Positions 1 to 64,000 of a stretch of DNA of 64,000 nucleotides are shown here, in pieces; positions within the stretch are counted from its first letter, which is position 1, and each line of letters opens with the position of its first letter. The stretch is taken from positions 220,011-284,010 of the forward strand of contig JACKGE010000001.1 in NCBI GenBank assembly GCA_020632155.1, written 5' to 3'. The translations under genes were made by a program, and so were the position numbers. This stretch comes from Candidatus Nomurabacteria bacterium. GTDB lineage: Bacteria > Patescibacteriota > Minisyncoccia > Phycocordibacterales > UBA918. The notes under the pieces were generated by a model. It made no database searches. It had not been told where the DNA came from and worked only from the letters and a program-made list of their open reading frames with translations.

Positions 1-54
1 ATAACACGGACTGTCCATCTATTTTTAAGAAAAGCGTGTGGTACAGTATATTCC

Positions 55-1302
55 ATGAAACTGTCAGAGGAACTCCAAAAGCGCGGGTTTGTCTTCCAAC
101 ATACAAGCGAGACCCTTGAGGAAATATTTGATGCCGGTGCGACTCGAACGGTTTATCTCGGCATTGATCCCACTGCCGACTCGATGCATGTGGGGCATCT
201 AGTGCCGTACATGATGCTTAATCACATCATGCAGGCCGGACACAAGGTCATTGTTCTCATGGGCGGCGGCACCGCGCTTATTGGTGACCCGTCTTTTAAA
301 GAGCAGGAACGTGATATTGCCAGTATTGATACCATTAGCGAGCAATGCAAAGGCCTTGAGAAAAATATTCGTCGCATCACTACTTCAGATGAGATCGCGT
401 TCGTGAATAATTACGATTGGCTTTCAAAACTGTCCGCTATTGAGTTTCTCCGTGACGTTGGCAAACACTTCACCGTTAACAACATGATCAAAAAAGAGTC
501 GGTTGCTCGCCGCTTTGAGACCGAACAAGGTATTTCGTACACCGAGTTCTCCTATTCGCTCCTACAGGGCTACGATTTTTACCATCTCAATCAGACCTAC
601 GGCTGTGATGTTCAGATCGGTGGTTCTGATCAATGGGGGAATATCATAGCTGGTGTTGACTACACCAGACGTCGTACCGGCGCTGAGGTATTTGCCCTTA
701 CCATGCCACTTATCGTCGATAAGGCAACCGGCAAGAAGTTCGGTAAAAGTGAAGGCAATGCCGTTTGGCTTGATGCTGACAAAACCAGTGTGTACCAGTT
801 CTATCAGTTCTGGGTCAATACTTCGGACGAAAGCGTCATCGATTATCTCAAGCTGTTTACCTTCATGCCTCTTGATGAGATCGCAGCGGTGGCGATAGAG
901 GCGGAGCAGGATCTAGGCTCGCGACTAGGACAAAAACGCTTGGCGTTTGAGGTCACCAGTTTCATTCACGGGGAGGAGGCAGCGAAGCGTGCTCGCGAGG
1001 TCTCAGATATATTATTTGGTGAAGGTGATATTACTGCACTTGATGAAGAAGGTACACATATACTGCTGCAAAATGCTCCCCATCAAGAAGTAGCTGAGGG
1101 CACCCCGCTCGTTGATGTGTTGGTAGACAGTGGCCTTGCCACTAGTAAACGTGAGGCGCGAACTTTTATTGAGAGTGGTGCCGTTACGTTGGGTACACAG
1201 AAGGTGACCGGTCTGGAGATAGTGTTATCAGCACATGACCACGGCCCGCTTGTGCCACTGCGGCGCGGTAAGAAACAGTTTTGTGTGCTCACGTTCAAAT
1301 AA
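55..1302 (+). CDS. tyrS: tyrosine--tRNA ligase
   Basis: HVGH (HIGH) and KFGKS (KMSKS) class I aaRS motifs. C-terminal S4-like region. Full-length ORF with ATG start. Confidence 0.93.
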   Translation: MKLSEELQKRGFVFQHTSETLEEIFDAGATRTVYLGIDPTADSMHVGHLVPYMMLNHIMQAGHKVIVLMGGGTALIGDPSFKEQERDIASIDTISEQCKGLEKNIRRITTSDEIAFVNNYDWLSKLSAIEFLRDVGKHFTVNNMIKKESVARRFETEQGISYTEFSYSLLQGYDFYHLNQTYGCDVQIGGSDQWGNIIAGVDYTRRRTGAEVFALTMPLIVDKATGKKFGKSEGNAVWLDADKTSVYQFYQFWVNTSDESVIDYLKLFTFMPLDEIAAVAIEAEQDLGSRLGQKRLAFEVTSFIHGEEAAKRAREVSDILFGEGDITALDEEGTHILLQNAPHQEVAEGTPLVDVLVDSGLATSKREARTFIESGAVTLGTQKVTGLEIVLSAHDHGPLVPLRRGKKQFCVLTFK

Positions 1303-1321
1303 GATTCGAGCTACGAGATGT

Positions 1322-1356
1322 GAAAAAAGCCCGGCGCGCAGCGCCGGGCTTTTTTC
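1322..1356. terminator. bidirectional rho-independent terminator between tyrS and the convergent acidic-protein gene
   Basis: AAAAAAGCCCGGCGCGCAGCGCCGGGCTTTTTT: perfect GC stem flanked by A and T tracts. Confidence 0.75.
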
Positions 1357-1636
1357 ACATCTCGTCCACATCGTCGAAGGTATCGTAGTCGACGTCTTCC
1401 GCGTCGTCTTCCAGCTCATCGTCCTCATCACTATCATCTTCTTCCTCCGCTTCGTCTTTGGCCTTGCCATCATCACTTTCGTCAATGTGCCCAAAGCCCT
1501 CGGTGTCGTCATCACTTGAGTCGTCATCACCGATCTCATCGATCATATCGTCGTCGAGACCAGCATCCATGTCTTCCTCCTCCTCTTCCTCAGGATTCTC
1601 ATCTTCGTCAGTACGCGCTGTAAAAAACAACATCAT
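1355..1636 (-). CDS. small extremely acidic (D/E-rich) protein
   Basis: 93 aa ORF that is about 60% Asp/Glu. It sits at the tail of the ruvC operon. It could be a low-complexity artefact. Confidence 0.35.
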   Translation of the reverse strand: MMLFFTARTDEDENPEEEEEEDMDAGLDDDMIDEIGDDDSSDDDTEGFGHIDESDDGKAKDEAEEEDDSDEDDELEDDAEDVDYDTFDDVDEM

Positions 1637-1720
1637 AGTCTTTGGTAAGTTAGTGCTTATTTTGTAACAAAGTGTGATGATCCCTGCAAGTCGGTATCAT
1701 CGAAATGAGATTGTATCGCA

Positions 1721-2197
1721 TCAGCGCTGATGTGCAAGACAGGTAACACCCACTGCGATGGCGTCATACTCATCGTCAAGAGCTTTTTCTGGCACATCAC
1801 GTACCAGCCGCCGCACCATATCAATGACAGCCCGTTTGTCGCTGTTGCCATAGCCGGTCATGGCCACTTTTACCTCTTGTGGGCCAAATTCTTGCACCAC
1901 GCAGCCAGCACGCCGCGCCACGTATTCGATGACGCCGCGCGCTTCGGCCACTGCCACTGCAGTTTTTTGGTTTTTATTAAAAAATAAGGTCTCTACCCCA
2001 ACGCACTCAGGCTTGTACGTAGTGATAACTGACTCTAACTCGTTTCCAATTGCCAGTAGTCGATCACAAAAAGGAAGTTCTTTGTCGGTCTGTACGCAGG
2101 TAGAAAAGACCACTGTGTCATGACCGTCTACTTTTTCGACGACGGCGAGACCAAGGCGCTCATATCCAGGATCGATACCTAAGACCCTCATAGACAA
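1721..2197 (-). CDS. ruvC: crossover junction endodeoxyribonuclease RuvC
   Basis: N-terminal MRVLGIDPGYERLGLAVV RNase H-like fold signature and acidic catalytic residues. Adjacent to yebC and ruvB. Confidence 0.9.
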   Translation of the reverse strand: MSMRVLGIDPGYERLGLAVVEKVDGHDTVVFSTCVQTDKELPFCDRLLAIGNELESVITTYKPECVGVETLFFNKNQKTAVAVAEARGVIEYVARRAGCVVQEFGPQEVKVAMTGYGNSDKRAVIDMVRRLVRDVPEKALDDEYDAIAVGVTCLAHQR

Positions 2198-2200
2198 AAA

Positions 2201-2743
2201 TTATTCTTCCGGTGTGTCAGCAGTGGTATAGACATCTTGGACGTCATCCTGCTCCTCAAGAGCCTCAATAAGACTAGCGAGCTTCTCTCCGTCAGCGTCA
2301 GATAAGTCGACCGGACTGGTTGGTACATATCCATCATCAGTGCGGGTAAAGGCCCACGCGGCACTGCCGGGAGTACCAAGCGCAAAACCGGCTTTGGTAA
2401 AGATATGACGTATCTCCGGCGCTGTCCGGTTGTTATTATCCGTGACCGCAGTAATGATCATAGCGGTGCCACCAGGACCAAACGCTTCAAACATGACTTC
2501 CTCAAGCGCTGCACCGCCACTTCCGGAACCCTTCGCGACCGCTCGGTCGATATTATCTTTTGGCATCGAGTCCTTTTTAGCGCGCTCGATTGCGGCTGCT
2601 AGGCTAGGAGAAGCAAGGTTGCCACCTGCCTTGCGCGACTCCATGGCAATAAGGGCGGCATGTTTGCTGAACACCTTACTCTTGGCAGCATCAGACGCCG
2701 CTTTTTTGTGTTTTATTTTTGACCATTTATTATGTCCTGACAT
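2201..2743 (-). CDS. YebC/PmpR family DNA-binding regulator (short form)
   Basis: N-terminal MSGHNKWSKIKHKK..KSK.F YebC signature. Classic yebC-ruvC linkage. Confidence 0.8.
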   Translation of the reverse strand: MSGHNKWSKIKHKKAASDAAKSKVFSKHAALIAMESRKAGGNLASPSLAAAIERAKKDSMPKDNIDRAVAKGSGSGGAALEEVMFEAFGPGGTAMIITAVTDNNNRTAPEIRHIFTKAGFALGTPGSAAWAFTRTDDGYVPTSPVDLSDADGEKLASLIEALEEQDDVQDVYTTADTPEE

Positions 2744-2865
2744 ATAAATTTCCTGAAAATTGCGATTTACTTTGTCACGTTTCTAAAAATAATCCTCGCC
2801 GTATAGCAATACGTCTCCCATTCTTTTTATCACGTTCCTCGTACCTCATCAATTTTCATAAAATC

Positions 2866-3858
2866 TTACAAACCAACGGCATTTTGTATATGCCCATAGG
2901 CCTCTGCACTAGCTACGCGGCCGCGTGGTGTGCGCTCGAGGAGGCCTTGGCGAATAAGGTACGGCTCAATGACATCCTCAATTGTAGCTTGTTCCTCACC
3001 GGTCGCCGCGGCGATGGTGTTTAGGCCAACCGGACCACCACTGAATTTGTGGATGATCACTTCCAAGACGGCGCGGTCAGGGGCACCGAGACCCAATTCA
3101 TCTATCTCAAGAAGCGCGAAGGTGCGCTCTACTACATCGGTGTTTATTGGACCATTTTCGAGCTGCGCGAGGTCACGACAGCGCTTGAGGAGATAGTTTG
3201 CTGTGCGCGGCGTAGCGCGACAGCGACGCGCAATGTCAGTGAGGAGTTCGTCAGTAATACTGGCTTCCAATAGACTGGCTGAGCGCTTTAAGATCTCAGC
3301 TATCTCGCTTTCGCTATAGAACTCTAGCCGGAAAGTACCGCCGGAAAAGCGTGAGCGAAGCGGGGAAGAAAGAAGAGAGATACGGGTAGTGGCGGCAACG
3401 AGTGTAAATGGCGGTAGTTCAAGCTGTACCGTTCGTGCTGACGGCCCTTTACCAATGATAATATCGAGTACCCCTGACTCCATGGCTGGGTAAAGTACCT
3501 CCTCGATGCTCTTGCTAAGGCGATGGATCTCATCAATAAAGAGCACATCTCCGGGGGAAAGGTTAGTGAGGATGGCGGCAAGGTCACCCACCCGCTCAAT
3601 AGCTGGGCCTGAAGTGACGCGCATATTGGTGCCCAGCGTCTTAGAGATAAGATGGGCCAAAGTGGTCTTACCAAGCCCCGGTGGCCCATAGAGAAGGATA
3701 TGTTCAGCAGCATGGCCGCGCTGCTTAGCAGCGGTAAGGAGAATACGAAGGTTTTCTTTGGTCTTTTTCTGGCCGATGTACTCGTCCCACGAGTGGGGGC
3801 GGAGGGTTTGATCGAGATTGCTGGCACTGTCTTTGGTGAAATTCGGCGTGTCGGTCAT
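2866..3858 (-). CDS. ruvB: Holliday junction branch migration helicase RuvB
   Basis: LLYGPPGLGKTTLA Walker A in the AAA+ region, and a C-terminal winged-helix region. The ORF track begins at 3906 (in-frame extension); the likely start is the M of MTDTPNF at about 3858. Confidence 0.9.
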   Translation of the reverse strand: MTDTPNFTKDSASNLDQTLRPHSWDEYIGQKKTKENLRILLTAAKQRGHAAEHILLYGPPGLGKTTLAHLISKTLGTNMRVTSGPAIERVGDLAAILTNLSPGDVLFIDEIHRLSKSIEEVLYPAMESGVLDIIIGKGPSARTVQLELPPFTLVAATTRISLLSSPLRSRFSGGTFRLEFYSESEIAEILKRSASLLEASITDELLTDIARRCRATPRTANYLLKRCRDLAQLENGPINTDVVERTFALLEIDELGLGAPDRAVLEVIIHKFSGGPVGLNTIAAATGEEQATIEDVIEPYLIRQGLLERTPRGRVASAEAYGHIQNAVGL

Positions 3859-4317
3859 ATGCACCCTCATTATATAGATTAATGGCAGGGGACACAAAGG
3901 TACCAAAAAGGGTTGACAATAGACTTAATTCATGCTAACATCATGACCAATCAAGTTCCCACTCTGACCGATGGTCGGAGATGATTCCTCGCCAATTTCA
4001 TAGTAAACAAATAAAAACGCCTTAAATGGCGCCTGTTTTTGTGTCCTTCCAGATGATAATTCTCTAAGCAATCTGAGTGTTGTTGCGAGGGTGATTTGGT
4101 ACTCACCATCGAGTGAGAGCACTGGTTCACTCCTTAGCGCATCGTTCACTTTCATGATTGAGAGCTTGCTTAGAGAATTATCCTCTGGAACAAATCTTCA
4201 TTTTTCATCTGTGATGAACGATTTGTCCGACTATAGCATAGGAAGGTAATTGCACATATTGACCCCGGCACTAACTTGTGGGTTGTTCTGTGAGATTTAT
4301 ATATTACTGCTCACTGT

Positions 4318-4343
4318 GCATAGTCCAATCGATTGGACTATGC
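4318..4343. repeat. 26 bp perfect palindrome GCATAGTCCAATCGATTGGACTATGC
   Basis: Seen directly in the sequence. Its 14-mer AGTCCAATCGATTG recurs at about 46180, just upstream of tRNA-Arg-TCT. Confidence 0.6.
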
Positions 4344-4351
4344 GTTTGTTG

Positions 4352-4381
4352 CAAAACAGCCGACTCTTGTCGGCTGTTTTG
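4352..4381. terminator. terminator-like hairpin downstream of pilB (minus strand)
   Basis: CAAAACAGCCGACTCTTGTCGGCTGTTTTG stem-loop with flanking A/T tracts. Confidence 0.6.
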
Positions 4382-4382
4382 T

Positions 4383-6116
4383 TTACACAATATGTGAAGC
4401 AAAGAGGTCGTCTTCTCCCTCAGCTTTAGGCTCGGGCGCTGCGCCGCGCAGATCGGTGAGGTCAACCACGCGCTGTAGTTCTGCAAGGGAAGTGATACCA
4501 AGGATGACTTTTTCCATACCGTCTTCTGGCATAGTTGGTATACCTTGGCCGCGCGCCGCTTCAAGAATAACGTGTTCACGCGGGTCGCGAATGATTGCTT
4601 CCTCCACGGCCTTATCAACGCGAATAGCTTCAAAGATACCTTGACGGCCCTTATAGCCGGTGCCGCTACAGATCGGGCAGCCGCCCGGTTCGTAGACAGT
4701 TGTGTCAGCACCGAATGCTGGCGGCTGTGGGTGGCCAGCCATAACCTCCTGCATAAGCGTATACTCCTCAGGGGTCATCATGCGACCTTTTTTACACTCT
4801 TGGCAGAGTTTGCGCACGAGACGTTGACCAAGGCAAATATTCACGGAGCTGCCAATCATGCGGTAGTCAACGCCAATGTCGATAAGACGCGGAAAGGCCC
4901 CGACTGCGCTGTTGGTGTGCAGGGTTGAGAATACCAAGTGACCGGTCTGAGCAGCGTGAATGGCAGTCTCTGCTACGTCATGATCGCGGATCTCACCAAC
5001 CATGATGATGTCGGGGTCTTGGCGGAGAATAGCGCGCAGGCCCGAGGCAAAGGTATAGTCTTCACCAACTTGTGTTTGTACAATGTCGTCAACTTTATAC
5101 TCAACTGGATCTTCAATGGTGATTATTTTTACCTCCGGTTTGTGGGCTTTGCGCAGAAAGGCGTAGAGGGCTGTAGTTTTACCGGAGCCGGTCGGACCGG
5201 TGGTAATAATAAGTCCATTTGGACGCTTTAATTCTTCGGTCATCACTCGGTACATGGTCTCATTAAGGCCAAGTTGGTCCATGATAAAGCTGGCAACGGT
5301 CGGATCAAGCAGACGCATTACCACTGACTCACCAGCAGCCCCCGGAATCACTGAGGTACGTACTTCGATCTCTTTCTCACCCATATCGAAGGTAAAACGA
5401 CCATCCTGCGCTTCGTCATGCACATTGAGTTTCATACCGGCAAGCAGTTTGAGGCGTGAGCAGAGACGATCGTAGACACTTTTTTCAAGATCCATGACAT
5501 CATGCAGTACACCATCAAGACGGTATCGAAGACGCACACCCGTTTCTTCCGGTTCGATGTGGATGTCAGATGCGCCAAGAGACATAGCTCCAGCAAACAT
5601 CGCTTCGATGGTCGAAGTAATACGTCGCGCGGTATTAAGTGAACGTATCTCTTTGATGTACTCAGAGACATTGTCACGAGTCTTGAATTGTTTCTGCAGT
5701 TTTTTAATCTCCTCCGCATCGATATCAAGCACCCCTTTCTTTACCGCTGCGGTCTCGTTGCGGTCACCATAGCGTTTCCACGCGTGCTCAAGACTAAAGA
5801 AAGAACAAATATGCAGTGACACAGTCCACCTATCCTGCCCGAGTTTTTCCAAGACTGCTTTAGTGCTCGGATTGTTCGGACTTCGTACGGCAACCGAGAG
5901 TTGTCGGTTGCGGCGCTCGAAGATGGCAATACCGGCCTCTTTAGAAACCGTTTCAGACACGATATTAAGCGCACCAGGGTCAATAGTTACTCCCTGAAGT
6001 TTGATATACGGCAAACCCATTTGTTTGGCCTGCGCCTCAACGAAGTGCTCCTCCTCAATTTTGCGTAGTTCGTTGTAGCGTTTGCTATTTAAGACCCTGT
6101 CGTCAAACTGCGGCAT
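4383..6116 (-). CDS. pilB: type IV pilus / type II secretion assembly ATPase (PilB/GspE family)
   Basis: TGPTGSGKTT Walker A, Asp box, His box, and a C-terminal CxxC...CxxC tetracysteine motif (CQECKKG...CPICSGTG). Confidence 0.85.
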   Translation of the reverse strand: MPQFDDRVLNSKRYNELRKIEEEHFVEAQAKQMGLPYIKLQGVTIDPGALNIVSETVSKEAGIAIFERRNRQLSVAVRSPNNPSTKAVLEKLGQDRWTVSLHICSFFSLEHAWKRYGDRNETAAVKKGVLDIDAEEIKKLQKQFKTRDNVSEYIKEIRSLNTARRITSTIEAMFAGAMSLGASDIHIEPEETGVRLRYRLDGVLHDVMDLEKSVYDRLCSRLKLLAGMKLNVHDEAQDGRFTFDMGEKEIEVRTSVIPGAAGESVVMRLLDPTVASFIMDQLGLNETMYRVMTEELKRPNGLIITTGPTGSGKTTALYAFLRKAHKPEVKIITIEDPVEYKVDDIVQTQVGEDYTFASGLRAILRQDPDIIMVGEIRDHDVAETAIHAAQTGHLVFSTLHTNSAVGAFPRLIDIGVDYRMIGSSVNICLGQRLVRKLCQECKKGRMMTPEEYTLMQEVMAGHPQPPAFGADTTVYEPGGCPICSGTGYKGRQGIFEAIRVDKAVEEAIIRDPREHVILEAARGQGIPTMPEDGMEKVILGITSLAELQRVVDLTDLRGAAPEPKAEGEDDLFASHIV

Positions 6117-6200
6117 GACTCTATTGTAGCAAGTTCGGGCTGTACCTCGACGCTATATACGGGAAAACATCAATGAGATATCGCCAAGTCTCTGACTAGT

Positions 6201-6662
6201 GTGGTCGGTGGTACAATGCGCTACATGAATGGGGAATATGACATCACCAACAAAGCCGACCTTGAGTCAGTCGCCGCGCAGCTAGCTACGTACCTACAGT
6301 CACACCAGACTGACGTGGCAAGTGTCGTGGCTCTTCATGGAGAGCTTGGGGCGGGCAAGACAACGTTTGTGCAGGCACTGGCTGCTTCCTTGGGAATAGC
6401 GGAGACGGTGACCAGCCCCACGTTCCTTATCATGCGTTCGTATAAAACTACGGCGGGGCGAAACCTCGTTCATATTGATGCGTACCGAGTGGAGGCCGAG
6501 TCTGAACTCACGGTACTTGGGTTTGAAGAACTCCTGCACCATCCAGAAAACATTATCTGTATTGAGTGGGCGGAGCGAATAGCCGGACTATTACCAAAAC
6601 ACACCCTGCAGCTCACCTTTGCCCTTGCGAGTGACGGCGTGCGAACAGTAACCATTTCGTAG
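6201..6662 (+). CDS. tsaE: tRNA threonylcarbamoyladenosine biosynthesis protein TsaE
   Basis: GELGAGKTTF P-loop in the YjeE-like context. Size about 150 aa. Confidence 0.8.
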   Translation: MVGGTMRYMNGEYDITNKADLESVAAQLATYLQSHQTDVASVVALHGELGAGKTTFVQALAASLGIAETVTSPTFLIMRSYKTTAGRNLVHIDAYRVEAESELTVLGFEELLHHPENIICIEWAERIAGLLPKHTLQLTFALASDGVRTVTIS

Positions 6663-6664
6663 TC

Positions 6665-9052
6665 ATGGCCAAGAAACAAGACAGCAAAACCCTTGTCCTC
6701 CTCGATGCACACGCAATCTTGCATCGGGCCTTTCACGCGCTGCCAGATTTCTCATCACCTACCGGCGAGCCAACTGGTGCTCTCTATGGTGTGGTCGCGA
6801 TGCTGCTGAAGATAATTGAGGACCTCAAGCCCGATTACATCGTAGCTTGTTTTGATTTACCAGAGCCAACGTATCGCCATGAAGCCTTTGACGGCTACAA
6901 AGCCAAGCGCGAAAAGACCGATGATTCACTCGTCGCGCAAATTAACCGCTCGCGCGATATTTTTGCTGCGTTTCACATTCCAATTTATGAACACGTTGGG
7001 TTTGAAGCGGACGACATGCTCGGCACTATTGTCGAAATGACTAAAGGAGAAAGAGATTTGCATGTCATTATAGCTTCAGGTGATATGGACACGTTGCAGC
7101 TTGTCGATAAGAAAAAGGTGACCGTCTATACCCTGCGTAAAGGAATCAAAGACACTATTCTCTATGATGAGAAAACGGTGGTAGAACGATTCGGGTTCCC
7201 ACCAAAGCTCGTTGCTGACTATAAGGGCCTCCGCGGAGACACGAGCGACAACATCCCCGGTATTGTCGGCATTGGCGAGAAGATTGCCACCGAGCTTATC
7301 ACTACCTTCGGCTCCATTGAAGCCATATACAAAAAACTCAAGAAAGACGAACAGGCGTTTGTTGATGCCGGCTTTAAACCACGGGTCATTACGTTGCTTA
7401 AAGAAAACGAGGAGGAGGCGCAGTTCTCAAAAATGCTTGCCACCATTCGCCGTGATGCACCAATTGACTTTCAGGTACCCACACAATCATGGAAAGAGGC
7501 GGCGGACACTGAGGCTATACTGACGCTTTTTAGCGAGCTTGGTTTTAGAACCCTGAGTGCTCGCATTAAAAGTATTTTTGCGCTCAAGGATGAGGCTTCG
7601 ATAGACCAGATTACTAATCAGGTAAGTGACGAAGACGTGGCCAAGGCGGCAGTACTGCTCTGGCTACTTGAGTCTGATCGCACCAAACCGTCGTTTGATG
7701 ACATTGTCGATTACGGGCGTTCATACTTCGGTACCACTGACTTTAGTGAGATCGTAACAAAGCTCGAAGCTGCCGTGCGCGAACATGATTTGCTCCCAAT
7801 ATATGAATCCATTGAAGAGCCACTTCTGTTGGTACTGAGGGCGGTCAACCAAACAGGCATAACCCTTGATGTGGCGTATCTTAAAAAACTATCAAAAACC
7901 TTCCGCAGAGAGTTGTCTGGCTTGGAGAAGGACATCTACAGCCTTGCCGGTAGTGAATTTAATATCAACTCACCCAAACAACTCGGTGAGGTGCTCTACG
8001 ATACGCTTGGCCTTAAGCCCAAGAATCAAAAAAAGACCGCCACTGGTCAGCGCACCACACGCGAGGCGGAGCTGGTAAAGATGCAAGATGAACACCCGAT
8101 TATCGAGAAAATTCTCCGCTATCGCGAACTGCAAAAACTGGTTTCAACCTACATCGACAATTTGCCGGACATGGTCGGAGATGATGGCCGATTGCGCACA
8201 ACCTTCATTCAGACCGGTACTACGACTGGACGCATTGCGAGTAAGGACCCCAACTTGCAGAACATTCCAGTGCGCAGCGAAGAGGGTAGAGCCGTTCGTA
8301 AAGCGTTTGTGGCGTCCAAGGGTTACCAGCTGGTGTCTATCGATTACTCGCAGATTGAACTACGCATTGCCGCTATGTTATCGGGGGACACAAAACTCAT
8401 CGATATTTTTAAGCGCGGTGAAGATGTGCATACCGGTGTCGCAGTACGGGTCTTTGGTGTCAGTGCAGAGGAGGTCACACCGGAGATGCGTCGCCGCGCT
8501 AAGGTTATTAACTTTGGCATTCTCTACGGCATGGGCGTAAATGCCCTGCGGCAGAATCTTGGTGGTGATACCAGTCGCGAAGAGGCCCAGCAATTCTTAA
8601 ATGCGTACTTTAATACTTTTACCCGCCTCGCTGAATACCTCGAGGAGACCAAAGCCTTTGCCCGCGAGCATGGCTACACCACTACGATGTTTGGCCGACA
8701 CCGACACTTTGCTGGTATCACCTCAAGCGCTCCGTTCATTCGAGCCGCGGCCGAGCGTATGGCCATAAACGCACCAATCCAAGGTACGGAGGGAGATATT
8801 TTGCGTATCGCAATGATTAACATCGATACGTATATCAAAGAGCACAAACTGGAAGACACGGTCCGTATGTTGCTGCAGGTCCATGATGAGCTAGTCTTTG
8901 AAGTGAAAACAGAAGCGCTTGATGAGCAGATATTGCAGCTTCGGAACCTTATGGAAGGTGTATTTGCTGGGCAGCAGACGCGCGGGGTGCCAGTTGAGGT
9001 TGAGGTCAAAGTTGGTGATAATTGGGCTGACTTACAAAAGTGGACGCAGTAG
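6665..9052 (+). CDS. polA: DNA polymerase I
   Basis: N-terminal 5'-3' exonuclease (FEN) domain. Pol A motifs RRxAKxINFGILYG and QVHDELVFE. At 795 aa the 3'-5' exonuclease domain is reduced or absent (Taq-like). Confidence 0.9.
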   Translation: MAKKQDSKTLVLLDAHAILHRAFHALPDFSSPTGEPTGALYGVVAMLLKIIEDLKPDYIVACFDLPEPTYRHEAFDGYKAKREKTDDSLVAQINRSRDIFAAFHIPIYEHVGFEADDMLGTIVEMTKGERDLHVIIASGDMDTLQLVDKKKVTVYTLRKGIKDTILYDEKTVVERFGFPPKLVADYKGLRGDTSDNIPGIVGIGEKIATELITTFGSIEAIYKKLKKDEQAFVDAGFKPRVITLLKENEEEAQFSKMLATIRRDAPIDFQVPTQSWKEAADTEAILTLFSELGFRTLSARIKSIFALKDEASIDQITNQVSDEDVAKAAVLLWLLESDRTKPSFDDIVDYGRSYFGTTDFSEIVTKLEAAVREHDLLPIYESIEEPLLLVLRAVNQTGITLDVAYLKKLSKTFRRELSGLEKDIYSLAGSEFNINSPKQLGEVLYDTLGLKPKNQKKTATGQRTTREAELVKMQDEHPIIEKILRYRELQKLVSTYIDNLPDMVGDDGRLRTTFIQTGTTTGRIASKDPNLQNIPVRSEEGRAVRKAFVASKGYQLVSIDYSQIELRIAAMLSGDTKLIDIFKRGEDVHTGVAVRVFGVSAEEVTPEMRRRAKVINFGILYGMGVNALRQNLGGDTSREEAQQFLNAYFNTFTRLAEYLEETKAFAREHGYTTTMFGRHRHFAGITSSAPFIRAAAERMAINAPIQGTEGDILRIAMINIDTYIKEHKLEDTVRMLLQVHDELVFEVKTEALDEQILQLRNLMEGVFAGQQTRGVPVEVEVKVGDNWADLQKWTQ

Positions 9053-9054
9053 GT

Positions 9055-9756
9055 ATGATACGGGTATTTTTTGGTACAGATACAGTGCAGGTACGGGAAG
9101 CAGCGTTTTCGTATGTACATGAGCGAGAAGGTGAGGGCGTGACTGTTGTCTTGGTAGATGGAGACAGCTATGAAGCGGGTGTATATGCTGCTGCAGTCGG
9201 CGGAGCCTCGCTGTTTGGTGATGAGACGCTGTACATCATTGATACTCCTTCAAGTACCGCTGCGTGGTACGAAGAGACCGTTGCGTATTTACCGGAACTC
9301 GCTGCGTCTTCCAGTGAGTTTGTGATGATAGAAGGGGGACTGTTGGCGCCTGAGAAAAAGAAATTTACCAAGCACGCTGAATCAATGGAAGAATTCAAGG
9401 CTTGTCCAGCCGAGCGGTTTAATGTCTTTGCGCTTTCTGATGCCTTGGCCCGTAAAGACAAACGCTCACTTTGGCTTGTGTACAGCGAAGCGCGTCTCTT
9501 AGCGATTCCCGTTGAGGAAATGATCGGCATTATCTGGTGGCAACTGAAAGCACTGCGACTAGCAAGTCTCACGAACACTGCTGCTGAGGCGGATATGAAA
9601 GATTTCCCGTACAACAAAGCTAAGCAATCACTCAAGAATTTTAAATTTGATGAACTGGAACAGTTATCACACTCACTTATCAAGCTGCAGCACGAGAGTC
9701 GTTTAGGCCGACACGAACTGGATCTAGCCTTTGAACGGTGGTTGCTCAGTATATAG
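9055..9756 (+). CDS. DNA polymerase III delta subunit-like (HolA-like) protein
   Basis: Short, 234 aa. Position and weak family resemblance (FFGTD N-terminus, helical C-terminal). Overlaps or abuts the polA stop. The ORF track gives 9040 as an alternative start. Confidence 0.4.
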   Translation: MIRVFFGTDTVQVREAAFSYVHEREGEGVTVVLVDGDSYEAGVYAAAVGGASLFGDETLYIIDTPSSTAAWYEETVAYLPELAASSSEFVMIEGGLLAPEKKKFTKHAESMEEFKACPAERFNVFALSDALARKDKRSLWLVYSEARLLAIPVEEMIGIIWWQLKALRLASLTNTAAEADMKDFPYNKAKQSLKNFKFDELEQLSHSLIKLQHESRLGRHELDLAFERWLLSI

Positions 9757-9886
9757 TAGGATCATTTTTTAAATAGGGTTGAATTCGGAGTTTTCAACCT
9801 ACCACAAAACCATTTACAAAAAATGAATAATGTGTTATATTATTAGATAAGTGTGGCACCCGTCATACTACATTAGGGAGATCGAA

Positions 9887-10180
9887 ATGAATAAGATCAT
9901 CGTTCTTGCTGCTGCGGCAGCTCTCGCGCTTTCGGCTCGCACCGCCACCGCCGCCGACTACCTCGTGCAGGTGTCGACGACCGACGGAAAGGCACCCCTT
10001 TCTGTGACCATTCCCGGCTTCCAGGTCCAGAAGAAGGGGACCTTCAACTGGAACGGAAAGCGCTGGCGGAAGATCGTGGCGCGTGGCCCGGGCGTCCCTG
10101 CCAAGGTGTGCGATCACCAAGGCCGGTGTGTCCGTCTCACACGCAGTCCTCAGGGCGCTTACTCGGGCATCATGCAATGA
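9887..10180 (+). CDS. GC-rich small secreted protein (hypothetical)
   Basis: Internal ATG after an AGGGAG RBS gives MNKIIVLAAAAALALSARTATA signal peptide. About 62% GC versus about 40% in the flanks. Own terminator. Confidence 0.6.
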   Translation: MNKIIVLAAAAALALSARTATAADYLVQVSTTDGKAPLSVTIPGFQVQKKGTFNWNGKRWRKIVARGPGVPAKVCDHQGRCVRLTRSPQGAYSGIMQ

Positions 10181-10181
10181 C

Positions 10182-10214
10182 CCTCGTTCATGGGCGCAGC
10201 CAGCTGGCTGCGCC
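10182..10214 (+). terminator. rho-independent terminator
   Basis: GGGCGCAGCCAGCTGGCTGCGCCC hairpin followed by a T tract. Confidence 0.65.
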
Positions 10215-10386
10215 CGCCTTTTTATACTATGTCCAGACCTGATCAAAGTTTCAGGGTAGTTGTTTTGAGTGTAAAATTTTAAGCAGAAGGTCCTTGATAA
10301 AAGATGTACATAAAGGTATAGTGCACGCACTTTTGCTAACGTATCAACGAAAGTCGTACTCTCGTATGGTAATATACTAAGGCATC

Positions 10387-10459
10387 CGCCTGTAGCTCAG
10401 TTGGTAGAGCAGCGGCCTTTTAAGCCGACGGTTCGGAGGTTCGAGCCCTCCCAGGCGGA
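10387..10459 (+). tRNA. tRNA-Lys (anticodon TTT)
   Basis: Cloverleaf folded by hand. Acceptor CCGCCTG/CAGGCGG, D-arm GCTCAGTTGGTAGAGC, anticodon loop CTTTTAA, T-arm GGAGGTTCGAGCCCTCC. No encoded CCA. Confidence 0.8.
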
Positions 10460-10460
10460 C

Positions 10461-11291
10461 ATGAAGTCCTTCAAACAACAATGTATTGAGTTGCGAAAGA
10501 AGGACCATACCCTGAATGAAATAGTACAAATTACTGGTCGAAGTAAAACGACAGTGTACTTTCATATTAGGAACATTCCTCTAAGCAAACAAAAGCGAAA
10601 AAAAATAAGTGAAGCGACCCGATGGCGTGCCCTTCGAGTTGCTGCTGCTCGCAAAGGAAAAGCCTTGCGACCGTTCAAGCCATTTCAAAGCTGGACACCC
10701 GAACTCGTTCTATTAGTTTCCCACCTTATGTTTGACGGGGAAATAACCAAATCAAAGTGTCGTTACCATAATAGAAGTGCGGCCCTGATAAAAAGGGTGG
10801 AGGACTTAATGCAGCTTGTGTACGATTACAAGGGAACAAAAAATACCGATACTACAAGCGGTGTTGTTACCGTAAGTTTCCATAACGTAGAACTTGAAAC
10901 ATTTTTGAAAAGTAAATCAAAAGAACTGCTAAAAAACATTCATGTTTTTTCGAGATCTAAACAGACAGAATTCCTCCGCGCATTTTTTGATGACGAAGGA
11001 TGCATGGACGTACGTTTGAACAAAAGCCTGCGTCGTATTCGTGGTTATCAAAACGACCAAGAGATTCTTAAACTCGTAAAACTGCTCCTAAAAAACTTTG
11101 ATATTGAATCAAAACTCCGTAAACCTAATGAGGTTGTAATTTCTGGTAAGGAAAATCTACGGAAGTTTCAAAAGGAAATAAATTTCTCTAAAGGGGTTAG
11201 ACTAAATCCTAATCGGACGAATAGTATTTGGAAAAAAGATATCGAAAAAAGGGAGCTGTTAGATATTGCTATTAGATCGTACCAGATATAA
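10461..11291 (+). CDS. HTH-containing LAGLIDADG-type homing endonuclease-like protein
   Basis: ATG is immediately 3' of tRNA-Lys (the ORF-track TTG at 10401 would read through the tRNA). N-terminal HTH (LNEIVQITGRSKTTVYFHI). Two LAGLIDADG-like motifs (LVSHLMFDGEI and FLRAFFDDEGCMD). Confidence 0.5.
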   Translation: MKSFKQQCIELRKKDHTLNEIVQITGRSKTTVYFHIRNIPLSKQKRKKISEATRWRALRVAAARKGKALRPFKPFQSWTPELVLLVSHLMFDGEITKSKCRYHNRSAALIKRVEDLMQLVYDYKGTKNTDTTSGVVTVSFHNVELETFLKSKSKELLKNIHVFSRSKQTEFLRAFFDDEGCMDVRLNKSLRRIRGYQNDQEILKLVKLLLKNFDIESKLRKPNEVVISGKENLRKFQKEINFSKGVRLNPNRTNSIWKKDIEKRELLDIAIRSYQI

Positions 11292-11346
11292 CAAGTGTTC
11301 GACTTACGCAGTCGAACATTCGACAACTCAGTTGAGTTAAGAATAG

Positions 11347-11745
11347 TTAGAGCGGTAAATCAAACGCTGGTACTCCTGCACCGGTAACAAAGAGGGTTGT
11401 TGTGGCGCCAAGGAGTAAGAAATAAAACAATTTTTCTGGAATACTGGGATGAGAAAAATAGTTACGAAGCAGCAGTAATTTAATCGACATAGCAATCACT
11501 GCTAGAGCTGCATACTGGGTATGGGCGCCTGCAAGTAGTAGTAGCCCTAGCGACAGCTCACCAAGCGGTAATAGGGTAGCCACCAAGCGACCGTACGGAA
11601 ACCATGAGAGTCGCAGCACATGTTGTAATTCATCACGTACCCGCCAATGCTTGGTGCCAAGATGGAGCAGACAAACGGCGATAGTAACGCGCAATATAAA
11701 ATATGCAAACAAAGCGAGAAATTGAATGGGAAATGGATTCAGCAT
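11347..11745 (-). CDS. small polytopic membrane protein (DoxX-like?)
   Basis: Four hydrophobic helices. No clear motif. Confidence 0.35.
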   Translation of the reverse strand: MLNPFPIQFLALFAYFILRVTIAVCLLHLGTKHWRVRDELQHVLRLSWFPYGRLVATLLPLGELSLGLLLLAGAHTQYAALAVIAMSIKLLLLRNYFSHPSIPEKLFYFLLLGATTTLFVTGAGVPAFDLPL

Positions 11746-11762
11746 TACACAAATGGTAGCAT

Positions 11763-12239
11763 GTGAACGCTATGAAACGAGAGGTGTACGTGTATCTCGA
11801 TAACATCCGCAGTGCTCATAATGTTGGCTCCGTTTTTCGGACTGCTGATGGGGCTGGCGTGTGCAAGGTCATTCTTGGCGGTTATACTCCAGCCCCAATA
11901 GATCGCTTTGGCCGTACGCAGCCTGAGATCAACAAGACCTCACTTGGTGCATGCGAGTACATTCCGTGGCAGTCGCTTGACGATGTTGCTGGGGCAGAAG
12001 AATTGAGATGCCTTCAAAACAAAGGTTTTTCAGTCGTCGCGGTTGAGCAATCTGCTAGCGCTATATCACTTCATGAACTTGTCGTACCCAACAAAGTGGT
12101 CTATATATTTGGCAATGAGACCGATGGTGTCTCCAACGGATTGCTTGATCTGTCTGACACTGTTGTTGAGATACCGATGCATGGCCAAAAAGAATCACTT
12201 AATGTTGCAGTGACGGCTGGTGTGATATTATTTCATTAA
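11763..12239 (+). CDS. SpoU/TrmH-family RNA 2'-O-methyltransferase
   Basis: SPOUT motifs: N-terminal ...NVGSVFRTADGAG, then FGNETDGVS and a C-terminal knot region. Confidence 0.8.
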   Translation: MNAMKREVYVYLDNIRSAHNVGSVFRTADGAGVCKVILGGYTPAPIDRFGRTQPEINKTSLGACEYIPWQSLDDVAGAEELRCLQNKGFSVVAVEQSASAISLHELVVPNKVVYIFGNETDGVSNGLLDLSDTVVEIPMHGQKESLNVAVTAGVILFH

Positions 12240-12518
12240 TTGAAAAATATGGAATACGTTATAGAAGATTCAAAAGAAGGCTACTTTGATGTATACCAGC
12301 ACCAAAACGGCAAGAAGTACATTGTTTTAGAAGGCCTTGATCCAAGGCAAGTACACGAACAGGGGAAAATAGAGCAGTTCACTCGAGCTCATTACAACGA
12401 ATTTGCATCAGCCTACTGGTTATTGCTCTTCATGACGATGATGTACCTCCTTTGTACATACATTATTTCACCTCTTTGGTATCGAGTGCAGAGTCCCCAT
12501 CACGTTTCAGGGCAATGA
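12240..12518 (+). CDS. small hypothetical protein with C-terminal hydrophobic helix
   Basis: ORF only. Overlaps the 3' end of the convergent 12463-14193 gene by about 55 nt. Confidence 0.25.
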   Translation: MKNMEYVIEDSKEGYFDVYQHQNGKKYIVLEGLDPRQVHEQGKIEQFTRAHYNEFASAYWLLLFMTMMYLLCTYIISPLWYRVQSPHHVSGQ

Positions 12519-14193
12519 TCTCATTGGCATAGGTTGGAAGAAAATAGGTATCGGTTGTTTTATTGTACACAACGGTATTGGTGATGCGTTCCACAGCTTG
12601 GAAATATCCTAGGTGAGTGCCGGTGCGTGGTTCAAGTTCGTGCAAACGAGCGGCATTGGTTCCAACGTACAAACGGCCATTGATAACAGTCGGACTCGAA
12701 AAGATACGTGTTCCATCAACGAGTACATCAAATAGTAGAGACAAAGAGTCGAGATTGATAGCTCGAACGCGTTTGTCAGCAGCAGTAAAGTAAACAGTAT
12801 CTTGGTATATGTATGGGGTAGAGAATATGCCGAATTCACATTTATGGTGATGAACTAAATGTCCCGTTTTGCGATCCAAAATGTACAAAAATCCATCTAT
12901 TGCGCCAAATATTATGTAGTCGTGTTTTTGAGAGTATGTGAAACTTTCTTTTATGTCCCCATTACTGTAACCAATATGACCTGTCTCAGGTACGAAGTCA
13001 GCGGCACCGAAAGTAGTAAATTTCCAAAGCACATAACCGGTACGGGCATCATGAAGCCTCACCACTCCATCGTTGGAACCAATGACCACTTGCTTGTGCT
13101 CAGCAATATAGTGGGGAGAGCAATGAGTCATAGCCATGTGAGTACGGTCAATCCATTTAGGCTCGCCACTCGCTACATCAAGAGCAATAATGCCACCACG
13201 TTTATTTATCAACCCAAACTCAAGTCCAATAAAAACTAACCCAAGCTCTTGCGACACAGCAGGGGATGATCCTACCCAGTCAGCTTCAAAGCATATCCAC
13301 TTGACCGCTCCAGTATGTTTATCCAGACAGTACACATTTCCATCGTAGCTGCCAAATATGACCGTATTTTTATATAGTGCTGGGTTAGAGAAAATCGCTT
13401 TCTTTCTTTGTACACTCCCGACTTGATATTTCCAGGCTACCGAACCATCCGCTTGATTAATGGCCCAAAATGTCCGATTGTCCGAACCGAAGTATATCTT
13501 ACTGTCGTCAATCACTGGTTGTGATTTGTTAACTACCCATTCCAAACTTGGTTTTTCACTGCGGAATCCCCATAGGGTACTGAAAGGCATGGCGATAGAT
13601 TCAGGTACTGTTTTGAGGCGCGTTTGGGCTTCGTCGCCAAGACTGTCAGCAAACTCATCGAGCGTAAATAATGACCGCACTTTTATTCCTCTCTGGTAAA
13701 AGCGCTTGTAGTAGGACTCATCTTGGTATCTGAGTATTGCCCAAACGGTATCGACAGTGTACCCATAATACTCTAGTACTTCTATTTGTCGCCAAAAGGT
13801 ATTGCCAGAGTTTATAACATCGTCAACAAGAATGATCTTTTTGTGTTCCTCAAGGGAGCCTTCTATCATTCGGGTCATTCCAGTCTTTTTTCTAGACTTT
13901 CGTATAAAGACAGCGTTACTGTCGGCGTGTCCTTGGGCGTAAAACTTGTTCATTAAAGATGTGGCGAGAGGTACGCCAGCTATCTCCTGTGCACAAATTT
14001 GAAACGGGTACTCAGTGTGAAACTGTTCATAAAATATGCTAGCGATGATATCAGCAGCTTTGCCGTTCATTAAGATCTCTCGAAAATTGAATGTCCATGC
14101 ACTGGGATCAGTTTGCATGGCTAATTGACCGTTCGTGTTTTTGAATATCACGTGATCTTTAATGATATTTCTTAGTGTTTCCAAGTCACTCAT
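12463..14193 (-). CDS. phosphoribosyltransferase domain fused to PQQ-like beta-propeller repeats
   Basis: N-terminal type I PRTase PRPP loop (KIILVDDVINSGNTF). C-terminal repeated YxGSxDGxxYxxDxxTGxxxW blades. Confidence 0.55.
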   Translation of the reverse strand: MSDLETLRNIIKDHVIFKNTNGQLAMQTDPSAWTFNFREILMNGKAADIIASIFYEQFHTEYPFQICAQEIAGVPLATSLMNKFYAQGHADSNAVFIRKSRKKTGMTRMIEGSLEEHKKIILVDDVINSGNTFWRQIEVLEYYGYTVDTVWAILRYQDESYYKRFYQRGIKVRSLFTLDEFADSLGDEAQTRLKTVPESIAMPFSTLWGFRSEKPSLEWVVNKSQPVIDDSKIYFGSDNRTFWAINQADGSVAWKYQVGSVQRKKAIFSNPALYKNTVIFGSYDGNVYCLDKHTGAVKWICFEADWVGSSPAVSQELGLVFIGLEFGLINKRGGIIALDVASGEPKWIDRTHMAMTHCSPHYIAEHKQVVIGSNDGVVRLHDARTGYVLWKFTTFGAADFVPETGHIGYSNGDIKESFTYSQKHDYIIFGAIDGFLYILDRKTGHLVHHHKCEFGIFSTPYIYQDTVYFTAADKRVRAINLDSLSLLFDVLVDGTRIFSSPTVINGRLYVGTNAARLHELEPRTGTHLGYFQAVERITNTVVYNKTTDTYFLPTYANEIIALKRDGDSALDTKEVK

Positions 14194-14325
14194 AGTCGGT
14201 AGTATATATGCTTTAGTATTCTTGGTAAAATTAGTCTAACTATTCGCACAAAATGCACAGGCATTTCTTTACACCTCGGGTGTTTTTTTGGTGTAGCTCG
14301 CGTGATAATATGTCAGTAAATCAGT

Positions 14326-15621
14326 ATGGTTGCTCTTAAAAAGTTATTGTTAGCCACGGGTCTTCTTTTGTTCGTGTTTATTCTTGCTGTAGTAGCTTGG
14401 TATTACTATTACTCGGTTCAAAAGTCACCCCCTACCTCCATTAACAATAAACTGTATTACTCTAAGGTAGCGGAAGACATATTTGTCGCTGTGGAGAGTT
14501 TTAGAAACGATGGTGCTACTGATGAAGAATTCTTGCGTTTCACCGAAGAGCAAGTAAGACAGTTAGATATGGACACACTGTATCCAATAGATCGCGCTTG
14601 GATGGAGCTCTTACTGGCTAGAGCTAAAGAAAAGATAGACCGCGATGCTGCTCTCCTAGGCTATGCAAAAGTTTATAACAAACCCGAATATGAACAGTTG
14701 TGGACTGTTAGGGGCAGTGCTTTAGCCTCAGCCATGTTGTACGCAACTGAAGTTGGCTCACCCCGCTTGAGCTTAGCGGAAGCCAAAGAATTAATCTTTA
14801 AACCGGATTTGTTTGGTCGTGCAGTAGGGATTGACTCAATAGACGAACTGAATCAAATAGAGACTGAGGAGGAACTTAGGTTATTGGTAGGCATTGGATT
14901 AGAAAAAGCAAGCCCTAACATTTTGTCTAAAGCTCGTGAGATGAGACTCGAAGTGGAGAGCCTCTTGCTTCAGTCTGGGACTATTTTAGAAAGATTGTAT
15001 AATAGTAATGATTCTGTCGAATTTACCTCAACTGAGGCCACGTCTCATCTCAACGAACACTTAGAACTTCATGCACAATACGATAGTATCAAGGAGCGAG
15101 CTGACGCACTAAATGCCGCAATACCAATTGTTATTTCCGACCGAAGCATATACTCATCTGAGGTACTTTACACACTAAACTATTTACAGCGTCTCTACAC
15201 CCAGCTGTTGTTTGTCGGATATGATGTGATGCCGTCCATACTTAACATGCATGAGTACTTGTCCGTTTACATCAATTTACATGGTAATGAACATGAGTTT
15301 GCTTTAGAAAGAACAAATATTATTCGAGCCAGCTCGGACTATCGCTTAGTGTGTGCGTTGATACTAGTGAACCAACAAGAAGGTGGAGATACGAACAAAC
15401 TTTCGGCTGAGAATGTTCTATTGAAGAGCCTTTACGATCTTTCGGAAGATGAACTCAGAGCTAACGGCTCGTTGCTTATTGACGCCGCCAAGAGGCCATA
15501 TTATCCTTGTCACCAAGCCTTTTTGACTCTTGGCAGAGAAAACCAAAGATTTGCTGATTTTTTAGTAAAGAATGTCGGAGGTTGGTCGTATGAACAATTT
15601 ACTTCGCCTAAAACCAATTAA
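14326..15621 (+). CDS. TOMM-cluster partner protein A1 (N-terminal TM anchor; paralog of 16068-17384)
   Basis: One N-terminal TM helix. Conserved blocks shared with its paralog: SALASAMLYATEVGSP, ILYTLNYLQRLYTQ, DAAKRPY.PC. The stop lies 10 nt before the precursor peptide. Confidence 0.6.
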   Translation: MVALKKLLLATGLLLFVFILAVVAWYYYYSVQKSPPTSINNKLYYSKVAEDIFVAVESFRNDGATDEEFLRFTEEQVRQLDMDTLYPIDRAWMELLLARAKEKIDRDAALLGYAKVYNKPEYEQLWTVRGSALASAMLYATEVGSPRLSLAEAKELIFKPDLFGRAVGIDSIDELNQIETEEELRLLVGIGLEKASPNILSKAREMRLEVESLLLQSGTILERLYNSNDSVEFTSTEATSHLNEHLELHAQYDSIKERADALNAAIPIVISDRSIYSSEVLYTLNYLQRLYTQLLFVGYDVMPSILNMHEYLSVYINLHGNEHEFALERTNIIRASSDYRLVCALILVNQQEGGDTNKLSAENVLLKSLYDLSEDELRANGSLLIDAAKRPYYPCHQAFLTLGRENQRFADFLVKNVGGWSYEQFTSPKTN

Positions 15622-15631
15622 TGCCTAGATT

Positions 15632-15955
15632 ATGATAAAAAGAAAGACCAAAAAATTTTTATATATACTTAGTGCACTAGTTAGCGTAGTGTTTGGTTAT
15701 ACCATCGGCAAAGATCATGCCGATTATACAAACTTCACGGCCGGCGACGTTTTTTTCAAGGAAGCCCAGGCTGATGTCCCACCACCTCCTTCGTGTGGAG
15801 GGGACACATATAGCTGTGGCGGCGGTGATGATGATGGTGGCTGCGGTGGCTGCGGCTGTGGTTGCGGCGGCGGTGATGATCATGGGGGCTGTGCTTGTAG
15901 TTGTGGTGCACCAGACTGTGGTCAGTGTGGGTCACCAGGCGATGAGCTTTATTAG
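15632..15955 (+). CDS. RiPP precursor peptide 1 (microcin B17-like Gly/Cys-rich core)
   Basis: 107 aa. N-terminal K-rich segment plus hydrophobic leader, then conserved GKDHADYTNFT, then a core rich in G/C/D/S (11 Cys, runs such as CGGCGCGCGGG) ending in GDELY. Confidence 0.6.
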   Translation: MIKRKTKKFLYILSALVSVVFGYTIGKDHADYTNFTAGDVFFKEAQADVPPPPSCGGDTYSCGGGDDDGGCGGCGCGCGGGDDHGGCACSCGAPDCGQCGSPGDELY

Positions 15956-16067
15956 TTCAGTCTCCCTAAACACTCGAAGTGAGATTTACACATGTTGTTC
16001 CGTAGTCCCGATGATTACTATCATTGTTGTGACTAAGTGTACGTGTTAGCATGTCTATGGTCTGATT

Positions 16068-17384
16068 ATGCGCAAGGTTAATAACTTTTTACGTCTCCTC
16101 CTACTCGTCCTTGCTTTATTGATGGTAGTGGTGATTGTGGGTATCGGGTTACTCTTTTTAAAAACACAATCAAACCCTCCGTCAGTTAATAACAAAGAAT
16201 TATATCTCAGTGATACAATCGCCACACTCCTTCAGTCTGCTCAAGAAAAACAAAATGAAGGCGTACCACCTGAAGACATCTTAGCCACTGTCGAGGCTCA
16301 CCTTGCTGAAATTGATGTTCAAGCATTAGCGCCAGTGGATCAGGCTTGGATTGCTCTAGAATGGGCTAGAGTTCACGAACCGATTGATAGAGATATGGCG
16401 CTACTTGAATATGCACGAATATACAATGAACCATCATACGAGTCGTTCATGCCGGTTCGTAATAGTGCTCTGGCTTCAGCCATGTTGTACGCAACCGAAG
16501 TAGGTTCACCGAAGTTATCTTTTATAGATGCCAAACGATTTATCTTCGCACCCGATCTATTTGGCCATGTAGTTGGCATTGATACACAACAAGCCCTCGA
16601 CGCTTTAAAGAGTGATGAAGACCTGCGATTGTTAGCTAGTATCGGGCTGAATCTTTCCAGTGGAGGTATGTTATCGTCCGCCCGTGAGTATCGATTGCAA
16701 GTTGAAAGCTTATTGTTGAAGTCAGAGCATTTGTTGTATCAACTGTACGAAAAAGATACGTCGATTGATTTCATTCCGATTGTTGCACAGCAAAGGTTAG
16801 GCCAAGACTCCTCAATACAAAAACAATTCGAAGAAATCTTTGCTCAAGCAAATAGTATTTTGACGGATCTTCCAGCAAATATCGCACGTCGTAACGCATA
16901 TGTTTCAGACATTCTATATACTCTCAACTATTTACAGCGCCTGTACACGCAGTTTGTTTTTATAGGATATGATGCCCTCCCGCCACTTGATACCTCTAGA
17001 CAGCTACTCAATTCGTACGTAATTACTCATCAGGACGACCATTCCTTTGCTGCACAGCGATCAAATGTCATCTTGGCTAGTTCAAATTATCGCTATGCTT
17101 GTGCATTGGTGATTCGAGACGAATTGGACGGTCAAGAACAATCTGTAGACAGCCGGATCATACGTTCGTTACTCGACGACATACGACAACTTTCAGAAAC
17201 AGACATTGAGGCAGGCAAATCACTTTTAGCTGACGCTGCTAAGAGACCATATTTGCCTTGTTCATACGCCTCAGTGGTAATCGGGACCGTTTATGACCCC
17301 TCCTTTGCTGATTTTCTGGTCGATGAAGTAGGGACATGGAGTCGTGATCAGTTTATGACCCCTAACGATGGTGCTAGTATATAA
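16068..17384 (+). CDS. TOMM-cluster partner protein A2 (paralog of 14326-15621)
   Basis: Same architecture and the same conserved blocks as A1, at about 45-50% identity by eye. Translationally coupled to peptide 2. Confidence 0.6.
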   Translation: MRKVNNFLRLLLLVLALLMVVVIVGIGLLFLKTQSNPPSVNNKELYLSDTIATLLQSAQEKQNEGVPPEDILATVEAHLAEIDVQALAPVDQAWIALEWARVHEPIDRDMALLEYARIYNEPSYESFMPVRNSALASAMLYATEVGSPKLSFIDAKRFIFAPDLFGHVVGIDTQQALDALKSDEDLRLLASIGLNLSSGGMLSSAREYRLQVESLLLKSEHLLYQLYEKDTSIDFIPIVAQQRLGQDSSIQKQFEEIFAQANSILTDLPANIARRNAYVSDILYTLNYLQRLYTQFVFIGYDALPPLDTSRQLLNSYVITHQDDHSFAAQRSNVILASSNYRYACALVIRDELDGQEQSVDSRIIRSLLDDIRQLSETDIEAGKSLLADAAKRPYLPCSYASVVIGTVYDPSFADFLVDEVGTWSRDQFMTPNDGASI

Positions 17385-17391
17385 TTAAAGT

Positions 17392-17670
17392 ATGTTGCAA
17401 AGAAAAACAAAACAAGCCATGTATCTTGTGGGTGCCCTTGTGGGGATCGTGTTTGGATACGTGGTAGGTAAAGATCATGCAAATTACGCCAGCTTTACTC
17501 CAGAAGACCTCTTTTCGAGTGAGGCGAGTGCAGACACACCAAGTTGTGGTGGTGGAGATGCCAGTTGCACACCAGGTGATGACGATAGTTGTGCTGGTGG
17601 CGGTTGTAGTTGTGGTGACGCATGTGGCGGTTGTAGTTGTGGTGGAGGACAGGGTGACGAGCTCTACTAA
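17392..17670 (+). CDS. RiPP precursor peptide 2 (Gly/Cys-rich core)
   Basis: 92 aa. Leader homologous to peptide 1 (GYVVGKDHANYASFT). Core SCGGGDASCTPGDDDSCAGGGCSCGDACGGCSCGGGQGDELY, 8 Cys. Confidence 0.6.
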   Translation: MLQRKTKQAMYLVGALVGIVFGYVVGKDHANYASFTPEDLFSSEASADTPSCGGGDASCTPGDDDSCAGGGCSCGDACGGCSCGGGQGDELY

Positions 17671-17690
17671 TAACTCGTTCCAACCGAGGT

Positions 17691-18917
17691 ATGTTTTTTA
17701 AGGAAGAGTTTAGGTTAAGTTTTATTCTGCAAGTGGCCTTGGCAGCCCTAGTTTTTTGTTATTTCATGGTCTTTGCTGATTGGGTGTCTCGATCAGCCAT
17801 AACACTTGATTCGGTCATTAATCATGCAGCACTGTGCCCAACTTATTTCCAGTCGTGTGAAAGTCTATACTTTTTGCGTGCACTCCCTGATGGATATTCC
17901 CAGAGCATGTGGTACATGCTCTTGTTTGGGAGTCTTATAGTAAGCGCTTACTTTCTCATCTGCCGCCGGTGGAGTGAAGCCCAGTGGATACTTTTGCCCG
18001 CATATGTGTGGCATACGCTAAATGTATTTGTACTTACGTATTACGGTAGTGGAAATTATGAATACTACGTCTTTGTTTTCGGCACGATTCTATTCTTTTT
18101 TCCACATAAAGAATTCTTTTTAAAGCTGACCCTAGTTCTGTTCTACGTCATGTCTACTGCCGCTAAAATCCATCCAGCATGGATAGCAGGAGGATACTTC
18201 ACGAACATGAGCTTAGGCCTCCCTGTCTTTCCTGAGTGGTCAATACCACTATTTACTAATCTTGTTATTGTGATGGAAATGGTCGGGGCATGGTTTTTGC
18301 TTTCAAAACATCCCCTCGTGCAGCGCACGGTCCTTTTATTTTTTGTAATCTTTCACCTCTATTCCGGTGTGTTGGTTGAATACCGCTATCCTGCTACGGT
18401 GTTGCCCATGCTTCTTATTGCCTTTGGTCCATGGTACCGTTATCAAAAGCCGCCATTAGATAAGAAGTCTGTCATTGGTTGGACGTTCATCGGCTTACTG
18501 TGTATTTTGCAACTTACTCCAAAAATGGTTGTGGGTGACGAAAAACTCACTCTTGAGGCGAACAAGTACGGCCTCTATATGTTCGAGTCCAATCATCAGT
18601 GCATCGTATCGGCTGAGTATATCTACACCGACGGACACGTAGACACATATATGGAAGTACATAACAATCCTCGCTTCCGCTGTGACCCATACATGTTTTG
18701 GTATCGATTCAACCATGTGTGTGAACAGGACCCCCGTCTTTCTCGCATCGCTTGGACCTTTGACCACTCCATTAATGGCGACCCCTTCTTACGTATTGTT
18801 GACACTGATAACGCCTGCGACCTAGAATACAAACCTTTCTCCCATAATGAATGGATCAAGACGTATACTGACAACCCTGAAGTGATCGGTTGGCCGGCAC
18901 AAAATGATTATCACTAG
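17691..18917 (+). CDS. HTTM-domain (vitamin K-dependent gamma-carboxylase-like) multi-pass membrane protein
   Basis: About 9 TM helices in the first 280 aa plus a soluble C-terminal domain. The segment LRALPDGYSQSMWYMLLFGSL resembles the VKGC/HTTM block [24 protein letters not shown]. Confidence 0.45.
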   Translation: MFFKEEFRLSFILQVALAALVFCYFMVFADWVSRSAITLDSVINHAALCPTYFQSCESLYFLRALPDGYSQSMWYMLLFGSLIVSAYFLICRRWSEAQWILLPAYVWHTLNVFVLTYYGSGNYEYYVFVFGTILFFFPHKEFFLKLTLVLFYVMSTAAKIHPAWIAGGYFTNMSLGLPVFPEWSIPLFTNLVIVMEMVGAWFLLSKHPLVQRTVLLFFVIFHLYSGVLVEYRYPATVLPMLLIAFGPWYRYQKPPLDKKSVIGWTFIGLLCILQLTPKMVVGDEKLTLEANKYGLYMFESNHQCIVSAEYIYTDGHVDTYMEVHNNPRFRCDPYMFWYRFNHVCEQDPRLSRIAWTFDHSINGDPFLRIVDTDNACDLEYKPFSHNEWIKTYTDNPEVIGWPAQNDYH

Positions 18918-20061
18918 AAGCAAAAGACATACGATGCTATGCGCCTTTGTGTGTGGACTTTTTTTTGCGCTTAGTGGTAGTTATCTATACACACTCATTG
19001 CTAATAGAGCCGTTACACCCGAAGTGCGTCCGGTTGTGTATGATAGAGAGCAACTGGCTAACGGAACGATCTACACAACCCTTGGTAATCAACAGGAGTT
19101 CAATCAAAAGTATGCTCACCAGCGGCCATATTTATTGGAGCTGGCCGCAGATGGCACTTTGGTTTGGTCTGAGTCGACCGAGAGTACTCCATTTCATTAT
19201 CAACGACTACCTAATGGTACCAAGGTATACGCCCTACATGATATTGACAGCAAGCGGTGGTCTGCACACTGGCATGTAATAGAACCTGATGGCTCAAAAC
19301 ACATTGTTCAAAGCCAAGAAATTGACCATACTGACTTTCATTTTTTATTACCGACTCCAACTGGAGAGTTTTGGGTACCAGGGTATAGATTGCAAGAATT
19401 AGAAGGACAAAAGGTAGAGTCTTTATGGCTTGAGTTGCAGAATCAGGCAGGTGAGGTGATGCAGTCATGGGATAGTTTGTCACATGTGAGTTTAGATTCA
19501 ACGCAGGCCACAGAAACACGAAAATATTGGCTGGAGCACGATATCAATGATTATTTTCACGGTAACAGCGCCACTTACGCACTCGATGGTGCACTTCTCA
19601 TCTCGGCTCGCAATACCAACCAAATATACAAGGTAGACCCCCAAACCGGTGAGGTAGTTTGGAGGTTGGGAGGGAAGGACAGCGATTTCAATATAATAGA
19701 TGATCCTCTCGGTGGTTTTTCTCATCAACATACCGTTAGCCAGTTAGGAAACGGGAATATACTTCTTTTTGACAACGGCAATCTACACCAACCGCAACAG
19801 TCTCGCGTTGTAGAGTACCAGCTTGATGAAGAGGCGATGACCGCTACGTATGTTTGGTCGTATACCGAAGCTGGTCGGTTTTCGTACGCGGCTGGCTCAG
19901 CTCAGCGGCTACCAAACGGCAATACGTTCATTAGTTGGGGGCTCGAGGTTGATGAGTCAAGTGGTAAAGCCAAAATAACGGAGGTCTCTCCGTTGGGAGA
20001 GAGGGTGCTGGAGATTTTTTTTGCTCCTGAGGTATTTTTCTACGACGCCTTCAAGCTATAG
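18904..20061 (+). CDS. arylsulfotransferase (ASST)-like beta-propeller protein
   Basis: N-terminal signal/anchor. ASST-family blocks FHGNSATYALDGALLISARNTNQIYKVD..GEVVW and HQHT....GNGNILLFDNGN. Confidence 0.55.
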   Translation: MIITRSKRHTMLCAFVCGLFFALSGSYLYTLIANRAVTPEVRPVVYDREQLANGTIYTTLGNQQEFNQKYAHQRPYLLELAADGTLVWSESTESTPFHYQRLPNGTKVYALHDIDSKRWSAHWHVIEPDGSKHIVQSQEIDHTDFHFLLPTPTGEFWVPGYRLQELEGQKVESLWLELQNQAGEVMQSWDSLSHVSLDSTQATETRKYWLEHDINDYFHGNSATYALDGALLISARNTNQIYKVDPQTGEVVWRLGGKDSDFNIIDDPLGGFSHQHTVSQLGNGNILLFDNGNLHQPQQSRVVEYQLDEEAMTATYVWSYTEAGRFSYAAGSAQRLPNGNTFISWGLEVDESSGKAKITEVSPLGERVLEIFFAPEVFFYDAFKL

Positions 20062-20092
20062 AAAAACCGCCGACTACTGCCGACGGTTTTTG
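20060..20092. terminator. bidirectional terminator-like hairpin
   Basis: AAAAACCG...CGGTTTTT stem between convergent genes. Confidence 0.5.
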
Positions 20093-20116
20093 ATTGGACG
20101 GAGGCGAAGACCCGAC

Positions 20117-20440
20117 CTACTTGAAGACTTGGACTTGGTCGTCCTTCTCTCCATTTTTGTCTCGGGTCGAGAAGGTCACCTTATACTTCCCGCCGCCGAT
20201 ATCCTTGATGTTGATGGCGGCGCGGCCACCGGGCCAGCGTATCCGCCAACGGCCGTCCTTGACGCGGTCGGCCGTGTAGCACCGCCCCTTGTGGCAGTAG
20301 ATCGCTTTCTGGGCAGACACGACTCGCACCGAGGCGGCGCTGCCGTCGTTCCAGCGGCCGGAAGCTTTCTCACCGGCGGTTGCGGGAGCGGCTGCCAAGG
20401 CGGCAGCGATGGCAGCGACAACAAAGAACGCACGTTTCAT
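20117..20440 (-). CDS. GC-rich small secreted protein (hypothetical)
   Basis: MKRAFFVVAAIAAALAAAPATAGE signal peptide. About 63% GC. Sits between the ASST-like gene and sagB-like. Confidence 0.55.
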   Translation of the reverse strand: MKRAFFVVAAIAAALAAAPATAGEKASGRWNDGSAASVRVVSAQKAIYCHKGRCYTADRVKDGRWRIRWPGGRAAINIKDIGGGKYKVTFSTRDKNGEKDDQVQVFK

Positions 20441-20507
20441 GGGACTCTCCTTTCCCTATGTTGTGATGGTCAATTTATAACACAAATATATAATTTTTGC
20501 AACACGC

Positions 20508-21212
20508 TTAGTTTGAAAGAGTGAAAGTGTAGATTGGCTGTTCATCAAAAGGATCGAGCTCCAATACGTCGGTAATCTTTTCATCACGAAAGCCACCAAT
20601 AGGGCAGAAATGTAGGTTGGCCGTCTCAGCCGCTAAAGACAGATTTTGTCCAATATGACCTGCTTCTAGTAAGCAGAGATCATAAGCAAAATCAGAATAT
20701 TTTGGCGTATTTCGACTCCAGCGTGCGGTGAGAATTATGACTGCGAGTGCCTCGGTTTCGATGTCGGCTTTAAAGAGATCGTTAGTCGTTAGCTTTAGTG
20801 GCAACTCCCATAGTCTTTCCAAGACGTGCTCTTTGACTTGGTAATGGTACAGTGTTGGCCGAGCATCCGTCTCAAGCCGCGTACAAAGGTAGCATTCAAC
20901 GGGGTAAAAGGAACCGCCTGATGGGTATGGTCGGTGGTGATCCTTATGTTCTCGTAAGGCGAGACCAAACAGTGTTCCCAGTTGTTGGGGAGTTGGGTAG
21001 ATAGATGTGTCCGACCGGCGTCTTGACCGCCTCTTTTGTAGTAGTTCAACAAATGTATCAGTTGAAACGGGGTCTGGTAGTGGAATTTTTAGAAAACGGG
21101 GGTAGGTCTTACTCTGCTGTATTGCTGGCCAGAGTGATTCTGACGTGGCTGTTTTGCCTTTGTTAGTTCGGCGAATATATTGATGGATTCTAAGTGGCGT
21201 AAGGTTAAGCAT
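20508..21212 (-). CDS. SagB-type (TOMM) FMN-dependent dehydrogenase
   Basis: RRSRRR, YPSGGSFYPVECY and LLEAGHIGQNL..C.IGGF blocks typical of the SagB/ThcOx nitroreductase-fold family. The start is 9 nt after the ycaO stop. Confidence 0.8.
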   Translation of the reverse strand: MLNLTPLRIHQYIRRTNKGKTATSESLWPAIQQSKTYPRFLKIPLPDPVSTDTFVELLQKRRSRRRSDTSIYPTPQQLGTLFGLALREHKDHHRPYPSGGSFYPVECYLCTRLETDARPTLYHYQVKEHVLERLWELPLKLTTNDLFKADIETEALAVIILTARWSRNTPKYSDFAYDLCLLEAGHIGQNLSLAAETANLHFCPIGGFRDEKITDVLELDPFDEQPIYTFTLSN

Positions 21213-21220
21213 ATTGGTAT

Positions 21221-22669
21221 TTAAGCAAAAGGATGTGGGTAGGCTGTAAAGGGTGTAGGTAAAGATTGGTAACCAAATTTTTCTGGTACAGCGGATAGAC
21301 GTTTTCCCGTTACGTATGGTACACGTTCGTTTTGATGCATGGGTTGTAAATCAGGCATGACCACCATTTCAATATTCCAAGGAGACACGTTTCTTTTTGT
21401 TGAACCAACTGAGACTGAACATAGTTCGTAATTATTGTTCCTAGCCCAATTAACTATTCTTCGTAAATGATCACTCTCGGAGTCAGCCTCCCAGTTCTCG
21501 CTTGGGTTTGGTTCACTGGAGTCTGTTCCAGAAAGGAAGTACATATTACTAACTTGTTGAGGCTCAGCCCAGTAGTCCAATCGTTCAAGGTGGTTCAACT
21601 TCGACCCGTCTCTTTTTACAGATTGCTTGCCAGTACGAGACTGCCGATTCCTAATGGTTTGGCGTATGCGCAACGCTTCGAGCAGGGCTCCCTCAACGGC
21701 CGTACTCAAGCTATTATGCGCTTTAAGTCCTACCGTAAAAGCAGGAACATGTTCATGAGTGTCTTTGAGACTGGCACAAATTGCGTACGTTGGCGCATCT
21801 GTTACCATTCGAATTGCTGAAGGTTCAAGCTGGTATTTCTTGCACAACTCGAGTAGGCGTTGCAATTTTGGTGAAGTGTGAGCCAGATCAAGAAGGTTAA
21901 GTCTTGGTAACTTGAGTTGGTTGAGCCAAAGTATCATATAGGCATCACGTTCAATCACTTCTAGTGCTCCAGCAAGAACAGCTCCCTCACGTGTTGGCCA
22001 TGTTGCAAGACCGGTCGTAATCGGCATAAGGAGTATCGGCTCACGAGCGAGTTTTTTGTCACGGCAGCTATTGACCAGCTGGGCGGGCAAGTACAGCTGC
22101 TTCCCAGTGGTCCATGACTGACCCAAGGTCCAAGTGAATTTACTATCTGGAGCAAAAGAAAGCCGTCCATATTTTTCTCGTTGCTCTTTTGAGACGCCAG
22201 TTATTTGGTCCGGTGAGATGAACGAAATGGATTTTTTTTGCATCTCGTTTATGCTTGCGTACATTGGTTTTTTAAAATAGGAAGTGTCTTCAAACCATAA
22301 ATATCTTTCCACTGCTTCAGCCAAGGCAGCGATAAAGGCATCATAATCGCTGTCTATGGACATACCGCCGGCCCGTTGATTATCATGTGTGCCGCATGTC
22401 ACTGCCCAGTGGTATTGCAAGGGCTCATCATGGTAGCCAGTGATGGGACGATAGTTTTTTATTAGTTTGGCCTCAATCAGTTGTTGTGCTATGGAGAATA
22501 AAGGAATGAGATCTGTTCTTCCATAGGGTATATAGTTAGCATCGACTGTAACAGACGCATTAAAGTATTTTTCAATAAATGTTATCAAGGCTAACTTCGC
22601 ATCATCCGAAAATCCTTGCCTTCGTTTCCTAATAATCTCCGTTAACAGTAACGTATCGTGCATGACCAA
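21221..22669 (-). CDS. YcaO-domain cyclodehydratase (TOMM D protein)
   Basis: AEAVERY, ITTGLATW and ALEVIERDA motifs (ATP/Mg binding, ExxERD). C-terminus YPHPFA, like the PxPxP tail of azoline-forming YcaOs. Confidence 0.85.
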   Translation of the reverse strand: MVMHDTLLLTEIIRKRRQGFSDDAKLALITFIEKYFNASVTVDANYIPYGRTDLIPLFSIAQQLIEAKLIKNYRPITGYHDEPLQYHWAVTCGTHDNQRAGGMSIDSDYDAFIAALAEAVERYLWFEDTSYFKKPMYASINEMQKKSISFISPDQITGVSKEQREKYGRLSFAPDSKFTWTLGQSWTTGKQLYLPAQLVNSCRDKKLAREPILLMPITTGLATWPTREGAVLAGALEVIERDAYMILWLNQLKLPRLNLLDLAHTSPKLQRLLELCKKYQLEPSAIRMVTDAPTYAICASLKDTHEHVPAFTVGLKAHNSLSTAVEGALLEALRIRQTIRNRQSRTGKQSVKRDGSKLNHLERLDYWAEPQQVSNMYFLSGTDSSEPNPSENWEADSESDHLRRIVNWARNNNYELCSVSVGSTKRNVSPWNIEMVVMPDLQPMHQNERVPYVTGKRLSAVPEKFGYQSLPTPFTAYPHPFA

Positions 22670-22689
22670 TCGATTGTAACAGTATTATT

Positions 22690-23154
22690 TTGGGCCTACA
22701 AGATTCGGTGACAATTGGTAGTGACATGGCTACGCATGCTGGTTACAATGGTCTCTGTAGCATGAACAGACTTCCACCTTGTACGGTTTTATATCAAGGC
22801 AATTGTACCTTTTGTCGTTGGTGTATGAGACTGGTACTCAAAAACAGTCGAGAAGGGATGTTTACATTCATCCCGATTGAAAGTGAGGAGGGGAAGGCTC
22901 TCATTAAAGAGGGGTCTCTATCGATAAACCCTGAACATCCAGACAGTATTGCAGTATTAGTGTCTGACGAGAAGGTTTACTATAAATGGCAAGGTGGAGT
23001 AGAAATTGCTCGTCACACAACGTTTCCGTTTCGGTTGGTGTATTTTGTTGCGATGATGGTGCCGAGTTTTTTGGGAGATCGTATATATGACTGTATTGGT
23101 CGTCATCGGGCTCTGCTGTGTCGGTTGGTCCGATGTCGCCAAAGGCAGTCATAG
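22690..23154 (+). CDS. DCC-family (DUF393) thiol-disulfide oxidoreductase
   Basis: LYQGNCTFCRWC CxxC motif near the N-terminus and the downstream family pattern. The real start is probably the M of MNRLPPC at about 22762. Divergent from ycaO. Confidence 0.6.
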   Translation: MGLQDSVTIGSDMATHAGYNGLCSMNRLPPCTVLYQGNCTFCRWCMRLVLKNSREGMFTFIPIESEEGKALIKEGSLSINPEHPDSIAVLVSDEKVYYKWQGGVEIARHTTFPFRLVYFVAMMVPSFLGDRIYDCIGRHRALLCRLVRCRQRQS

Positions 23155-23207
23155 GAAAGGCCGCGAATCTTACTCGCGGCCTTATTGCAGGTTTCTACTG
23201 CTCCACC

Positions 23208-23573
23208 TTAGCGAAGATCTGGGTTTGGGTCAGTGCAGACGTCGATGAGGTATTTTCCGCTCAACCACTCGCCATCTAGGTGACCACTCACCTCCACCAC
23301 GTAACGGCAGGGCGTTTCGGGGAAGTCCAACGACAGCGTGTCGTTGTACCGGACTTCCGTACCGTTAAAGTCAACGCCCTGCCAAAGGTCATCGGCAGCA
23401 ACCTCGGGACGCAGCCGGACCTCTGTCCAGTTGACGGGCGTGTGGTTGGTGAAGACCACCCTAGTCATCTGTCCGTCATTGGTAGAGACGGTCGGTGTCG
23501 CCGCCAGCGCTGAGGCGGTTGCCAGCAAGCTGGCGATTATAGCGTGAAAGAACGATCTCATGATCTCCTCCAA
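23208..23573 (-). CDS. GC-rich small secreted protein (hypothetical)
   Basis: Signal peptide MRSFFHAIIASLLATASALAATP. About 62% GC. TTG or ATG start ambiguity. Confidence 0.5.
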   Translation of the reverse strand: MEEIMRSFFHAIIASLLATASALAATPTVSTNDGQMTRVVFTNHTPVNWTEVRLRPEVAADDLWQGVDFNGTEVRYNDTLSLDFPETPCRYVVEVSGHLDGEWLSGKYLIDVCTDPNPDLR

Positions 23574-23667
23574 AGACGATTAAGCGTACCGTTTACCGAC
23601 TTATATAATAGCACATTTTAATATTTTTGTCAAAACAAAACTTTGAAATAGTATAAAAAGAAAACCG

Positions 23668-23699
23668 GGCTGCTGGGAAGCAACCCGGTTTTGTCCGCA
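23668..23699 (-). terminator. rho-independent terminator after 23713-24060 gene
   Basis: AAAACCGGGCTGCTGGGAAGCAACCCGGTTTT hairpin with a T tract on the minus strand. Confidence 0.55.
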
Positions 23700-23712
23700 T
23701 GTCGCCGGCGGA

Positions 23713-24060
23713 TCAGAAGTTCATGAAGTGCAGGTGCGAAGCGACGACGTAGCGGCCGTCGAGTTCGACGAGGCCGAAACTGGCTCCACCCTCGCGGTGA
23801 GCCGTGCGGGCCGCCTGTTCGAGCAGTCCGATGTCGCTGTCGGGGTAGACCTGCATATGGCAGGCGCCGGCGGCGATGAGCGGCTCGAGGACCGACAGGA
23901 AGGCCGAATCGTCGGCCTCGGCCTGCAGGGACGGCGTATTCAGAGCCGACCCCATCAGAGCGCCGGCGTCGGTGACGTTGTCACAGGACACAATCTCGGC
24001 GGCCGCGGCGGGGAAGGCGCACGCGGTGACGATAAGAACGGATGCAAGAATCTTCTTCAT
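23713..24060 (-). CDS. GC-rich small lipoprotein / secreted protein (hypothetical)
   Basis: MKKILASVLIVTAC lipobox-like signal. About 66% GC. Confidence 0.5.
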   Translation of the reverse strand: MKKILASVLIVTACAFPAAAAEIVSCDNVTDAGALMGSALNTPSLQAEADDSAFLSVLEPLIAAGACHMQVYPDSDIGLLEQAARTAHREGGASFGLVELDGRYVVASHLHFMNF

Positions 24061-24192
24061 GGGGACCCCATTTGGTTGGTTTGATTCTGGCGATATTGCC
24101 GTTAGCTATACTACTACAAATAGGTAAAATGTCAACCTCAAAAAGGGCAGTTATACAATAACGTGATATTGGCTAGGCACAGAAAGGGTATA

Positions 24193-25875
24193 ATGAGGCC
24201 AATGAAAACGTATTTGGTATCCGTGCGCGACTTCATCTGGCGCCATCCGTTGTTGATAGCTCTTGGTGGGTTGGCGTTTGTCGCTCTCTATGTATGGAGC
24301 GAGAGTTTTGGTGTCGCAACTGGTTCGTGGCTGCCGGCAGTATTTGGCCTTGGCGGCCAAAGCGGTTCCCAGTCGGGTAGTTCTAGTTCATCAACTGGTG
24401 GCTATTCGACTTACTCAGGTAGTCGTGGAACCTATGGCGGCCGCATGACCCAAACTGAGTTTGGTGACTATGCTGAGAGAGACGGAGCCGATGTGTATCA
24501 TTATGATGGTTACTCAAAAGCGTATTATTCTGATGGCTCGACATCATCTTGGAGCAGTTCCAGCTCCTCCAGTCCATACTTATTGGTTTGGAACGGTAAG
24601 CGTTATCTGCATGAAAATGATTTCTTGTTTGGTAAGCCCACCACTGTATTTACTGATTATGCAGAAGGGTATACGGCGTACCGACGAGGTATTGGCGGTG
24701 ACTCGTATTTGGTACGCCTTCCAGTCGTGGAAGAAGACGGGAAACTTCGCTTCCAAATTCGAGAGATAGAACCAGAAGAGTCATTTATAGACCGATTTTG
24801 CTTACAGGCTATTGATTTACATCCTGACCAGATACCGATTGTCGACGGTTCGCTTGGCTGTGTACATGTATTTGACGCCAAGACAGCCAGCCTCGTAGCT
24901 GATCAAACCGTGCAACACTACCACCGTAATACAAACACCGTATCAGTTCAGACCTTTGCTGATAGTAAGGTACTGCGTGTACACGACCGCGGGGGTTCCA
25001 TGTTAGAGACTGGAGATGAAATCATCATTCAGATACCTCGAAAAGATCTGACCGAGGAAGCTTTGTATGTAGTGGTGGATTCCTACTTTAGAGATTGGAC
25101 ACTAGGTGAAACTGTACCCTTTTCATATCAAGATCGTCTCCTCATCTATTCTCGTGGTACGGCTCGTAAGTTGGCTACAACTGCCGCAGGGGTGAGTTTA
25201 CTCCTTGCCGGTATGGCAGTGACACAGACCGTGTCCGGTCACGCACTCCAGAATATCCTTGCTACTCCCTACGCCAATGCAGATGTTCCACCACCACCAC
25301 CGACGAGTGGTGGTGGAGGAGGAACAAGTTGTGGGGGTATGACAACGGCCTGTTCGTCAAAATCTCTAGAGGTGAGTGTGATGATTGGTGGCCGGCGTAT
25401 TTTGCTACAGACACTCTTTCCTCGACTGGTACAGGCTTCAAAAGAAGTGGTGTGTATACCAAAGGATCTTGTACAGAGTGTTGCAGACGAAGTCATTACA
25501 ATTTGCATTAAAGCTACCAAGCGCCACCAGGTCACGTTTGCCGGTGTTATGCAGGGGCAGGCAGTTTTAGCCGAACCGACCTTGTTAGGTAGACAGACAG
25601 TGGTACATACGCGGACAGGACAAGATGTGTCAGAGAAAATACGCCAAAAGAATGAAGACTTCCTCCATATTGTGCCAGGTGATACCTACGAGGTTACCGT
25701 GTCTGATATGCCTACTGTAGCGACTGGCCTACAGCGCCACATTCTTCTCAGTACCAATGGTTTTTATACGCGACTATCAGAAGCAACAAAGAGGCGCATC
25801 GGCGCTAATTGGTATCGTACATTAGCTCCTGAAGACAAAGCCATTTTGCGCAGCCTTAAACAAATAGGTGTTTAG
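24193..25875 (+). CDS. membrane-anchored hypothetical protein with Ser/Gly-rich linker
   Basis: ATG after an AAGGG RBS (the ORF-track GTG is at 24163). TM helix, a low-complexity GSQSGSSSSS stretch, and a PPPPPTSGGGGG linker. Confidence 0.45.
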   Translation: MRPMKTYLVSVRDFIWRHPLLIALGGLAFVALYVWSESFGVATGSWLPAVFGLGGQSGSQSGSSSSSTGGYSTYSGSRGTYGGRMTQTEFGDYAERDGADVYHYDGYSKAYYSDGSTSSWSSSSSSSPYLLVWNGKRYLHENDFLFGKPTTVFTDYAEGYTAYRRGIGGDSYLVRLPVVEEDGKLRFQIREIEPEESFIDRFCLQAIDLHPDQIPIVDGSLGCVHVFDAKTASLVADQTVQHYHRNTNTVSVQTFADSKVLRVHDRGGSMLETGDEIIIQIPRKDLTEEALYVVVDSYFRDWTLGETVPFSYQDRLLIYSRGTARKLATTAAGVSLLLAGMAVTQTVSGHALQNILATPYANADVPPPPPTSGGGGGTSCGGMTTACSSKSLEVSVMIGGRRILLQTLFPRLVQASKEVVCIPKDLVQSVADEVITICIKATKRHQVTFAGVMQGQAVLAEPTLLGRQTVVHTRTGQDVSEKIRQKNEDFLHIVPGDTYEVTVSDMPTVATGLQRHILLSTNGFYTRLSEATKRRIGANWYRTLAPEDKAILRSLKQIGV

Positions 25876-25896
25876 TCATAAAGAATCATAACAATC

Positions 25897-27054
25897 ATGG
25901 ATACGGAAATAAATACAAAAAAACGTTTTCGTGTAATGCTGCCGTTGGGACTGATGGTCTGTATCGTTGCCCTTCTGTATGCGGCTTGGTATGTGTATGA
26001 AAAAATCCAAACCGAACGTTCGGTTAATCTGACACAAAATGCATACATTGAAAATGAAGGTTTGTCTGACGATCTCAGTGACTATGAGCCGATGGGTGTG
26101 TTATATGCAAGCGCTGTTGTAGATCAAGGCACTACCACTACTGCAACCATCGTTGCCTTTGATCTTGCAGAACTCTCTTCACCAGTGCAGGTCATCACCG
26201 ATCCATTTATGTATTTGACACAGAATGTTCTTTTTGAAGATTCATTGGGATCTCCCCAATATCTGCTAACAACAATAACTCCTGACAGTATAACCTCGAC
26301 TGGAATAGCTATTCCGGCGCTGCATGTAATGACCGGAACAGAGGCCTCAGGGCGATCGGTGGTACGTGCATTTCGGGCTGCTCAAAGTGAGAGTTTGACG
26401 GGAGTGAGCCTTTCACCTGACAAGGTTCAGGTAGCCTTTTCACAAATCAGAGATGAAACGACAATACAAAACAGCAGCGAAGCATACGATCTTCGATCAT
26501 GGGAGACCGTTATTTTAGATTATCAGACCGGTGAGGTTCTGCATGTTATCGAAGGTGGCGCACTCGGCCAATGGTTGTCTCCCACTCGACTCGCATTTCT
26601 GCGTGTAGACGGAGTCCACGTATTTGATACTACAACCGCTGATGAGTGGCCGCTTATTCTTGCTCAACCTATAAAAGGTGATTCTACTGGCGTCAATATT
26701 CAAACAAATATGGCGGCCACCGTTGATGGAAGCATACTAATCCTCACTTCACCATACATGAATCGGATCGAAGTGTTTGCCGTAGATACAGCAGATGCAA
26801 GAAGTACGTACTCCTTGGGAAGAATTACTGTACCAGGTACACAGTTCTTTAGTCCGGTGGTAGCCCCAGACAATCGGTCGTATGCGGTGCATGCGGTAGC
26901 TGAAGACGGTAGTCAGTCACGAATTGAGATTCGTCCGCTCACGGGTCGGAAAGTCGTACAGACAGTAGATATACCCGATACAATCGGGGCAGAGGGTTTT
27001 GCACTCGATGATTGGGCCCTAGTTCGTGACCCGTCTACTGGTGTTGCTCAGTAA
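25897..27054 (+). CDS. membrane-anchored hypothetical protein
   Basis: N-terminal TM. No recognisable motif. Confidence 0.45.
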   Translation: MDTEINTKKRFRVMLPLGLMVCIVALLYAAWYVYEKIQTERSVNLTQNAYIENEGLSDDLSDYEPMGVLYASAVVDQGTTTTATIVAFDLAELSSPVQVITDPFMYLTQNVLFEDSLGSPQYLLTTITPDSITSTGIAIPALHVMTGTEASGRSVVRAFRAAQSESLTGVSLSPDKVQVAFSQIRDETTIQNSSEAYDLRSWETVILDYQTGEVLHVIEGGALGQWLSPTRLAFLRVDGVHVFDTTTADEWPLILAQPIKGDSTGVNIQTNMAATVDGSILILTSPYMNRIEVFAVDTADARSTYSLGRITVPGTQFFSPVVAPDNRSYAVHAVAEDGSQSRIEIRPLTGRKVVQTVDIPDTIGAEGFALDDWALVRDPSTGVAQ

Positions 27055-27119
27055 GAAAGAGTAGAGATCAGGCTGTCGTGTTGAGTTGTAGATGCACTCT
27101 AATCATCAATGTAGTCTAT

Positions 27120-28622
27120 TTATTCAGGTAAGCCATATTGTATTAGAGTCCAGTAGGCCTGTCTCTCTAACGTTTGCCCTTGCTGTAGACGGCCTGTGGC
27201 ATCGACCATATAACTAGGGGCTTGGTTACTGGTCACGATGATTGGGATGTCACTCCAGGCTGCCTGAACACGTAGCATGTTTTGTAGTTGGTACCAGAGT
27301 CTGGACGGTGAGTGAAACCAAGCGTGTGAGACGATATGTGCAACGAAGGCATGACCGTCAGCATTCAGCCGCAGTGGACTCGCAGATTCAAAACAAAACA
27401 GTATCGACAGAGTATCTGGTTCCTGCTGATTTGGTCCAGGCCTATAGTTTTGTGTCGTTTCTACCGTGTTAGTTAGAATTTCGTTCCGGCCGTTTCGTAA
27501 CAGTAGTAATACCCAGTAGGCGACAAATTCTCCCTGCGGCACAAGGTATTGTTTGTCATACAATTCCAGTTGGTTGGTTGAAAGGTTGTATGTATAGGAA
27601 CGCAGAACACTACCTTGTCCTGTTTCCAGTGAGGTACGAGCACTATCAAGTAAGATCGTAGATGAGCTGAGCTGACTTAGATGTTCGAGAGCGGCTTGCG
27701 CGCTAGTAAAGTGACTAGTGAGTCGGCTATCCTCAGGCAAGATAACGTAGTCGGGCTGGTATGACAAAGCAATTCGTACCGCTCGATTCAATTGATCACT
27801 TTGTAGCATGCGACCGCTTGAAGAGTTAAGCATTTCTCCAGAAAAACGAGTTGCAAGTGAGACCGCCGTAGTCCCCTCAATTGCGACATCTGTTTGATGA
27901 ATAGTGGTGTCTTGTTGAGTACCAATCAAGAGAATTAGAAGAAAGACAATTATGCAGTACCACCACCGCTTTGCACGAAGACATCCAAATAAAACAACCC
28001 CAAGACCACTGACTACAAAACTGAGGCCATAAACGCCAGCTAACTTTGCGAGTGTCAACATTCCCGGCCAAGCAGCTACCGCATACCCAAGATATCCAAA
28101 GCCAAAGTTGATGTTCGGAACGCTACTCGGGCCAAGCGAGTAGATTGAAAATAAAAAAGAGCCGCACACCTCGCTTAATACCAGCAGAAAAGGGAAAAGA
28201 TACAGTACTTTTTCACCAAAATATGTTCGTAGGGGTATATAAGCAAGAAAAGGTATGGCCGCACCAAAACCTATCGATACCCAAGTCCCAGTCCACAGTA
28301 CGCCAATCAACAGGAGTTGTGTCGGTAGCGTAGTTGGCAACCAAGGGATTGGATACACGTACCAAAACCAATGTAAGACAATGGCACTCTTAATACCAAA
28401 AATGATCCAACAATACAAAAATAGTGGTCGCGTGTGATTGACTCGCCGAAGACAATAGATAGTCAGACAAAGTCCCACGAACAGTAGCCAACTGAGAGTA
28501 GGAGATATAAATGCCAATCCAAGACAAGTCCCAGCTAAGGTGGGCATAAGAAACTGGCGTATCGTCGGTGTTTTTGACTGATTGCTGAGTGGGGTGTTCA
28601 GGATCGTTGAGTGCATGTGCAA
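27120..28622 (-). CDS. apolipoprotein N-acyltransferase-like (Lnt-like) protein
   Basis: Multi-TM N-terminus plus a C-terminal CN-hydrolase-like region with ILPED and CFES (Lnt E/K/C triad-like). Confidence 0.45.
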   Translation of the reverse strand: MHMHSTILNTPLSNQSKTPTIRQFLMPTLAGTCLGLAFISPTLSWLLFVGLCLTIYCLRRVNHTRPLFLYCWIIFGIKSAIVLHWFWYVYPIPWLPTTLPTQLLLIGVLWTGTWVSIGFGAAIPFLAYIPLRTYFGEKVLYLFPFLLVLSEVCGSFLFSIYSLGPSSVPNINFGFGYLGYAVAAWPGMLTLAKLAGVYGLSFVVSGLGVVLFGCLRAKRWWYCIIVFLLILLIGTQQDTTIHQTDVAIEGTTAVSLATRFSGEMLNSSSGRMLQSDQLNRAVRIALSYQPDYVILPEDSRLTSHFTSAQAALEHLSQLSSSTILLDSARTSLETGQGSVLRSYTYNLSTNQLELYDKQYLVPQGEFVAYWVLLLLRNGRNEILTNTVETTQNYRPGPNQQEPDTLSILFCFESASPLRLNADGHAFVAHIVSHAWFHSPSRLWYQLQNMLRVQAAWSDIPIIVTSNQAPSYMVDATGRLQQGQTLERQAYWTLIQYGLPE

Positions 28623-28626
28623 AAGA

Positions 28627-29934
28627 TTACTGAGTACCCTGCGATTGCAATTGTATTGTGGCTAGTTCTTGGGTCACAACCTCAGCGTCACTCCATGGCT
28701 GCTTGCTGCCATGAGGCCCCATGATGTACGGGTCAGTGCCTTTGCCGGAAATGATCACGTAGCCACCATCAACCGCTTTATCAATTGCTGTTTTTATAGC
28801 TTCCCGTCGGTCCATAATGACTTCGAGCTTACTCGTATCAGTGATGCCTTTTTCCATGTCAGCTATGATTTGTCGCGGGTCCTCATCGTACGGGTCTTCG
28901 TTGGTAAGAATGATATGGTCACAATAACGCTCTGCAATAGCAGCCATCTCTGGACGCTTCCAAGTATCGCGACCGCCACCCGTATTGCCAAGTACACACA
29001 CTTTGGGCACATCTTTAAAGGCCTGATAGAGTTTTTCGAGGGAGTCAGGGGTATGGGCGTAGTCCACTATGGCCGTCACGTTTCTAGTACTATCTTTCGG
29101 TGAATAGAAATGTTCAACGCGGCCACGTACCGGTGGCAGGCCACGAAGAGCCCTCTCAATCGTAGCGAGTGAGACCCCAAGAGCTTTAGTGATGGTGATG
29201 GCGGCTAAGGTATTATAGACATTGAATAACCCAACCAGCGGTACTCGGATGGTGGTCTCCTCACTTTGCGACTGGAAAATAAGACCAATGCCGTCTTTAT
29301 GTAAGGTGTGAAGCTTAAGATCAGAAAGAGTATAGGGAAGTTTTTCTTCGACATTAATCTTCAAGAAATCAGCTCCGTGCTCGTCGTCCACATTGGCAAC
29401 GATGTAGCGCGGTCTTTTCGTCGACCGCTCAAGTTGTTCGGCGATTTTCAATTTGGCAGCTTTGTACTTTTCAAATGAGCCATGGGATTCTATGTGCTCT
29501 GGTGCCAAATTAGTGAACACGAGAGCGTCAAGTTCAATGAATTTATGACGGAACTGTTTTGCCCCCTCGGAGGTCATTTCAATAACGGCGTGGGAACATC
29601 TAGCATCGACCGCTTGACGTAAAAAATGCTGCACAAAGAAGCGCCCTGGTGTGGTCATCTTATAGAGGTTCGGACGAATGTCACTACCGACCTTAAATTG
29701 AATGGTAGAAAGTGATGCGGTGGTATATCCTGCTCCTTCTAAGATGGCGGAAATAAGCTCCACTACCGTAGATTTGCCTTTAGTACCAGTTACTGCAATA
29801 ACCGTAATATCACGCGATGGATGTCGATACCACATTGCTCCTATCCAAGCTAACGCCAAGTGGTATGGTGGACGCAGTACTTCAAGCAAATGATGTGGCA
29901 ATACGCGTTTGAGCCAATACAGCAGAGTTCCCAT
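28627..29934 (-). CDS. Mur ligase family protein (MurE-like)
   Basis: VTGTKGKST P-loop, NLAPEH, and VDYAHTPDSLEKL C-terminal-domain motif. Confidence 0.65.
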   Translation of the reverse strand: MGTLLYWLKRVLPHHLLEVLRPPYHLALAWIGAMWYRHPSRDITVIAVTGTKGKSTVVELISAILEGAGYTTASLSTIQFKVGSDIRPNLYKMTTPGRFFVQHFLRQAVDARCSHAVIEMTSEGAKQFRHKFIELDALVFTNLAPEHIESHGSFEKYKAAKLKIAEQLERSTKRPRYIVANVDDEHGADFLKINVEEKLPYTLSDLKLHTLHKDGIGLIFQSQSEETTIRVPLVGLFNVYNTLAAITITKALGVSLATIERALRGLPPVRGRVEHFYSPKDSTRNVTAIVDYAHTPDSLEKLYQAFKDVPKVCVLGNTGGGRDTWKRPEMAAIAERYCDHIILTNEDPYDEDPRQIIADMEKGITDTSKLEVIMDRREAIKTAIDKAVDGGYVIISGKGTDPYIMGPHGSKQPWSDAEVVTQELATIQLQSQGTQ

Positions 29935-29952
29935 AAATACAGTATATCGCCT

Positions 29953-30552
29953 TTATGAGCTCAGGTATTTAAGTGCCTGTTTAATCACTTGTTCCGCGTT
30001 TTGGGGCTCGTCATGGTCTTCGGCTACGTGGCGCACTGCCTCACGTACTGACCGTTCCGGGTACCCCAAAGCCACTAGGGCATCAATGGTGTCAGAAAGT
30101 TCCTCAGAGGAATGGGTGTTGGATTCTGCTCCAGTTCCCCCAACGAGAACCAATAGATCGTGTTTATCACGTAGCCCGAGCACAATATTTTCAGCACTTT
30201 TTTTTCCGATACCAGAGAGCTTAGAAAGGTAGCTGGCATCATCATTTATGACCGCCTTGGCGAGAGTCGCGAGATCACTCTGGGCCAGTATCTGAAGCGC
30301 CGAGCGCGGACCGATCTTAGGTATAGTGAGGAGTAGTTCAAATACCCCAAGTTCTTCGGGGGAAGCAAACCCGTAGAGATCGTGTGCCGTTTCTCGCACT
30401 GCGAAGTACGTATGGAGTCTCACGGTCTCTCCGAGGGCACCTACACGAGTCGGGTAGGGAGTAAATACTTGGTATCCAAGACCACTTTTCGTCTCCAGTA
30501 CCACAAATGTCGGCTCGGTTGCCACCACGGTACCCTGAATGCTACGTATCAT
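29953..30552 (-). CDS. ruvA: Holliday junction DNA helicase RuvA
   Basis: MIRSIQGTV...LETKSGLGYQV OB-fold start, and HhH motifs (GIGKKSAENI). The ORF track begins at 30588 in-frame upstream. Confidence 0.85.
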   Translation of the reverse strand: MIRSIQGTVVATEPTFVVLETKSGLGYQVFTPYPTRVGALGETVRLHTYFAVRETAHDLYGFASPEELGVFELLLTIPKIGPRSALQILAQSDLATLAKAVINDDASYLSKLSGIGKKSAENIVLGLRDKHDLLVLVGGTGAESNTHSSEELSDTIDALVALGYPERSVREAVRHVAEDHDEPQNAEQVIKQALKYLSS

Positions 30553-30605
30553 AGGAGTCAGTATACAGAGCAAGTTCGACCATCGCAATCAACGCGCTTC
30601 CCAGT

Positions 30606-31457
30606 GTGTCCACGAGATGCGGTATATACTGTTTCAATATGCGAGGACGTGACATTAGTGTGCTATCCGTAGCGATAACGTTGCTGGCAGTGATAGTTGG
30701 AGGGGCGATATTATTGCGATCAGAGCAGTTGTTTTTTAGCGGCCAGCAAGATAATAAAACTGATTCAGCATTTACTTCAATAGCAGATGATTCATTCTCG
30801 AAAGCGCAGTATCACTTTGGTCATACAGAAGGAGCGTACGATCTGGTGTTAGCACGCCGGTACTATACTGACGTGACCCTTAACGCCACCGCTAAGTTCA
30901 ATAAGTCAGAAGTGTCCATGTCGTGGTACCAGCTAGCGCGCATCGATTTTTTAGAAGGTAAATATGGCTCCGCAGAGACAAAGCTCAAAATGCTTGAAAA
31001 AGAGTTTGGTGACAGTTTTTATAATGTGTATTACATCGAGGGTCTCGTCTACGGCTATCGCGCGCGCGATATTGGTAACAAGGAGGATTGGCAGCTAGCT
31101 GAAGAAGCATTTAAAAAATTTTTGGCAGTAAAACCAGAAAGTCCGTGGGCGCGTACCGACCTCTCGTGGGTCTACTTTGCACAAGGCAAGTTTGCTGACA
31201 TGATACCGGTTCTTGAAGAAGGACTTGAGTACGAACCAGAAAGTCCGTGGCTTCATAATATGTATGGCCTTGCGCTACTGAACACGGGACAGAACGACCT
31301 TGCTAACGAACATTTTAGTTTTGCACAAGAAAGAGCACGTCTACTCGATCCTGAGGGCTGGGGAGCAGCGTACCCAGGTAATGACCCAGCTGGTTGGGGG
31401 GTGGGTCTGGCGGAGTTTCAAGCGGTCATAGATGGTAATCTTCAACTTACAGAATAG
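30606..31457 (+). CDS. TPR-repeat protein with N-terminal TM anchor
   Basis: Repeated W/Y-L-G-x-A-Y 34-residue periodicity. Confidence 0.5.
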   Translation: MSTRCGIYCFNMRGRDISVLSVAITLLAVIVGGAILLRSEQLFFSGQQDNKTDSAFTSIADDSFSKAQYHFGHTEGAYDLVLARRYYTDVTLNATAKFNKSEVSMSWYQLARIDFLEGKYGSAETKLKMLEKEFGDSFYNVYYIEGLVYGYRARDIGNKEDWQLAEEAFKKFLAVKPESPWARTDLSWVYFAQGKFADMIPVLEEGLEYEPESPWLHNMYGLALLNTGQNDLANEHFSFAQERARLLDPEGWGAAYPGNDPAGWGVGLAEFQAVIDGNLQLTE

Positions 31458-31507
31458 TATACACAGAAAGTCAATCCAGTTGGCTAGACAGGGGCTATAA
31501 TAAACGT

Positions 31508-33247
31508 ATGTCCATATCTAGGATCAATATTTACACCATACTGCTCCTCGGAGCAGTTGTGTTTGGTGTTGCCGCAGTGCAGCTTTTTGCTTACGGCGTA
31601 AGCTTTGCTCGTTCAGTAGAGTTTGGCCTTTCTGAGATGTCACCACTTGGCCAATCTGCTGGGCGGGCTATGCCTGCTTCTGGCGAGAGTGTCTCATGTG
31701 TGATGACGTTTGCGCAGAACCCCATCGGACAGGGGGATAATCCTGACCTATCAGTTGCCGTTTCGCTTGACCCCTCAATGTCTGCCACCACCTACCCAAG
31801 CCTCATCGTCGCTCGTTGTGACAGCACTGTTTCTGCTTGCGAGTCCAGCTGGTCGTGGGCTCAAAGTCAGTTACGGTTACTGGACTTTCCTAGCGCTGGC
31901 GGCTGGACAAAGATCATTAGCCAAGGGAGCTACAATGCTATTCAATTTGGTGAACCTGTTACTGATCCTAATATTACAACTAGTGCTGATTCTCCAGCCC
32001 TCGCACGTGGGTCGTATCTCTATCGCTATTCTTTGCTCTACAGCACCTCTATCACTAGTGAACATGATGCGTTTCAGGTTGGTGGATTCTGGTGTGATCC
32101 ATCCAATCCACTTTACTCGACCTTTTTGTGTGAACCACAAACTTATACCGAGTCAGGTCACAGCGGCACGATCACCTGTGATAGCTATCTTGATATCGAC
32201 CCACCCCCACCCCCAACTGAGTGTAATGATGGTATTAACAATGACACTGATAGCGGTATCGACTGGGCAGGTATCCCGTCGTTGCCTGATACGTATGATT
32301 TCAACACTCAGCACCCTAACTCCTCCTACGCACCTACTGTTTGGCAGAATTCGCCAACAAGGATCATGTACACTGTAGAGGACCTTGAAGGGGATACCAC
32401 TATTATTTCAAATGATTCGTACCCGTATTTTAACAGCGATAGCCAAACCGCTAATAGGATCTGTAAAGTTGCTGGCTATAACACGGCACAAGTAACCCAG
32501 ACCATATCAGCCTACAACTTAGGAACGGTCGGTAACTCTATCGGGTCAGACCTCGCAGTTGCCATTTGGGATGGTTCTGACTGGGCGTTTGCACCAACTG
32601 CTGGTTATTACAACGCCATTTACACTATGCAGTGTTCTGACCCAGATCCGGGAGCCCCCCCTGATCTTGAATGTAACGGGGATCCTGACTGGCCAACTGA
32701 ATCGTCAGGGCCAATCGCCCATATTGAGGTGCGTGACGTCACTGCCAGTGGCTCGTATACTGGAAGTACTTTGCAGACAACCACAGGTAATACGCTAAAC
32801 TTACAATGGTGGACAACTGGCGGTGTAGCTACTAGTTGTAGCGGCCTTAGGTTTAGTACTGGCGGCGCGATATCTGGTTCGGATGTTACACCAAGTCAAA
32901 ACCCAGTCCCTGGTTCTCCGGTCACCTACCGAGTCGACTGTGAAGGCCCAGCCGGTGACAGTTTTGATACGGTGACCGTGGAAGCTGTTGGTACGGCCCC
33001 GTCTATTGAAAGCGATCCCCGTATACTCTACCGAGGTGAGGAAGCGAATATACAATGGAATACCAACGGTATTGATCCCGTACTTTGTTCAGTCAGTGGC
33101 CCCAACCTTGACATACCAGTCTTGTCTGTCGATACTGGCTCTAGTGACGAGACAATCAATAACGAATCCACCTACACCATTGACTGTGGTACTGCTGGCT
33201 CTGACTCAGTTACCGTACGTATCCTACCGGTCATTCAGGAGACCTAA
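31508..33247 (+). CDS. large secreted/anchored hypothetical protein
   Basis: N-terminal hydrophobic segment. Cys pairs and T/S-rich repeats. No motif. Confidence 0.45.
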   Translation: MSISRINIYTILLLGAVVFGVAAVQLFAYGVSFARSVEFGLSEMSPLGQSAGRAMPASGESVSCVMTFAQNPIGQGDNPDLSVAVSLDPSMSATTYPSLIVARCDSTVSACESSWSWAQSQLRLLDFPSAGGWTKIISQGSYNAIQFGEPVTDPNITTSADSPALARGSYLYRYSLLYSTSITSEHDAFQVGGFWCDPSNPLYSTFLCEPQTYTESGHSGTITCDSYLDIDPPPPPTECNDGINNDTDSGIDWAGIPSLPDTYDFNTQHPNSSYAPTVWQNSPTRIMYTVEDLEGDTTIISNDSYPYFNSDSQTANRICKVAGYNTAQVTQTISAYNLGTVGNSIGSDLAVAIWDGSDWAFAPTAGYYNAIYTMQCSDPDPGAPPDLECNGDPDWPTESSGPIAHIEVRDVTASGSYTGSTLQTTTGNTLNLQWWTTGGVATSCSGLRFSTGGAISGSDVTPSQNPVPGSPVTYRVDCEGPAGDSFDTVTVEAVGTAPSIESDPRILYRGEEANIQWNTNGIDPVLCSVSGPNLDIPVLSVDTGSSDETINNESTYTIDCGTAGSDSVTVRILPVIQET

Positions 33248-33333
33248 AAGAACTCCTCAAACTAACACCACAAAACCCACTACGTGTGGGTTTTGTGTTG
33301 CAATTTTACAAGGCTTACGGTATAGTTTCGGCC

Positions 33334-33597
33334 ATGCCAATAACTAGAGGAGCGCAAAAGGCCCACCGTTCATCGCTGAGAAAGCGTGTCTTTAACCTAC
33401 GTCGCAAGGGAGCTATGAATGACGTGGTCAAGGATATTCGCAAGCATGTGGCCGGAGGGAAGCTCGATGAAGCTGCGAAACTGCTACCAGCAGCACACAA
33501 GGCCATCGATAAGGCAGCCAAACGCGGTATCATAAAAGAAAACACTGCCGCCCGCAAGAAGTCACGCCTTGCTGCCGCTATCAAACGCGCTAAATAA
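33334..33597 (+). CDS. rpsT: 30S ribosomal protein S20
   Basis: MPITRGAQKAHRSSLRKR...AARKKSRLAAAIKRAK. Confidence 0.85.
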   Translation: MPITRGAQKAHRSSLRKRVFNLRRKGAMNDVVKDIRKHVAGGKLDEAAKLLPAAHKAIDKAAKRGIIKENTAARKKSRLAAAIKRAK

Positions 33598-33598
33598 G

Positions 33599-33626
33599 AA
33601 AAAACGCCGGAGGGCGTTTTTTGGTT
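33599..33626. terminator. bidirectional terminator after rpsT
   Basis: AAAAAACGCCGGAGGGCGTTTTTTGG. Confidence 0.65.
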
Positions 33627-33674
33627 TGAGTCAGTATGTAGGGGAGTCGTTCCGCTTTTTAAGGATTGGGAGTC

Positions 33675-33747
33675 GGTCACAAATCACTAAGTATATTTGT
33701 TCGTTTCACTCCAAATCTACTAAGTGTTTGCGACCCCGCCTCGCTCG
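33675..33747 (-). repeat. tRNA-3'-flank repeat element, copy R1
   Basis: About 73 bp matching 53089-53161 and 56166-56238. Shared blocks GCCGGGGTCG..AACACTTAGTAGA and TACTTAGTGATTCGTGACC. Same orientation relative to the adjacent tRNA in all three copies. Confidence 0.6.
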
Positions 33748-33843
33748 TAAACATCGCTACGGCTTTCGACTCCTGGCCGCAAGGTGCGAAGGCACCTTGC
33801 TTGGGAGCACCATTAGAAAAAACCCGTAATGGGCTTTTTCTAA

Positions 33844-33918
33844 TGGTGCTCCCACCAGGAGTCGAACCTGGATTACAGGTACCGCAAACCTGCGTTCTAT
33901 CCATTAAACTATGGGAGC
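33844..33918 (-). tRNA. tRNA-Arg (anticodon read as GCG) with encoded CCA
   Basis: Hand fold: acceptor GCTCCCA/TGGGAGC, anticodon stem CAGGT/ACCTG, loop TTGCGGT, T-arm CCAGGTTCGACTCCTGG, 3' ACCA. Confidence 0.65.
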
Positions 33919-34053
33919 ATGTGCTTTGTAGACTGTCTGCGCTGAGTGAAGTTCGAGGCGTGCGAGGAAAATAAATTGAGGTGAACTAGACTGTTCAGTG
34001 AAAGTTATTTTACGAAGCACAACAAAGAAATTCTTCAGTGCGGACAGTCTACA

Positions 34054-34524
34054 TTAAAATCCAAAAAATTCCAGTACCTTATGGAGCAGCGGCTCCTCCA
34101 AGTCCGCTTCCGGCAACCGAGCCGAAACCAGGTCCTCGATCTCCTCAACGTATTCTTCCGGTAGCGGCATTACCAGCAGGGTAGCATGCAGCTGTTTTGA
34201 CCTCAGAAAGAGGCGTGGGCCAATGGGATCTTCATCGTCGACTCGGTACCCATCGAGGCTATTGTACGGGTATACCTGTTCACCAATACGAACCCCGCGG
34301 GTACTAACGGCAAACGGAATGATCGCCGGCTCTCGCGCCGCCATGATACCCATGGCGGCGCCGGCTACACAAATAAGAATGGTAAACAGGAAGTTGCCAA
34401 AGAAAAATGCTGCCACCGCAACAGAGATGGTCACGATCCCAAGTATCCAGTACCAGTCAGCTCCTTTTTCAAAGTGGGTATGTTCAGGAGCTTCCCACGT
34501 AATAGCTGTAGTTACCTCGTCCAC
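34054..34524 (-). CDS. hypothetical membrane protein
   Basis: Two TM helices. Acidic C-terminus. Confidence 0.4.
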   Translation of the reverse strand: MDEVTTAITWEAPEHTHFEKGADWYWILGIVTISVAVAAFFFGNFLFTILICVAGAAMGIMAAREPAIIPFAVSTRGVRIGEQVYPYNSLDGYRVDDEDPIGPRLFLRSKQLHATLLVMPLPEEYVEEIEDLVSARLPEADLEEPLLHKVLEFFGF

Positions 34525-34571
34525 AATGCAGTAATTGTAGCATGTGCCGTAGCCCGTCTGTAGGTTGCAAA

Positions 34572-35339
34572 TTAGCGTTTACCGCCACCCCAGCCACGTC
34601 CACCCGAGCCGGTCCTACCAGCAGTACTACCACGTTCTTGATTGGTTGAAGTTATCGTCTCTAGTTCAGTTGAACTAATATACTGGGCGGTATAGGTCGC
34701 GTCTTGCGCTGTTAGTTGGCGAGTAAAGGCGCGTAGGTGGTTGCGTGAACCACGCAGCAAGTTCTCGTACACGAGGGTTATGTCCTCGTTGTCAGTTTGG
34801 GTAAGAAGACGAGCAAGGTCACTGATATCAAGGTCTTCAATGGTGGCACCGACGGTAAGGGCGTCAGTTTCAGATTGGGTACCTGCTGCCACGAGTGAGC
34901 GGTAGAGGTCCGCTAAGTTCTGATCGGTGAATACACCTACAGTATCGTCTGTCACAGGGTCGGTTACATCATATTTATTCAGCAGATCGCGCACTGCTTC
35001 GGTATGCGTTTGTTCACTCTGGGCGATATTCGCAAAAATCTGTAGGCCCCATTTCTCATATAGTGTTTGATACACATCTCGCGCTAGTTTTTCCTCCTCG
35101 CGCATCAACAACAGCCCCGCTCGTTCTTCGTCGGTGAGGAGTTCTGTTGGTAGAGAATCGACAGCTGGTCGCAGTGACACATAGTCTTCAGCAGCTGGAG
35201 TGTACTCTGCTTTCTCGTATTCATTGGCGTTGGTTTCGTTTTGGCTCGGCGTAGGTTGTTCACCCATATAGTTCCCAGCCGCGAGACCAGTAAGTAAGGC
35301 GACGATTGCCGCTAGTATAGTAGAGACATTCATGTTCAT
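34572..35339 (-). CDS. secreted ferritin-like DUF2202-family protein
   Basis: Signal peptide. Blocks REEEKLARDVY, SEQTHTEAV, GSRNHLRAF. Gly/Arg-rich tail. Confidence 0.55.
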   Translation of the reverse strand: MNMNVSTILAAIVALLTGLAAGNYMGEQPTPSQNETNANEYEKAEYTPAAEDYVSLRPAVDSLPTELLTDEERAGLLLMREEEKLARDVYQTLYEKWGLQIFANIAQSEQTHTEAVRDLLNKYDVTDPVTDDTVGVFTDQNLADLYRSLVAAGTQSETDALTVGATIEDLDISDLARLLTQTDNEDITLVYENLLRGSRNHLRAFTRQLTAQDATYTAQYISSTELETITSTNQERGSTAGRTGSGGRGWGGGKR

Positions 35340-35344
35340 TATAG

Positions 35345-35605
35345 TTAATCACTGGCTAAGACTTTCAGCGCCTCAGCTACCTGCTCGTCACGTTTTTTCT
35401 CCGGTAGGCTCTGGCACTGTTTGATGTGCATGAGCACATACTGTTCGCTCGTGCCTTTAAGAGCGCTGCGGGCCGCTTTGATCTGGGAGATAAAGGCTTT
35501 GCAGTCCTGTATCTTGCCCGATTCAAGGGCACCGCGCAGGGCCCGTATCTGGCCTTCAGCTCGGCTAAGGCGGTCAGCCAATTTTTTGTACGCAGGATTA
35601 GTCAT
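35345..35605 (-). CDS. csoR: CsoR/RcnR-family metal-sensing transcriptional repressor
   Basis: DUF156 fold pattern. Cys...His...Cys ligand set (QDC ... MHIKQC). The ORF track begins at 35650. Confidence 0.75.
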   Translation of the reverse strand: MTNPAYKKLADRLSRAEGQIRALRGALESGKIQDCKAFISQIKAARSALKGTSEQYVLMHIKQCQSLPEKKRDEQVAEALKVLASD

Positions 35606-35658
35606 ATGTATTTCGTTGATAAGGGTATACCCAGATAATAGCATTAGCACTTTACTTT

Positions 35659-35676
35659 GTATACCCCATGGGGTAT
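35659..35676. promoter_or_regulatory. candidate CsoR operator: perfect palindrome TATACCCCATGGGGTATA
   Basis: 18 bp perfect inverted repeat in the divergent csoR/MFP intergenic region. It resembles the GC-core CsoR operators (TACCC...GGGTA). Confidence 0.6.
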
Positions 35677-35686
35677 ATTACACTCC

Positions 35687-37270
35687 ATGCTACAAAGATA
35701 TAAATTGGCCCTTGGGGCAGGGCTCACCGTTGGGGTGTTTTTTATATTTGTTTTTCCGCAGGTTCACTTGCGAGCGACTGCTACCAACACGCCTGCATAT
35801 GACCCAATTTCTGAGGAAACAGTCTTCCTTGATAGTGCAGACCTCCCGCTTGCAGTCTCCGGTCTGGTCGAAGCTTCTGATCGGGCAGTGGTATCTGCTC
35901 GCACTAGTGGTGTTCTCACGTCTATTCTTGCCGCTGAGGGCACGTATGCGCCATCTGGTTCGGTGCTCGCACGATTAGACACACCCGTGGCAGATGCAAG
36001 AGTTGTCTTAGCGGAGCGAGAACTTGAGCTTGCACGTCTTGATCGTACGCTCGCGACTCGTCTTACTGAACTTGAATCAGTGCAGGCCCGTGCCGTAGCC
36101 TATAGTGCTGAAGAAATTGCCTTCTTGCGCGCTTCATCAAGTGACACCCGTATTATCGAAGCCACTGACAGTCTGCGCGGGCAAGCTGAACAGAGTCTTT
36201 TAGCTCTAGGCGCAGCACTTGATTTTGTCGACGATAATCGCTCCCTCTTTGACGCTGAGGCTCTCGCACAGTATAGACAGGTGGTAAGCGATCTCTACGG
36301 CTCTATCCCGAAACAGTTTCAAAGTAAGGTACAGGTACCAGTCTCTGGCAGTCAAAATATACAGGCGTTACTGGAGCTAATGCACACCGACGATTTCCTT
36401 GATGTTACAGCAATGCGCGAGCTAAGTTCACTTATTCATACAGAGCTGGCTCTCACCGCTGCGCTCTACGAAGGGGGAGAGCGGGACGCCTACATCGACA
36501 ATAATGATGCGCGTACCGAAGCGTATCTGACAGAGCGAACCGCACTCGTCGAAACACTCATTGCTCATGCTGCTCAAAGTGCCGCTGCTGGCACAAAGCT
36601 CGATGCGGTCCTTGAAGACGCCACGGTGCAACAGAAAAATGTAACAGTTACTGATATTGACCGACAAATGGCTGATGTACAGGCTGAATTTGGCAAGGCC
36701 ATTGAAGCTGCTGGTACGAACGTCGCTATGGCTGGTGTATCACTGGCGGCAGCTGAACGTTCGCTTGGTGACGTGCGGTCGCCATTTTCCGGTACGGTAG
36801 CAGAAGTGTTGGTTGATGAGGGAGAGTATATACAGGCGGGCACACCCATTTTGACACTGATCGGTAGCTCAGGCAGAGAACTTACGGTTGCCATTCCAAA
36901 TTCACTCTTGCCGCTAGTGCACACCGGAGCGGAGTTTAGTACAGACGGTCATGTGCTCGGAATAGTCGATCGTGTTGGCGTTCCGTATGGCGGCCATAGC
37001 GCGACCGCCGTTATCGTACTAAGTAGAGATGACGTCACTGTTGGAGAAACACTGCACGGCACCCTACTACTTGCTGGCAGTGACGATATATTTACAGCGC
37101 CACGGGGGGTTATCCACTTTGATTCAGAAGGACCGTACATCGTGTATCAAAACGGCATTAAAGCCCGCGTAGAAATTGTGTATGACGCTGGTACCACAGT
37201 GTATGTCACAACAGATACGTTTCTATCAGAGCCACTTGCGCTTGCTCGCCCGTTTGATCTACGTCTATGA
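35687..37270 (+). CDS. efflux RND periplasmic adaptor (membrane fusion protein, HlyD-like)
   Basis: N-terminal TM, long coiled-coil region, and a C-terminal beta-barrel-like region. Overlaps the RND gene start by 4 nt. The ORF-track TTG start is at 35657. Confidence 0.6.
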   Translation: MLQRYKLALGAGLTVGVFFIFVFPQVHLRATATNTPAYDPISEETVFLDSADLPLAVSGLVEASDRAVVSARTSGVLTSILAAEGTYAPSGSVLARLDTPVADARVVLAERELELARLDRTLATRLTELESVQARAVAYSAEEIAFLRASSSDTRIIEATDSLRGQAEQSLLALGAALDFVDDNRSLFDAEALAQYRQVVSDLYGSIPKQFQSKVQVPVSGSQNIQALLELMHTDDFLDVTAMRELSSLIHTELALTAALYEGGERDAYIDNNDARTEAYLTERTALVETLIAHAAQSAAAGTKLDAVLEDATVQQKNVTVTDIDRQMADVQAEFGKAIEAAGTNVAMAGVSLAAAERSLGDVRSPFSGTVAEVLVDEGEYIQAGTPILTLIGSSGRELTVAIPNSLLPLVHTGAEFSTDGHVLGIVDRVGVPYGGHSATAVIVLSRDDVTVGETLHGTLLLAGSDDIFTAPRGVIHFDSEGPYIVYQNGIKARVEIVYDAGTTVYVTTDTFLSEPLALARPFDLRL

Positions 37271-40200
37271 ATGAAGATCATGTAAATATAGTCGGACGTA
37301 TCAGTCATTTTTTTGCTGTTAATCGGCCACTTTCAGTACTGATACTCATCATCTCACTGCTGTTTGGGCTCTTTGCGTTTTGGCTCACTCCCAAGCAATA
37401 CAATCCGGAGATCACGCGGCCGGCTTTTTTGGTCAGTATCAACTACTCGGGCGCTGATATCAACGAAGCTAGTGATCGCGTCGCGCATGAACTTATCGAA
37501 AAGATCCAAACAGTGCCAGGGGTCGATGATGTACTAACTGAAGTCAGTGATGGCGCCACCGTGCGTAGTACCGTCATTTTTGAAGTCGGCTACGACGCTA
37601 CCAAGGCCAAGCTCGACCTACTTTCGCAGCTTAATCAGCACAGTTATTTGGCGCGCGGCTTTATAGCACCGCCAGCGGTCATTGAGATAAATCCGGAGAC
37701 CATCCCCATTTTGCAGGTTGTTTTTGGTTCACCCACACGTTCCGTGCCGCAGCTACGTGCCGAGCTCATTAAACTCGGTCATGAGCTCGGACAGATAGAA
37801 GATGTCAGCGAGGTCAGTGTTCATGGTGGATACATGCCGAGTCTCGTGATTGAAATTGATCCACACCGTCTGGCAGCCACCGGACTCTCGGTGACCGAGG
37901 TGGTGCAGGTATTACAGCAGTCACAACTACGTGACATACATGGCGCGGTCACAAGTGATCAATACCGGGTCGAAGCGGTATTTGATGCCACAACGGATTC
38001 GCCGGCTGAGGTCGGAGCATTGTTCGTCGGTGACGGCGTTCGACTGCGTGACGTTGCGTCAGTATTTGAAGGAACTACTGGCCAGCGTGAGTATGTCCTT
38101 CATAGTACCGCCACGGCTTCGGGTGAGGTGGTAATGCTCTCGGTCGCAAAGGTCGAAGGCAGTAGCGCGCCGGTTGTCAGTAGCGCAGTTCTGGCGGCCC
38201 TTGAAGCGTACCGCAGCAAGGAGGGAAGTGACATCTCATACGTGGTTGTTGGCAACGATGGTGCCACTGCTAACGCTGAGATATTTGGCCTTACCAAGAA
38301 CCTGCTTACCTCCATCGTTATTGTGGCGGGAGTGTTGTTACTCTTTCTCTCGCTACGTGCCGCCGCGGTGGTGATGGTAGCGATACCAGTTACGCTACTG
38401 ATTGTCTTTGGTCTTGGTTTCCTCTTTGGGGAGACCATCAATCGCATTACGCTCTTTGCCCTTATTCTCTCCCTTGGCCTCTTGGTCGACTCAGCTATCG
38501 TGGTCGTCGAGAACATTTACTCGCATTTGAAGGAGTGGTCGGCGGTAGGAGACAGCAGCAAGACCCGCGAACGAGTGATTGCTGGTGCCGTCCACGAAAT
38601 TGGTATTGGACTGCTTCTTTCGACAGTGACCTCGGTGATTGTGTTCCTACCGATGCGGTATATCACTGGCATGATGGGCCCATATATGGGACCAATTGCC
38701 TTTTTTGTACCGGCAGCGCTCGTAGTCTCGCTTTTGGTGGCCGTCGTCATCACGCCATTTGTGGCAGCATATCTTTTAAAGGCTGACGAGAAGCCGCTGG
38801 CGCTTACCGCGGGGTTTGGTCGATTCTTTGACCGACTCACAATCTGGTATCGGCGGCAGCTCAGCGCTGTTTTACAAAGCCGCGTTTTGCAGCAACGCCT
38901 CCTTGGCGGCGTATTACTACTCTTTATAGTGTCGCTGCTGTTACCGGCTCTGGCGTTGGTGCATTTTCAAATGCTACCGCGCGCTGACCGCGATCAGTTC
39001 TATGTCTACGTCGACCTGCCGGTAGATACCGCTACCGAGGCAACGCATCAGTTTGCCACTGACCTAGCCGCTCTTATCAATACAGATGCTGAAGTGGTCT
39101 CGGTAGAGGAATTTATAGCGCGGCCGCCAATTCTCGATTTTAACGGCATGTTCAAAGGTGCCGGTGGCCGCGACCACGCGTACGAAGCGAGCTTGCGCGT
39201 CAACCTCACGCCTGCCCGTGAGCGTTCCCTAAGTTCCACCGACGTAGTCGCACGTCTTCGCGCTCAGGTAGTAGAGCAATTTGGCGCCAAGGCAAGCGCC
39301 GTGCGTTTTATCGAGGAACCCCCCGGACCACCAGTCCTCGCAACCCTAGTAGCCAAGGTTTCAGCTGACTCACAGGAAGAGCAGCGTGAGGTAGCTCTAG
39401 CCTTAACCGAGCTTATCGACACCATCTCAGGAGTGGTCGATCCGTACACCACCGAAGAGGACGCCATCGGACGCGTTCGCTATCGTTTTGATCGTGAAGC
39501 AGCCAGTAGGCTTGGGGTGAGTGAAAGCGCTATTACCGAGGTCTATAGACTCCTTACTGGCCCAGAGGAGGTGGGTGAGTGGGTTAGTAGTGGTGCCCGT
39601 GAATATTCACCGCTTATGGTGACGCTGCCGCACGCAGACCAAGACTCACCCAGTGACATTGATACACTGATGGTCAAAAGTGCTGACGGCAGTGCAGTGT
39701 CTCTTGGCAGCGTACTGACACCTGCATACGAACTGCGTCCCTCACGCGTTAGTTTTGATGGGGCGCTGCCGGTCTCGTACGTGACTGCTGAGGTAGAAGG
39801 GCGTTCCATTGTCTACGTGGTTATCGATACCATGCGCGCCCTTATGCGCGGCGAGCTCGCTGGTTATGAAGTTACCAGCTGGAATTTATTTTCACTGACC
39901 CTACAAAATGTAGAGACCAACAGTGAACTTACCCTGCGCTGGGGTGGGGAATGGGAGATGACTCTCGAAAACTTCCGTGACCTTGGCATTGCTATGGGAG
40001 TGGCGCTCCTTATGGTCTACGCAGTCTTGGTAGCTCAGTACAATCGGTTTGCGACACCAGCCTACATTCTGGTGACGGTACCACTTGGCCTCGTGGGTAT
40101 TTTGTGGGGCTTTCTACTCCTTGATCAGGTCTTTGGTGTGTATCTCACTGCCACCGCGCTCATTGGCTTTATCGCCCTCATCGGTCTCGTGGTAAACAAC

Positions 40201-40476
40201 GCCATCATCTTCCTTGAGTATGTAGAACAAATGCAGGCAGCTGGACATAGCTACCAGAGTGCCTTGCTGGAGGCAGGACAGGCGCGCCTTCGCCCCATCT
40301 TCCTCACGTCACTTACCACCGTCCTTGGCAGTCTTACCATTGCCGGCGATCCGGTCTGGTCGGGCCTCGCGTGGGCCATTGTCTTTGGGCTGTCACTCTC
40401 GACGATCCTGACACTGGTCATTTACCCGACCCTGCTTATGTATTTCGTGAGCAGCAAATTAGAAAATAATAAATAA
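37267..40476 (+). CDS. RND-superfamily efflux transporter permease (AcrB/CusA-like)
   Basis: 1069 aa. 12 TM helices in two 6-TM bundles with two large loops. Typical ACR_tran layout. Confidence 0.85.
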   Translation: MNEDHVNIVGRISHFFAVNRPLSVLILIISLLFGLFAFWLTPKQYNPEITRPAFLVSINYSGADINEASDRVAHELIEKIQTVPGVDDVLTEVSDGATVRSTVIFEVGYDATKAKLDLLSQLNQHSYLARGFIAPPAVIEINPETIPILQVVFGSPTRSVPQLRAELIKLGHELGQIEDVSEVSVHGGYMPSLVIEIDPHRLAATGLSVTEVVQVLQQSQLRDIHGAVTSDQYRVEAVFDATTDSPAEVGALFVGDGVRLRDVASVFEGTTGQREYVLHSTATASGEVVMLSVAKVEGSSAPVVSSAVLAALEAYRSKEGSDISYVVVGNDGATANAEIFGLTKNLLTSIVIVAGVLLLFLSLRAAAVVMVAIPVTLLIVFGLGFLFGETINRITLFALILSLGLLVDSAIVVVENIYSHLKEWSAVGDSSKTRERVIAGAVHEIGIGLLLSTVTSVIVFLPMRYITGMMGPYMGPIAFFVPAALVVSLLVAVVITPFVAAYLLKADEKPLALTAGFGRFFDRLTIWYRRQLSAVLQSRVLQQRLLGGVLLLFIVSLLLPALALVHFQMLPRADRDQFYVYVDLPVDTATEATHQFATDLAALINTDAEVVSVEEFIARPPILDFNGMFKGAGGRDHAYEASLRVNLTPARERSLSSTDVVARLRAQVVEQFGAKASAVRFIEEPPGPPVLATLVAKVSADSQEEQREVALALTELIDTISGVVDPYTTEEDAIGRVRYRFDREAASRLGVSESAITEVYRLLTGPEEVGEWVSSGAREYSPLMVTLPHADQDSPSDIDTLMVKSADGSAVSLGSVLTPAYELRPSRVSFDGALPVSYVTAEVEGRSIVYVVIDTMRALMRGELAGYEVTSWNLFSLTLQNVETNSELTLRWGGEWEMTLENFRDLGIAMGVALLMVYAVLVAQYNRFATPAYILVTVPLGLVGILWGFLLLDQVFGVYLTATALIGFIALIGLVVNNAIIFLEYVEQMQAAGHSYQSALLEAGQARLRPIFLTSLTTVLGSLTIAGDPVWSGLAWAIVFGLSLSTILTLVIYPTLLMYFVSSKLENNK

Positions 40477-40482
40477 CTGTAT

Positions 40483-40722
40483 ATGTTCACTCTTAAAACC
40501 AAAAATGTATCAGAGCCAGTCACGCTTAGAAATTTACCAACCCTGCGTCAGGCGTTTGTAGTGGCGTCAGGTCTTATCGTCGCGGGGTATGTCCTCGCGG
40601 CACTTGTGCATCCGGCGTTTATCTACCTGCCGCTGTTGCCAGCTGGCGGCCTCTTATTTTCTGGCCTCACTGGTTTTTGTCCAATGGTGTACATTTTGCA
40701 GAAGTTACCGTGGAATCGGTAG
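40483..40722 (+). CDS. DUF2892 (YgaP-like) small membrane protein
   Basis: GLTGFCPMVYIL motif. Confidence 0.5.
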   Translation: MFTLKTKNVSEPVTLRNLPTLRQAFVVASGLIVAGYVLAALVHPAFIYLPLLPAGGLLFSGLTGFCPMVYILQKLPWNR

Positions 40723-40905
40723 AGGGGGATGGTGAAGAGTGTCTGTGGGTATTGCGCTTCGCAGGTGGTCTCGAGTTGTAGTCTTGTAATATCAATTTCT
40801 ACTTGACAGAACTTACTCACTCCCTCGACTCGTCTTGTGCGCTAAAAGCAACACCAGCGACAAAGTGGTTGAAATTAAGCCTAAAAAAGCACATAATTCG
40901 CTAAA

Positions 40906-41211
40906 ATGTCAAAAGTTAAAGAAAAAGGTATTTCTCAAATATATAGTTACCTTGTATTGCCTGGCAAAGGTGATGATACTGTTCCTGATATTGCAGGGGC
41001 GGAATTAGAGCTCAAAGGCAAGGTTTTTAAGATGCTTAGAGAAATATACGAGAGCTCTGAAAAAGATTGCAAAATACCGATTTGTTTTGATATGGGTGAT
41101 GATGGGAAACAAGAAAACAAGGTTAGAGATGAGGTAATAGCCTTTGTTAAAAAACCAAGTGAAAAGAAAGGTCGCGTTTTGGCAAACGATATCTGGATGT
41201 ATAGTCGATAA
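40906..41211 (+). CDS. hypothetical protein
   Basis: ORF only. AT-rich. Confidence 0.3.
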   Translation: MSKVKEKGISQIYSYLVLPGKGDDTVPDIAGAELELKGKVFKMLREIYESSEKDCKIPICFDMGDDGKQENKVRDEVIAFVKKPSEKKGRVLANDIWMYSR

Positions 41212-41796
41212 AAAGTCTTGCATTAATCTCATTTAAAGTTTTTAGTGCTTCTTGTTCAGACATGCTGTAAACTCATGTTCAAGGACCGTTCGCTTTCTGT
41301 GATCCACTACATAGTCTTTTGATTAAGGTAGGTCAAAACAGTGAATATACCTAAGGAGACATTTATAAACTGATATCTTTTCGCGTTTTTTCAAATTCAG
41401 CACCACTTACCAAATCAACTGTCCACTATATCAAGTACCGTCACTTAGTAGTTCGTCATACCTTCTAACTTAATTGCCAGATTTGAATCATGAATACTTG
41501 AACGAAAAGACTCTGTAGAAGCTTCTTGTAATGTAACCAGAATCAAAGTTGAATCAAGATAAGACTGAGCTGATTGCTTAGTCTTTATCCAACTCTTCAG
41601 AAATTGAGAGTTTTTCATTATTGGCTCATATATTTCAGCATTATCAAATCAAAAACTTTTCGTGCACAAGTACCGAAAGAGATGAGTGGTTTCGCTGTGG
41701 TGAGTCTTTATGTACCAAAAAAATTGGAAATTCACCCAAGAATTATAAACAAAACTAGCACGAAACATAGTGTTTCGTTACTAGCTCTAACAACGG

Positions 41797-41881
41797 CGGA
41801 GAGAGGATTCGAACCCTCGGACCCCGTTAAGAGTCTCTGGTTTTCAAGACCAGCGCCTTAAACCAACTCAGCCATCTCTCC
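41797..41881 (-). tRNA. tRNA-Ser (anticodon TGA), type II with long variable arm
   Basis: Acceptor GGAGAGA/TCTCTCC, anticodon stem CTGGT/ACCAG, loop CTTGAAA, long variable arm, T-arm GAGGGTTCGAATCCTCT. Confidence 0.8.
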
Positions 41882-42053
41882 AGAAATATTCTATTGTATA
41901 AGTGGTTGGAAGTTTCGCCCACCTCACGCCTCATAAATATCGGCGTGTCGCGCTCAAATTGAATACTTGGAACGGATGAAAAGTGAAACAGTTCACTTTT
42001 CATCACTCAGCCATCCCTCCATTACTTGATGTGGCACGATAGTTAGCAAATAA

Positions 42054-42470
42054 ATGGGGCAGATTCCAAGCCTGTGCTATGCTACGAGCATGCGATATAT
42101 GGGGATAGATTTTGTGAGCAAAAAGGTTGGGGTGGCACTCTGTGACGAGTCTGGCACCATGGCCTTTCCTGAAACGGTTCTACCGAATGATGCCGCGCTC
42201 CTACCCGCCATTACTGCTCTTATAACAGAGAAAGGTGTGGCTGAGGTAGTCATTGGTCACTCACTAGGCAAAGATGGAGAACCGAACGCTGTCCACGCTT
42301 TGGCCGAGGAATTCATGACCGACCTCACCTTGGCTCTTGGCCTGCCGGTCCACTTAGAACCGGAACAGTTTACCACTCAGGCGGCACTCCGCCTCCAAGG
42401 TCGCACCGCGCAGACCGACGCCTCAGCGGCGGCACTTATATTAGATGGATTTTTAACACGCAAAAAATAA
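42054..42470 (+). CDS. ruvX: Holliday junction resolvase-like nuclease RuvX/YqgF
   Basis: MGIDFVSKKVGVAL...VVIGHS... pattern. Confidence 0.8.
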   Translation: MGQIPSLCYATSMRYMGIDFVSKKVGVALCDESGTMAFPETVLPNDAALLPAITALITEKGVAEVVIGHSLGKDGEPNAVHALAEEFMTDLTLALGLPVHLEPEQFTTQAALRLQGRTAQTDASAAALILDGFLTRKK

Positions 42471-42472
42471 GT

Positions 42473-42880
42473 ATGGATACAGAACACAAAGATACATCAG
42501 CAGAAGAAACGGTAGTGGAGGGAGCGCCCGCGGCGGAAGCTTCGCTTCCGCCGCTCATCTCCTACGATGATTTTGCCAAGCTTGATATCCGTATTGGTAC
42601 TATCACGGCTGTTTCTGTCGTTGAAGATGCAGACAAACTGCTCAAGCTAACCGTCGACCTTGGTGAAGGGGAGCAGCGGCAGATCGTCTCTGGCATTCGT
42701 GAGTTTTTCAGCGACCCCAATGAACTAGTAGGCAAACAGTGCCCGTTTTTGGCTAACCTTGAGCCGCGTACTATTCGTGGCCTTGAAAGCCAAGGCATGA
42801 TCTTGGCCATCGGCAGGGGAGACACCTTTGCACTTTTGGAACCTTCTCTGCCGGTACTGAGTGGTACTAAGGTGAACTAA
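42473..42880 (+). CDS. tRNA-binding domain protein (CsaA/Trbp111-like)
   Basis: LDIRIGTI...LKLTVDLGEGEQRQIVSGI...QGMIL OB-fold pattern. Confidence 0.7.
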   Translation: MDTEHKDTSAEETVVEGAPAAEASLPPLISYDDFAKLDIRIGTITAVSVVEDADKLLKLTVDLGEGEQRQIVSGIREFFSDPNELVGKQCPFLANLEPRTIRGLESQGMILAIGRGDTFALLEPSLPVLSGTKVN

Positions 42881-42882
42881 CC

Positions 42883-43485
42883 ATGGAAACCCCTAAGACC
42901 AAGACCCTACTCGAAGAACAGCTCGGCCATCATTCGGCTCGCTGGCTCGATACCAAGTACAGTAGTGTTCTCTTGGCCTTTATTTCGTTTATTGAATCGG
43001 TGATTGCTCCCATCATTATCGATCCGTTTTTGGTGGCTTTTATCTTGGCCCGCCGTGAGCGCTGGCTTTGGTACGTTGGCATCTCAATTTTATTTTCGGT
43101 CCTTGGGGGTATTGCCGGCTACTACCTCGGTTTCTTTTTCTTTGAATTCATCGGCACGAAGATCATCTCGTTTTACCATCTCAACGCTCAGTTTGCTGAA
43201 GCGGCCACCAAGATCGACACCAACGGCTTTGTGTTTGTGCTCATTGGTGCACTAACCCCGATTCCATATAAGTTAGTGGCGATTGCCAGTGGGGTATTTC
43301 AGATGTCATTTGTGACTTTTCTCTTTGCGTCAGTCTTTGGACGGGTGCTTCGGCTCGGTCTTGTGGGCTACGCTACCTACGCAGCCGGGCCACGGGCACT
43401 GCCACTTATGCGCCGCCACCTCCTTAAGATAGCGTACGGTTTTGGCGCTCTTCTTATCGTCTACCTTCTCATCAAATTCCTCTAG
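42883..43485 (+). CDS. YqaA/DedA (VTT-domain) membrane protein
   Basis: FISFIESVIAPIIIDPFLVAF segment plus TM pattern. Confidence 0.5.
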   Translation: METPKTKTLLEEQLGHHSARWLDTKYSSVLLAFISFIESVIAPIIIDPFLVAFILARRERWLWYVGISILFSVLGGIAGYYLGFFFFEFIGTKIISFYHLNAQFAEAATKIDTNGFVFVLIGALTPIPYKLVAIASGVFQMSFVTFLFASVFGRVLRLGLVGYATYAAGPRALPLMRRHLLKIAYGFGALLIVYLLIKFL

Positions 43486-43537
43486 TTGTGTATGGCCCCA
43501 GCGGTACTTGAGCGCTTGTACCGTATAATAATGCTAT

Positions 43538-44641
43538 ATGTCAGTTCTTGACGCGGTTAGCTACGTTCTTCCGACCCCGAACTACTTACGCATACCAAGT
43601 GCGGGGGTGGATGTTTCTGATACTTCGCTCAAGTACATTCTCTTTGAACCTGATAGCTACAGTGGCAACAAGCTTCAGCTAAAATACTGGGGTGATATCG
43701 ATATTGCCGACGGCGCACTTTCGCGCGGTGAAGTAGCTGACGTCGATGAACTCAGTCGCGTCCTCAAGGAAGTCAAAAGTCGCACCGGCGTGCAGCACGT
43801 CCGAGTGTCTCTCCCAGAAGAGCGAGCATACCTGTTTGAGACCGCCATCAAGCGCGATACGCCATATAAAGAGGTTCGTGGTCTCTTGGAGTTCAAACTC
43901 GAGGAGAATGTGCCGCTTTCACCGCGAGATGCCTATTTTGATTATCATATCTTTGATGAACCAAGCGACAGCAGCCAACTGATGGTCGGTGTCACGGTTT
44001 ACGCACGCGAGACGGTCAATAGCTACTACGAAGCGTGTCGCAAAGCCGGCGTTATCCCGCTCTCGTTTGAGGTTGAGGCGCAGGCCATTGCCCGCGCTAG
44101 TATTGCGCGTGGTGAACAGGGAACACACATGATTGTGGACTTCGGCAAAACGCGCACTGGCATCGGCATCGTGCACCGCGGCGAGCTCATGTATACCTCA
44201 ACTATCGACATTGGTGGCAAGGAACTATCGAATGCGCTACGCCGCCAGCTGGGCGAATTGCCTGAGCATGAACTCACAGACATCAAGAACACCCAAGGTT
44301 TGGTGCGTGGCAGCAAAGATAGTCGAGTGTACGAGGCTATCGTCAGTACTATGTCAGCCATCAAAGATGAGATCACCCTGCGCCTCCAATACTGGGACAG
44401 TCGCGCCACACACACAGAAGATAAGTACGTGGACAGCGTCATTCTCTGTGGCGGTAGCTGCAACCTTAAAGGTCTACCTGACTACTTCACCGAAACCCTC
44501 AAGATTGACACGGTACGAGCTGATGTCTGGCAAAACGCCCTTGATATCGAAGAGGACGTCCCACCGATCGGAAGGCGGTACTCCTATGGGTACGCCACCG
44601 CTATCGGTCTTGCGCTCACCTCATTCATGCAGAATCTATGA
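43538..44641 (+). CDS. pilM: type IV pilus assembly protein PilM (actin-like)
   Basis: ASKHA-fold pattern and synteny with pilN/pilO-like genes. Confidence 0.7.
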   Translation: MSVLDAVSYVLPTPNYLRIPSAGVDVSDTSLKYILFEPDSYSGNKLQLKYWGDIDIADGALSRGEVADVDELSRVLKEVKSRTGVQHVRVSLPEERAYLFETAIKRDTPYKEVRGLLEFKLEENVPLSPRDAYFDYHIFDEPSDSSQLMVGVTVYARETVNSYYEACRKAGVIPLSFEVEAQAIARASIARGEQGTHMIVDFGKTRTGIGIVHRGELMYTSTIDIGGKELSNALRRQLGELPEHELTDIKNTQGLVRGSKDSRVYEAIVSTMSAIKDEITLRLQYWDSRATHTEDKYVDSVILCGGSCNLKGLPDYFTETLKIDTVRADVWQNALDIEEDVPPIGRRYSYGYATAIGLALTSFMQNL

Positions 44642-45165
44642 TGAACCTCATCCCCCCACAAGCGAAGCGAGTGGTCACTGCCGAGTACTGGGTACGGGTC
44701 TTTACCGTCTGGCTCTGGCTCCTTTCGCTTGGCCTATTGATATCACTGGTGTTGTCGGTGCCGGTACATTTTCTGATGGGTGGTATCAATAAGTCATTGT
44801 CTGGAAAATTTGATGAAGTGAAAAAGCAGCAAGAGCAGTATGACGCAGCCGTGGCTGAGACCAAGGAGTTCAATACTCGCCTCAAGCTCTTGACTCGTGG
44901 TCCGGTACTGGTGCCGCACTCCATCATCATCAATGCACTTGATGACATTGGTGGCTTGGCTGTTAGCATCGACCAAGTAACCTTCAAAGCTGATGCCACC
45001 AGTGTCGACATCGTCGGTCATGCCGCAACGCGCGCTGACCTATCGAATTTTGCCAGTGCGCTTGAGGAGCATGAGTTCTTTAGCAACGTGGAGCTTCCGA
45101 TATCGAATCTGGCTAAAGACCGCGACATCACCTTTGTTATGAGTGTTGAACTCGCCGAATCATAA
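44638..45165 (+). CDS. PilN-like bitopic membrane protein
   Basis: Overlapping start, single TM, periplasmic domain. Confidence 0.5.
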   Translation: MMNLIPPQAKRVVTAEYWVRVFTVWLWLLSLGLLISLVLSVPVHFLMGGINKSLSGKFDEVKKQQEQYDAAVAETKEFNTRLKLLTRGPVLVPHSIIINALDDIGGLAVSIDQVTFKADATSVDIVGHAATRADLSNFASALEEHEFFSNVELPISNLAKDRDITFVMSVELAES

Positions 45166-45707
45166 TGCCTATGTTCTTCCTTTTTCTTAAAACCAGTTCT
45201 TTCCGCTCACTTGTGATCGCTCTTGTGGTTTTCGCGGTGCTTCTGGGGGCAGTGATAGTGGGTCATCTCAATATTAAAAAGCGCGGCAATGAACTCATTG
45301 AAAACCAAAAGCTGGTCCAGCAGCAGCAAAATCTCGTCTCCGAATACAACCGCTTACGCACCTCGCTCGACTCCTCGAGCGAGCAACGTGAAGCCATCAA
45401 AGCGCTCACCCTACACAATGACGAGCACTCGGTGGTGGAATTCCTCTCCTATCTTGAAGGGGTGGCCGGGCAGATCGGGGTATCATTTGATACTAAAACC
45501 TTGGAAATCGTAGAACCAAAAGGGGAGACAGCGTACCTTGACCTTAGGCTCTCTCTTTCTGGGAGCGAATCTCAGGTACTCGATATGCTCCGTTTGTTTG
45601 AGGTCTTGCCGTATCATGCCCAGATTGATACCCTCGCACTTCGTCGAGACAGAGGTGAGCATACGACCACTGCTGAAGTGGGTCTTCATGTAACGGTAAC
45701 CGAATGA
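45165..45707 (+). CDS. PilO-like bitopic membrane protein
   Basis: Single TM plus coiled coil. Position in operon. Confidence 0.4.
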   Translation: MPMFFLFLKTSSFRSLVIALVVFAVLLGAVIVGHLNIKKRGNELIENQKLVQQQQNLVSEYNRLRTSLDSSSEQREAIKALTLHNDEHSVVEFLSYLEGVAGQIGVSFDTKTLEIVEPKGETAYLDLRLSLSGSESQVLDMLRLFEVLPYHAQIDTLALRRDRGEHTTTAEVGLHVTVTE

Positions 45708-46141
45708 TGTTTATGAAAAAAGACACTTGGGACATACAACATATCGCCAAACACTTCATGCGCAAACAGCGTCGACTGTCTGATCACCGCCTGATGCATC
45801 CGCGACGAGAGTGGTTTATTGGGCTGCTGGCACTTCTCGTCTTGCTTATTGCCGGTATTTCGTACCAAGCGTACAACTTCATGTATTTCAGTGATATCGA
45901 CAAAGTATCTTTTGCTGAAGATATTACCCGTGTCGATCTAAGTAGCGAGGGCATGGAGGAAGTGTTAACTGATACAGCGGCTGATGCGGAGACCTTTGCT
46001 AGTATTGTCGCCAAATACAGTCGCGCGCCGGTCGAGCCGGCAACTCCTGAAGTGGCTACCACCACCGCTGAGACTACTGAAGACACTGAGTCAGCACCTG
46101 ATGAAGCACCGCTTGACCCCAGTGATATTTCGTTTGAATAA
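45704..46141 (+). CDS. hypothetical membrane protein with acidic T/E/A-rich tail
   Basis: ORF. Operon position. Confidence 0.35.
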   Translation: MMFMKKDTWDIQHIAKHFMRKQRRLSDHRLMHPRREWFIGLLALLVLLIAGISYQAYNFMYFSDIDKVSFAEDITRVDLSSEGMEEVLTDTAADAETFASIVAKYSRAPVEPATPEVATTTAETTEDTESAPDEAPLDPSDISFE

Positions 46142-46194
46142 TCAGGCTTGGTACGCTAGTATGGCTCACACCAAACAGTCCAATCGATTGTTTT

Positions 46195-46266
46195 GCCCCT
46201 ATAGTTCAATGGATAGAACAGGAGACTTCTAAGCTCTTGATGTAGGTTCGATTCCTACTGGGGGCA
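46195..46266 (+). tRNA. tRNA-Arg (anticodon TCT)
   Basis: Acceptor GCCCCTA/TGGGGGC, D-arm GTTCAATGGATAGAAC, loop CTTCTAA, T-arm GTAGGTTCGATTCCTAC. Confidence 0.75.
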
Positions 46267-46332
46267 CAGTCTAGTGAGACCTACTGAGAGGGGTTAATAC
46301 CCCACCAATCTCAGTAAGTCTAGCAAAACAAT

Positions 46333-46358
46333 AAAACCACTCAATTGAGTGGTTTTAT
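46333..46358 (+). terminator. terminator hairpin
   Basis: AAAACCACTCAATTGAGTGGTTTTATTGTTTTG. Confidence 0.55.
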
Positions 46359-46381
46359 TGTTTTGTCTTTATCCACTCGAC

Positions 46382-47149
46382 TCATTGCAGTAATTTTTCT
46401 TCAACGTAACGTACACCGTTAGGAGATAAGTGGACTCTGTTATCGATTTGATTATATTCGAGCAGTCTTTTTGAGTGTAGTTTTTTTAAGACATCTCTCC
46501 GATAAACTGATGAATTACTATGCTCAACCCATTCACATAGCTTTGATTCATCAACCCATCCAGTTGTAGAGTGGAGTAAAAGGAGTGTTTGATCTGTTTT
46601 AGACATAGATGAATCTAGTACTCTTTTAACATTACCTACACCCCAAACCAATGGGTACCTTTTCTCTACAAGCGCATCCACTGTTTCTTGCGCCTCATCA
46701 ATACTCACATTGTGAAAAATCCTACATAACTCAGCCAAAATCCAACTTGCCATTGCTAGTACGGTCGTTGCATCCATGTAATTTGGATTAACATCACCTC
46801 CAACATGACCAACGCCCCTATTATTTCTAATCTCATACAGTGGTAGCACCATCCGTGGAATGAGAATTCTCAGGCTCCTATCACCTGTACGAGATGGATT
46901 TGGTGAAGAAGATTCAAGTAATCTACATGCGTCCACCATGTTGTTTGGCTTAGTTGCTTGTGCAGGAAAATTCCCAGATATTGCACCATCAACTACAGAA
47001 TAGACAACCTCACAGAACTTTCCACCATTAAGCTCAGACGGCTCCCAGCGTCTTTCAGAATAATTGCGAACAATTTCACTATACGATTCAACCAGTTCAT
47101 CGCGCAAACCATCGGGTAAATTTTGAAGAAAATTTTCTGGTTTGACCAT
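46382..47149 (-). CDS. hypothetical protein (possible HEPN-like Rx4-6H motif)
   Basis: AT-rich island gene. EIRNNRGVGH motif. Overlaps the upstream gene stop (operon). Confidence 0.4.
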   Translation of the reverse strand: MVKPENFLQNLPDGLRDELVESYSEIVRNYSERRWEPSELNGGKFCEVVYSVVDGAISGNFPAQATKPNNMVDACRLLESSSPNPSRTGDRSLRILIPRMVLPLYEIRNNRGVGHVGGDVNPNYMDATTVLAMASWILAELCRIFHNVSIDEAQETVDALVEKRYPLVWGVGNVKRVLDSSMSKTDQTLLLLHSTTGWVDESKLCEWVEHSNSSVYRRDVLKKLHSKRLLEYNQIDNRVHLSPNGVRYVEEKLLQ

Positions 47150-47151
47150 TA

Positions 47152-47694
47152 TTATTTCTTACTTGTTTTGGCGCTAGCTTTCTTCTTTGCTGTTTTAGTT
47201 TTCTTTTTCTTATGTTTTGATGCGGCATCCCGGTCAGGTAAAGCGTCAACAAATTGTTGTCCCTGATAAGACAGTTTATTAGCATCACGACCCGTACCAA
47301 GATTAAATAGCCCAGACTGACGTCTCGCATTATCAATATCACGCCCAAAGTTCTTATCATCAAAATTACGTCGTGCTTCTGCAAATACCGCTTTGATGTC
47401 TGCCTTAGAATGTTCCTCCGAGCCGGCGGTCAACTCTAGATATCTCGCAGCAACAGCAAGCTCCTCACCCTTATTTTTTGGGTTTTTCTCTGCAAAGAAT
47501 GCTTGTGCCCCTTCCGTCACATCAGACACGCCAACGAATGGCATTTTTGTCGAAGGTTGCCCTGCGGGCACGGTATTATCTCCTAGTAATATTACCGCTG
47601 CCTGAATAATTCTTTGTCTTTCCTCCGTTGAGTAAGACTCCAGCAATTTAAATAACTCTACTGAAGTGTCCGCAATACTTTTTTGTTCGCTCAT
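47152..47694 (-). CDS. hypothetical protein with Lys-rich C-terminal tail
   Basis: ORF. Conserved upstream repeat (47797-47855). Confidence 0.4.
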   Translation of the reverse strand: MSEQKSIADTSVELFKLLESYSTEERQRIIQAAVILLGDNTVPAGQPSTKMPFVGVSDVTEGAQAFFAEKNPKNKGEELAVAARYLELTAGSEEHSKADIKAVFAEARRNFDDKNFGRDIDNARRQSGLFNLGTGRDANKLSYQGQQFVDALPDRDAASKHKKKKTKTAKKKASAKTSKK

Positions 47695-47796
47695 GGTTAT
47701 ATACGTTATTTATAATCGTTATTTGAGACAATAATAACGTAATTTTAAAGGAGAAGCAAATTTGGGTCAATACCTGAAATTACAGCTCTACCGACA

Positions 47797-47855
47797 GGGG
47801 TCAGGAAAGACGGAATTCAGCCGCCAAGAAACGCCTATGGGGCTTACTGGGTATT
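47797..47855. repeat. 58 bp direct repeat copy A (GGGGTCAGGAAAGA...GCTTACTGGGTA)
   Basis: About 80% identical to 49730-49790. Both copies lie 100-180 bp upstream of minus-strand genes. Confidence 0.55.
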
Positions 47856-48308
47856 TTTCCGCAACGCCAAGGGGGCACATTGATGAAACTAAAAGGATGA
47901 CAGCTATACTGTCATCCTTTTAGTTTTAGAAAGCAAACTTCTTTGCTTTCGTGCCAATGTGCCAGACGGAGACATATTTTTCTCGCTTTCCTAGCGAGAA
48001 AAAAGTCGAGGCCGGGGTGAGTCAGTCTGGGAGACTGACGCAAGACCTTTTGAGATGCTTTGCATCCAAAAGGTATACAGCTTCTGTAGGAAGGAAGTGC
48101 TTAGTGTAAATATTCACAAGGTGAATATTTTACTTAGCAACTTGACCCCAGTACCAAATAGACTTAATAACTTGTGAGTTAACGTCTCATAAATCTCGAT
48201 AAATCTAGCTACAACAAAGTCGTCTAAACCAGACGACTTTGTTGTTATGGAAAAGAAATGCCCCGCGAATGGCCGCGAGGCATGTTAGCGTCCTAGTGTG
48301 TAGGACTT

Positions 48309-49553
48309 TTACTCTTCTGCAATGATGACGGTTCTGGTACCGCCGATAATCCCATAGAGTGGGACGAGGTCGGCACGAACCAGAACAGGAGGCACGCGAA
48401 CCGTTTTCGGGGCATCGGGTGCACTTCCGCGTGGGCGCTTGTAATGTGCACGACGCCAATGTGGTCGGACATACCCTTTACTGCACCGACGATTCGGCTC
48501 ACTCGTGACCTCAGACGGATCGATACGTCCTTTGCCCACGATGTCGCAAATGTGGTCTGGCTCGGTGATGATTGCAGGCGCACCACCAACTGTCATTCGC
48601 GGGCCAGTAGGTGTCGGAACTCTCCAAGCAATCGACTTCTCGGAAAGCGTTTCGAGATAAAGCATCCAGCCGACAACAATACGAATCGTGACACTCAAAC
48701 CTTCGTAATAGGAACGAGTGCTCTCATCAGTGTAGACGCCACCATAACCATCAGGCACGCCACCATGAGCAGTGCGTAATGTTTCCGGCTCCACAATGAT
48801 GGCATCATTTGCACCTCCGATCCTGAGAACGGCATTGTATGAGCCCTGTTGGTGCGTATAGTCACGGTTTAACTCACGGGCTTTTCGTGCCATGAGTTTT
48901 ACCGCTGCTCTCGGTTTTTTCTTTTTCAGCTTCCTGAATTCCGCAATCTCCAGGCCCGTAAAACCGTATCGTTTGCCCGGCTTTGCTGGCACATGAAGCC
49001 AACGAAAGAGCACTTGCGGTGTCCCGTCGGTGCGTTGCGAACGCGTCACCATAACGGCATCGAGCCGCTGATCGATACCATCCGCCGGATGCGCCATAAT
49101 CAATGGCTTTTCAAGCGAGATGATAAACGATTCAAACGGCCAGAGCACGTCGCTCCACCGCATGTCCGGCAACTCAGCCGCTGCCAACATCGCCTCGAGA
49201 GAGTGCGGCAGATGAAAGACACGCCGCGACGTTCGATTCCAACGAAGCAACTCGTATGGAAACGCCTGGTAGTTTCGCAGCTTTTCCGCCCCACACGGAC
49301 GCATGTCTTCCGGCATCAAGTACGCGATCTTTTGGTTTGGCTGCCACTCTTCAATGCTAAGAATCTCATAAGATCCGTCAAGAATCTTGTCAGCAAATTT
49401 CGTATGCTGTTCAGCCGCACGCACATCCTCGTCAGACACAAGTCCTTGCGCAAAAAGCGCGAGCACCTCCAGTTCATGTTCAAAGTGAAGAACTTGCCAC
49501 ATGGCAAGTGTGTTCGCGAGACGTTCGGAAACGTCAGGATAGTTCGATGTCAT
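48309..49553 (-). CDS. GC-rich hypothetical protein (414 aa)
   Basis: About 58% GC. GGAGG RBS. No motif recognised. Confidence 0.5.
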   Translation of the reverse strand: MTSNYPDVSERLANTLAMWQVLHFEHELEVLALFAQGLVSDEDVRAAEQHTKFADKILDGSYEILSIEEWQPNQKIAYLMPEDMRPCGAEKLRNYQAFPYELLRWNRTSRRVFHLPHSLEAMLAAAELPDMRWSDVLWPFESFIISLEKPLIMAHPADGIDQRLDAVMVTRSQRTDGTPQVLFRWLHVPAKPGKRYGFTGLEIAEFRKLKKKKPRAAVKLMARKARELNRDYTHQQGSYNAVLRIGGANDAIIVEPETLRTAHGGVPDGYGGVYTDESTRSYYEGLSVTIRIVVGWMLYLETLSEKSIAWRVPTPTGPRMTVGGAPAIITEPDHICDIVGKGRIDPSEVTSEPNRRCSKGYVRPHWRRAHYKRPRGSAPDAPKTVRVPPVLVRADLVPLYGIIGGTRTVIIAEE

Positions 49554-49729
49554 CTGACACCTCCTTCGTCAAGTTGTAGAGAACAGGTTTACTAGGCGGA
49601 ACGATACCACAGAAGTGCTATTTGTCTATACTTCGCGTTCGATCTCAGAGAAATAAGAACCAGATGCAATTTGCTTGAACTATGCCGAATGCAGTTGCAA
49701 AAGTCAAAGACTACCTCTACTGAAAGGAA

Positions 49730-49790
49730 AGGGGTCAGAAAAGAGCGACATCAGCCCCAAAGAAACGCTTGTGGTACTTGCTGGGTAAAG
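49730..49790. repeat. 58 bp direct repeat copy B
   Basis: See copy A. Confidence 0.55.
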
Positions 49791-49895
49791 GATCACTGTA
49801 ACAAACGTACTTTTGAAACGTCTGTACCAATAGCTGCGCGGCAGCGAAATTTTTGTTAATCTTACACGTACTATTTACCACACTAGCCATATTTC

Positions 49896-50648
49896 ATGAA
49901 TCGACGCCCTATCATCATTGCTGTCATTGCCATCTGTGTCCTTGGCCTCGTAGCCGCCGTCTCTTTTAGTCAGCCGGGTGACTTTTTGTATAAACTAAAG
50001 TCTGGTTTTGCTGATTCGGTATCCCAAGACCCCACCACTGCTATTGCAGACAGTATGAGCGCGGTGGAGAGTGAAATGAAGCAACTCAAAAAGATGTCGC
50101 TTGAAAACCAAACGGTAGATGCAACTGCGGCAGAAGAAATTGCCGGCCGCGTATCAGGTAATATTGACACGATCATCACGAACGTTCGCCAGAGTGCCGA
50201 CACAATGACAACAGAAGAGAGAGTAAATACGTATCAGACACTCGATAGCTACTTGTTTGCAATGGAACAGTTAGCAAACGGAGACAGCGACCTGCATTCA
50301 CTTAAAGTACCGCTTCAAGACCCACAGTACCGCGTCGAAGACGAACTGCAGCGCGAAGTAGATTCGCTGGTAGCCAATAACTCAGAGGTCTTCTTGCGTA
50401 ACTATATTGGTGATCAGATTCAGCTTGTGATGGAAGGTTTTGGACAAGTTGATGATGCAAACTCACTTCGTTTTGCACAGCGCTACATGACTAACCTCAA
50501 CGAAGCGCTTGCTAGTGGTGACAATACCGGCGCCATTGTAGCGGCGCTCAGCGCCAAGACGGTGCTTGATGTAGAGGGATATATGTCTGACAGTGGTGAC
50601 TTTGAGTTTGATGTCGAAATGCCGGCTGAAGGAGAGCCGCAAGGTTAG
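49896..50648 (+). CDS. membrane-anchored hypothetical protein
   Basis: N-terminal TM. Helical/acidic. Confidence 0.45.
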   Translation: MNRRPIIIAVIAICVLGLVAAVSFSQPGDFLYKLKSGFADSVSQDPTTAIADSMSAVESEMKQLKKMSLENQTVDATAAEEIAGRVSGNIDTIITNVRQSADTMTTEERVNTYQTLDSYLFAMEQLANGDSDLHSLKVPLQDPQYRVEDELQREVDSLVANNSEVFLRNYIGDQIQLVMEGFGQVDDANSLRFAQRYMTNLNEALASGDNTGAIVAALSAKTVLDVEGYMSDSGDFEFDVEMPAEGEPQG

Positions 50649-50671
50649 GGAGGGGAGTGAAAAGTAAGACA

Positions 50672-50700
50672 AAAACGCGGCGCTTTGCGCCGCGTTTTTT
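50672..50700. terminator. bidirectional terminator
   Basis: AAAAACGCGGCGCTTTGCGCCGCGTTTTTT. Confidence 0.7.
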
Positions 50701-50754
50701 GTTTGTAGAGCAAAAGGAAAGGCCGGCGGTGGAACGCCGGCCATTTTCGTTGGC

Positions 50755-50997
50755 TTATGCCACCAACCGAGCTTGCCGTACTTCGGTGAGAAGACGGCGA
50801 GAACCGCTCTCGAGGTCCATCATGGTGGGCGTAAGCTCCACGACCTCAGGCATCTCCCCGGTCGCGATTCGTTTTGCCGTCGATACGACATTACGGATCG
50901 TCAGCTCGGGATGCGTTTTCAGGAAGTCGCGGATACGTGTGCGAGCTTCCAAGCACAGCCATGTGGGCTGCGTTGGGGTACGTCTCTTAAAGAACAT
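50755..50997 (-). CDS. small GC-rich hypothetical protein
   Basis: AAGGAG RBS 7 nt upstream of the ATG. Confidence 0.4.
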   Translation of the reverse strand: MFFKRRTPTQPTWLCLEARTRIRDFLKTHPELTIRNVVSTAKRIATGEMPEVVELTPTMMDLESGSRRLLTEVRQARLVA

Positions 50998-51146
50998 GAC
51001 CCGCTCCTTTTGCTCTACGTTAAGGGAATCTCAACGTTAACCTCAAAATACTCCTCAATAAAAATGCGTCAAGTCAAGTTGTGCACACGTTGTCTTGGTA
51101 CGGTGAAAAAGCGTTAGAATGTAGGTATACCCACTAAGCAATTTCT

Positions 51147-51584
51147 ATGGAACAAGCAGCATTACGCAGCACGGTCATCGACTTTCTAAACGCGCACCGC
51201 AAAGCCGTGTTCTCTATTCTTGACGAGCAAGGTTTGCCGACCACCTCGCTCATGCTCTACGTCATTGATGACGATATGAACGTGTATTTTGGTACGCGAA
51301 AGGCCTTTTCAAAGTACGGTCATCTCACCGAGAACAACGTGGTATCGCTCTCGGTCATTGAAGAAGTACTCGATCCGCTTAAGGTCGTTGATATGCGCGG
51401 TGAGGTAGAAGAACTTACCCCAGAGGTGCAGGAGGAGATGTATGCGTACTTCAAGTCCAAGAACCCATCAAAGTACTACGTCGAAGGAGCAGAGGACTTT
51501 GTCATGTTCAAGCTCACCCCGCACTTTGTGCGCTGGCTCGACGCTGGCAGTGGGGAACTCGCGATTGTTGATTTGGATTTGTAG
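51147..51584 (+). CDS. pyridoxamine 5'-phosphate oxidase-like FMN-binding split-barrel protein
   Basis: GSG26/PNPOx-like pattern (LATTD-like N-terminus, VYFGT). Confidence 0.5.
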   Translation: MEQAALRSTVIDFLNAHRKAVFSILDEQGLPTTSLMLYVIDDDMNVYFGTRKAFSKYGHLTENNVVSLSVIEEVLDPLKVVDMRGEVEELTPEVQEEMYAYFKSKNPSKYYVEGAEDFVMFKLTPHFVRWLDAGSGELAIVDLDL

Positions 51585-51687
51585 TTTCCAGTGTCTAACA
51601 AAAACACCAGCCACAAAGTGACTGGTGTTTTGGTTACTTCGGCGCACCTTATAGGGTTGAGTTGATAATTTTTTTAAAAGAAAACCT

Positions 51688-51716
51688 TGCATGAATCTAT
51701 GTAAAATATTATATTG
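51688..51716 (+). promoter_or_regulatory. sigma70-like promoter (TTGCAT-17-TATATT)
   Basis: Near-consensus hexamers with 17 nt spacing, upstream of the noncoding locus. Confidence 0.45.
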
Positions 51717-51721
51717 GTAGT

Positions 51722-52078
51722 GGATCGAAAGTCAGGACATCAAACGAGACTCCGGGAAAGGGGGAAGTACCTTGACCGGATCAGGTCATTCGAACGCTAG
51801 GCTTATACCGATAAAACCATAGAGGGTATCCAGTCCCGTGTTGGGAAAGCTGCAAACAATTCGACCGAGTAGCAGCTCAGAAATGGGTTTGCGAAAGCGG
51901 GTGGCTATGTCACATATAGAGCGACGGCCGAGAGGCGTCAGGTTAAGCCGTTAGGTGTAGCCAAGTTTGGAGGCGAACTTCCAAGCGTTGTCATATGCTC
52001 GTGTTACCCATCCAAGCCTCAGGACTATAATGATCCCGCCTCCCCGACAGCGACATGTCGGGGATTTTCTTTTTTATC
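51722..52078 (+). ncRNA. candidate structured noncoding RNA (~355 nt, unknown class)
   Basis: Bounded by the promoter above and a strong terminator, CCCCGACAGCGACATGTCGGGGATTTTCTTTTTT. No ORF longer than 60 aa. Internal hairpins. Confidence 0.3.
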
Positions 52079-52188
52079 TTGGTGCACCATGTGGGACGAG
52101 GTTAGAACTTTTTATCTAAAATAGATACAGCCCCGACCTCCCATAGGGAAGCCGGGGCTGGTATCGCTTGCGCTGCTTGGCAGAATGA

Positions 52189-52977
52189 TTAGTCCTTCTT
52201 GACGCCGAAGAAGCGGAGCAGGTGCAGGAACAGGTTGATGAAGTCGAGATAGAGCGTGAGTGCTCCGTACACGACCAGTCCACTATGGTCCATCCGTTCA
52301 CCGTGCATCTGGCACAGCTTCTGCATGTCGAACGCCGTCAGGGCGGCGAACAGCAGAATAGCGGCGAAGCTGATGACATAGTCCATCGTCGGCGAACCGA
52401 AGAACGCGTTGACGATCATGGTCACCAGCAGGCCGATGAGGGCGTAGAGGAAGAACGTTCCCATGCCCGTCAGGTCGCGCTTCGTGGTCATGCCCCACAG
52501 TGCGCAGCCGCCGAAGGTAATCGACGTGATCAGGAACACCTTCGCGACGCTCGCTGCCGTATAGGCGTAGAGCACCGGGGCGATGGTGATGCCGTTGAGA
52601 GCGGCGAAAATCACGAAGAGCACAGTTCCGGTTCCGGCGCTCATGTTTGCCATCGAGCTTCGGCCGCTGATCACGAGGACCATGCCGAGTTGCCCGATTG
52701 CTGCGAGCCACCACCACCCCGAGGCCGAAAATTCGGTGACCGTCTCACCTTCATCATTGATGGTTTCGAAGGTGTTGAACAGGGCAGCCATGTTCGCGGT
52801 ATCGAGTGCGATGTAGTAGGCGATTGCCGCCGTGATGAGCAGGCCGAGACCCATGAGCAGGAACGTCTTTTCGAAGAATTCCTGCTGAGAAAGGTAGGCG
52901 CCCATTCGGCGGTTACGATACTGGGTGTTTTCCATCTCTGGTCTCCCGTTGGATGTGAATGGATTTGTGGCGATCAA
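52189..52977 (-). CDS. Bax inhibitor-1/YccA (TMBIM) family membrane protein
   Basis: Seven TM helices and the family C-terminal pattern. About 60% GC. Confidence 0.75.
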   Translation of the reverse strand: MIATNPFTSNGRPEMENTQYRNRRMGAYLSQQEFFEKTFLLMGLGLLITAAIAYYIALDTANMAALFNTFETINDEGETVTEFSASGWWWLAAIGQLGMVLVISGRSSMANMSAGTGTVLFVIFAALNGITIAPVLYAYTAASVAKVFLITSITFGGCALWGMTTKRDLTGMGTFFLYALIGLLVTMIVNAFFGSPTMDYVISFAAILLFAALTAFDMQKLCQMHGERMDHSGLVVYGALTLYLDFINLFLHLLRFFGVKKD

Positions 52978-53088
52978 GTCTCCACTTTTAATTATAGTAT
53001 AAAAAAATACCTAGTCAAGGTTTGTACGCGATGAGTGACTTGGTCACCTCCACATCAATATTCTTTATTTAAGCTTGTGGTCACGAAT

Positions 53089-53161
53089 CACTAAGTATAA
53101 TCACGCACTATCGTGCAGATTCTACTAAGTGTTCTCGACCCCGGCTCGTCTATTTTTGCGC
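53089..53161 (-). repeat. tRNA-3'-flank repeat element, copy R2
   Basis: See R1. Lies 3' of tRNA-Val and about 110 nt upstream of the BI-1 gene. Confidence 0.6.
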
Positions 53162-53228
53162 TAGGAAAGGCGCAAAAATTATGACTCCGCCTCGCACACA
53201 GGCACGAAACTGAAGCAGTTCAGTTTCT

Positions 53229-53272
53229 AAAACAAAGACGCAATTCCTGAAGGGAATTGCGTCTTTGTTTTA
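53229..53272 (-). terminator. long perfect hairpin terminator after tRNA-Val
   Basis: AAACAAAGACGCAATTCC-TGAAGG-GAATTGCGTCTTTGTTT. Confidence 0.6.
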
Positions 53273-53281
53273 CCTGTGTGC

Positions 53282-53353
53282 GCGATGAGAGGCTCGAACT
53301 CCCGACCTTCGCAGTGTAAATGCGCTGCTCTACCAACTGAGCTAATCGCGCGG
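53282..53353 (-). tRNA. tRNA-Val (anticodon TAC)
   Basis: Acceptor GCGCGAT/ATCGCGC, D-arm GCTCAGTTGGTAGAGC, loop TTTACAC, T-arm GGGAGTTCGAGCCTCTC. Confidence 0.75.
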
Positions 53354-53448
53354 TCGTGGTAGGGCATAGTATATATAAAACTTTTCATAGTGCAAACAGG
53401 GTATTAAATTTTGTACCCATTACCTATTTATTATATAATAAATAGGTA

Positions 53449-54123
53449 ATGAAATTAGCTGAAAAGTTAAAGGCTCGGACGCTCAGAGTCAAAGGACACT
53501 CAATTGGTGAGATAGCCACTAAACTTTCTGTTTCAAAATCAAGTGTTAGTAACTGGGTAGCCGATATAGAACTGTCCTCAGCGCAAATCAAGCAGCTCAA
53601 AACAAATTCACATTCTGCGGTCGCGGTCGAGAATCGGAGAAGGTCACGATTAAAAAATGAAAATGCTCGCCGTGAACAGATTATTGAGAAAGCAAAAAGC
53701 GAAGTCAACAAACCTACGGCCCAAGAGTTATTTTTTCTTGGTGTAGCCTTGTATTGGGGCGAAGGAACCAAGAAAAAGCGAGGAGTGGTTGAGTTTACAA
53801 ACAGTGATCCAAAAGTAGTTGAAGTAATGATGCGATTCTTCAGGGATGTATGTAGTGTTCCTGAGAAAAAGTTTCGTGGGCATGTCTATATTCACGAACA
53901 TTTATCGATTGAGAAGGCAGAACAATACTGGAGTCGAGTTGCCCGTATCCCGCGAAGACAGTTTTATAAAACTTCCATTCAACACAATCGCACTCGTCTT
54001 AAAAAAGACACTCTAACGAAAGGCACCTTTGCAATTTCTATTTGTGACACTGAACTAAAATTACGTATATTGGGTTGGATAGAAGGGGTTTACCAGACAA
54101 CAACTGTTCAAAGTTGTGAGTGA
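53449..54123 (+). CDS. HTH-containing LAGLIDADG-like endonuclease paralog
   Basis: N-terminal HTH homologous to the one in 10461-11291 (HSIGEIATKLSVSKSSVSNW versus HTLNEIVQITGRSKTTVYFH). LFFLGVALYWGEGTK motif. Confidence 0.45.
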   Translation: MKLAEKLKARTLRVKGHSIGEIATKLSVSKSSVSNWVADIELSSAQIKQLKTNSHSAVAVENRRRSRLKNENARREQIIEKAKSEVNKPTAQELFFLGVALYWGEGTKKKRGVVEFTNSDPKVVEVMMRFFRDVCSVPEKKFRGHVYIHEHLSIEKAEQYWSRVARIPRRQFYKTSIQHNRTRLKKDTLTKGTFAISICDTELKLRILGWIEGVYQTTTVQSCE

Positions 54124-54150
54124 GGTCACTCGTAGTACTATTATGGTTGT

Positions 54151-54426
54151 ATGATCGAGATGTATTGTGTGGTGTCGGGAAAGGTCCAGCGAGTGGCGTA
54201 TCGTGCTTTTGTGCAGGATTCAGCTGGCACTCTTGGAGTTGTCGGCTGGGTGCGCAACTTGCCGGATGGCAGTGTTGAGTTGGTGGCTCAAGGACCAAGC
54301 GATGTACTGAAAGAATTCGTGGAGTATCTCCATGAGGGCTCGCTGATGGCCAAGGTCGAGTCGGTCTCAATTGACTGGCGTAGTGTTAAACGGCCGCTTG
54401 ATGATTTTTCTATCAAACATGATTGA
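54151..54426 (+). CDS. acyP: acylphosphatase
   Basis: VSGKVQRVAYRAF and GWVRNLPDGSVE motifs. Confidence 0.8.
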   Translation: MIEMYCVVSGKVQRVAYRAFVQDSAGTLGVVGWVRNLPDGSVELVAQGPSDVLKEFVEYLHEGSLMAKVESVSIDWRSVKRPLDDFSIKHD

Positions 54427-55165
54427 GCCAGAGATACTATTTGAAGACGCTAATGTAATCGTGGTGAATAAACCAGTCGGTTTGATGGTGCACGAGGACG
54501 GAGTCTCCAAGGAGGAGACGGTGGTGGACTGGCTCCTTAGCCGCGCGCCGGAGGCGCGCGGCGTCGGCGAAGCGGGCTATTCACCAAAAGGTGAGGTGCT
54601 AGAGCGTTCAGGCGTAGTACACCGCCTCGACCGCGACACTTCGGGTGTACTTATATTAGCGAAGAACCAAGAGGCTTTTGTTCACCTGAAAGCCCAGTTT
54701 AAAGACCGGCAGGTCAAAAAGGAGTATGTCGCCTTGGTCTACGGAACATTACCCGAAGAACGCGGTGTTATTGACCGCCCCATAGGACGCAGCGCCAGTG
54801 ACTTCCGCAAACGTTCCGCTGAGCGCGGCGCCAAAGGAACGCTCCGCGAAGCAATCACCCATTATGAACGTCTAGAAGAAGGTCAGTACGAAGGCGAAAC
54901 CTTTTCTCTCGTGCGACTACTCCCTAAGACCGGCCGTACACACCAGCTGCGTGTTCACTTAAAGGCCATTGGGAGGCCGATTGTAGGTGATAGCTTGTAT
55001 GCAGGCAAAAAACGAGAAACCTCTAATAATATAGGACTTGAACGTCTGGCTCTTCATGCTGAGGCACTGACCCTGACGCTCCCTAGCGGAGAGGCAAAGC
55101 GCTTTGTGGCGCCGCTTCCGTCAGAGCTCGCTGTCGCGACCGCCCGTATTGCACCCATTTCCTAG
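54371..55165 (+). CDS. RluA-family pseudouridine synthase
   Basis: HRLDRDTSGVLILAKN catalytic Asp motif. The start is probably an internal M around 54400. Confidence 0.8.
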   Translation: MTGVVLNGRLMIFLSNMIEPEILFEDANVIVVNKPVGLMVHEDGVSKEETVVDWLLSRAPEARGVGEAGYSPKGEVLERSGVVHRLDRDTSGVLILAKNQEAFVHLKAQFKDRQVKKEYVALVYGTLPEERGVIDRPIGRSASDFRKRSAERGAKGTLREAITHYERLEEGQYEGETFSLVRLLPKTGRTHQLRVHLKAIGRPIVGDSLYAGKKRETSNNIGLERLALHAEALTLTLPSGEAKRFVAPLPSELAVATARIAPIS

Positions 55166-55222
55166 CTGTGGTACATTACCGGAGCTTTTTACAGCGCTAT
55201 TTTTGTATCTTATTTAAAAATT

Positions 55223-55879
55223 ATGACGACAACCCTCACAGGTGTAGCAATATCTCCGGTCAACATGGATGACCGCAAGAGTCTCGGTATCAAAGCCGGT
55301 GACACTGTTCGCGTACACCAAAAGATCCAAGACAAAGGTAAGACCCGTATTCAGGTATTTGAAGGCGTGGTATTGGCCCGAAAACATGGTGATGAACCCG
55401 GAGCAACCTTCACTGTTCGCAAGGTCTCCAGTGGTGTCGGCGTAGAGAAGATCTTCCCGCTTTACTCACCAAACATCGATAAGATCGAGATCGTGAAGCG
55501 TGCCAAGGTACGCCGCGCAAAGCTCTACTACATCCGTGAGAAGGTAGCTAAGGAGATCCGTCGCCAGATGCGTCGTATGAGCTTGGTCTCAATGGGTACT
55601 GAATCAGAAATGGAAGCCGCTCAACGCGCCGAGGCCGAAGCAGCCGCTAAGGCAGAAGAGGAGGCTAGAGCAGCCGAAGAGGCAGCCGCTAAGCAGGCAG
55701 AGGAAGAAGCCAAGGCCGCTGAGGTAGCCGCCGCTGAGACTCCAACTGAGGAGACTGCTCCAGAAGATGACACCGCTACTGATAAAGAAAAGACAGAAGA
55801 GGTTGCGCCAGAGGAGGCCGAGGCACCAGTTGAAGACGCTTCCGAGGAAGCTCCAACTGAAGAAGAGAAAAAAGACTAG
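55223..55879 (+). CDS. rplS: 50S ribosomal protein L19 with long Ala/Glu-rich C-terminal extension
   Basis: L19 core over residues 1-120, then an AEEAAAK low-complexity tail of about 90 aa. Confidence 0.85.
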
Positions 55880-55982
55880 TTGCTACGCAACTCTAGAAAC
55901 CAAAAAACTGCCGGAGGCAGTTTTTTAGTTGCAAAACTACGGAAAATCTTTAGAATGTACCCACTTCGAAAAGGAAGTCTTT

Positions 55983-56066
55983 GCCCAGGTGGTGAAATTG
56001 GTATACACGCTACCTTGAGGTGGTAGTGGCCGTTCGGTCGTGCTGGTTCAAGTCCAGTCCTGGGCA
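55983..56066 (+). tRNA. tRNA-Leu (anticodon GAG), type II
   Basis: GCCCAGGTGGTGAAATTGGTA... Anticodon loop CTTGAGG. Long variable arm. T-arm GGTTCAAGTCC. Confidence 0.8.
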
Positions 56067-56104
56067 CAAAATAAAATCCCCTTCACGGGGATTTTATTTT
56101 GTGC
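56067..56104 (+). terminator. terminator after tRNA-Leu
   Basis: AAAATAAAATCCCCTTCACGGGGATTTTATTTT. Confidence 0.65.
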
Positions 56105-56165
56105 CCAGGAAACACGCAAACTGCTTTGCGTGTGTCTGGACTTGAAAGGCACAGCTATGCCGTAG

Positions 56166-56238
56166 GCGAGCGAGCCGGGGTCGAGAGTACTTGGTGAAGT
56201 ATGAGTTAACGAAATACTTCACTTAGTAACTCGTGACC
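56166..56238 (+). repeat. tRNA-3'-flank repeat element, copy R3
   Basis: See R1. Lies 3' of tRNA-Leu and about 100 nt upstream of the 56342 gene. Confidence 0.6.
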
Positions 56239-56341
56239 AAGTCCAGTTTGAAGATTGTGACCACAAAATAAAAGCCCCTTTCGGCAACTCATGACCAAGT
56301 CCGTCTAATGCTGGGCATGCTGTGTTTGTTATACTTTTGTT

Positions 56342-57370
56342 ATGGAGAAGATGATTCAGCGAACCATTGAAAAGGAAGATCCTGTCCGTTCAAATTATGA
56401 TTTCATCGAAGTCAGTAACGAACAGAGGGAGCTTACCGCCAGACACATTTTACCTTACAGAGAAGATATTATTGCTGACGCAAGAAGCTTGCGCGAGAAA
56501 GTAGACAGAGGTTTACAAAAAGATGTAGTGACCCGTAAGCGGCTACGTGATTATGGTAAAGTTTACCCTAACGGTTTATGTGGTGAGATTCGTAATGCTT
56601 GGTTAGAGCAATTACCGAGACATCTTTTTGACTCCAGTTCGGCTGGCTTTTGGCAGATAAGGCAATTTCTAAGGAGTGGGGGACTTATGTCTGGTTTTTG
56701 GGGTGTAGATTCGGGGCGTTATTTTCAGAATGCTATCCAACTTGGCAGCTCCATTCTGGACGTTGCAAACGACACTGTGGATAGAAGTAAGGAACCAGTT
56801 GTTTTTTATGATGACTACGAAACTGCTCCGATAAAAAATTTGGAAGATTTTGAGTCGTTTGCGGATATAGCAGAACTTTACTGGAAAGATAGAATATACC
56901 CCAATACTATATTTCCTTACATAAGCCCGTACTGTCCGCTACTTGTCGAGCGTGAACTTCAGGGCCAAGGAAAGACGGACAAAGTAGGATTATTTTTCCC
57001 CGCTCACGATATGAAATTTTTTAGGCGCAAAAATGCCAACTCAGTAGGGGTAGAGGGAAGGAGGTTTGAGAGTGCTCATAGATTTATATTTTCTAGCAAA
57101 TATAGCCACAGAAAATTACCAGACAGTTTTTTTGAGGAAATCGTCAAAAACGATTTCCTAAAAGACGTTTCACAGCGCTACCCACATGTTTTTACCTTAA
57201 GTGGTGACCCGTCTTTGTTTGAAGAACGTTTCAATCACTTTTATCATGAGGGGGAGGACATAGATTCGCTTGTACAGGAAATACAAGTTATGCGTGAAAT
57301 AACAGAATTAATGAATCGCAGAGGACCGATTGCAGTTTATCCGAAGCCATTGGAGAGTTATGAAATATAA
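56342..57370 (+). CDS. hypothetical protein
   Basis: ORF. No motif. Confidence 0.45.
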   Translation: MEKMIQRTIEKEDPVRSNYDFIEVSNEQRELTARHILPYREDIIADARSLREKVDRGLQKDVVTRKRLRDYGKVYPNGLCGEIRNAWLEQLPRHLFDSSSAGFWQIRQFLRSGGLMSGFWGVDSGRYFQNAIQLGSSILDVANDTVDRSKEPVVFYDDYETAPIKNLEDFESFADIAELYWKDRIYPNTIFPYISPYCPLLVERELQGQGKTDKVGLFFPAHDMKFFRRKNANSVGVEGRRFESAHRFIFSSKYSHRKLPDSFFEEIVKNDFLKDVSQRYPHVFTLSGDPSLFEERFNHFYHEGEDIDSLVQEIQVMREITELMNRRGPIAVYPKPLESYEI

Positions 57371-57809
57371 GAAGGACCACTCATACGGCGTGGTGCCGGT
57401 ACGAAAGAAGGATGGCACGTACGAAGTGCTCCTTATTGAGCAGTACGACAAACGCGGCGGTACTTTTTGGACCTTTCCCAAAGGCCACCCTGAAGCAGGT
57501 GAGTCGCCGAGTGATACAGCCGTGCGCGAGTGTCGCGAAGAGGTGGGCCTTGCTGAGGTTGAATTAGAAGAACACGCGCGTTTTCTACAGCAGTACTCCT
57601 TTATCTGGGAAGGTATAAAAATAGAAAAGACCGTAACGTACTTCATTGGCTACGTTCAAGAAGAGAGTATACTGAAGATACAAGAAGAAGAGATTGCCAG
57701 CGCTGCGTGGTTTGCGCCGAATGAGGCCCTCGGGCAGCTCAGTCATGATAATTCGCGAGCGGTGCTGACGGAAGTTATTAATTTTTTAACAACAAAAGAC
57801 ATACTATGA
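57360..57809 (+). CDS. NUDIX hydrolase
   Basis: Nudix box GHPEAGESPSDTAVRECREEVGL. The ORF-track start is 57330. Confidence 0.75.
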   Translation: MKYKKDHSYGVVPVRKKDGTYEVLLIEQYDKRGGTFWTFPKGHPEAGESPSDTAVRECREEVGLAEVELEEHARFLQQYSFIWEGIKIEKTVTYFIGYVQEESILKIQEEEIASAAWFAPNEALGQLSHDNSRAVLTEVINFLTTKDIL

Positions 57810-58123
57810 GTTTTTGGAAACGATACAAAGCGTATGTGAAGGACAATCCAGAAAGGTACTGGTTTAAACGCAAGCTCTTTGGTTGGGGGTGGACGCCGGT
57901 AACGTGGCAAGGGTGGTTGGTAACACTTAGCGTTGTTGTGGCTATTTTACTTAATGCTTTTTGTCGCAATCTTGAAGCGATGACCGACCGCGAGGCTTTA
58001 ACCCAGATAGTGGCACCGTCGCTGCTCCTCGCTGTCTTACTCATTGTCATTTGCTACAAAACAGGCGAGTCACCACGTTGGACATGGGGTTTCCCAAAAG
58101 ATAAAGACAATATTGGTCAGTAG
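57806..58123 (+). CDS. small membrane protein
   Basis: ORF. Two hydrophobic helices. Confidence 0.35.
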   Translation: MSFWKRYKAYVKDNPERYWFKRKLFGWGWTPVTWQGWLVTLSVVVAILLNAFCRNLEAMTDREALTQIVAPSLLLAVLLIVICYKTGESPRWTWGFPKDKDNIGQ

Positions 58124-58142
58124 TACTAGAATCTGATAGTAA

Positions 58143-58862
58143 TCAGATTCTTCGATACAACATCTTGAAGATGTCACGTTGGAATTTGGCCAGCGTGGAG
58201 TTTTCTATAATAGTTGCCATTTGTCCGCGGTAATCAATGAAGGCGATCTTGTTGCCATAGACTATTTGTGACACCCCGTAGTCAAATGGTAGGAATTCTT
58301 TTGGCACTATCTTGAGCGTCTCTTCAAGTGAGGGTTCGCGCGAGGCTACGAATTCTGGGTTGGTGATGACCACCCGTTCGAGCCTCATGGCATCGCGGCG
58401 TTTGACGTAGTCCTTAGGTACGCCAACGTTTAACATTTCTTCTTTTCCCTCAGAACTATAGCGATAGAACTCGTCTCCCTTTTGGAGGGTGCTTAAAATA
58501 TCCTCAAAGACAGCATGAATACCAACCTTGCCATCAAGGCGGCGGACGATCGGCGCTTTGCCTTGTTGTAGTTGGGTCAGTTCCGGTATGACGGTATTCA
58601 GCTCTTGATGCACCACTTCCAAAAGTGAGCGCAAACGCTCAGGCGGTTCGGCGGCGTAGTAAATGAGCTTGCCGATCTGTCGCTCGCTCACGAGGCCCTT
58701 TTCCTTGAGGTGGGGGAGGGCACGGTAAATAGCTGGCCGGTGCAGTTTACAGGTACGGGAAATACTGGAAATGGTCTGAGTCCCATACGTTAGGAGGTCC
58801 ATATAAATGGCCACTTCGTGTTTGCTGAGGCCAATGGCGGTCAATAATCTGGCTAGTTCCAT
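58143..58862 (-). CDS. TrmB-like HTH transcriptional regulator
   Basis: N-terminal winged HTH (HEVAIYMDLLTYGTQTISSISRTCKLHRPAIYRALPHLKEKGLV). Confidence 0.5.
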   Translation of the reverse strand: MELARLLTAIGLSKHEVAIYMDLLTYGTQTISSISRTCKLHRPAIYRALPHLKEKGLVSERQIGKLIYYAAEPPERLRSLLEVVHQELNTVIPELTQLQQGKAPIVRRLDGKVGIHAVFEDILSTLQKGDEFYRYSSEGKEEMLNVGVPKDYVKRRDAMRLERVVITNPEFVASREPSLEETLKIVPKEFLPFDYGVSQIVYGNKIAFIDYRGQMATIIENSTLAKFQRDIFKMLYRRI

Positions 58863-58877
58863 AGTTATTTTTTAATC

Positions 58878-58894
58878 TGTACCATTATGGTACA
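58878..58894. promoter_or_regulatory. 17 bp perfect palindrome TGTACCATTATGGTACA upstream of the regulator gene
   Basis: Seen in the sequence 16 nt upstream of the start codon. Candidate autoregulatory operator. Confidence 0.4.
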
Positions 58895-59253
58895 ACTTTT
58901 TTACACCTATAAAATGCTTATTTATATTTATACTAACATGTATTTTACTTTTACACAGTACACATTGTAAATATTTTTTACACAAAAAAGCATTCCGCTG
59001 CTATTCTACAGTTGAGGTTACAGAGAGACGGACCGACCAGCAGTAACCATAAGCACTTTCAAAACTTGCTAAATCTGACAAACCGAAGGAAAGGTTCCTT
59101 GCAAGGCTTTTCTTGTGGGGTGTTTTAGTCAGATTTAGCACTTCACTGAAGAGCTTTGCGAAGAGCGTTTCCTTTACGGGGACGCTCTTTCGCGTTCCGA
59201 CCCCGCGGTGGGGTCGGAAGATGGCGCGAAGTTCTCTACAACTGGAGGCAACA

Positions 59254-59589
59254 ATGACATTGATTCTGCAACTGGTGCTCGGCCTCGCGCTCATGTTGGT
59301 CGGGTGGGCCCTCTGGTATGCCCAGAGGAACGCATCGTGGAAGGGATGGATCGAAAAGACCTTCCTGCTGCCGGGCGACGACCTGTTCGCGACGGACCAG
59401 AACTACAGCGGCTACATCAAGTGGATTCGCTACGTCGCATTCCCGACCGGACTGGTCATGTTCGTTCCGACACCCATCCTCTACGACGCCATCATCGGCA
59501 TGATCGCTGCCGGCGTCTTCTGGTGGATGAACAGCCAGAAAGCGCGTCATGACCACCAAGTCCGTGACGCCGACAAGCCGGCCTCGTAG
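59254..59589 (+). CDS. small membrane protein (GC-rich cassette gene 1)
   Basis: ATG after a GGAGG RBS (the ORF track gives 59113). Two TM helices. Confidence 0.45.
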   Translation: MTLILQLVLGLALMLVGWALWYAQRNASWKGWIEKTFLLPGDDLFATDQNYSGYIKWIRYVAFPTGLVMFVPTPILYDAIIGMIAAGVFWWMNSQKARHDHQVRDADKPAS

Positions 59590-59664
59590 TCAGCTACGGT
59601 TTGGCCCGCAGTCGCCCTGCTAAATGGTCTGGCAGTCTGCTGCCAGACCATGCCTTCAACACAC

Positions 59665-59724
59665 AAATCTGACACGTTCCTTCAGCGCTGCTTGGTGACA
59701 GCAAGCAGTTTTGTCTGGAGCGTT
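59665..59724 (+). repeat. 60 bp exact direct repeat, copy A
   Basis: AAATCTGACACGTTCCTTCAGCGCTGCTTGGTGACAGCAAGCAGTTTTGTCTGGAGCGTT, identical to 60715-60774. Confidence 0.75.
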
Positions 59725-59739
59725 CTAAACGTTCCTCGT

Positions 59740-59803
59740 GTTCCAACCTCGCGGTGGGGTTGGGCGATAACGCGAAGTTCCTTGCCATGCAAAGGGGAAT
59801 CAA
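59740..59803 (+). promoter_or_regulatory. conserved 5' leader with hairpin (copy 2 of 3)
   Basis: GTTCCAACCTCGCGGTGGGGTTGG hairpin, then GCGATAACGCGAAGTTCC and an RBS. The copies at 59196-59253 and 60788-60849 show compensatory changes. Confidence 0.55.
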
Positions 59804-60667
59804 ATGCATACGCATCACAAGGAAGTCCTCGATCAAGTGGGTCGTCGTAAACAGCACTTTTTGTCCCAGTTGGTCTACTTTCTGGTAGTGGTCCTCGCGT
59901 GGGGTGGGGTATGGCTAATCGACTTCGTGAACCCTTCCTTCTTCCAATACCACTATCTGAATCAGGCACCTGTGTCTGAGGCTCTGGTCCACTTCTGGCC
60001 ATTGCTGGTCTACTTTCTGGTTCTGGTGGTTGCACCAAATATCACCGACTGGACCCAGCCGCATAGTCCGGCTGACGAACAAGCCTATATGTGGGGCCTG
60101 ATAACTGGCAACTTTGCCGCTGTGTGGGAAGAGCTGGGTTTTCGCTACGTTTTCATCTGCTATTCGATGATCTCGATAGCGGTAGTTAACTGGCTGCTCG
60201 GTACTTTTCTGCTCTGGGTAATGTTCGCCATGTGTGTCGTGACAGCGCTGCTGCTTATGTTCGTACCGGAACGAAGATTGTTTTCTGTCGTTCCGACACT
60301 GGCGGCGGCTGGTCTCTGGTGGGCTTCAGGAGCGGTCGATCCGCTTTACTTCCTCTATCAAGAGATCTGGATGCCGGTCCTAAACCTTGTCAGTTTTGGT
60401 AGCTACTCCGAAATCATGTACTCGGGTCAGTATCAAATGCTACTGGTTATGGGCGGTATTGGTGCCAACACGGCATTCCGCGATGGCCATAAATACCAAG
60501 GGCCGGTGGGGTGGTTGAACTCGTGGTTAGTAGGCTTTGTCCTTCTGTATGCGATGTTTACTTACGGCCTGCTCACCGCAATCGCACTCCACGGTATCTG
60601 GAACACCTTGTTTCATACCCACGAGTATGTGCGAGCAAAATCATCCCATATCTTGGCCCAATTCTGA
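59804..60667 (+). CDS. CPBP-family (Abi / CAAX-protease-like) intramembrane metalloprotease
   Basis: EELGFR (EExxxR), FxxxH region and HGIWN (HxxxN) motifs with a multi-TM topology. Confidence 0.7.
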   Translation: MHTHHKEVLDQVGRRKQHFLSQLVYFLVVVLAWGGVWLIDFVNPSFFQYHYLNQAPVSEALVHFWPLLVYFLVLVVAPNITDWTQPHSPADEQAYMWGLITGNFAAVWEELGFRYVFICYSMISIAVVNWLLGTFLLWVMFAMCVVTALLLMFVPERRLFSVVPTLAAAGLWWASGAVDPLYFLYQEIWMPVLNLVSFGSYSEIMYSGQYQMLLVMGGIGANTAFRDGHKYQGPVGWLNSWLVGFVLLYAMFTYGLLTAIALHGIWNTLFHTHEYVRAKSSHILAQF

Positions 60668-60714
60668 GCTACTGTCCGGGCGGTCTCCGCCCGGACAGGA
60701 ACCCTTTTCATACT

Positions 60715-60774
60715 AAATCTGACACGTTCCTTCAGCGCTGCTTGGTGACAGCAAGCAGTTTTGTCTGGAGCGTT
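60715..60774 (+). repeat. 60 bp exact direct repeat, copy B
   Basis: See copy A. Confidence 0.75.
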
Positions 60775-60849
60775 TAGCTCCCGTGCGTTCCAGTGCCATG
60801 TTGGTACTGGGAGATAACGCACTGTTCTTCACATGCCAAGGAGGCACAC

Positions 60850-61782
60850 ATGAAAACGAAACTGTTTGGCACACTCGCTGCTCTGATGATCGCAACCACG
60901 GCTCTGTCTGGATGCGGTACTGCAGTTGAAGTGCCGCCGGCCCATGTCGGCAAGCTGTCGACCGAGTCTGGTCTGCAGGAAGGCATTATCCATCCGTCGA
61001 AGTTCCGTCTGGAAGGATTCTGCTGGGTCTGTGACAACCTGATCTTGGTCGAGGCGTCCGACTACGGCGTCAAGGAGAGCATGAAGATCTATATGCCCAA
61101 GGATCAGCTCAACATCGACGTCGATGTGCGTGGTGTTTTCTCGATCAGCGCCGATCAGGCCAACGTCGAGCAGATCTTTTCTCGCGTTTCAGCCGATCAG
61201 GCTGAAGGAGAAGGTCGCATCCGCATTATCCCTATCACCAAGGTCTACAGCATCTACGCTGAGCCGGTGATCCGGGAGACCATCAGGTCGGCCCTTACCA
61301 AGTACACGATCGCGGAGGTGATGGAGAATCGCGAAGCGATCTCCACCGAGCTTGCCGGCGAGGTGCGTGATCGCCTCAAAGCAACGCCTATCACCACCAT
61401 CCGGTTTGGCTTGGCTGATGTTCAGCCGCCGGAAGTCATCGTGAAGGCCCGCGAAGCTGCCAAGGAGCGTGAGATCGCTATCCAGCGCGCCGAAGCAGAC
61501 AAGCAGGTTGCCCTCAAGGAGGCCGAAGCGGCCCTCGAAGTCGCAGTCAAGCAACAGCAGGTCGATCTCAAGGAGGCGGAAACGCAGGTCCTCGTGAACC
61601 AGAAGCTGGCTGAGGGCGTCAACGACGCGTTCGTCACCCAGCGCTGGCTGAAGGTCATGGACCAGCTTTCCAAGAACCCTGACGGCCGGGTGATCATCCT
61701 TCCGTTCGAAGCGATGAAAAACCCCGCTCTGCTGATGGGCACGTTCAACCAGGCCGTGGCAGAAGTCTCGGCTGACAAGTAA
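60850..61782 (+). CDS. SPFH/band-7 domain lipoprotein
   Basis: Lipobox LSGC. SPFH domain followed by an AEA-rich coiled coil. The ORF track begins at 60793. Confidence 0.7.
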   Translation: MKTKLFGTLAALMIATTALSGCGTAVEVPPAHVGKLSTESGLQEGIIHPSKFRLEGFCWVCDNLILVEASDYGVKESMKIYMPKDQLNIDVDVRGVFSISADQANVEQIFSRVSADQAEGEGRIRIIPITKVYSIYAEPVIRETIRSALTKYTIAEVMENREAISTELAGEVRDRLKATPITTIRFGLADVQPPEVIVKAREAAKEREIAIQRAEADKQVALKEAEAALEVAVKQQQVDLKEAETQVLVNQKLAEGVNDAFVTQRWLKVMDQLSKNPDGRVIILPFEAMKNPALLMGTFNQAVAEVSADK

Positions 61783-61793
61783 GGAGAAGCAAC

Positions 61794-62252
61794 ATGGACG
61801 TAACAGCGCTTTCTGTCGTCGCCTTTGCGACCGTGAAGATCATTCTGTGGCTTACGTTGATCATTATCGCGATCGGCGTGGCTCGGAAGGTCATCATCGA
61901 CAACAAGGCGGCGAGTGCCGAAGCAGCTGAAAATGGTGTTCAGGATGATACCTGGCACCTCAGCAACGCCCTTTGGGGCAACCGGCTGCGTATCGGAGTT
62001 GTCGTTGCTGTCGCACTAGTGGTGACGATGTTGTCACAGATCGAATTGGCCTACCGGCCGAAGACGTCCGTGAATATCAACAATCCGGTGCTGCAGGAAC
62101 AGCTGCGCGCGATCGATCAGGCCGAGCGGCCTGATATCAAACCGGCTCTCGGCGATAAGCGCGACAATGCGAATGCAGACTATAGCGCTCGCAATCGTGC
62201 GGAAAACGAGGCTGCGCGCGACAGCTTCCAGCAGCTGCCTTCCAGCAACTGA
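61794..62252 (+). CDS. membrane protein co-transcribed with the SPFH gene
   Basis: 12 nt gap after the SPFH gene. Two TM helices plus a disordered tail. Confidence 0.45.
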   Translation: MDVTALSVVAFATVKIILWLTLIIIAIGVARKVIIDNKAASAEAAENGVQDDTWHLSNALWGNRLRIGVVVAVALVVTMLSQIELAYRPKTSVNINNPVLQEQLRAIDQAERPDIKPALGDKRDNANADYSARNRAENEAARDSFQQLPSSN

Positions 62253-62282
62253 TCTTTGAGCCATCCATCCCGTCCGCGGGGT

Positions 62283-62312
62283 GGGAAACTATCAGCTCGG
62301 CGCTTTGCGCCG
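62283..62312 (+). terminator. rho-independent terminator
   Basis: AGCTCGGCGCTTTGCGCCGAGCTTTTCTTTTT. Confidence 0.65.
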
Positions 62313-62323
62313 AGCTTTTCTTT

Positions 62324-62722
62324 TTACTGTAGGTAGTTTCCAAGCAGGTAACTGAGCGTCGCAACAGTAGCGCCGAGGACTGTTCCCCAGAGGATATCAA
62401 CGACAGTCACCATAAGCGGCCAGTCTCTGAGAGTGGCATGGTTGGTAAGGTCGTAGGTGGCGTACGTCACGAGGCCAAAGAGGGCACCGAGCACCAGCGC
62501 CTTGCTAAGCGAGTGCACCTCAAGCGCGGGCAGAACTGCAAAAAATAAGAGCCCAGCTACAAATACAAAGTAGAACACAACAGCCGCTGGCCACACTACC
62601 GGACCGAGCAGTTCACCAAGACGTGACTGGTAGAAGTCTTTGGCAATAACGCCAAGCCATAGCAGGTCAAATAAGACAAAGATAGGAATCGTAAGGACGT
62701 AGAGCAGTACGTAGTGCACCAT
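62324..62722 (-). CDS. DUF2177-like small membrane protein
   Basis: Four TM helices. Confidence 0.45.
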   Translation of the reverse strand: MVHYVLLYVLTIPIFVLFDLLWLGVIAKDFYQSRLGELLGPVVWPAAVVFYFVFVAGLLFFAVLPALEVHSLSKALVLGALFGLVTYATYDLTNHATLRDWPLMVTVVDILWGTVLGATVATLSYLLGNYLQ

Positions 62723-62738
62723 GTTTTTAGTATAGCAG

Positions 62739-63851
62739 TTATTGCTCGCGGGATAGCTGGCTGCAGAGCGCCTCCACGCGCGTAAAGCTATCTTCTATAC
62801 GCTGGCGTAACGCAGGGTCAGCTTCGGCTGCTGTGACGAGCGCTGTTACAACGTTCTTAACTTCGCTTGGCTCGGCTGCAAGCAAAATGATGTCAGCGCC
62901 GGCATTAACAGACATCACACTGGCGGTAGGTACGCTGTAGAGGGTATCGATGGCGTCCATGCTCATGTCGTCAGTGATAATTACTCCTTCATACTCTAGT
63001 TCCTCGCGCAGTACTTTGGTCAGGAAGTACGGAGAAAGCGTAACCGGCAGACTGTCTACGTTCGGGAATAAAAGGTGAGCTGTCATTAGTGCCTGCGGTG
63101 GGGTAGTGCGCAAAAGTGTGAAAAATGGTGCTGCGTAGTTGGACAGCTCCGACTTAGTACTATTTACGGTCGGTAGCGTCGTATGTGAATCCTCACTAGT
63201 GTTTGGGTGACCGGGGAAGTGTTTGACTACGCCGACAACGCCACTTTCATGCATACCAGCCACCATTGCTTCCGCCATCTCTGCGCTTGTATCTCGGTCA
63301 GGGAACACACGATCATACATAAATGAACTGGAACTGCTCGCCGTATCAAGGACTGGTGCAAAGTTGAGGTTGATACCGAGTGCTGCTAGCTCAGCCCCAC
63401 GCTTTTTGCCGAGGGCGAACGCTTCGGTGGCGGTAGCGAGTTCCCGTTGACCGGTGGTGTCAAACTCTGCTCCGCGCAAACGTGAGACCGGACCACCTTC
63501 TTGGTCAATGGCGATAAGGAGGGTACTTGAACTAACGTCCTGCCACGCTGCTGTCCAGCTCTTTATCTCGCGTGGGTCTTCCGGTGCGCTCATAATGATG
63601 ACTCCGCCAAGATGGTACTGCTCTATCATGGCGGTGGTACTAGCCTCTGGCGAGTCCGCCCAGTGACCAATCATAAGCAGACTGCCAATCATCTCCGCCA
63701 GCGGTGGGTAGCTTATTATTTCAGTAGTTGTGGCTGTCTCTGGTTCGGGCAATGTAATATCTGGAACAGGCGACTGCTCGCGCGATAGAAAAAAGTACAG
63801 GTGAACTCCTACGAGCACCATTAGTAAAACGATAAAGTAAAACTTTTTCAT
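62739..63851 (-). CDS. glycoside hydrolase family 3 beta-N-acetylhexosaminidase-like (NagZ-like) with N-terminal anchor
   Basis: IAIDQEGG, KHFPGH and catalytic Asp region of the GH3 N-terminal domain. Confidence 0.8.
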   Translation of the reverse strand: MKKFYFIVLLMVLVGVHLYFFLSREQSPVPDITLPEPETATTTEIISYPPLAEMIGSLLMIGHWADSPEASTTAMIEQYHLGGVIIMSAPEDPREIKSWTAAWQDVSSSTLLIAIDQEGGPVSRLRGAEFDTTGQRELATATEAFALGKKRGAELAALGINLNFAPVLDTASSSSSFMYDRVFPDRDTSAEMAEAMVAGMHESGVVGVVKHFPGHPNTSEDSHTTLPTVNSTKSELSNYAAPFFTLLRTTPPQALMTAHLLFPNVDSLPVTLSPYFLTKVLREELEYEGVIITDDMSMDAIDTLYSVPTASVMSVNAGADIILLAAEPSEVKNVVTALVTAAEADPALRQRIEDSFTRVEALCSQLSREQ

Positions 63852-63866
63852 ACGTACGAGTGGCGG

Positions 63867-64000
63867 TCACCAGTTCAGATAGGCTATCGATAGTTGTAGC
63901 ACTGTAGCAAAAGCGACCCAGAGTAGATACGGGATATTTACATACGCCACCCAAGCAGTGTGAGGGAACATGGCAACCATCGCCCAAATCAGAGTTGCAA
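63867..64000 (-). CDS. TspO/MBR-family protein, C-terminal part (gene continues beyond window)
   Basis: Frame ending ...AWVAYVNIPYLLWVAFATVLQLSIAYLNW* with Trp-rich TM helices. Confidence 0.45.
   Translation of the reverse strand, partial: ATLIWAMVAMFPHTAWVAYVNIPYLLWVAFATVLQLSIAYLNW

Follow-up and report, generated by a model that had tools for sequence, protein, structure and literature searches.

A Patescibacterial family of small, predicted exported acidic peptides encoded beside a GGCX-like membrane protein and, in some lineages, beside YcaO and SagB enzymes

Introduction

Vitamin-K-dependent proteins are laid out as signal, propeptide and Gla domain, and GGCX-type chemistry requires a quinone and O2; we know of no function for the bacterial homologues of the vitamin K carboxylase (HTTM). 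Bufferin precursors bear a Sec signal peptide, and the Sec/signal-peptidase route exports and cleaves them; conversion of their Cys residues to heterocycles still takes place when export is blocked, and the product binds metal (PMC11626156). [quoted passage not shown]

Here we analyse a 64,000-nucleotide stretch of DNA from a Candidatus Nomurabacteria bacterium (the window), together with related loci designated by L numbers. What appears new is an undescribed peptide family lying beside a GGCX-like protein and, in a few lineages, beside thiazole-forming enzymes that probably modify the peptides. No account of the system was found in the literature on HTTM/gamma-carboxylase, YcaO, RiPPs of the CPR or 9KF4.

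Results

Two paralogous peptide genes, each paired with a partner gene

The window encodes peptide 1 (15632..15955, + strand; 107 aa with 11 Cys, 23 Gly and 12 Asp) and peptide 2 (17392..17670, + strand; 92 aa with 8 Cys; NCBI hypothetical protein H6783_01345). An ORF check found both where a preliminary description of this DNA had placed them and, together with the codon statistics, bears out its reading of two paralogues. Over the 49 leader codons common to both, differences fall 18/8/33 by codon position, with pN of 0.26 versus pS of 0.92 in the peptide frame and pN close to pS in the other two frames. Peptides 1 and 2 are genuine coding genes under purifying selection.

Residues 1–47 of peptide 1 form the leader (K-rich segment, hydrophobic helix, GKDHADY..FT and a closing AQA), followed by DVPPPP and a 60-aa core with 11 Cys and a net charge of −10 that ends in GDELY. 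Peptide 2 has the same leader layout (…ASA|DTP) and a 45-aa core with 8 Cys, a net charge of −8 and the same end. Both N-termini are K/R-rich (net +3 to +5) and the hydrophobic stretch spans residues 9–25 in both (17-residue Kyte–Doolittle means of 2.06 and 2.21), so that the K-rich start and helix of about 17 residues described earlier are present, with the features of a signal anchor, as are the shared GKDHA(D/N)Y..FT box and the identical GDELY ends. The ‘single Glu’ of the same description holds for the core but not for the whole sequence, which has 2 Glu in peptide 1 and 3 in peptide 2. The cores (45–60 residues) hold 8–11 Cys in GC, SC, CGC and CSC repeats, 7–9 Asp and no basic residue, and are of low complexity with short tandem repeats. 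Pfam and NCBIfam searches with the two peptides gave no family match, just noise at E > 0.005.

Public gene callers place a wrong-frame 110-aa ORF across peptide 1, which is why the true 107-aa peptide was not found in a public collection of 15 billion proteins. Two further assemblies of this organism encode a peptide 2 shorter by 9 aa (GDACGGCSC); the deletion keeps the reading frame, lies between direct repeats and could reflect either true slippage or assembly collapse.

Each peptide gene is preceded by its A gene: peptide 1 by A1 (14326..15621, + strand; 431 aa, with an N-terminal membrane anchor, an all-alpha, TPR-like solenoid and a C-terminal F..FL...GGW..QF) and peptide 2 by the paralogous A2 (16068..17384, + strand; 438 aa; 44% identity to A1). 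The duplicated unit is therefore a two-gene pair. The AF2 model of A1 is all helical (pLDDT 68.8); Foldseek matches to it, all TPR-like, were non-significant (E > 0.02) and were set aside. Neither A protein matched Pfam or NCBIfam beyond noise at E > 0.005, and a word-indexed search of 5.8 billion proteins with the A1/A2 profile recovered nothing beyond A1 itself and a truncated A2 copy from the same organism. A-type homologues of 21–30% identity adjoin peptide genes in L007, L026 and L032, and hhalign gave weak links of A1 to 350-aa partners in other loci. We infer that the fast-evolving, membrane-anchored A1 and A2 are specific binders or chaperones of their paired peptides. A promoter and terminator scan, and RNA folding of the peptide 1–A2 spacer, gave nothing above shuffled controls and no evidence of an attenuator.

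A family with a conserved anchor and hypervariable tails

HMMER, run exhaustively over 1.84 billion representatives, yielded 4 distant peptide homologues, and a leader HMM (E of about 1e-21 for both window peptides; 8.9e-22 for peptide 1) recovered more members from fetched loci; the sole return of a word-indexed search of 5.8 billion proteins with the peptide profile was a truncated copy of peptide 2. The layout occurs in at least 12 distinct loci, with 12 members fitting it besides both window peptides. The relatives are metagenomic contigs, and all those with a named source are CPR (Patescibacteria). Their shared architecture comprises a K/R-rich N-terminus, one hydrophobic helix, a spacer of about 20 aa, the boundary A-x-A-D-(V/I/T/E)-P and an anionic tail. 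The boundary is near-invariant, V, I and T being commonest and E allowed in the family definition. The tails are hypervariable, low-complexity Gly/Asp/Ser sequences with or without Cys and Tyr, strongly anionic and free of Lys and Arg (those of L026 and L034 are rich in Tyr, Ser, Gln, Gly and Asp), and the C-termini present an acid-flanked Tyr (DELY, DEYS, DEYT, ESY). The neighbourhood is kept among loci whose shared proteins are just 20–70% identical. On these sequence features the peptides appear to belong to a family of small exported peptides for which we found no earlier description.

The A-x-A lies about 20 residues past the hydrophobic helix and is therefore too distant for a classical type I signal-peptidase site, and such cleavage just after the helix is not a good fit. 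Among the six-frame ORFs of the window A.AD[VITE]P occurs just three times. A 570-aa protein (24163..25875, + strand) contains an internal copy of the module (R/K, a hydrophobic segment, about 20 aa, ANADVPPPPP and a Gly-rich stretch with 2 Cys), and its syntenic orthologue in L026 has NADLP and a YSQ/Gly-rich stretch at the same place; the module of transmembrane segment, spacer, (N)AD(V/L)P and low-complexity stretch may be a motif of more general use, as an envelope stalk or for sorting, and not a leader/core junction.

The conserved neighbourhood

Directly downstream of peptide 2 lies a GGCX-like membrane protein (17691..18917, + strand; 408 aa, polytopic, with a C-terminal beta domain and six invariant Cys). 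The HTTM/VKGC-like neighbour proposed earlier thus stands at the level of three-dimensional fold, which is GGCX/HTTM-like, but not at the level of sequence: identity to GGCX is just 12–16%, and the protein has no Pfam match at E ≤ 10 (HTTM included) and no NCBIfam match, hence no match to an SdpB-type model. A profile search of PDB sequences with its family also gave no matches. Residues K140, K159 and H222 do not vary within that family. The gene is immediately 3′ of a peptide gene in the window, L007-9 and L026, and occurs without a detectable peptide gene in L027-31. Its end is overlapped by 14 nt by the gene for an ASST-like beta-propeller protein with an N-terminal membrane anchor (18904..20061, + strand; 385 aa), for which the identity given in the preliminary description is upheld (PF05935 2.7e-26 and PF14269 3.4e-26 in Pfam; best PDB match 9kf4, ‘Sulfotransferase’, 5e-28). 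This gene is present only in the window organism and absent from all other loci, including the closest, L032.

The best-conserved marker is a cytoplasmic PRTase-propeller protein (12463..14193, − strand; 576 aa), transcribed divergently from the peptide operon, which fuses an orotate-PRTase-like domain to a PQQ-type beta-propeller without a hydrophobic N-terminus (Pfam PQQ_2 6.8e-28, Beta-prop_ACSF4 4.2e-38 and Pribosyltran 7e-6; TIGR00336 pyrE 3.5e-20). It is 56–71% identical in L006, L007, L013-16, L026, L031 and L032, mostly next to a peptide gene, and a profile scan of GTDB species genomes gave one locus, L012, without a peptide. A small protein, fam3 (12240..12518, + strand; 92 aa, with a hydrophobic stretch near the C-terminus; clustered by all-vs-all BLASTP), has no Pfam match, accompanies the GGCX-like or PRTase-propeller gene in most related loci and was found by tblastn at 34–53% identity in L007, L014, L015, L026, L027, L031 and L032. 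A DCC1-like (DUF393) thiol-disulfide oxidoreductase with a CxxC (22690..23154, + strand; PF04134 4e-15), whose true start is probably an internal ATG, has homologues in L012, L015, L026, L032 and L033, and L029 has a DCC1-like gene; rhodanese, DsbA-like thioredoxin and DsbB genes likewise recur. The constant partners of the family are mostly membrane or extracytoplasmic proteins, not YcaO, and the conserved module comprises peptide and A protein, PRTase-propeller, GGCX-fold protein, small membrane protein and DCC1-like oxidoreductase. Neither the A-x-A-D-x-P boundary, nor the PRTase-propeller gene, nor the alpha-helical genes paired with the peptides had been noticed in the preliminary description.

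YcaO, SagB and the Cys content of the tails

The YcaO adjacency noted earlier is confirmed. A SagD-like, ATP-dependent YcaO enzyme (21221..22669, − strand; 482 aa; PF02624 7.3e-40) and a SagB-type FMN dehydrogenase of the azoline oxidase type (20508..21212, − strand; 234 aa) lie 2.8–5.3 kb from the peptide genes, on the strand opposite to their operon. The best NCBIfam model for YcaO is the SagD-type TIGR03604, at 180.5 bits against a trusted cut-off of 219.25, and its nearest PDB sequences are MusD, an archaeal YcaO and LynD. SagB exceeds the TIGR03605 cut-off (113.8 versus 78.4 bits) and has CyaGox, the BmdC oxidase and McbC among its PDB relatives. YcaO orthologues in L032 (52% identity), L007 (28%) and L024 (22–23%) have the ATP-site motifs in common and form, with that of the window, one clade with an invariant C-terminal HPFA, while gene orders differ among these four loci; SagB orthologues are found in L032 (43%) and L024 (31%). 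Pfam and NCBIfam detected no E1-like, Ocin-ThiF-like or RRE domain among the cluster proteins or in L007, L024 and L032, and the N-terminal 105 aa of YcaO have no Pfam match even at E ≤ 1 and no detected fused E1-like or RRE domain. Genes for a dedicated exporter of RiPPs or for a leader protease are absent from the vicinity of the cluster, in keeping with export by way of the signal anchor.

A GC-rich patch (59%) downstream of SagB carries a gene (20117..20440, − strand) whose 107-aa product has a predicted signal peptide and is weakly similar (E 1e-5) to an ORF at the same post-SagB position in L032. Gene callers in L004, L005 and L032 give this minus-strand ORF, and the overlapping 167-aa + strand ORF (20021-20524) was set aside. 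The 107-aa protein shows no enrichment in Cys, Ser or Thr and was itself set aside as an alternative YcaO substrate or partner; it is the sole conserved small ORF nearby, and, apart from the peptide genes, the surroundings of the YcaO genes showed no small ORF rich in these residues.

YcaO and SagB occur in four loci only and are not universal in the family. Where YcaO is present the tails hold 11 and 8 Cys (window), 12 (L032), 3 (L007) and 5 (L024); where the contig has none they hold 2 (L015, L016, L019/20 and L021) or 0 (L026 and L034). At least 3 Cys are thus found in 4/4 loci with YcaO versus 0/6 without, a split expected about once in 210 (exact count) were the loci independent, although they are few, not phylogenetically independent and in some cases on short contigs. 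Cores with GC, SC and CSC repeats are confined to the YcaO loci. Homologues of the peptides do, then, stand beside YcaO and a GGCX-like gene in other genomes, contrary to the refuting condition set out in the preliminary description. The preliminary assignment of the peptides as LAP precursors is favoured by the nearby YcaO and SagB and the Cys-rich tails there, but does not extend to the wider family, whose members without YcaO have 0–2 Cys; LAP precursor status is therefore a lineage-specific addition and not the identity of the family. Since members occur without YcaO, and in L026 and L034 without any Cys at all, the primary function of the family is independent of azole formation.

Discussion

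Possible recruitment of an exported peptide as a RiPP substrate

We consider it slightly better than an even chance that a conserved exported acidic peptide was recruited as substrate of a thiazole-forming RiPP pathway, being modified in the cytoplasm, exported by its signal anchor and processed outside. A dedicated YcaO/SagB pair would have joined the module in the window lineage and at three other loci, where the tails turned Cys-rich. The two enzymes would turn some or many of the Cys that lie in GC, SC and CGC contexts into thiazol(in)es, after which the general secretion machinery would insert the protein with its N-terminus in and its tail out. On the outer face the GGCX-like protein, the DCC1-like oxidoreductase and, in the window organism only, the ASST-like enzyme might act on the tail, which cleavage after A-x-A might set free. 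The pathway would yield an anionic peptide, surface-tethered or secreted, with many thiazoles and thiols; the binding of metal cations is its most plausible role. Such a route is consistent with the real genes, the architecture held over at least 12 loci, the conserved neighbourhood, the GGCX-like fold, the YcaO and SagB identities with their azoline-oxidase-type relatives, the single YcaO clade, the Cys content that tracks the presence of YcaO, and the bufferin precedent for modification in the cytoplasm followed by Sec export. Against it stand the lack of a detected E1-like, Ocin-ThiF-like or RRE partner at all four YcaO loci, a YcaO score short of the SagD-type cut-off, the opposite strand of YcaO and SagB, the persistence of the family without YcaO or Cys, the distance of A-x-A from the helix, the related module in the 570-aa protein, and an association drawn from few, non-independent loci.

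Several of these points would suit non-RiPP envelope proteins, whose disordered acidic tail would form a stalk at the surface or a brush that binds cations (serving, for instance, envelope charge, host-cell attachment, or mineral or Ca2+ binding) and would be served by the GGCX-like, DCC1-like and alpha-solenoid proteins, with YcaO and SagB acting on another substrate or being accidental neighbours. Low-Cys tails rich in Tyr, Ser, Gln, Gly and Asp, the linker-like module of the 570-aa protein, the membrane or extracytoplasmic constant partners and a YcaO without detected RRE or E1 partner are all in keeping with this. We nevertheless judge it rather unlikely, given one dedicated YcaO clade inside the module at four loci of differing gene order, Cys-rich cores found only there, and no alternative small substrate ORF near YcaO.

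It is improbable, in our view, that the peptides are metallothionein-like, with free thiolates and carboxylates binding Cu, Zn, Cd or Fe without heterocyclisation while the DCC1-like, rhodanese and DsbA-like proteins manage thiol redox. The density of Cys and Asp in cores devoid of basic residues and the recurring thiol-related genes, DsbB included, agree with such a role, but it leaves unexplained why high Cys counts are confined to loci with YcaO and SagB, a peptide with many Cys would be prone to oxidation once exported, and the peptides match no Pfam or NCBIfam family of any kind. Metal binding is common to this reading and to recruitment as a RiPP substrate.

The preliminary description had also proposed the tails as substrates of the two downstream enzymes, with carboxylation of Glu (or, in the form weighed here, Asp) by the GGCX-like protein and O-sulfation of the C-terminal Tyr by the ASST-like protein. 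The fold and position of the GGCX-like gene, the order of anchor, spacer, cleavage-like site and acidic tail (which resembles signal, propeptide and Gla domain), the acid-flanked terminal Tyr, and an ASST-like gene that overlaps its neighbour and matches a solved sulfotransferase all point that way. Set against these, the 408-aa protein has no sequence-level HTTM match and also occurs without a peptide gene, the tails are Asp-rich with just 0–5 Glu, and not even L032 has the ASST-like gene; we regard the proposal as doubtful. With similarly little confidence, the module core of acidic peptide, alpha-solenoid, GGCX-fold enzyme and DCC1-like protein could be read as a prokaryotic counterpart of the GGCX system, in which the enzyme would modify Asp or Glu of the linked peptide outside the cell, by carboxylation or otherwise, to give a cation binder, YcaO and SagB adding thiazoles in some lineages. 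If true, a bacterial homologue of GGCX/HTTM would gain its first natural substrate, and the peptides would form a RiPP class whose maturation takes place on either side of the membrane in turn.

That the ORFs are untranslated chance frames in DNA rich in Gly codons (GGY/TGY) might be argued from the gene callers' preference for another frame and the low-complexity, tandemly repeated cores, but pN far below pS in the peptide frame only and the leader-HMM homologues, which keep architecture and synteny in distant loci, effectively refute it, and the strain-level length variant stays in frame.

Should the RiPP reading hold, the peptides would be YcaO/SagB substrates with a membrane anchor or secretion signal as leader and without the usual E1/RRE partner. 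The same scaffold with 0–2 Cys without YcaO and 3–12 with it is an apparent natural experiment, and looks like an existing exported peptide taken into a RiPP pathway. The GGCX homologue here has a genetically linked candidate substrate, so that its function becomes testable. Families of this kind are probably systematically under-annotated in CPR genomes.

Comparison with known systems

Like the LAP/TOMM system of microcin B17 (McbA with McbBCD), the window combines a Gly/Cys/Ser-rich core with a YcaO-family enzyme (MusD and LynD among its relatives) and a SagB/McbC-type FMN dehydrogenase (relatives including McbC, CyaGox and BmdC). It differs in having no detected E1-like/RRE ‘C’ protein and no dedicated ABC exporter or protease, in its leader (a K-rich signal anchor and A-x-A-D-x-P boundary, where the microcin type is soluble), in a strongly acidic core, and in a precursor family that pre-exists without YcaO. 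The likeness to microcin B17 drawn in the preliminary description is compositional only, BLASTP of peptide 1 against McbA (sequence entered by hand, not a database record) giving no alignment at E ≤ 100.

Compared with GGCX and its Gla-protein substrates, the low identity and missing Pfam HTTM match of the window protein are accompanied by a difference in size (408 aa versus about 760 aa), by tails that are Asp/Gly-rich rather than Glu-rich and by no sign of vitamin K chemistry. SdpB is itself a member of the HTTM family, and the toxin operons sdpABC and yitPOM of B. subtilis resemble the window in placing a Sec-exported precursor next to a polytopic membrane protein, which in sdpABC acts in extracytoplasmic processing; the window has no SdpA homologue, and its tails are acidic and Gly-rich, unlike the hydrophobic toxins.

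With the bufferins (BufA with BufBC; MNIO-modified, copper-binding RiPPs) the window shares a Cys-containing precursor, an N-terminal Sec-type signal and the logic of export. Its enzymes are YcaO and SagB in place of MNIO/DUF2063 (Pfam found neither an MNIO (DUF692) enzyme nor a DUF2063 partner in the cluster), its tail is disordered and poly-acidic where a bufferin is a small folded protein, its putative cleavage motif lies some 20 residues past the hydrophobic helix, and its host belongs to the CPR. If the peptides are indeed modified before export, they would extend to YcaO and SagB the rule seen with MNIO and the bufferins, that general secretion may replace dedicated RiPP exporters.

Two paralogous peptide genes with paralogous partners

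Our analysis bears out the preliminary description of two paralogous peptides. Peptide 1 (15632-15955, 107 aa, 11 Cys) and peptide 2 (17392-17670, 92 aa, 8 Cys) match the ORFs first described, and both present a K/R-rich start, a hydrophobic segment (17-residue Kyte-Doolittle mean of 2.06 and 2.21, respectively), the GKDHA(D/N)Y..FT box and a GDELY terminus. The two share 55% identity across their first 76 residues, and their 49 alignable leader codons contain 18, 8 and 33 differences at first, second and third positions. Over these codons pN is 0.26 and pS 0.92 in the peptide frame, compared with pN approximately equal to pS in the remaining two. Because pN falls below pS in the peptide frame only, the codon comparison argues that both peptides are translated genes, not chance frames. 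Public gene callers place a wrong-frame 110-aa ORF (MPIIQTSRPATFF...) over peptide 1, at 15717-16049 (+), and no copy of the true 107-aa sequence was found in a 15-billion-protein collection. Peptide 2 does have a public entry, as a hypothetical protein from a 'Candidatus Nomurabacteria' MAG, and an identical copy of the neighbouring 408-aa membrane protein (17691-18917, +) carries the label Candidatus Kaiserbacteria in another source, both names belonging to the CPR (Patescibacteria). A 27-nt stretch of the peptide 2 core (9 aa, GDACGGCSC; window 17597-17642) is missing, in frame, from two further assemblies of this organism (L004 and L005). A 21-nt direct repeat flanks the gap, and the gene is otherwise identical between assemblies; the length difference could reflect slippage or short-read assembly collapse.

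Each peptide gene is preceded by a paralogous A gene (A1, 431 aa; A2, 438 aa; 44% identity), with gaps of 10 nt before peptide 1 and 7 nt before peptide 2, and the duplicated unit is therefore the gene pair. In both A proteins a membrane anchor at the N-terminus leads into a body that is entirely helical. A1, peptide 1, A2, peptide 2, the 408-aa protein and an ASST-like protein form a co-directional string, with a PRTase-PQQ-beta-propeller fusion (12463-14193, -) upstream and divergent from it. Downstream, on the opposite strand, are YcaO (21221-22669), SagB (20508-21212) and a small protein with a predicted signal peptide, followed by a DCC1-like thiol oxidoreductase. Other genes in the window serve housekeeping functions (TyrRS, RuvA, RuvB, PolA, Mur ligase, pilus genes). 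The cluster is 13 kb from an RND pump, and the window has neither an exporter nor a protease of RiPP type. A free-standing LAGLIDADG-domain ORF (10401-11291, +; Pfam 8.5e-13) sits shortly before the cluster, beside a SpoU methylase gene. Two patches, at 20000-20400 and 23200-24000, are GC-rich (57-59% vs ~43-45% in adjoining DNA) and encode small proteins with signal-peptide-like starts, all on the minus strand (20117-20440, 23208-23573 and 23713-24060); the first of these has a weak counterpart behind SagB in locus L032.

A divergent peptide family

Among 5.8 billion proteins, a word-indexed search returned a truncated copy of peptide 2 as its sole match; exhaustive scanning of 1.84 billion representatives with HMMER added four distant homologues. 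Further loci were fetched using the well-conserved PRTase-propeller and 408-aa protein as anchors, and their six-frame translations were scanned with a regular expression and a leader HMM, yielding 14 family members from ~12 distinct loci. In all 14, a net charge of +1 to +5 (+3 to +5 in 12) precedes a hydrophobic helix of 15-17 residues, and a spacer of ~18-24 residues leads to a near-invariant A-x-A-D-(V/I/T/E)-P motif. Gly, Asp and Ser, and in some members also Cys and Tyr, make up the tails that follow (23-77 residues); these contain no Lys or Arg and carry a net charge of -3 to -13. In the closest subgroup the tail terminates in a Tyr, Ser or Thr flanked by acidic residues (GDELY, GDEYS, SDEYT, GDEST, PGESY).

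One member (L014, 7718-8473, -), with leader, AQADIP and an acidic Gly/Asp tail, runs on into ~165 aa starting G|CFVAGTQV..., an extension resembling a Hint/intein-type autoprocessing domain (faint Pfam Vint match, E 0.26). Were this domain real, the tail C-terminus would be freed as a thioester, a hint that C-terminal chemistry matters. Within the six-frame ORFs of the window, A.AD[VITE]P is found at just three places. A 570-aa protein (24163-25875, +) contains an internal peptide module, comprising RK, a hydrophobic segment, ~20 aa, ANADVPPPPP and then TSGGGGGTSCGG, followed by a ~170-aa C-terminal domain. Its syntenic orthologue in the YcaO-less genome of L026 (14839-16596) has NADLPRYSQTGYWGGGGG..., which lacks Cys, at the equivalent place. 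This arrangement of TM segment, spacer, (N)AD(V/L)P and low-complexity sequence may be a general envelope motif.

Conserved neighbours of the peptide genes

Loci were compared by a tblastn table and ORF clustering. The PRTase-propeller, an orotate-PRTase-like domain fused to a PQQ-type beta-propeller with homologues in ~20 loci, adjoins the peptide gene in most loci and is far better conserved than all other module genes (56-71% identity in the closer loci). One possible role is that of a peptide-binding propeller with PRPP-dependent chemistry. Wherever a locus has enough sequence, a helical protein with a membrane anchor, 350-440 aa long, stands beside the peptide; these partners diverge fast (21-30% identity or weak hhalign links) and have in common a C-terminal F..FL...GW motif. 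Also recurrent are the 408-aa protein, a small membrane protein of ~90 aa and a DCC1-like protein, while rhodanese, DsbA-like thioredoxin, DsbB and an AMMECR1-domain protein are extra genes in other loci. L026 comes from an 848-kb contig and shows synteny with the window (Mur ligase, RuvA, LNT-like gene, TPR gene); YcaO, SagB and ASST are all absent from this locus. The ASST-like gene was found in the window organism only. A single GTDB species genome has a close PRTase-propeller homologue (L012), on a contig binned as Azotimanducaceae that has a DCC1-like protein, confirmed by BLAST, and no peptide gene. By sequence appearance, the homologue's neighbours (2694-6972) include a sulfatase-like protein and a fusion of sulfate adenylyltransferase with APS kinase (PAPS synthesis), which hints faintly at chemistry involving sulfur or sulfation.

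The 408-aa protein has a GGCX-like fold

The 408-aa protein has 479 homologues (49-63% identity among the best 120), which come from CPR wherever a source name is given; none has a Pfam domain, and the invariant residues include six Cys as well as several Lys and His. Its AF2 model is confident (pLDDT 84.9, pTM 0.86) and in Foldseek matches only human vitamin-K gamma-carboxylase (GGCX), which accounts for all of the top 14 matches (E 1.8e-8 to 5e-7, TM 0.60-0.64). The label 'HTTM/VKGC-like' given to this protein is thus right at the level of fold, although no sequence profile detects the likeness. SdpB, of the sdpABC system, is an HTTM protein. The invariant Cys pairs suggest that the face bearing the loops and the C-terminal beta domain is extracytoplasmic, which would be the side of the peptide tail if the K-rich N-terminus stays inside.

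In L026, two tandem GGCX-like paralogues (408 and 411 aa; 10001-12494) directly follow the peptide gene. In animals GGCX and VKOR are partners, and a Kaiserbacteria genome (L034/L035) has a VKOR-like gene (4148-4597, -; faint Pfam match) ~5.4 kb from the GGCX-like gene. Elsewhere (L027-L030, 3544-5744) the GGCX-like gene has no detectable peptide or PRTase-propeller neighbour. It is preceded there by two paralogous Cys-rich proteins of ~350-380 aa, a small protein ('fam3') and a 175-aa protein with a signal-like N-terminus and a hydrophobic C-terminal segment, and the enzyme may have other clients.

YcaO accompanies Cys-rich tails

YcaO is SagD-like (Pfam 7.3e-40; the best model, TIGR03604, scores under its cut-off), with MusD, an archaeal YcaO and LynD as nearest solved relatives. 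The dehydrogenase passes the SagB model cut-off, and its solved relatives are the azoline oxidases CyaGox, BmdC and McbC. YcaO lies within the module at four loci with differing gene orders: the window, L032 (52% identity), L007 (28%) and L024 (22-23%). SagB is also present in the window, L032 and L024; the L007 contig stops inside YcaO. An invariant HPFA closes the sequence of all four YcaOs and points to a dedicated clade.

Where the contig contains YcaO, tails have 11 and 8 Cys (window), 12 (L032), 3 (L007) and 5 (L024); where it does not, they have two (L015, L016, L019/20, L021) or none (L026, L034). The association (4/4 vs 0/6) amounts to ~1 in 210 by exact count with loci taken as independent, or ~1 in 84 with the window and L032 as a single lineage, in a small sample with some short contigs. 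The case for YcaO and SagB acting on the tails rests mainly on this association. The precursor peptide family predates its association with YcaO.

A possible maturation pathway

The earlier interpretation is supported in part. The genes are real, the family and its partners are conserved, the 408-aa protein has a GGCX-like fold, and Cys content is associated with YcaO; the pathway steps are inferred. As a whole, we judge the following mechanism to be just on the probable side. Cytoplasmic YcaO and SagB would modify the peptide on Cys ahead of export, after which the N-terminal signal anchor would carry the tail across the membrane. Outside, the alpha-solenoid A protein and the GGCX-like, DCC1-like and (window only) ASST-like proteins would bind or further modify the tail, and A-x-A might serve as a cleavage site freeing it. 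The C-terminal Tyr might be sulfated, and Glu or Asp might be carboxylated. The pathway has three weak points. YcaO has no recognisable leader-binding partner; A-x-A lies farther beyond the helix than classical signal-peptidase cleavage allows; and, given the related module in the 570-aa protein and its L026 orthologue, the motif may instead be of general use in the envelope.

Comparison with known systems

The peptides, A proteins and 408-aa family have no Pfam or NCBIfam model, and no description of them was found in the literature searched. A resemblance of the cores to microcin B17 had been proposed; we found no homology of the peptides to McbA. Nor was an E1-like, ThiF-like or RRE partner found for YcaO, so that the window system differs from linear azol(in)e-containing peptides (LAPs) in two membership features, an E1/RRE partner and McbA homology. 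The placing of a membrane protein beside an exported precursor that depends on it for processing has a precedent in sdpABC (PMC6818787). Bufferins, in which modification comes before Sec export and signal-peptidase cleavage (PMC11626156), offer a precedent for the proposed route. In its workings, the system here most resembles a linear azole pathway that has been grafted, as in bufferins, onto a Sec-exported peptide. The core of the module, which does not depend on YcaO, may be entirely new in kind.

Follow-up and report, generated by a model that had tools for sequence, protein, structure and literature searches.

A predicted distant relative of vitamin K-dependent carboxylase at the core of a peptide-associated cassette in Patescibacteria

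Gene A, a membrane protein gene in the analyzed window (the whole stretch of 64,000 nucleotides), encodes, judging from its predicted structure, a distant relative of human vitamin K-dependent carboxylase (GGCX) that is missed by standard domain searches. It lies at the heart of a cassette that is conserved in Patescibacteria, and gene A is present too in some predatory or symbiotic proteobacteria. The arylsulfotransferase (ASST) gene that follows it, gene B, is real and is a lineage-specific add-on, not a general component of the gene A system; the idea of ASST as part of that system, raised in the initial annotation, is corrected in this study. Carboxylation that depends on vitamin K is considered to be in essence a modification of animal proteins, and bacteria have contributed a single example, on a small molecule (MloH). 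The gene A family is discrete, invisible to Pfam, keeps the catalytic lysine and is tied to cassettes with ribosomal acid-rich anchored peptides. The cassette is a candidate, open to direct testing, for chemistry of the VKGC type on ribosomal peptides of bacteria, and one may ask which quinone would serve such minimal cells that depend on a host. The complete explanation that we favor, with a VKGC-like gene A, a cassette of S92, PRTase fusion and peptides, Asp carboxylation and ASST as an add-on, has in our estimate about an even chance of being right.

Table 1. Gene A and its neighbors, in positions of the window.
Feature	Coordinates	Strand	Characteristics	Basis
S92	12240..12518	+	N-terminal domain of ~55 aa and C-terminal TM helix; ~5 kb upstream of gene A	
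PRTase and PQQ-like beta-propeller fusion	12463..14193	-	576 aa, no TM helix	Pfam/NCBIfam
U431, paralogue of U438	14326..15621	+	upstream of first peptide gene	
Precursor-like peptide, paralogue	15632..15955	+	107 aa; TM anchor, AQADVP, Cys/Gly/Asp-rich tail, GDELY end	
U438	16068..17384	+	N-terminal TM helix and ~400-aa all-alpha domain; just upstream of peptide gene	
Precursor-like peptide	17392..17670	+	92 aa; basic N-terminus and TM helix, linker, ASADTP, Cys/Gly/Asp-rich tail, GDELY end	
Gene A, membrane protein	17691..18917	+	408 aa, ATG	no Pfam/NCBIfam match; AF2, Foldseek, hhalign
Gene B, predicted membrane-anchored ASST-family beta-propeller (PAPS-independent arylsulfotransferase-like)	18904..20061	+	385 aa, ATG	PF05935, PF14269
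SagB-type FMN dehydrogenase	20508..21212	-	234 aa	TIGR03605 5.8e-33 (above cutoff), PF00881 1.3e-18
YcaO cyclodehydratase-like	21221..22669	-	482 aa	PF02624 7.3e-40
DCC1-like thiol-disulfide oxidoreductase family protein	22690..23154	+		PF04134 4e-15
570-aa protein with internal peptide module	24163..25875	+		translation

Two overlapping reading frames had been described, and both were confirmed as real genes with ATG starts and a shared stretch of 14 nt (18904-18917). A total of 479 homologues of gene A were found in the database, one of them 100% identical and named as a hypothetical protein of Candidatus Kaiserbacteria. The family contains 695 cluster representatives at E<=1e-3, with a size of ~700 clusters at 50% identity. 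A match to the Pfam HTTM model, expected from the initial annotation, was not obtained. Gene A has no match in Pfam or NCBIfam even at E<=10, PF05090 (HTTM) matches none of 35 family members at E<=1, and Pfam and NCBIfam searches of 35 homologues gave nothing except one weak PF22777 match in the lumenal domain. The family profile found 0 matches among PDB sequences. Since no HTTM model matches gene A, the evidence of homology had to come from structure.

The AlphaFold (AF2) model of gene A (pLDDT 83.6, pTM 0.85) displays a GGCX-like fold, composed of a membrane domain and a lumenal beta domain, and its nine long helices at residues 11-279 agree with the about nine TM helices counted earlier. 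When the model was searched against PDB with Foldseek, the top 15 matches were all human GGCX (E 4.9e-9 to 1.7e-3, probability 1.0, query-normalised TM 0.60-0.65), and the first non-GGCX match appeared at E 0.46. By hhalign, residues 42-391 align colinearly with GGCX 92-504 over 322 columns, with weak significance (E 0.011, low probability) and with the strongest local segment in the lumenal domain; against the single GGCX sequence, the gene A family aligned in the lumenal segment alone, at E 0.011. The GGCX profile is shallow because all of the 120 matches listed in the GGCX-query homologue search were vertebrate sequences. The VKGC-like block LRALPDGYSQSMWYMLLFGSL noticed at residues 62-82 stands in register with GGCX 107-127 in the profile alignment, and the fold together with the colinear alignment and its conserved catalytic Lys bears out the reading of gene A as VKGC/HTTM-like. 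Given the missing HMM match and the weak hhalign score, its homology to GGCX rests on predicted structure plus motif agreement.

Residue conservation was measured in 191 gene A homologues, with residue roles of GGCX taken from PMC12589487 and PMC13486548. K159 corresponds to the catalytic base K218 and is conserved in 191/191 homologues, and so are W164 (GGCX W223), both residues of F221/H222 (F286/H287), R330 (R436) and Y152. By alignment, C49 (191/191) and C344 (176/191) correspond to C99 and C450 of GGCX. S225 at the N290 position is conserved in 190/191, N122 (N159) in 173/191 and Y296 (Y395) in 164/191. E196 takes the place of D263, with E in 147 and Q in 44 of the 191 sequences; a D263E variant of GGCX has 25% activity left (PMC12589487 / PMC13486548). 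The Glu-binding and carboxylation residues of GGCX are N158, N159, H160, Y395, R436 and M401/M402, among which H160 aids Glu carboxylation and M401/M402 are part of the CO2/quinone wall (PMC12589487 / PMC13486548). The H160 position is Tyr in gene A and Tyr (171) or Phe (19) and never His across the homologues, the N158 position is Gly, K217 is not conserved in the family, and the seven residues 399-405, including M401/M402, are deleted. With H160 and N158 changed and 399-405 deleted, the carboxylase chemistry may be altered or lost. Invariant residues of the family in the region homologous to GGCX 385-410 and in the lumenal part are G282, D283, T287, E289, G294, M297, F298, N301, H302, Q303 and C304.

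GGCX is thus the sole significant structural match of gene A (best E 5e-9), and the two proteins share the order of membrane domain and then lumenal domain, as well as counterparts of K218, W223, F286/H287, Y395, R436 and, by alignment, the C99-C450 disulfide. Besides the substitutions and the deletion above, gene A differs from GGCX in its low identity (~15%), in being undetectable by PF05090 or by the profile search of PDB sequences, and in its size of 408 aa against 758, without the large C-terminal region. The peptides near gene A resemble GGCX substrates in having a recognition or leader part and then an acid-rich stretch, whereas these candidate substrates are Asp-rich and membrane-anchored and those of GGCX are Glu-rich.

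The genomic context was surveyed in 80 non-redundant loci with a homologue of gene A, and neighbors were counted within 6 kb. S92 was found by HMM in 50/80 loci, the PRTase/beta-propeller fusion, among the most frequent neighbors, in 46/80, anchored peptides in 37/80, and U43x/F390 proteins in 29/80. YcaO, SagB and DCC are present in 22/80, 19/80 and 11/80 loci, so that the proposed link of gene A to peptides, YcaO and DCC does recur. A repeated gene order runs from a peptide gene on the minus strand to YcaO, SagB, the gene A homologue and the PRTase/propeller fusion, and S92 lies between the last two in several loci. In most loci with a match, S92 follows the gene A homologue at a distance of 0-24 nt, and in several it is just upstream. 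It is this small single-pass protein, not ASST, that usually overlaps or abuts the 3' end of gene A. Moreover, in three loci (L043, L057 and L073) S92 and gene A form a single protein with S92 as its N-terminal part, and some database representatives are fused as well. S92 has no match in Pfam.

The peptides of these loci share one layout, in which a membrane anchor at the N-terminus is followed by an A-x-A-[D/E]-x-P motif and then by a tail rich in Gly and Asp. They appear to be a new precursor family, and S92 a new small partner subunit. The last 45 residues of most tails hold 4-33 Asp and 0-4 Glu. Cys-richness had been taken as the common feature of the peptides; we found instead that the Gly/Asp-rich tails are shared and that Cys and Ser richness tracks the presence of YcaO. 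Among the last 45 residues of the window peptides, 8-9 are Cys. Where YcaO is missing from the locus, several tails have no Cys at all, and some tails join YYSQ repeats with Asp/Gly-rich ends. No unanchored or unrecognised Gly/Asp-rich peptides were detected in 42 peptide-less loci translated with table 11, although some of these genomes may use another genetic code, and no peptides were found in the proteobacterial gene A loci. The peptides are usually accompanied by a U43x/F390 helical protein, and the F390 family adjoins them in 26 loci.

All neighbors named in the initial annotation, the two Cys/Gly-rich peptides, YcaO, the SagB-type dehydrogenase and the DCC1-like protein, are present in the window. 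The six plus-strand genes from 14326 to 20061 are spaced by -14 to 112 nt, and a promoter and terminator scan stayed at chance level. The PRTase/propeller fusion, predicted to be cytoplasmic, matches PQQ_2 (6.8e-28), Pribosyltran (7e-6) and TIGR00336 (3.5e-20) and contains the PRPP loop ILVDDVINSGNT. As in the TOMM clusters of microcin B17 and streptolysin S, YcaO (PF02624 7e-40) and SagB (at the TIGR03605 score of Table 1) adjoin Gly/Cys/Ser-rich precursor peptides, here Cys-rich ones. Unlike in TOMM clusters, the window YcaO reaches 180 bits with TIGR03604, below the 219-bit cutoff, the leaders resemble signal anchors, a VKGC-like membrane enzyme forms the center of the cluster, and YcaO and SagB are both absent from related cassettes. 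No dedicated protease or ABC exporter was seen in the cassette. Searches of the literature on HTTM with YcaO or RiPPs, Patescibacteria YcaO precursor peptides, SdpB/SdpC carboxylase and 9KF4 returned no description of this cassette.

Gene A most likely performs a quinol-dependent, VKGC-like modification of exported peptides, plausibly the carboxylation of Asp as in MloH. The quinone-type carboxylation or redox step suggested earlier for this locus is a reasonable reading. An HTTM-type membrane domain and a fused lumenal-type beta domain would be joined by the equivalent of the C99-C450 disulfide, and the residues for deprotonating and holding the quinol are retained as K159, E196, S225, W164 and F221/H222, the equivalents of K218, D263, N290, W223 and F286/H287. 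The anchored peptides would show their tails on the outer membrane face, and the enzyme would convert reduced quinone and O2 to a strong base by which acidic residues become carboxylated. Asp would be the likeliest target, because it is abundant in all tails and Glu is rare. On Cys/Ser-rich tails, as in the window, cytoplasmic YcaO and SagB might also form azol(in)es, DCC may be an optional thiol-redox helper, and ASST, catalytically intact by sequence, may act on phenolic groups such as the Tyr of the GDELY C-termini. It seems rather unlikely to us, at present, that the cassette stands for a class of modification new to ribosomal peptides, in which a VKGC-like enzyme and a small subunit carboxylate Asp or Glu of exported, anchored Gly/Asp-rich peptides in CPR bacteria. 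If it did, the cells would carry 'Gla-like' polyanionic tails on their surface that bind metals or calcium, and these could additionally bear azoles from YcaO/SagB and sulfate groups from ASST.

Several observations weigh against the favored explanation as a whole: no HMM knows gene A as HTTM, the hhalign score is weak, the peptides occur in only 37 of the 80 loci, and the ASST link comes from a single locus. GGCX chemistry requires O2, and many Patescibacteria are anaerobes. To our knowledge, Patescibacteria are generally without quinone synthesis. Unlike in the setting of GGCX, the hosts of gene A probably make no quinone, so the enzyme would need a cofactor that these CPR bacteria scavenge from their own host. 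No quinone biosynthesis or VKOR gene was found within the window.

MloH is described as a bacterial VKDC-like enzyme that carboxylates an aspartyl residue in malonomycin biosynthesis (Law et al. 2018, as cited in PMC12186529, PMC12647623 and bioRxiv 10.64898/2026.08.19.745780). As far as these accounts describe it, MloH resembles gene A as a bacterial member of the VKGC superfamily with fused membrane and lumenal-like parts. In making a natural product it acts on an aspartyl residue, which is the best functional precedent for Asp-directed chemistry, although its substrate, according to the same accounts, is a PKS-NRPS intermediate and the candidate substrates of gene A are ribosomal peptides. 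Together with a single-TM DUF5819 partner, HTTM-DCC1 fusions are predicted to recreate the architecture of GGCX (bioRxiv 10.64898/2026.08.19.745780). Both systems combine an HTTM-type enzyme with a DCC1-like part and a small single-TM partner. DCC is fused in HTTM-DCC1 and a separate neighboring gene in the window, where S92 is the single-TM partner. HTTM-DCC1 proteins match Pfam HTTM and have no fused lumenal domain, which is supplied by DUF5819, whereas gene A has its own lumenal-type domain, and S92 differs from DUF5819 in its C-terminal TM helix and in having no Pfam match.

Gene B is, by its sequence, a genuine arylsulfotransferase-family protein with all AssT active-site residues and a predicted N-terminal membrane anchor. 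The ASST models give significant matches, as the initial annotation anticipated (PF05935 2.7e-26, PF14269 3.4e-26, both above gathering scores), and 2930 homologues were found in the database. Its profile matches the PDB entries 9kf4/9kf6 'Sulfotransferase' at 1e-57 and E. coli AssT 3elq at 1.9e-20. H146, H219, N221, R236 and H276 of gene B correspond to H252, H356, N358, R374 and H436 of AssT and are invariant or at least 90% conserved in 33 homologues. We take His436 to be the catalytic residue of E. coli AssT and the other four to belong to its active site, roles reportedly described by Malojcic et al. in 2008. Gene B is thus like both families and, like AssT, is predicted to be extracytoplasmic; it is nearer to the 9kf4 type, with E 1e-57 against E 2e-20 for AssT. 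It is shorter than AssT (385 aa vs 571) and has a membrane anchor in place of the cleaved signal peptide. AssT has a disulfide, whereas gene B possesses just two cysteines, both in the predicted N-terminal helix, and would therefore have no AssT-type disulfide. A 100%-identical database entry (P0121) has 375 aa and starts at Met11 (ATG at 18934), a start that gene callers choose too and by which a 16-nt gap after gene A replaces the overlap. We favor the longer start because it gives a basic N-terminus, MIITRSKRHT, before the membrane helix, as in homologues starting with MKK.. or MRK... The co-translation proposed from the 14-nt overlap with the first ATG depends in that detail on the start, and genes A and B are operonic with either.

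Other functions of gene A have to be weighed against carboxylation. It might be an epoxidase-only or redox module, which oxidizes quinol and, with DCC-type oxidoreductases, serves the disulfide or thiol chemistry of Cys-rich peptides, or drives another base-dependent reaction such as epimerisation. The Leptospira VKGC orthologue reportedly has epoxidase activity and no carboxylase activity, and would be a precedent. The quinol-handling residues K159, E196, S225, W164 and F221/H222 are kept in gene A while the Glu pocket differs at H160 and N158 and the segment with M401/M402 is absent; DCC adjoins in this window and in 11/80 loci, and HTTM-DCC fusions exist. Giant-virus VKGC-like proteins, in which K218 is retained, are also read as epoxidases (PMC12589487 / PMC13486548). 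Unlike these viral proteins, gene A still has a counterpart of GGCX 385-410, of Y395 and R436, and of the complete lumenal domain; many residues invariant in the family lie in this retained region, and in many cassettes the peptides contain no Cys and DCC is absent. We consider this account improbable, and still more so one in which gene A is a non-redox, SdpB-like maturation or export factor, acting in leader processing at A-x-A|D or in translocation with a merely structural Lys. Bacillus subtilis SdpB is HTTM-like and required for processing of the SdpC toxin, anchored peptides with the conserved A-x-A-[D/E]-x-P boundary motif adjoin gene A, and the protease or exporter that such peptides might use was not seen in the cassette. 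Yet the invariant residues of gene A fall on the quinol-handling and catalytic residues of GGCX and not on structural positions alone, and an SdpB-like role is not mechanistically distinct.

The pairing of gene A and ASST, which had been expected to recur near YcaO or Cys-rich peptides, was found in 1/80 loci: among the window and L001-L083, the window alone matches the ASST HMM. With slightly better than even probability, the adjacency is incidental, ASST having an unrelated envelope or phenol-sulfation role after a local rearrangement of a variable region and the A-S92-peptide cassette alone being the functional unit. This conforms to the closest ASST homologues (41-51% identity), which follow a different membrane protein of ~325 aa and have an LNT_N gene as a neighbor; neither gene A nor a peptide nor S92 was found within 8 kb. 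The window shares the wider neighborhood of these homologues (SpoU, Mur ligase, RuvA and LNT_N), and in L001 the slot behind gene A holds a second gene A paralogue. What speaks for a functional connection is the overlap of the gene A stop with the gene B start, the place of ASST as the last gene of a closely spaced series of six on one strand, its membrane anchor together with tails predicted outside the cell by the positive-inside rule, and the GDELY ends of both local peptides, an acidic Tyr context suited to O-sulfation. The ~325-aa protein was also considered as a shortened gene A and rejected for lack of similarity, and no copy of it was found in the window.

U438 has no match in Pfam and is 44% identical to U431. 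Distant homology links it to the F390 family (hhalign E 3e-5, probability 73%), and two further neighbor families, F411 and F413, showed no detectable relationship to U43x/F390. Its AF2 model, built from a 2-sequence alignment, is all-alpha and poor (pLDDT 66), and comparison with PDB folds gave generic helical-repeat matches, none of them significant. The 570-aa protein also has no match in Pfam. Its internal module consists of a hydrophobic helix, a linker and ANADVPPPPP followed by TSGGGGGTSCGG, and the placement of the motif after an internal helix may put it in the cytoplasm. Homologues of this protein were found in L001, L014 and L075; the L014 copy carries the exact A-x-A-D-x-P motif, and a TNADLP variant is recognizable by eye in the L001 copy.

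The membrane protein gene (gene A) and the arylsulfotransferase (ASST)-like gene behind it (gene B) are real genes. A hypothetical protein from a Candidatus Kaiserbacteria genome matches gene A with 100% identity; homologue searches returned 479 homologues of gene A and 2930 of gene B. Both stand at the end of a tight run of six forward-strand genes with gaps from -14 to 112 nt. The 14-nt overlap proposed in the initial annotation holds if the first ATG of gene B is taken; a database entry identical to gene B has 375 aa and starts at Met11 (ATG 18934), which leaves a 16-nt gap and no overlap. The sequence favours the longer start, because a basic N-terminus precedes the membrane helix as in homologues.

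Two paralogous modules are found upstream of gene A on the same strand, each pairing a ~435-aa protein (U431 or U438), built of an N-terminal TM helix and an all-alpha domain, with a small protein of 107 or 92 aa behind it. These peptides possess a basic N-terminus, TM helix, linker, AQADVP or ASADTP, a Cys/Gly/Asp-rich tail and a GDELY end. A PRTase/PQQ-like propeller fusion and the 92-aa tail-anchored S92 precede the run. A SagB-type dehydrogenase and YcaO lie downstream of gene B on the opposite strand; next comes a DCC1-like protein, encoded on the forward strand. Between the ASST and SagB genes, a GC-rich islet (GC about 0.60 vs about 0.45 around) may be a recent insertion.

Coordinates of features in the window and of the polytopic genes preceding ASST in other loci
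Feature	Locus	Coordinates	Strand	Description
LAGLIDADG ORF	window	10401-11291	+	296 aa; LAGLIDADG_3 homing-endonuclease-like domain, 8.5e-13; a SpoU methylase gene follows closely
S92	window	12240-12518	+	92 aa, tail-anchored
PRTase-propeller	window	12463-14193	-	orotate-PRTase-like domain, intact PRPP loop ILVDDVINSGNT, plus PQQ-like beta-propeller
Six-gene run	window	14326-20061	+	
U431	window	14326-15621	+	
U438	window	16068-17384	+	
Gene A	window	17691-18917	+	408 aa, membrane protein
Gene B	window	18904-20061	+	385 aa, ASST-like
GC-rich islet	window	20050-20500		
ORF in islet	window	20117-20440	-	107 aa; signal-peptide-like Ala-rich N-terminus; no Pfam match
570-aa protein	window	24163-25875	+	1 kb beyond DCC; no Pfam match
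~325-aa polytopic protein	L084	7021-8004		before ASST
~325-aa polytopic protein	L086	7030-8004		before ASST
~325-aa polytopic protein	L087	1711-2691		before ASST

Gene A had been called HTTM/VKGC-like, the superfamily of human gamma-glutamyl carboxylase (GGCX), and a match to the HTTM model had been set beforehand as the check on which the HTTM call should stand or fall. By that check it would fail: gene A matches no Pfam or NCBIfam model even at E<=10, none of 35 family members matches HTTM, and one shows a marginal match to the VKGC lumenal-domain model (E 0.087). The family profile also found nothing among PDB sequences. The fold, on the other hand, agrees with the VKGC part of the call. 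An AlphaFold model built from an alignment of 35 homologues is confident (pLDDT 83.6, pTM 0.85) and retrieved 15 GGCX entries from the PDB (E 4.9e-9 to 1.7e-3; query TM-scores of 0.57-0.65 for the first 14), human GGCX being the sole matched protein and the next non-GGCX match having E 0.46. The human GGCX sequence used for the comparison is 100% identical to PDB chains. Profile-profile comparison with a 14-species GGCX alignment is statistically weak (E 0.011), and the alignment is colinear over 322 columns (gene A 42-391, GGCX 92-504), with the VKGC-like block quoted earlier in register with GGCX 107-127.

Gene A residues aligned to GGCX by profile-profile alignment, with conservation in 191 family members; roles in GGCX are from PMC12589487 and PMC13486548
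Gene A	GGCX	Role in GGCX	Conservation
K159	K218	catalytic base	191/191
W164	W223	quinone ring pocket	191/191
F221 / H222	F286 / H287	F286: quinone ring pocket	191/191
Y152	Y211		191/191
E196	D263	partner of K218	E 147, Q 44
S225	N290	H-bond to quinol	190/191
N122	N159	Glu pocket	173/191
Y296	Y395	Glu pocket	164/191
R330	R436	Glu pocket	191/191
C49 / C344	C99 / C450	interdomain disulfide	191/191 and 176/191

Four features of GGCX are altered: H160 is Tyr or Phe in every family member, N158 is Gly, K217 corresponds to a variable position, and residues 399-405, including M401/M402, are absent. The gene A family is discrete, with 695 representatives (50% identity clusters, E<=1e-3) among 1.84 billion, 250 of them at E<=1e-30. 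Since fold, catalytic lysine and disulfide agree with the VKGC superfamily, while the sequence model fails and the Glu pocket is ambiguous, we file gene A as a putative new divergent branch of this superfamily and not as a gamma-glutamyl carboxylase. Its closest known relatives are GGCX, MloH, HTTM-DCC1/DUF5819 complexes, giant-virus VKGC-like epoxidases and SdpB.

Gene B, as had been expected, matches the ASST models PF05935 and PF14269 at about 3e-26. Its profile (33 homologues) found the 'Sulfotransferase' entries 9kf4/9kf6 (1e-57) and E. coli AssT (1.9e-20) in the PDB; AssT and 9kf4 are its closest known relatives. AssT residues H252, H356, N358, R374 and H436, the last being catalytic, align to H146, H219, N221, R236 and H276, which are invariant or nearly so across the family. 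Judged by its sequence, gene B is a true member of the ASST family, and probably an anchored extracytoplasmic enzyme because it has a single N-terminal helix and no cysteine outside it.

Neighbours within 6 kb of gene A homologues were counted in 80 non-redundant loci, 44 of which include 5 kb or more on each side. For the comparison, 79 loci were taken from species-representative genomes plus contigs identified by exact look-up; their six-frame ORFs were searched with HMMs made from window proteins. S92 was found in 50 of the 80 loci, the PRTase-propeller in 46, anchored peptides in 37, the U43x/F390 family in 29, YcaO in 22, the F411 family in 20, SagB in 19 and DCC in 11. ASST was found in one, the window itself, so the proposed recurrence of the HTTM+ASST pair is not borne out and ASST stands outside the conserved gene A system. 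The pair was correctly observed and its interpretation partly supported; the object of interest is the gene A-S92-peptide cassette.

A recurring order is peptide on the opposite strand, then YcaO, SagB, gene A and PRTase-propeller (e.g. L027, L044, L051, L053, L055, L066 and L067), in several of these with S92 between the last two. The PRTase-propeller gene is often divergent from gene A, about 60 nt away. S92 follows gene A at a distance of 0-24 nt in most loci with a match, lies just upstream of it in several, and is 4-5 kb upstream in the window and its closest relative, L001. It is fused to the gene A N-terminus in the alphaproteobacterial loci L043, L057 and L073 and in some database representatives. 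From this adjacency and these fusions, S92 is best read as a subunit, gene A-S92 being a putative two-subunit enzyme. Directly behind gene A, the window has ASST and L001 has a second paralogue of gene A. The F390 family, which flanks peptides elsewhere, is distantly homologous to U431/U438 (hhalign E 3e-5). Tandem copies of F411, a ~400-aa helical protein with an N-terminal TM helix and no Pfam match, occur near the cassettes of L006, L021, L033, L041, L044, L061, L068 and L079, and F411 also lies near an ASST homologue in L086 (11484-15028).

On Kaiserbacteria-like contigs, the ASST genes most similar to gene B (41-51% identity) overlap by 4 nt the end of the gene for a different polytopic protein of ~325 aa, which adjoins an LNT_N gene; in L087 ASST starts within 3 nt of that end. 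The ~325-aa protein is conserved, has no Pfam match, shows no similarity to gene A, and was not found in the window. These loci share the SpoU, Mur ligase, RuvA and LNT_N neighbourhood with the window, and neither gene A, S92, peptide nor PRTase-propeller was found in them. In this lineage, ASST-type propellers seem to be regular companions of a membrane protein.

The peptides share a plan of basic N-terminus, hydrophobic helix, 15-30-residue linker, A-[HNSQ]-A-[DE]-[VAIT]-P and low-complexity tail. Most tails are rich in Gly and Asp, their last 45 residues including 4-33 Asp vs 0-4 Glu. Tails are Cys- and/or Ser-rich where YcaO/SagB occur; several from YcaO-free loci have no Cys at all, and in some YYSQ repeats go together with Asp/Gly-rich ends. 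The 570-aa protein carries the same module: after an internal hydrophobic helix follow a linker, ANADVPPPPP and TSGGGGGTSCGG, the motif plus tail reading ANADVPPPPPTSGGGGGTSCGG. Its homologues occur in L001, L014 and L075; that of L014 has the exact motif AHADTP and a Gly-rich stretch, and that of L001 a TNADLP variant (by eye) and a YSQ/Gly-rich stretch. In the window and L001 the module resembles the same genome's own small peptide. By topology, the motif of the 570-aa protein may lie on the cytoplasmic side.

The quinone-dependent redox or carboxylation step proposed near Cys-rich peptides is a reasonable reading. The mechanism suggested here rests on the modelled GGCX-like fold with its conserved quinol-activating residues, and on the recurrent linkage to S92, anchored acid-rich peptides and the PRTase-propeller, YcaO/SagB and DCC being optional. 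By the positive-inside rule, peptide tails, gene A active site and ASST would face outward. Gene A, with reduced quinone and O2, would generate a base that modifies the tails; YcaO/SagB could form azoles in the cytoplasm before export, and at this one locus ASST might sulfate the Tyr in the acidic GDELY C-termini of both local peptides. The simplest guess for the tail modification is that Asp is carboxylated, since the tails contain much Asp and an aspartyl residue is the target of MloH, a VKDC-like carboxylase from bacteria (PMC12186529, PMC12647623). The H160-to-Tyr change and the 399-405 deletion may then reflect a different substrate pocket. They are equally readable as a loss of carboxylation that would leave gene A an epoxidase or redox role. 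HTTM-DCC1 fusions (bioRxiv 10.64898/2026.08.19.745780) are mirrored by the DCC linkage of gene A. In the searchable literature no paper was found that connects HTTM or VKGC-like proteins to YcaO, RiPPs or peptides of Patescibacteria.

Neither anchored peptide nor PRTase-propeller gene was found in proteobacterial gene A loci. By the record titles of L005-L083, most hosts belong to the Patescibacteria (Kaiserbacteria, Paceibacteria, Nomurabacteria, Gracilibacteria and others), a group that usually lacks quinone synthesis. Also among them are Micavibrio, Rickettsiales, Caenarcanales and Pseudobdellovibrionaceae, all host-dependent or predatory lineages.

Follow-up and report, generated by a model that had tools for sequence, protein, structure and literature searches.

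What are the three related repeats that lie at the 3′ flanks of three tRNA genes in a 64,000-nt stretch of a Candidatus Nomurabacteria genome (GCA_020632155.1, JACKGE010000001.1:220011-284010; the whole stretch is called the window here)? A first-pass annotation had described R1, R2 and R3 as a repeat with a core of about 75 bp and had offered four readings, namely a regulatory module, a small RNA, a MITE-like element or attachment-site remnants. The relationship between the copies is real: an nhmmer profile built from R1-R3 recovers them at E 5.6e-26, 1.4e-25 and 1.3e-23, with the next match at E 0.5, and two 21-28-mers from the repeat gave no match in 100 shuffles of the window. A covariance model built from R1, R3 and 53 copies in other genomes (55 in all) gives 107, 105.5 and 94.7 bits for R1, R3 and R2 on the tRNA strand, and at most 31 bits on the opposite strand. 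The reported placement and constant orientation also hold, since tRNA-Arg(gcg), tRNA-Val(tac) and tRNA-Leu(gag) lie upstream of R1, R2 and R3, respectively, each on the same strand as its repeat.

Anatomy of the copies in the window

The 75-bp core is only part of the element, whose full units measure 188, 201 and 189 nt. A unit spans the insertion point to a terminal GTGAC, is tightly bounded in size (about 160-250 nt) and has the order B-new, usually a terminator-like hairpin, guide b′, P2 and P3. B-new supplies the target gene with a fresh copy of its 3′ end that keeps it intact, and the displaced gene end, B-old, begins directly after GTGAC. The guide, of 10-20 nt, is the complement of the uninterrupted target over positions -2 through about +8 to +20; B-new and b′ form the stem P1, and P2 and P3 are conserved helices. 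The features are as follows, a slash marking a junction.

33844-33918, minus: tRNA-Arg(gcg), R1 target (ARAGORN; Rfam tRNA 65.6 bits)
33676-33863, minus: R1 unit, 188 nt (sequence, alignment, structure)
33668-33784, minus: R1 covariance-model match, 107.2 bits, E 8e-24
33843-33863, minus: R1 B-new, last 21 nt of tRNA-Arg, T-loop C56 to CCA
33813-33842, minus: R1 terminator-like hairpin
33803-33812, minus: R1 b2′, complement of the acceptor 3′ strand and CCA
33780-33801, minus: R1 hp2
33765-33776, minus: R1 guide b1′, CCAGGAGTCGAA
33738-33764, minus: R1 P2
33735-33737, minus: R1 junction GGG
33676-33734, minus: R1 P3 hairpin, terminating in GTGAC
33663-33675, minus: R1 B-old relic CGACTCCCAATCC, directly after GTGAC
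53278-53351, minus: tRNA-Val(tac), R2 target (ARAGORN)
between 53281 and 53280, minus: R2 junction in the acceptor 3′ end, TCGCG/CACACAGG
53080-53280, minus: R2 unit, 201 nt (sequence, pattern matches)
53072-53212, minus: R2 covariance-model match, 94.7 bits
from 53280 downward, minus: R2 B-new
53203-53280, minus: R2 P1 arm with two hairpins, terminator-like and CUGC-loop
53193-53202, minus: R2 guide CCTGTGTGCG, complementary to CG/CACACAGG
53143-53192, minus: R2 P2, including the optional hairpin TTTTTGCGCC..GGCGCAAAAA
53140-53142, minus: R2 GGG
53080-53139, minus: R2 P3, terminating in GTGAC
first base 53079, minus: R2 B-old, CACAAGC
55983-56067, plus: tRNA-Leu(gag), R3 target (ARAGORN)
between 56048 and 56049, plus: R3 junction in the T-loop, GGTT/CAAGTCC
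56049-56237, plus: R3 unit, 189 nt (sequence)
56127-56245, plus: R3 covariance-model match, 105.5 bits
56049-56067, plus: R3 B-new
56068-56101, plus: R3 terminator hairpin
56102-56109, plus: R3 b2′, TGCCCAGG
56113-56134, plus: R3 hp2, CUGC loop
56136-56146, plus: R3 guide b1′, CTGGACTTGAA
56147-56176, plus: R3 P2
56177-56179, plus: R3 GGG
56180-56237, plus: R3 P3, terminating in GTGAC
56238-56310, plus: R3 B-old CAAGTCCAG..., old tRNA-Leu T-loop and T-stem, with older relics
about 47887-48146, plus: R4, decayed fourth copy with extra hairpins inserted, no tRNA ahead

The new 3′ end of tRNA-Arg (33843-33863) is itself part of the R1 unit, and the relic CGACTCCCAATCC beyond R1 preserves the T-loop and T-stem of tRNA-Arg in decayed form (compare CGACTCCTGG...). 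R2, which had been placed at 53089-53161, was about 10 nt off, its equivalent core being 53079-53148; its junction class, at the acceptor 3′ end, is present in 32 other copies among the matches listed. The region 56049-56260 around R3 is again predicted to form P1, P2 and P3 (-110 kcal/mol, z -13.1). The GCCCAGG beside R3, annotated as a duplicated tRNA 5′ segment, belongs to TGCCCAGG, the reverse complement of the 3′ acceptor strand CCTGGGCA, and its likeness to the tRNA 5′ end comes only from the self-complementarity of the acceptor stem. Past R3 B-old lie relics of earlier insertions, namely an old element end beside a copy of the tRNA trailer/terminator (GATTGTGACC/ACAAAATAAAAGCCCC) and AACTCATGACC/AAGTCCGTC; a weak nhmmer match (56285-56303) falls inside this stretch, and tandem copies in L020, L123 and L124 form comparable arrays.

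Nor do the three copies make up the full set. The diverged R4 was assigned by eye together with weak scores (nhmmer E 0.5; partial covariance-model matches of 22.5 bits, E 0.001, and 13.1 bits). It comprises a terminator hairpin, hp2 (AAAGCAAACTTCTTTGCTTT), the guide GTGCCAATGTGCC, P2, which shares an optional hairpin with that of R2, and a P3-like hairpin at 48095-48144. The complement of its guide, GGCACATTG, lies close to the end of a possible ORF of 53 codons (47762-47923).

Fold, distribution and insertion sites

The unit is predicted to fold as three hairpins that join at their bases in a single three-way junction, its two ends abutting. The ACTTAGT half-sites, formerly read as a direct repeat, are the two arms of P3, where ACUUAGU pairs with ACUUAGU around a central U.U in one long imperfect hairpin. 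The helices covary: RNAalifold gives 28 pairs, and 16 of these show compensatory double changes; 94.9% of cells are paired, against 75.4% in shuffles; and the covariation score is 0.518, compared with 0.151 when shuffled (0 of 500 shuffles reach 0.518) and at most 0.10 when partners are slid. At the middle pair of P2a, CG occurs 24 times, GC 20, AU nine and UA twice, and none is broken. A G.U pair is kept in 54 of the 55 copies and this, together with the strand difference in score (95-107 versus at most 31 bits), identifies the tRNA strand as the folded strand. The 159-nt L051 unit is likewise predicted to adopt the three-hairpin fold under both RNA parameters (z -8.6) and DNA parameters (z -7.5). 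Since just 38 of 90 copies among the matches listed have a clear terminator-like hairpin ahead of P2, co-transcription of the element with its tRNA is likely in most copies.

A pattern scan across 185,579 species genomes yielded at least 120 loci, with 125 copies among the matches listed. L011 is the one listed locus not labelled as Patescibacteria, a CPR lineage or an unclassified bacterial MAG; it bears the name Patiriisocius and is probably mis-binned. The family extends well outside this strain and spans the whole phylum. The tRNA association recurs elsewhere: in 90 of the 125 listed copies a same-strand tRNA, drawn from 32 anticodon types, ends 73-253 nt upstream, and in 17 further copies the locus edge is too close for tRNA linkage to be judged. 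Among the listed remainder, tmRNA precedes five copies, and for others the host gene is ftsZ, rplB or topA, with the copy at its 3′ end. With nhmmer, 35 more copies were found that do not overlap the pattern matches, the majority again behind a tRNA. Most tRNAs have no copy: 14 of 89 outside the scan selection carry one, as do three of the six in the window. No Rfam family matches the element, the library's known guide-RNA and ribozyme families included, and the viral contigs, phage records and plasmid records searched gave no match. We lean towards regarding R1-R3 as members of a Patescibacteria (CPR)-wide family of highly folded insertion elements of about 160-250 nt.

Insertions occur in the 3′ part of the host gene and in its orientation, at three classes of site: the T-loop of tRNA or tmRNA, between positions 55 and 56; tRNA genes one base ahead of the discriminator; and the last codons of ftsZ, rplB or topA. 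At the left junction, G stands at -3 in 47 of 47 cases and C at +1 in 39 of 47 (among the matches listed). The B-old pattern (at most one mismatch in the first 8 nt) appears in 33 of 88 listed tRNA-linked copies elsewhere, and in clean T-loop cases B-old matches B-new as far as the tRNA extends, 19-20 nt, or for a few bases past it, and then diverges. The guide is complementary to the target across the junction. It pairs at 11.1 of 12 positions with the functional tRNA, always including the two bases left of the junction, compared with only 7.8 of 12 for B-old; in acceptor-end copies it is complementary at target -2 and -1 in 31 of 32 listed cases, with eight different dinucleotides.

The element has also re-inserted in tandem, as exact duplicates in L051 and L103 and as arrays of dissimilar copies behind one gene in L020, L123 and L124. 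One case bears the signature of horizontal spread: the L052 and L090 units are 97.3% identical, their upstream ftsZ genes 70.7% and their old flanks 58.3%, and both B-old segments still encode VPAFLRRSKLK-stop in codons unlike those of B-new. Among the four readings first offered, the MITE-like and attachment-site logic is supported by B-old behind the element, the replacement 3′ end ahead of it, the tandem arrays and the near-identical unit in diverged lineages. No recurrent transposase, recombinase or reverse transcriptase was found beside the element among the 120 loci listed, nor any such gene among the window ORFs scanned. Neither a free nor a circular form came to light: in one metagenome scan, the unit-to-unit junction sought was present only in two genomic tandem arrays.

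Proposed mechanism and rival explanations

On balance we favour the view that the element is a non-autonomous, target-restoring insertion element that is targeted by base pairing and acts as a folded single strand. The active form would be the folded sense strand, with single-stranded DNA slightly favoured over RNA. Base pairing by the guide would select a site towards the 3′ end of a conserved gene, a trans-acting enzyme would join the unit at GNN/C, co-oriented with the gene, and the original 3′ end, displaced as B-old, would remain just outside the unit and decay.

The same architecture could instead work through RNA, which we consider unlikely. The element would be transcribed as a 3′ trailer of its host gene, and the P2-P3 RNA with its 5′ guide would recruit a reverse transcriptase or an RNA-guided nuclease or recombinase. 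A copy would then be installed at a matching gene elsewhere by a route like target-primed reverse transcription or RNA-guided homing, the right end being precise at GTGAC and the left end settled by homology. The transcribed strand is indeed the folded strand, the conserved G.U, U.U and purine-rich internal loops are typical of protein-binding RNAs, insertion is always co-oriented at the 3′ end of expressed genes, and more than half of the listed copies have no terminator-like hairpin from tRNA to P2. The switch from host-like to foreign-like sequence inside B-new also varies (about +14 in L052, about +48 in L106), which suggests that the left junction is resolved via homology. However, such a hairpin stands ahead of guide and core in the other 38 of the 90, Rfam gives no guide-RNA or ribozyme match, and neither a reverse transcriptase nor a guide-dependent nuclease lies near any copy among the 120 loci listed; group II introns are the usual bacterial carriers of reverse transcriptases. 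These introns have not been detected in Patescibacteria (PMC13011429). It is improbable, in our estimate, that the element is a vertically inherited, host-beneficial 3′-trailer RNA of tRNA and tmRNA units, which would pair with the T-arm and acceptor 3′ strand for processing, quality control, termination or stability; on that reading the duplicated gene ends would be left over from the way it arose. Phylum-wide conservation, retention in small streamlined genomes at 14 of 89 unselected tRNAs and three of six in the window, and a guide that remains matched to the functional tRNA rather than the relic all speak for it; occupation of one tRNA across species, as with rplS-tRNA-Leu, and the compensatory helix changes would also fit old vertical inheritance and a selected host function. 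Against it stand the same core at ftsZ, rplB and topA 3′ ends with displaced gene tails, the exact tandem duplicates and dissimilar arrays behind one tRNA, a unit 97% identical across lineages whose ftsZ is 71% identical, a junction class that differs between species at the same tRNA (L103 versus the window, L056 and L119), and the majority of tRNAs that have no copy.

The direct repeats of the target 3′ end flanking the element, and the tandem accretion at one tRNA, recall ordinary attL/attR remnants of islands or prophages that entered by integrase-driven duplex integration and were since deleted to about 200 bp, the conserved core representing arm-type integrase-binding sites. The T-loop and acceptor-end positions are, as Williams is said to have described in 2002, classical integrase sublocations in tRNA and tmRNA genes, and beside a copy-bearing tRNA-Ala L085 has a 298-aa ORF that looks tyrosine-integrase-like by eye. 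We nevertheless hold this origin to be quite improbable. The L085 island joins at the anticodon loop and so represents an event separate from the element copy; the size is bounded at about 160-250 nt with no deletion series; no integrase family recurs nearby among the loci listed, and viral contigs, phage and plasmid records gave no match. The helices covary, so selection acts on single-strand pairing rather than on double-stranded protein-binding sites, and a double-stranded att site would have no use for the internal target-complementary segment. More than 35 different targets share one conserved core, and we know of no classical integrase that serves targets in this way. Least credible, and very improbable, is a cis-regulatory module or promoter for the downstream gene. 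R2 and R3 do lie about 100 nt ahead of the co-oriented BI-1 and 56342 genes, as first annotated, but BI-1 has its own sigma-70-type promoter (TTGACT-16-TATAAT, 11/12 match, 53018-52991) between R2 and the gene, so that R2 is outside the BI-1 mRNA. R1 and rpsT are convergent, R1 facing the rpsT 3′ end with no downstream gene; downstream families do not recur among the 120 loci listed, and it is the tRNA or gene end upstream with which the element is associated.

Comparison with known systems

The literature and RNA-family library searched gave no description of the combined architecture, gene-end replacement with a target-complementary segment. IS200/IS605 elements (paradigm IS608), reportedly described by Guynet and colleagues (2009) among others, are single-strand transposons with non-autonomous palindrome-associated derivatives (PATEs). 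They share with the favoured model an active folded single strand with imperfect end hairpins and conserved mismatches, and strand- and orientation-specific insertion; here too, the site would be read by internal guide pairing beside a hairpin foot and small non-autonomous copies mobilised in trans. In contrast, the guide has 10-20 nt rather than 4, differs per target and pairs mainly right of the insertion point, and the element brings a replacement 3′ end for the gene it enters. None of the roughly 160 copies among the matches listed showed a Y1 HUH transposase in its vicinity. Integron attC sites and the CTX-phage attP(+) hairpin (XerCD) are recombination sites folded from single strands, in which a stem of two inverted target-like copies, here B-new:b′, mimics the duplex target and structure outweighs sequence; after integration, the inverted copy and intervening structure adjoin a hybrid right junction, the topology of b′-P2-P3-GTGAC/B-old. 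The element, however, lacks the attC R″/R′ consensus (RYYYAAC / GTTRRRY) and a dif-like site, targets many different genes rather than attI or dif, has no integron integrase nearby and is only about 200 nt in all.

Islands, prophages and cis-mobilisable elements use tyrosine integrases to enter the 3′ ends of tRNA, tmRNA and housekeeping genes. As in the element, the 3′ end of the interrupted gene is restored and the old end left as a direct repeat, T-loop and acceptor-end positions are used, in tmRNA too, and insertions accumulate in tandem at one site; unlike them, the element of about 200 nt has one conserved core for dozens of targets, covarying helices and an internal target complement, without integrase or cargo. 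Pairing-guided insertion is known from group II introns (EBS/IBS) and IS110 bridge RNAs. Type V-K CRISPR-associated transposons can be added, for which one preprint reports a tRNA-homing guide (bioRxiv 10.1101/2021.02.06.429022). In common with these systems the element carries sequence complementary to the insertion site, spanning or adjoining the junction, and therefore site choice could be reprogrammed by changing that sequence; tRNA genes are likewise safe, conserved targets. It differs in having neither intron domains nor a reverse transcriptase ORF (group II introns), no DEDD recombinase (IS110), no Cas12k or Tn7 genes (V-K) and no Rfam match, and in a guide on the 5′ side of a scaffold no longer than about 110-130 nt. 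The element also duplicates or replaces the 3′ end of its target, which none of those systems is known to do.

Copies in the window and the fold they share

Six tRNA genes were identified in the window with ARAGORN, and three of the six are followed by related sequence in the orientation of the tRNA itself:

33844-33918, minus strand, tRNA-Arg(gcg) (ARAGORN), carrying copy R1
53278-53351, minus strand, tRNA-Val(tac) (ARAGORN), carrying copy R2
55983-56067, plus strand, tRNA-Leu(gag) (ARAGORN), carrying copy R3

The tRNA-Lys, tRNA-Ser and tRNA-Arg-tct genes of the window have no copy. An nhmmer profile built from the three copies recovered all of them from the window with E values of 5.6e-26, 1.4e-25 and 1.3e-23, the next match having an E value of 0.5, and two sub-patterns of the repeat gave no match in 100 shuffles of the window. 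The first-pass annotation had described three related copies behind three tRNAs in the same orientation, which is confirmed by these searches (nhmmer E of 1.3e-23 or better, shuffles without a match). Its coordinates for R2 were approximately 10 nt off, the equivalent core being 53079-53148. The ACTTAGT half-sites, which it read as a direct repeat, are the two arms of a hairpin, P3, in which the ACUUAGU of one arm pairs with that of the other and a U.U lies at the centre. The "GCCCAGG" near R3, taken for a 5′ segment of the tRNA, is TGCCCAGG and corresponds to the 3′ acceptor strand of this tRNA in reverse complement.

In the direction of the tRNA, each element starts with the tRNA 3′ part (designated B-new), followed by one or two hairpins and then by the guide, b′, which is complementary to this same 3′ part; next come a conserved AGNCGGAG...CGAG-N'-CGGGG block (P2) and the long hairpin P3 ending in ...CGTGAC. 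The last part of each window copy is a short, degraded duplicate of the tRNA 3′ part (B-old). RNAalifold analysis of an alignment of 55 copies predicted 28 pairs, 16 of which show compensatory double changes. Paired cells amount to 94.9% in this alignment compared with 75.4% in shuffles, and the covariation score is 0.518, a value reached by none of 500 shuffles, against 0.151 in shuffles and 0.10 or less when partners are slid by 1-3 columns. The helices, for which a search for covariation had been proposed, therefore covary strongly. The middle pair of P2a occurs as all four Watson-Crick types with zero broken pairs, and a conserved G.U pair is present in 54 of the 55 copies. With a covariance model derived from the alignment, the window copies reach 95-107 bits on the tRNA strand and no more than 31 bits on the other, which identifies the sense strand as the one that folds. 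The 159-nt unit of locus L051 forms three hairpins in succession, and its two ends adjoin (z of -8.6 with RNA and -7.5 with DNA parameters), and the R3 unit adopts the same fold (z of -13.1).

A sub-family has a short, plain P3 hairpin without ACUUAGU and keeps P2a, CGGGGTCG and the ...TGTGAC end; copies were found at the following positions, and also in loci L047, L084 and L113:

L124, 2270-2345 and 2540-2625, short-P3 copies
L009, 6034-6123, short-P3 copy

The half-sites are thus not family-defining, and the pattern of the genome scan covers only part of the family; the parts that define the family are P2a, the GGGG-UCG junction and the ...YGTGAC end. Locus L069 has a short-P3 copy (~4110-4330, minus strand) upstream of tRNA-Val(gac), with a 24-nt duplicate of the tRNA 5′ end ahead of it, a mirror image of the usual arrangement.

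Further hairpins lie between the gene and the guide. One of these, hp2, is located at the tip of the P1 arm or inserted into this arm (P1 being the stem formed by B-new and the guide), and its loop, AACUGCUU or C-CUGC-G, recurs across distant lineages, which suggests a specific contact and not a generic terminator. Examples in the window, to which many other loci can be added, are:

56113-56134, hp2 hairpin
53203-53225, hp2 hairpin
47929-47951, hp2 hairpin

Others are found directly 3′ of the three tRNAs:

33813-33842, hairpin 3′ of tRNA-Arg(gcg)
53226-53270, hairpin 3′ of tRNA-Val(tac)
56068-56101, hairpin 3′ of tRNA-Leu(gag)

These have A-tracts and T-tracts on both sides, and their stems reach into the 3′ acceptor strand of the tRNA; they could provide termination in either direction. 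A simple terminator scan made no call on these three hairpins because the T-run lies inside the stem. Terminator-like hairpins precede the guide in 38 of 90 copies.

A fourth, diverged copy, R4, assigned by eye together with weak nhmmer and covariance-model scores, sits where a possible ORF of 53 codons ends (47762-47923, with AAAGGAG ahead of it). The R4 guide, GTGCCAATGTGCC, matches GGCACATTG within this ORF, and two extra hairpins are present between P2 and P3. The three ORFs around R4 could constitute an island or could simply be lineage-specific genes:

~47887-48146, plus strand, R4, decayed and not 3′ of a tRNA
46382-47149, minus strand, ORF of 255 aa flanking R4, no Pfam or PHROG match
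47152-47694, minus strand, ORF of 180 aa flanking R4, no Pfam or PHROG match
48309-49553, minus strand, ORF of 414 aa flanking R4, no Pfam or PHROG match

The guide spans the insertion junction and the gene end is restored

Directly after ...GTGAC lies B-old, a copy of the 3′ part of the target gene. In T-loop copies that are clean, its match to the functional tRNA begins at C56 and extends to the tRNA 3′ end (19-20 nt), or past it by a few bases, after which the two sequences diverge. B-old is decayed in many copies, and B-new and B-old flank every well-preserved copy. Two classes of junction predominate, GGTT|CGAAT, between T-loop positions 55 and 56, and GGGNG|CACA, one base ahead of the discriminator at the acceptor 3′ end; at the left junction, G occupies position -3 in 47 of 47 copies and C occupies +1 in 39 of 47. 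The guide, located just 5′ of P2, is complementary over 10-20 nt to the uninterrupted target from -2 to +N. Against the functional tRNA, 11.1 of 12 guide positions are paired, those facing the two bases left of the junction without exception; against B-old the figure is only 7.8 of 12. Among acceptor-end copies, both guide bases are complementary to target positions -2 and -1 in 31 of 32 cases, involving eight different dinucleotides. The placement of B-old, together with the guide, therefore defines the unit as [B-new ... guide-P2-P3-GTGAC], with a precise right end, a guide that spans the junction and a gene end that is restored by the incoming sequence.

Duplication of the target site by staggered cuts is rejected, as at locus L106 and at ftsZ the gene tails are homologous, with substitutions only beyond the first 14-48 nt. 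A reading of b′ as the primer-binding site of a tRNA-primed, retrovirus-like process is likewise rejected as a general rule, because the guide of acceptor-end copies pairs with trailer sequence missing from the mature tRNA.

Distribution, signs of mobility and neighbouring genes

To survey the element, one genome per species from 185,579 species was scanned with the pattern CGGGGTCGNNANNACTTNGTN{20,45}ACTTAGT, giving at least 120 loci. All but one of the 120 loci listed are from Patescibacteria, CPR lineages or unclassified bacterial MAGs, judged by record titles, and include Paceibacterota, Saccharibacteria, Kaiser-, Yonath-, Nomura- and Lloydbacteria and Minisyncoccia; among them, the window proteins are closest to loci of the Paceibacterota/Kaiserbacteria type. 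The exception, L011 (contig JBLHQB010000003.1), is labelled Patiriisocius sp. (Flavobacteriaceae); it contains the element in several copies and an ORF that groups with ORFs of Patescibacteria loci, and the contig is probably mis-binned. In this copy set, which was chosen by sequence pattern, a same-strand tRNA ends 73-253 nt upstream of 90 of the 125 copies among the matches listed, representing 32 anticodon types, with 17 of the 125 being too near the locus edge to judge. Other copies among the matches listed lie 3′ of tmRNA (five) or at the ends of ftsZ (five), rplB (one) and topA (one). A profile search of the loci added 35 copies that do not overlap pattern matches, most again 3′ of a tRNA. 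Of the tRNAs in these loci that the pattern had not picked out, 14 of 89 carry a copy, compared with three of six in the window. Both the tRNA association and conservation beyond the source strain, which the first-pass annotation had regarded as decisive, hold outside the window, the former in 90 of the 125 copies among the matches listed and in most of the 35 further copies, the latter across many Patescibacteria lineages among these matches. Viral contigs, phage records and plasmid records contained no match to the element.

Several loci retain signs of movement. The L051 unit is present as an exact 159-nt tandem repeat, demonstrating tandem re-insertion, and arrays of dissimilar copies lie behind a single gene in L020, L123 and L124 and 3′ of R3. 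One tRNA-Leu has a copy of the T-loop type in the window, L056 and L119, and of the acceptor-end type in L103. At ftsZ, B-new encodes DWGAVPAFLRRSKLK* in five of five copies; in two of the loci, L052 and L090, B-old still encodes VPAFLRRSKLK* with codons that differ from those of B-new. Identity between these two loci is 97.3% in the unit, compared with 70.7% in the upstream ftsZ and 58.3% in the old flank, one clear signature of horizontal spread. One metagenome scan for free circles or tandem units revealed no free form and only two genomic arrays. A search for a strain-level empty site gave none: exact-protein matches to L19 were confined to contigs no longer than 1 kb, and the relatives L074, L087 and L014 show no synteny with the window at tRNA-Lys.

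When 1,400 ORFs from the 120 loci listed were clustered all against all, no ORF family was shared by more than 11 of these loci, the largest families resembling housekeeping genes by sequence. No transposase was found in the scanned window ORFs, no recurrent integrase family near copies in the 120 loci listed and no reverse transcriptase near copies. Long-spacer loci (L058, L059, L076, L011, L085 and L047) were inspected for an autonomous partner; the L058 ORF has no match in PHROGs.

Other mobile or unusual genes were observed nearby. An ORF with a LAGLIDADG_3 domain (E of 8.5e-13; window 10461-11291, plus strand) starts directly 3′ of tRNA-Lys(ttt). The gene for a 224-aa protein whose N-terminal part carries a helix-turn-helix (53449-54123, plus strand) is divergent from tRNA-Val and has homologues in L069 and L039. 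Both may be homing-endonuclease-like genes that also favour tRNA surroundings. In L085, a tRNA-Ala that already carried a copy of the element contains, in its anticodon loop, a 3.4-kb island (2467-6150). Judged by eye, one ORF of this island (298 aa) resembles a tyrosine integrase and another (418 aa) an AAA ATPase, and further genes are present. Two different mobile elements have used this site. At 20508-22669 (minus strand) in the window, a YcaO cyclodehydratase gene (E of 7e-40) adjoins a nitroreductase-family gene (E of 1e-18), a pairing typical of azoline-forming peptide (RiPP) clusters and unexpected in a genome of this small size.

Proposed mechanism and relation to known systems

We propose that the unit would act as a folded single strand, in which the P1 stem would mimic the duplex target and P3 would present the GTGAC| end at the three-way junction, with the guide selecting GNN|C sites by pairing and a trans-acting enzyme carrying out the joining. 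By analogy with IS608 guides, integron attC and CTX attP(+), we slightly favour single-stranded DNA as the active strand, because 38 of 90 copies have a terminator-like hairpin ahead of the guide and no reverse transcriptase is found nearby. RNA as the active form is a serious rival, since the folded strand is also the transcribed strand. It is possible, although we advance it only tentatively, that the element represents a new class of programmable, base-pair-guided integration, in which a structured RNA or ssDNA of ~130 nt with an exchangeable guide of 10-20 nt inserts at GNN|C in any matching gene and supplies a replacement gene end, the catalyst being a compact enzyme common to CPR bacteria or the nucleic acid itself. 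If the reading as an insertion element is correct, an abundant mobile element of the CPR, present on a sizeable share of tRNA genes, has so far gone unnoticed. Its survival strategy would be unusual, since it hits the most conserved sequences (the tRNA T-loop, tmRNA and the ftsZ tail) and repairs them with its own gene end. The targeting rule would be readable from the internal guide and, as the guide spans the insertion point, would be directly testable by guide retargeting. Such insertions would also explain pseudo-3′ tRNA halves, duplicated gene tails and structured "intergenic" DNA in CPR genomes, and their relics would record past horizontal transfer between lineages. The covariance model would provide a practical tool to hunt for the enzyme by phylogenetic profiling in complete CPR genomes.

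Among other explanations, the attachment-site remnants that the first-pass annotation had suggested would, if of the classical integrase type, account for the duplicated gene ends. We consider this very unlikely, as the unit size is tightly bounded, the helices covary, a single core has more than 35 targets and no integrase recurs. That the repeat is a regulatory module for the downstream gene is barely conceivable: BI-1 is preceded by its own promoter (11/12), which lies beyond R2, R1 points towards the end of rpsT and no neighbouring gene family recurs in the 120 loci listed. Nor is there a sigma-70 promoter within the element, since R3 lacks, by inspection, the TATACT of R2 and a scan places promoters outside the elements. 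An intron-type core (P3-P9 or domains I-VI) with spliced exons was rejected, with no Rfam match at E 10 or better in three regions, and the gene upstream of the element is complete without splicing. For a group I intron using b′ as internal guide sequence, only 2 bp would form with the 5′ exon, a catalytic core is missing, C takes the place of G as the last base, and the tRNA is intact without splicing. Hammerhead, hairpin and K-turn motifs, compared by eye through their consensus motifs, do not fit the A/AA and GGG strands of the three-way junction, in agreement with Rfam.

The element has no Rfam family. In Rfam scans of the window and 18 loci, only tRNA and tmRNA reach the gathering score over elements, and permissive scans of three regions gave nothing at this score outside tRNA genes and nothing covering the P2-P3 core. 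A full-text literature search found no description of it, and the available excerpts of papers on group I introns in Patescibacteria tRNA genes (PMC13011429) and on TIGR-Tas (PMC12045711) do not cover it.

The proposed guided integration can be set against several known systems. REP/BOX palindromes and plain terminators are species-specific, without site specificity or conservation between distant taxa, unlike the element, whose sequence is conserved over many Patescibacteria lineages and whose insertion sites are specific. The bridge or seek RNA of IS110, a non-coding RNA, pairs with target and donor through two internal loops and is encoded beside a DEDD recombinase gene, whereas the predicted fold of the element consists of three hairpins that meet at a junction and includes only one guide, and no adjacent ORF recurs in the 120 loci listed. 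Integron attC sites have R''/L''...L'/R' boxes with RYYYAAC / GTTRRRY consensus and recombine at G|TT; by inspection, the junctions of the element (GNN|C, with the end GTGAC|) contain no GTTRRRY. Islands of tyrosine integrases leave direct repeats of the target 3′ end, with crossover in the anticodon loop, T-loop or 3′ end, and the B-new and B-old repeats and the junctions at T-loop 55|56 or the acceptor 3′ end resemble these. However, such islands or their full-length relatives carry an integrase gene, and one integrase family uses one or few target genes, whereas the same core is found, among the matches listed, at 32 tRNA anticodon types and at tmRNA, ftsZ, rplB and topA. Autonomous copies of IS200/IS605 encode the Y1 HUH transposase TnpA, often with TnpB, and these elements and PATEs have subterminal imperfect hairpins and, on the 5′ side of the hairpin foot, a short guide by which the cleavage or target site is recognised, with no target duplication. 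The element has hairpins abutting both ends and an internal guide, but its guide is 10-20 nt and pairs from -2 to +N, the target 3′ end is present twice and no transposase recurs near it in the 120 loci listed and the scanned window ORFs. We liken it to target-restoring integrative elements on the one hand and to guide-using single-strand transposons on the other.
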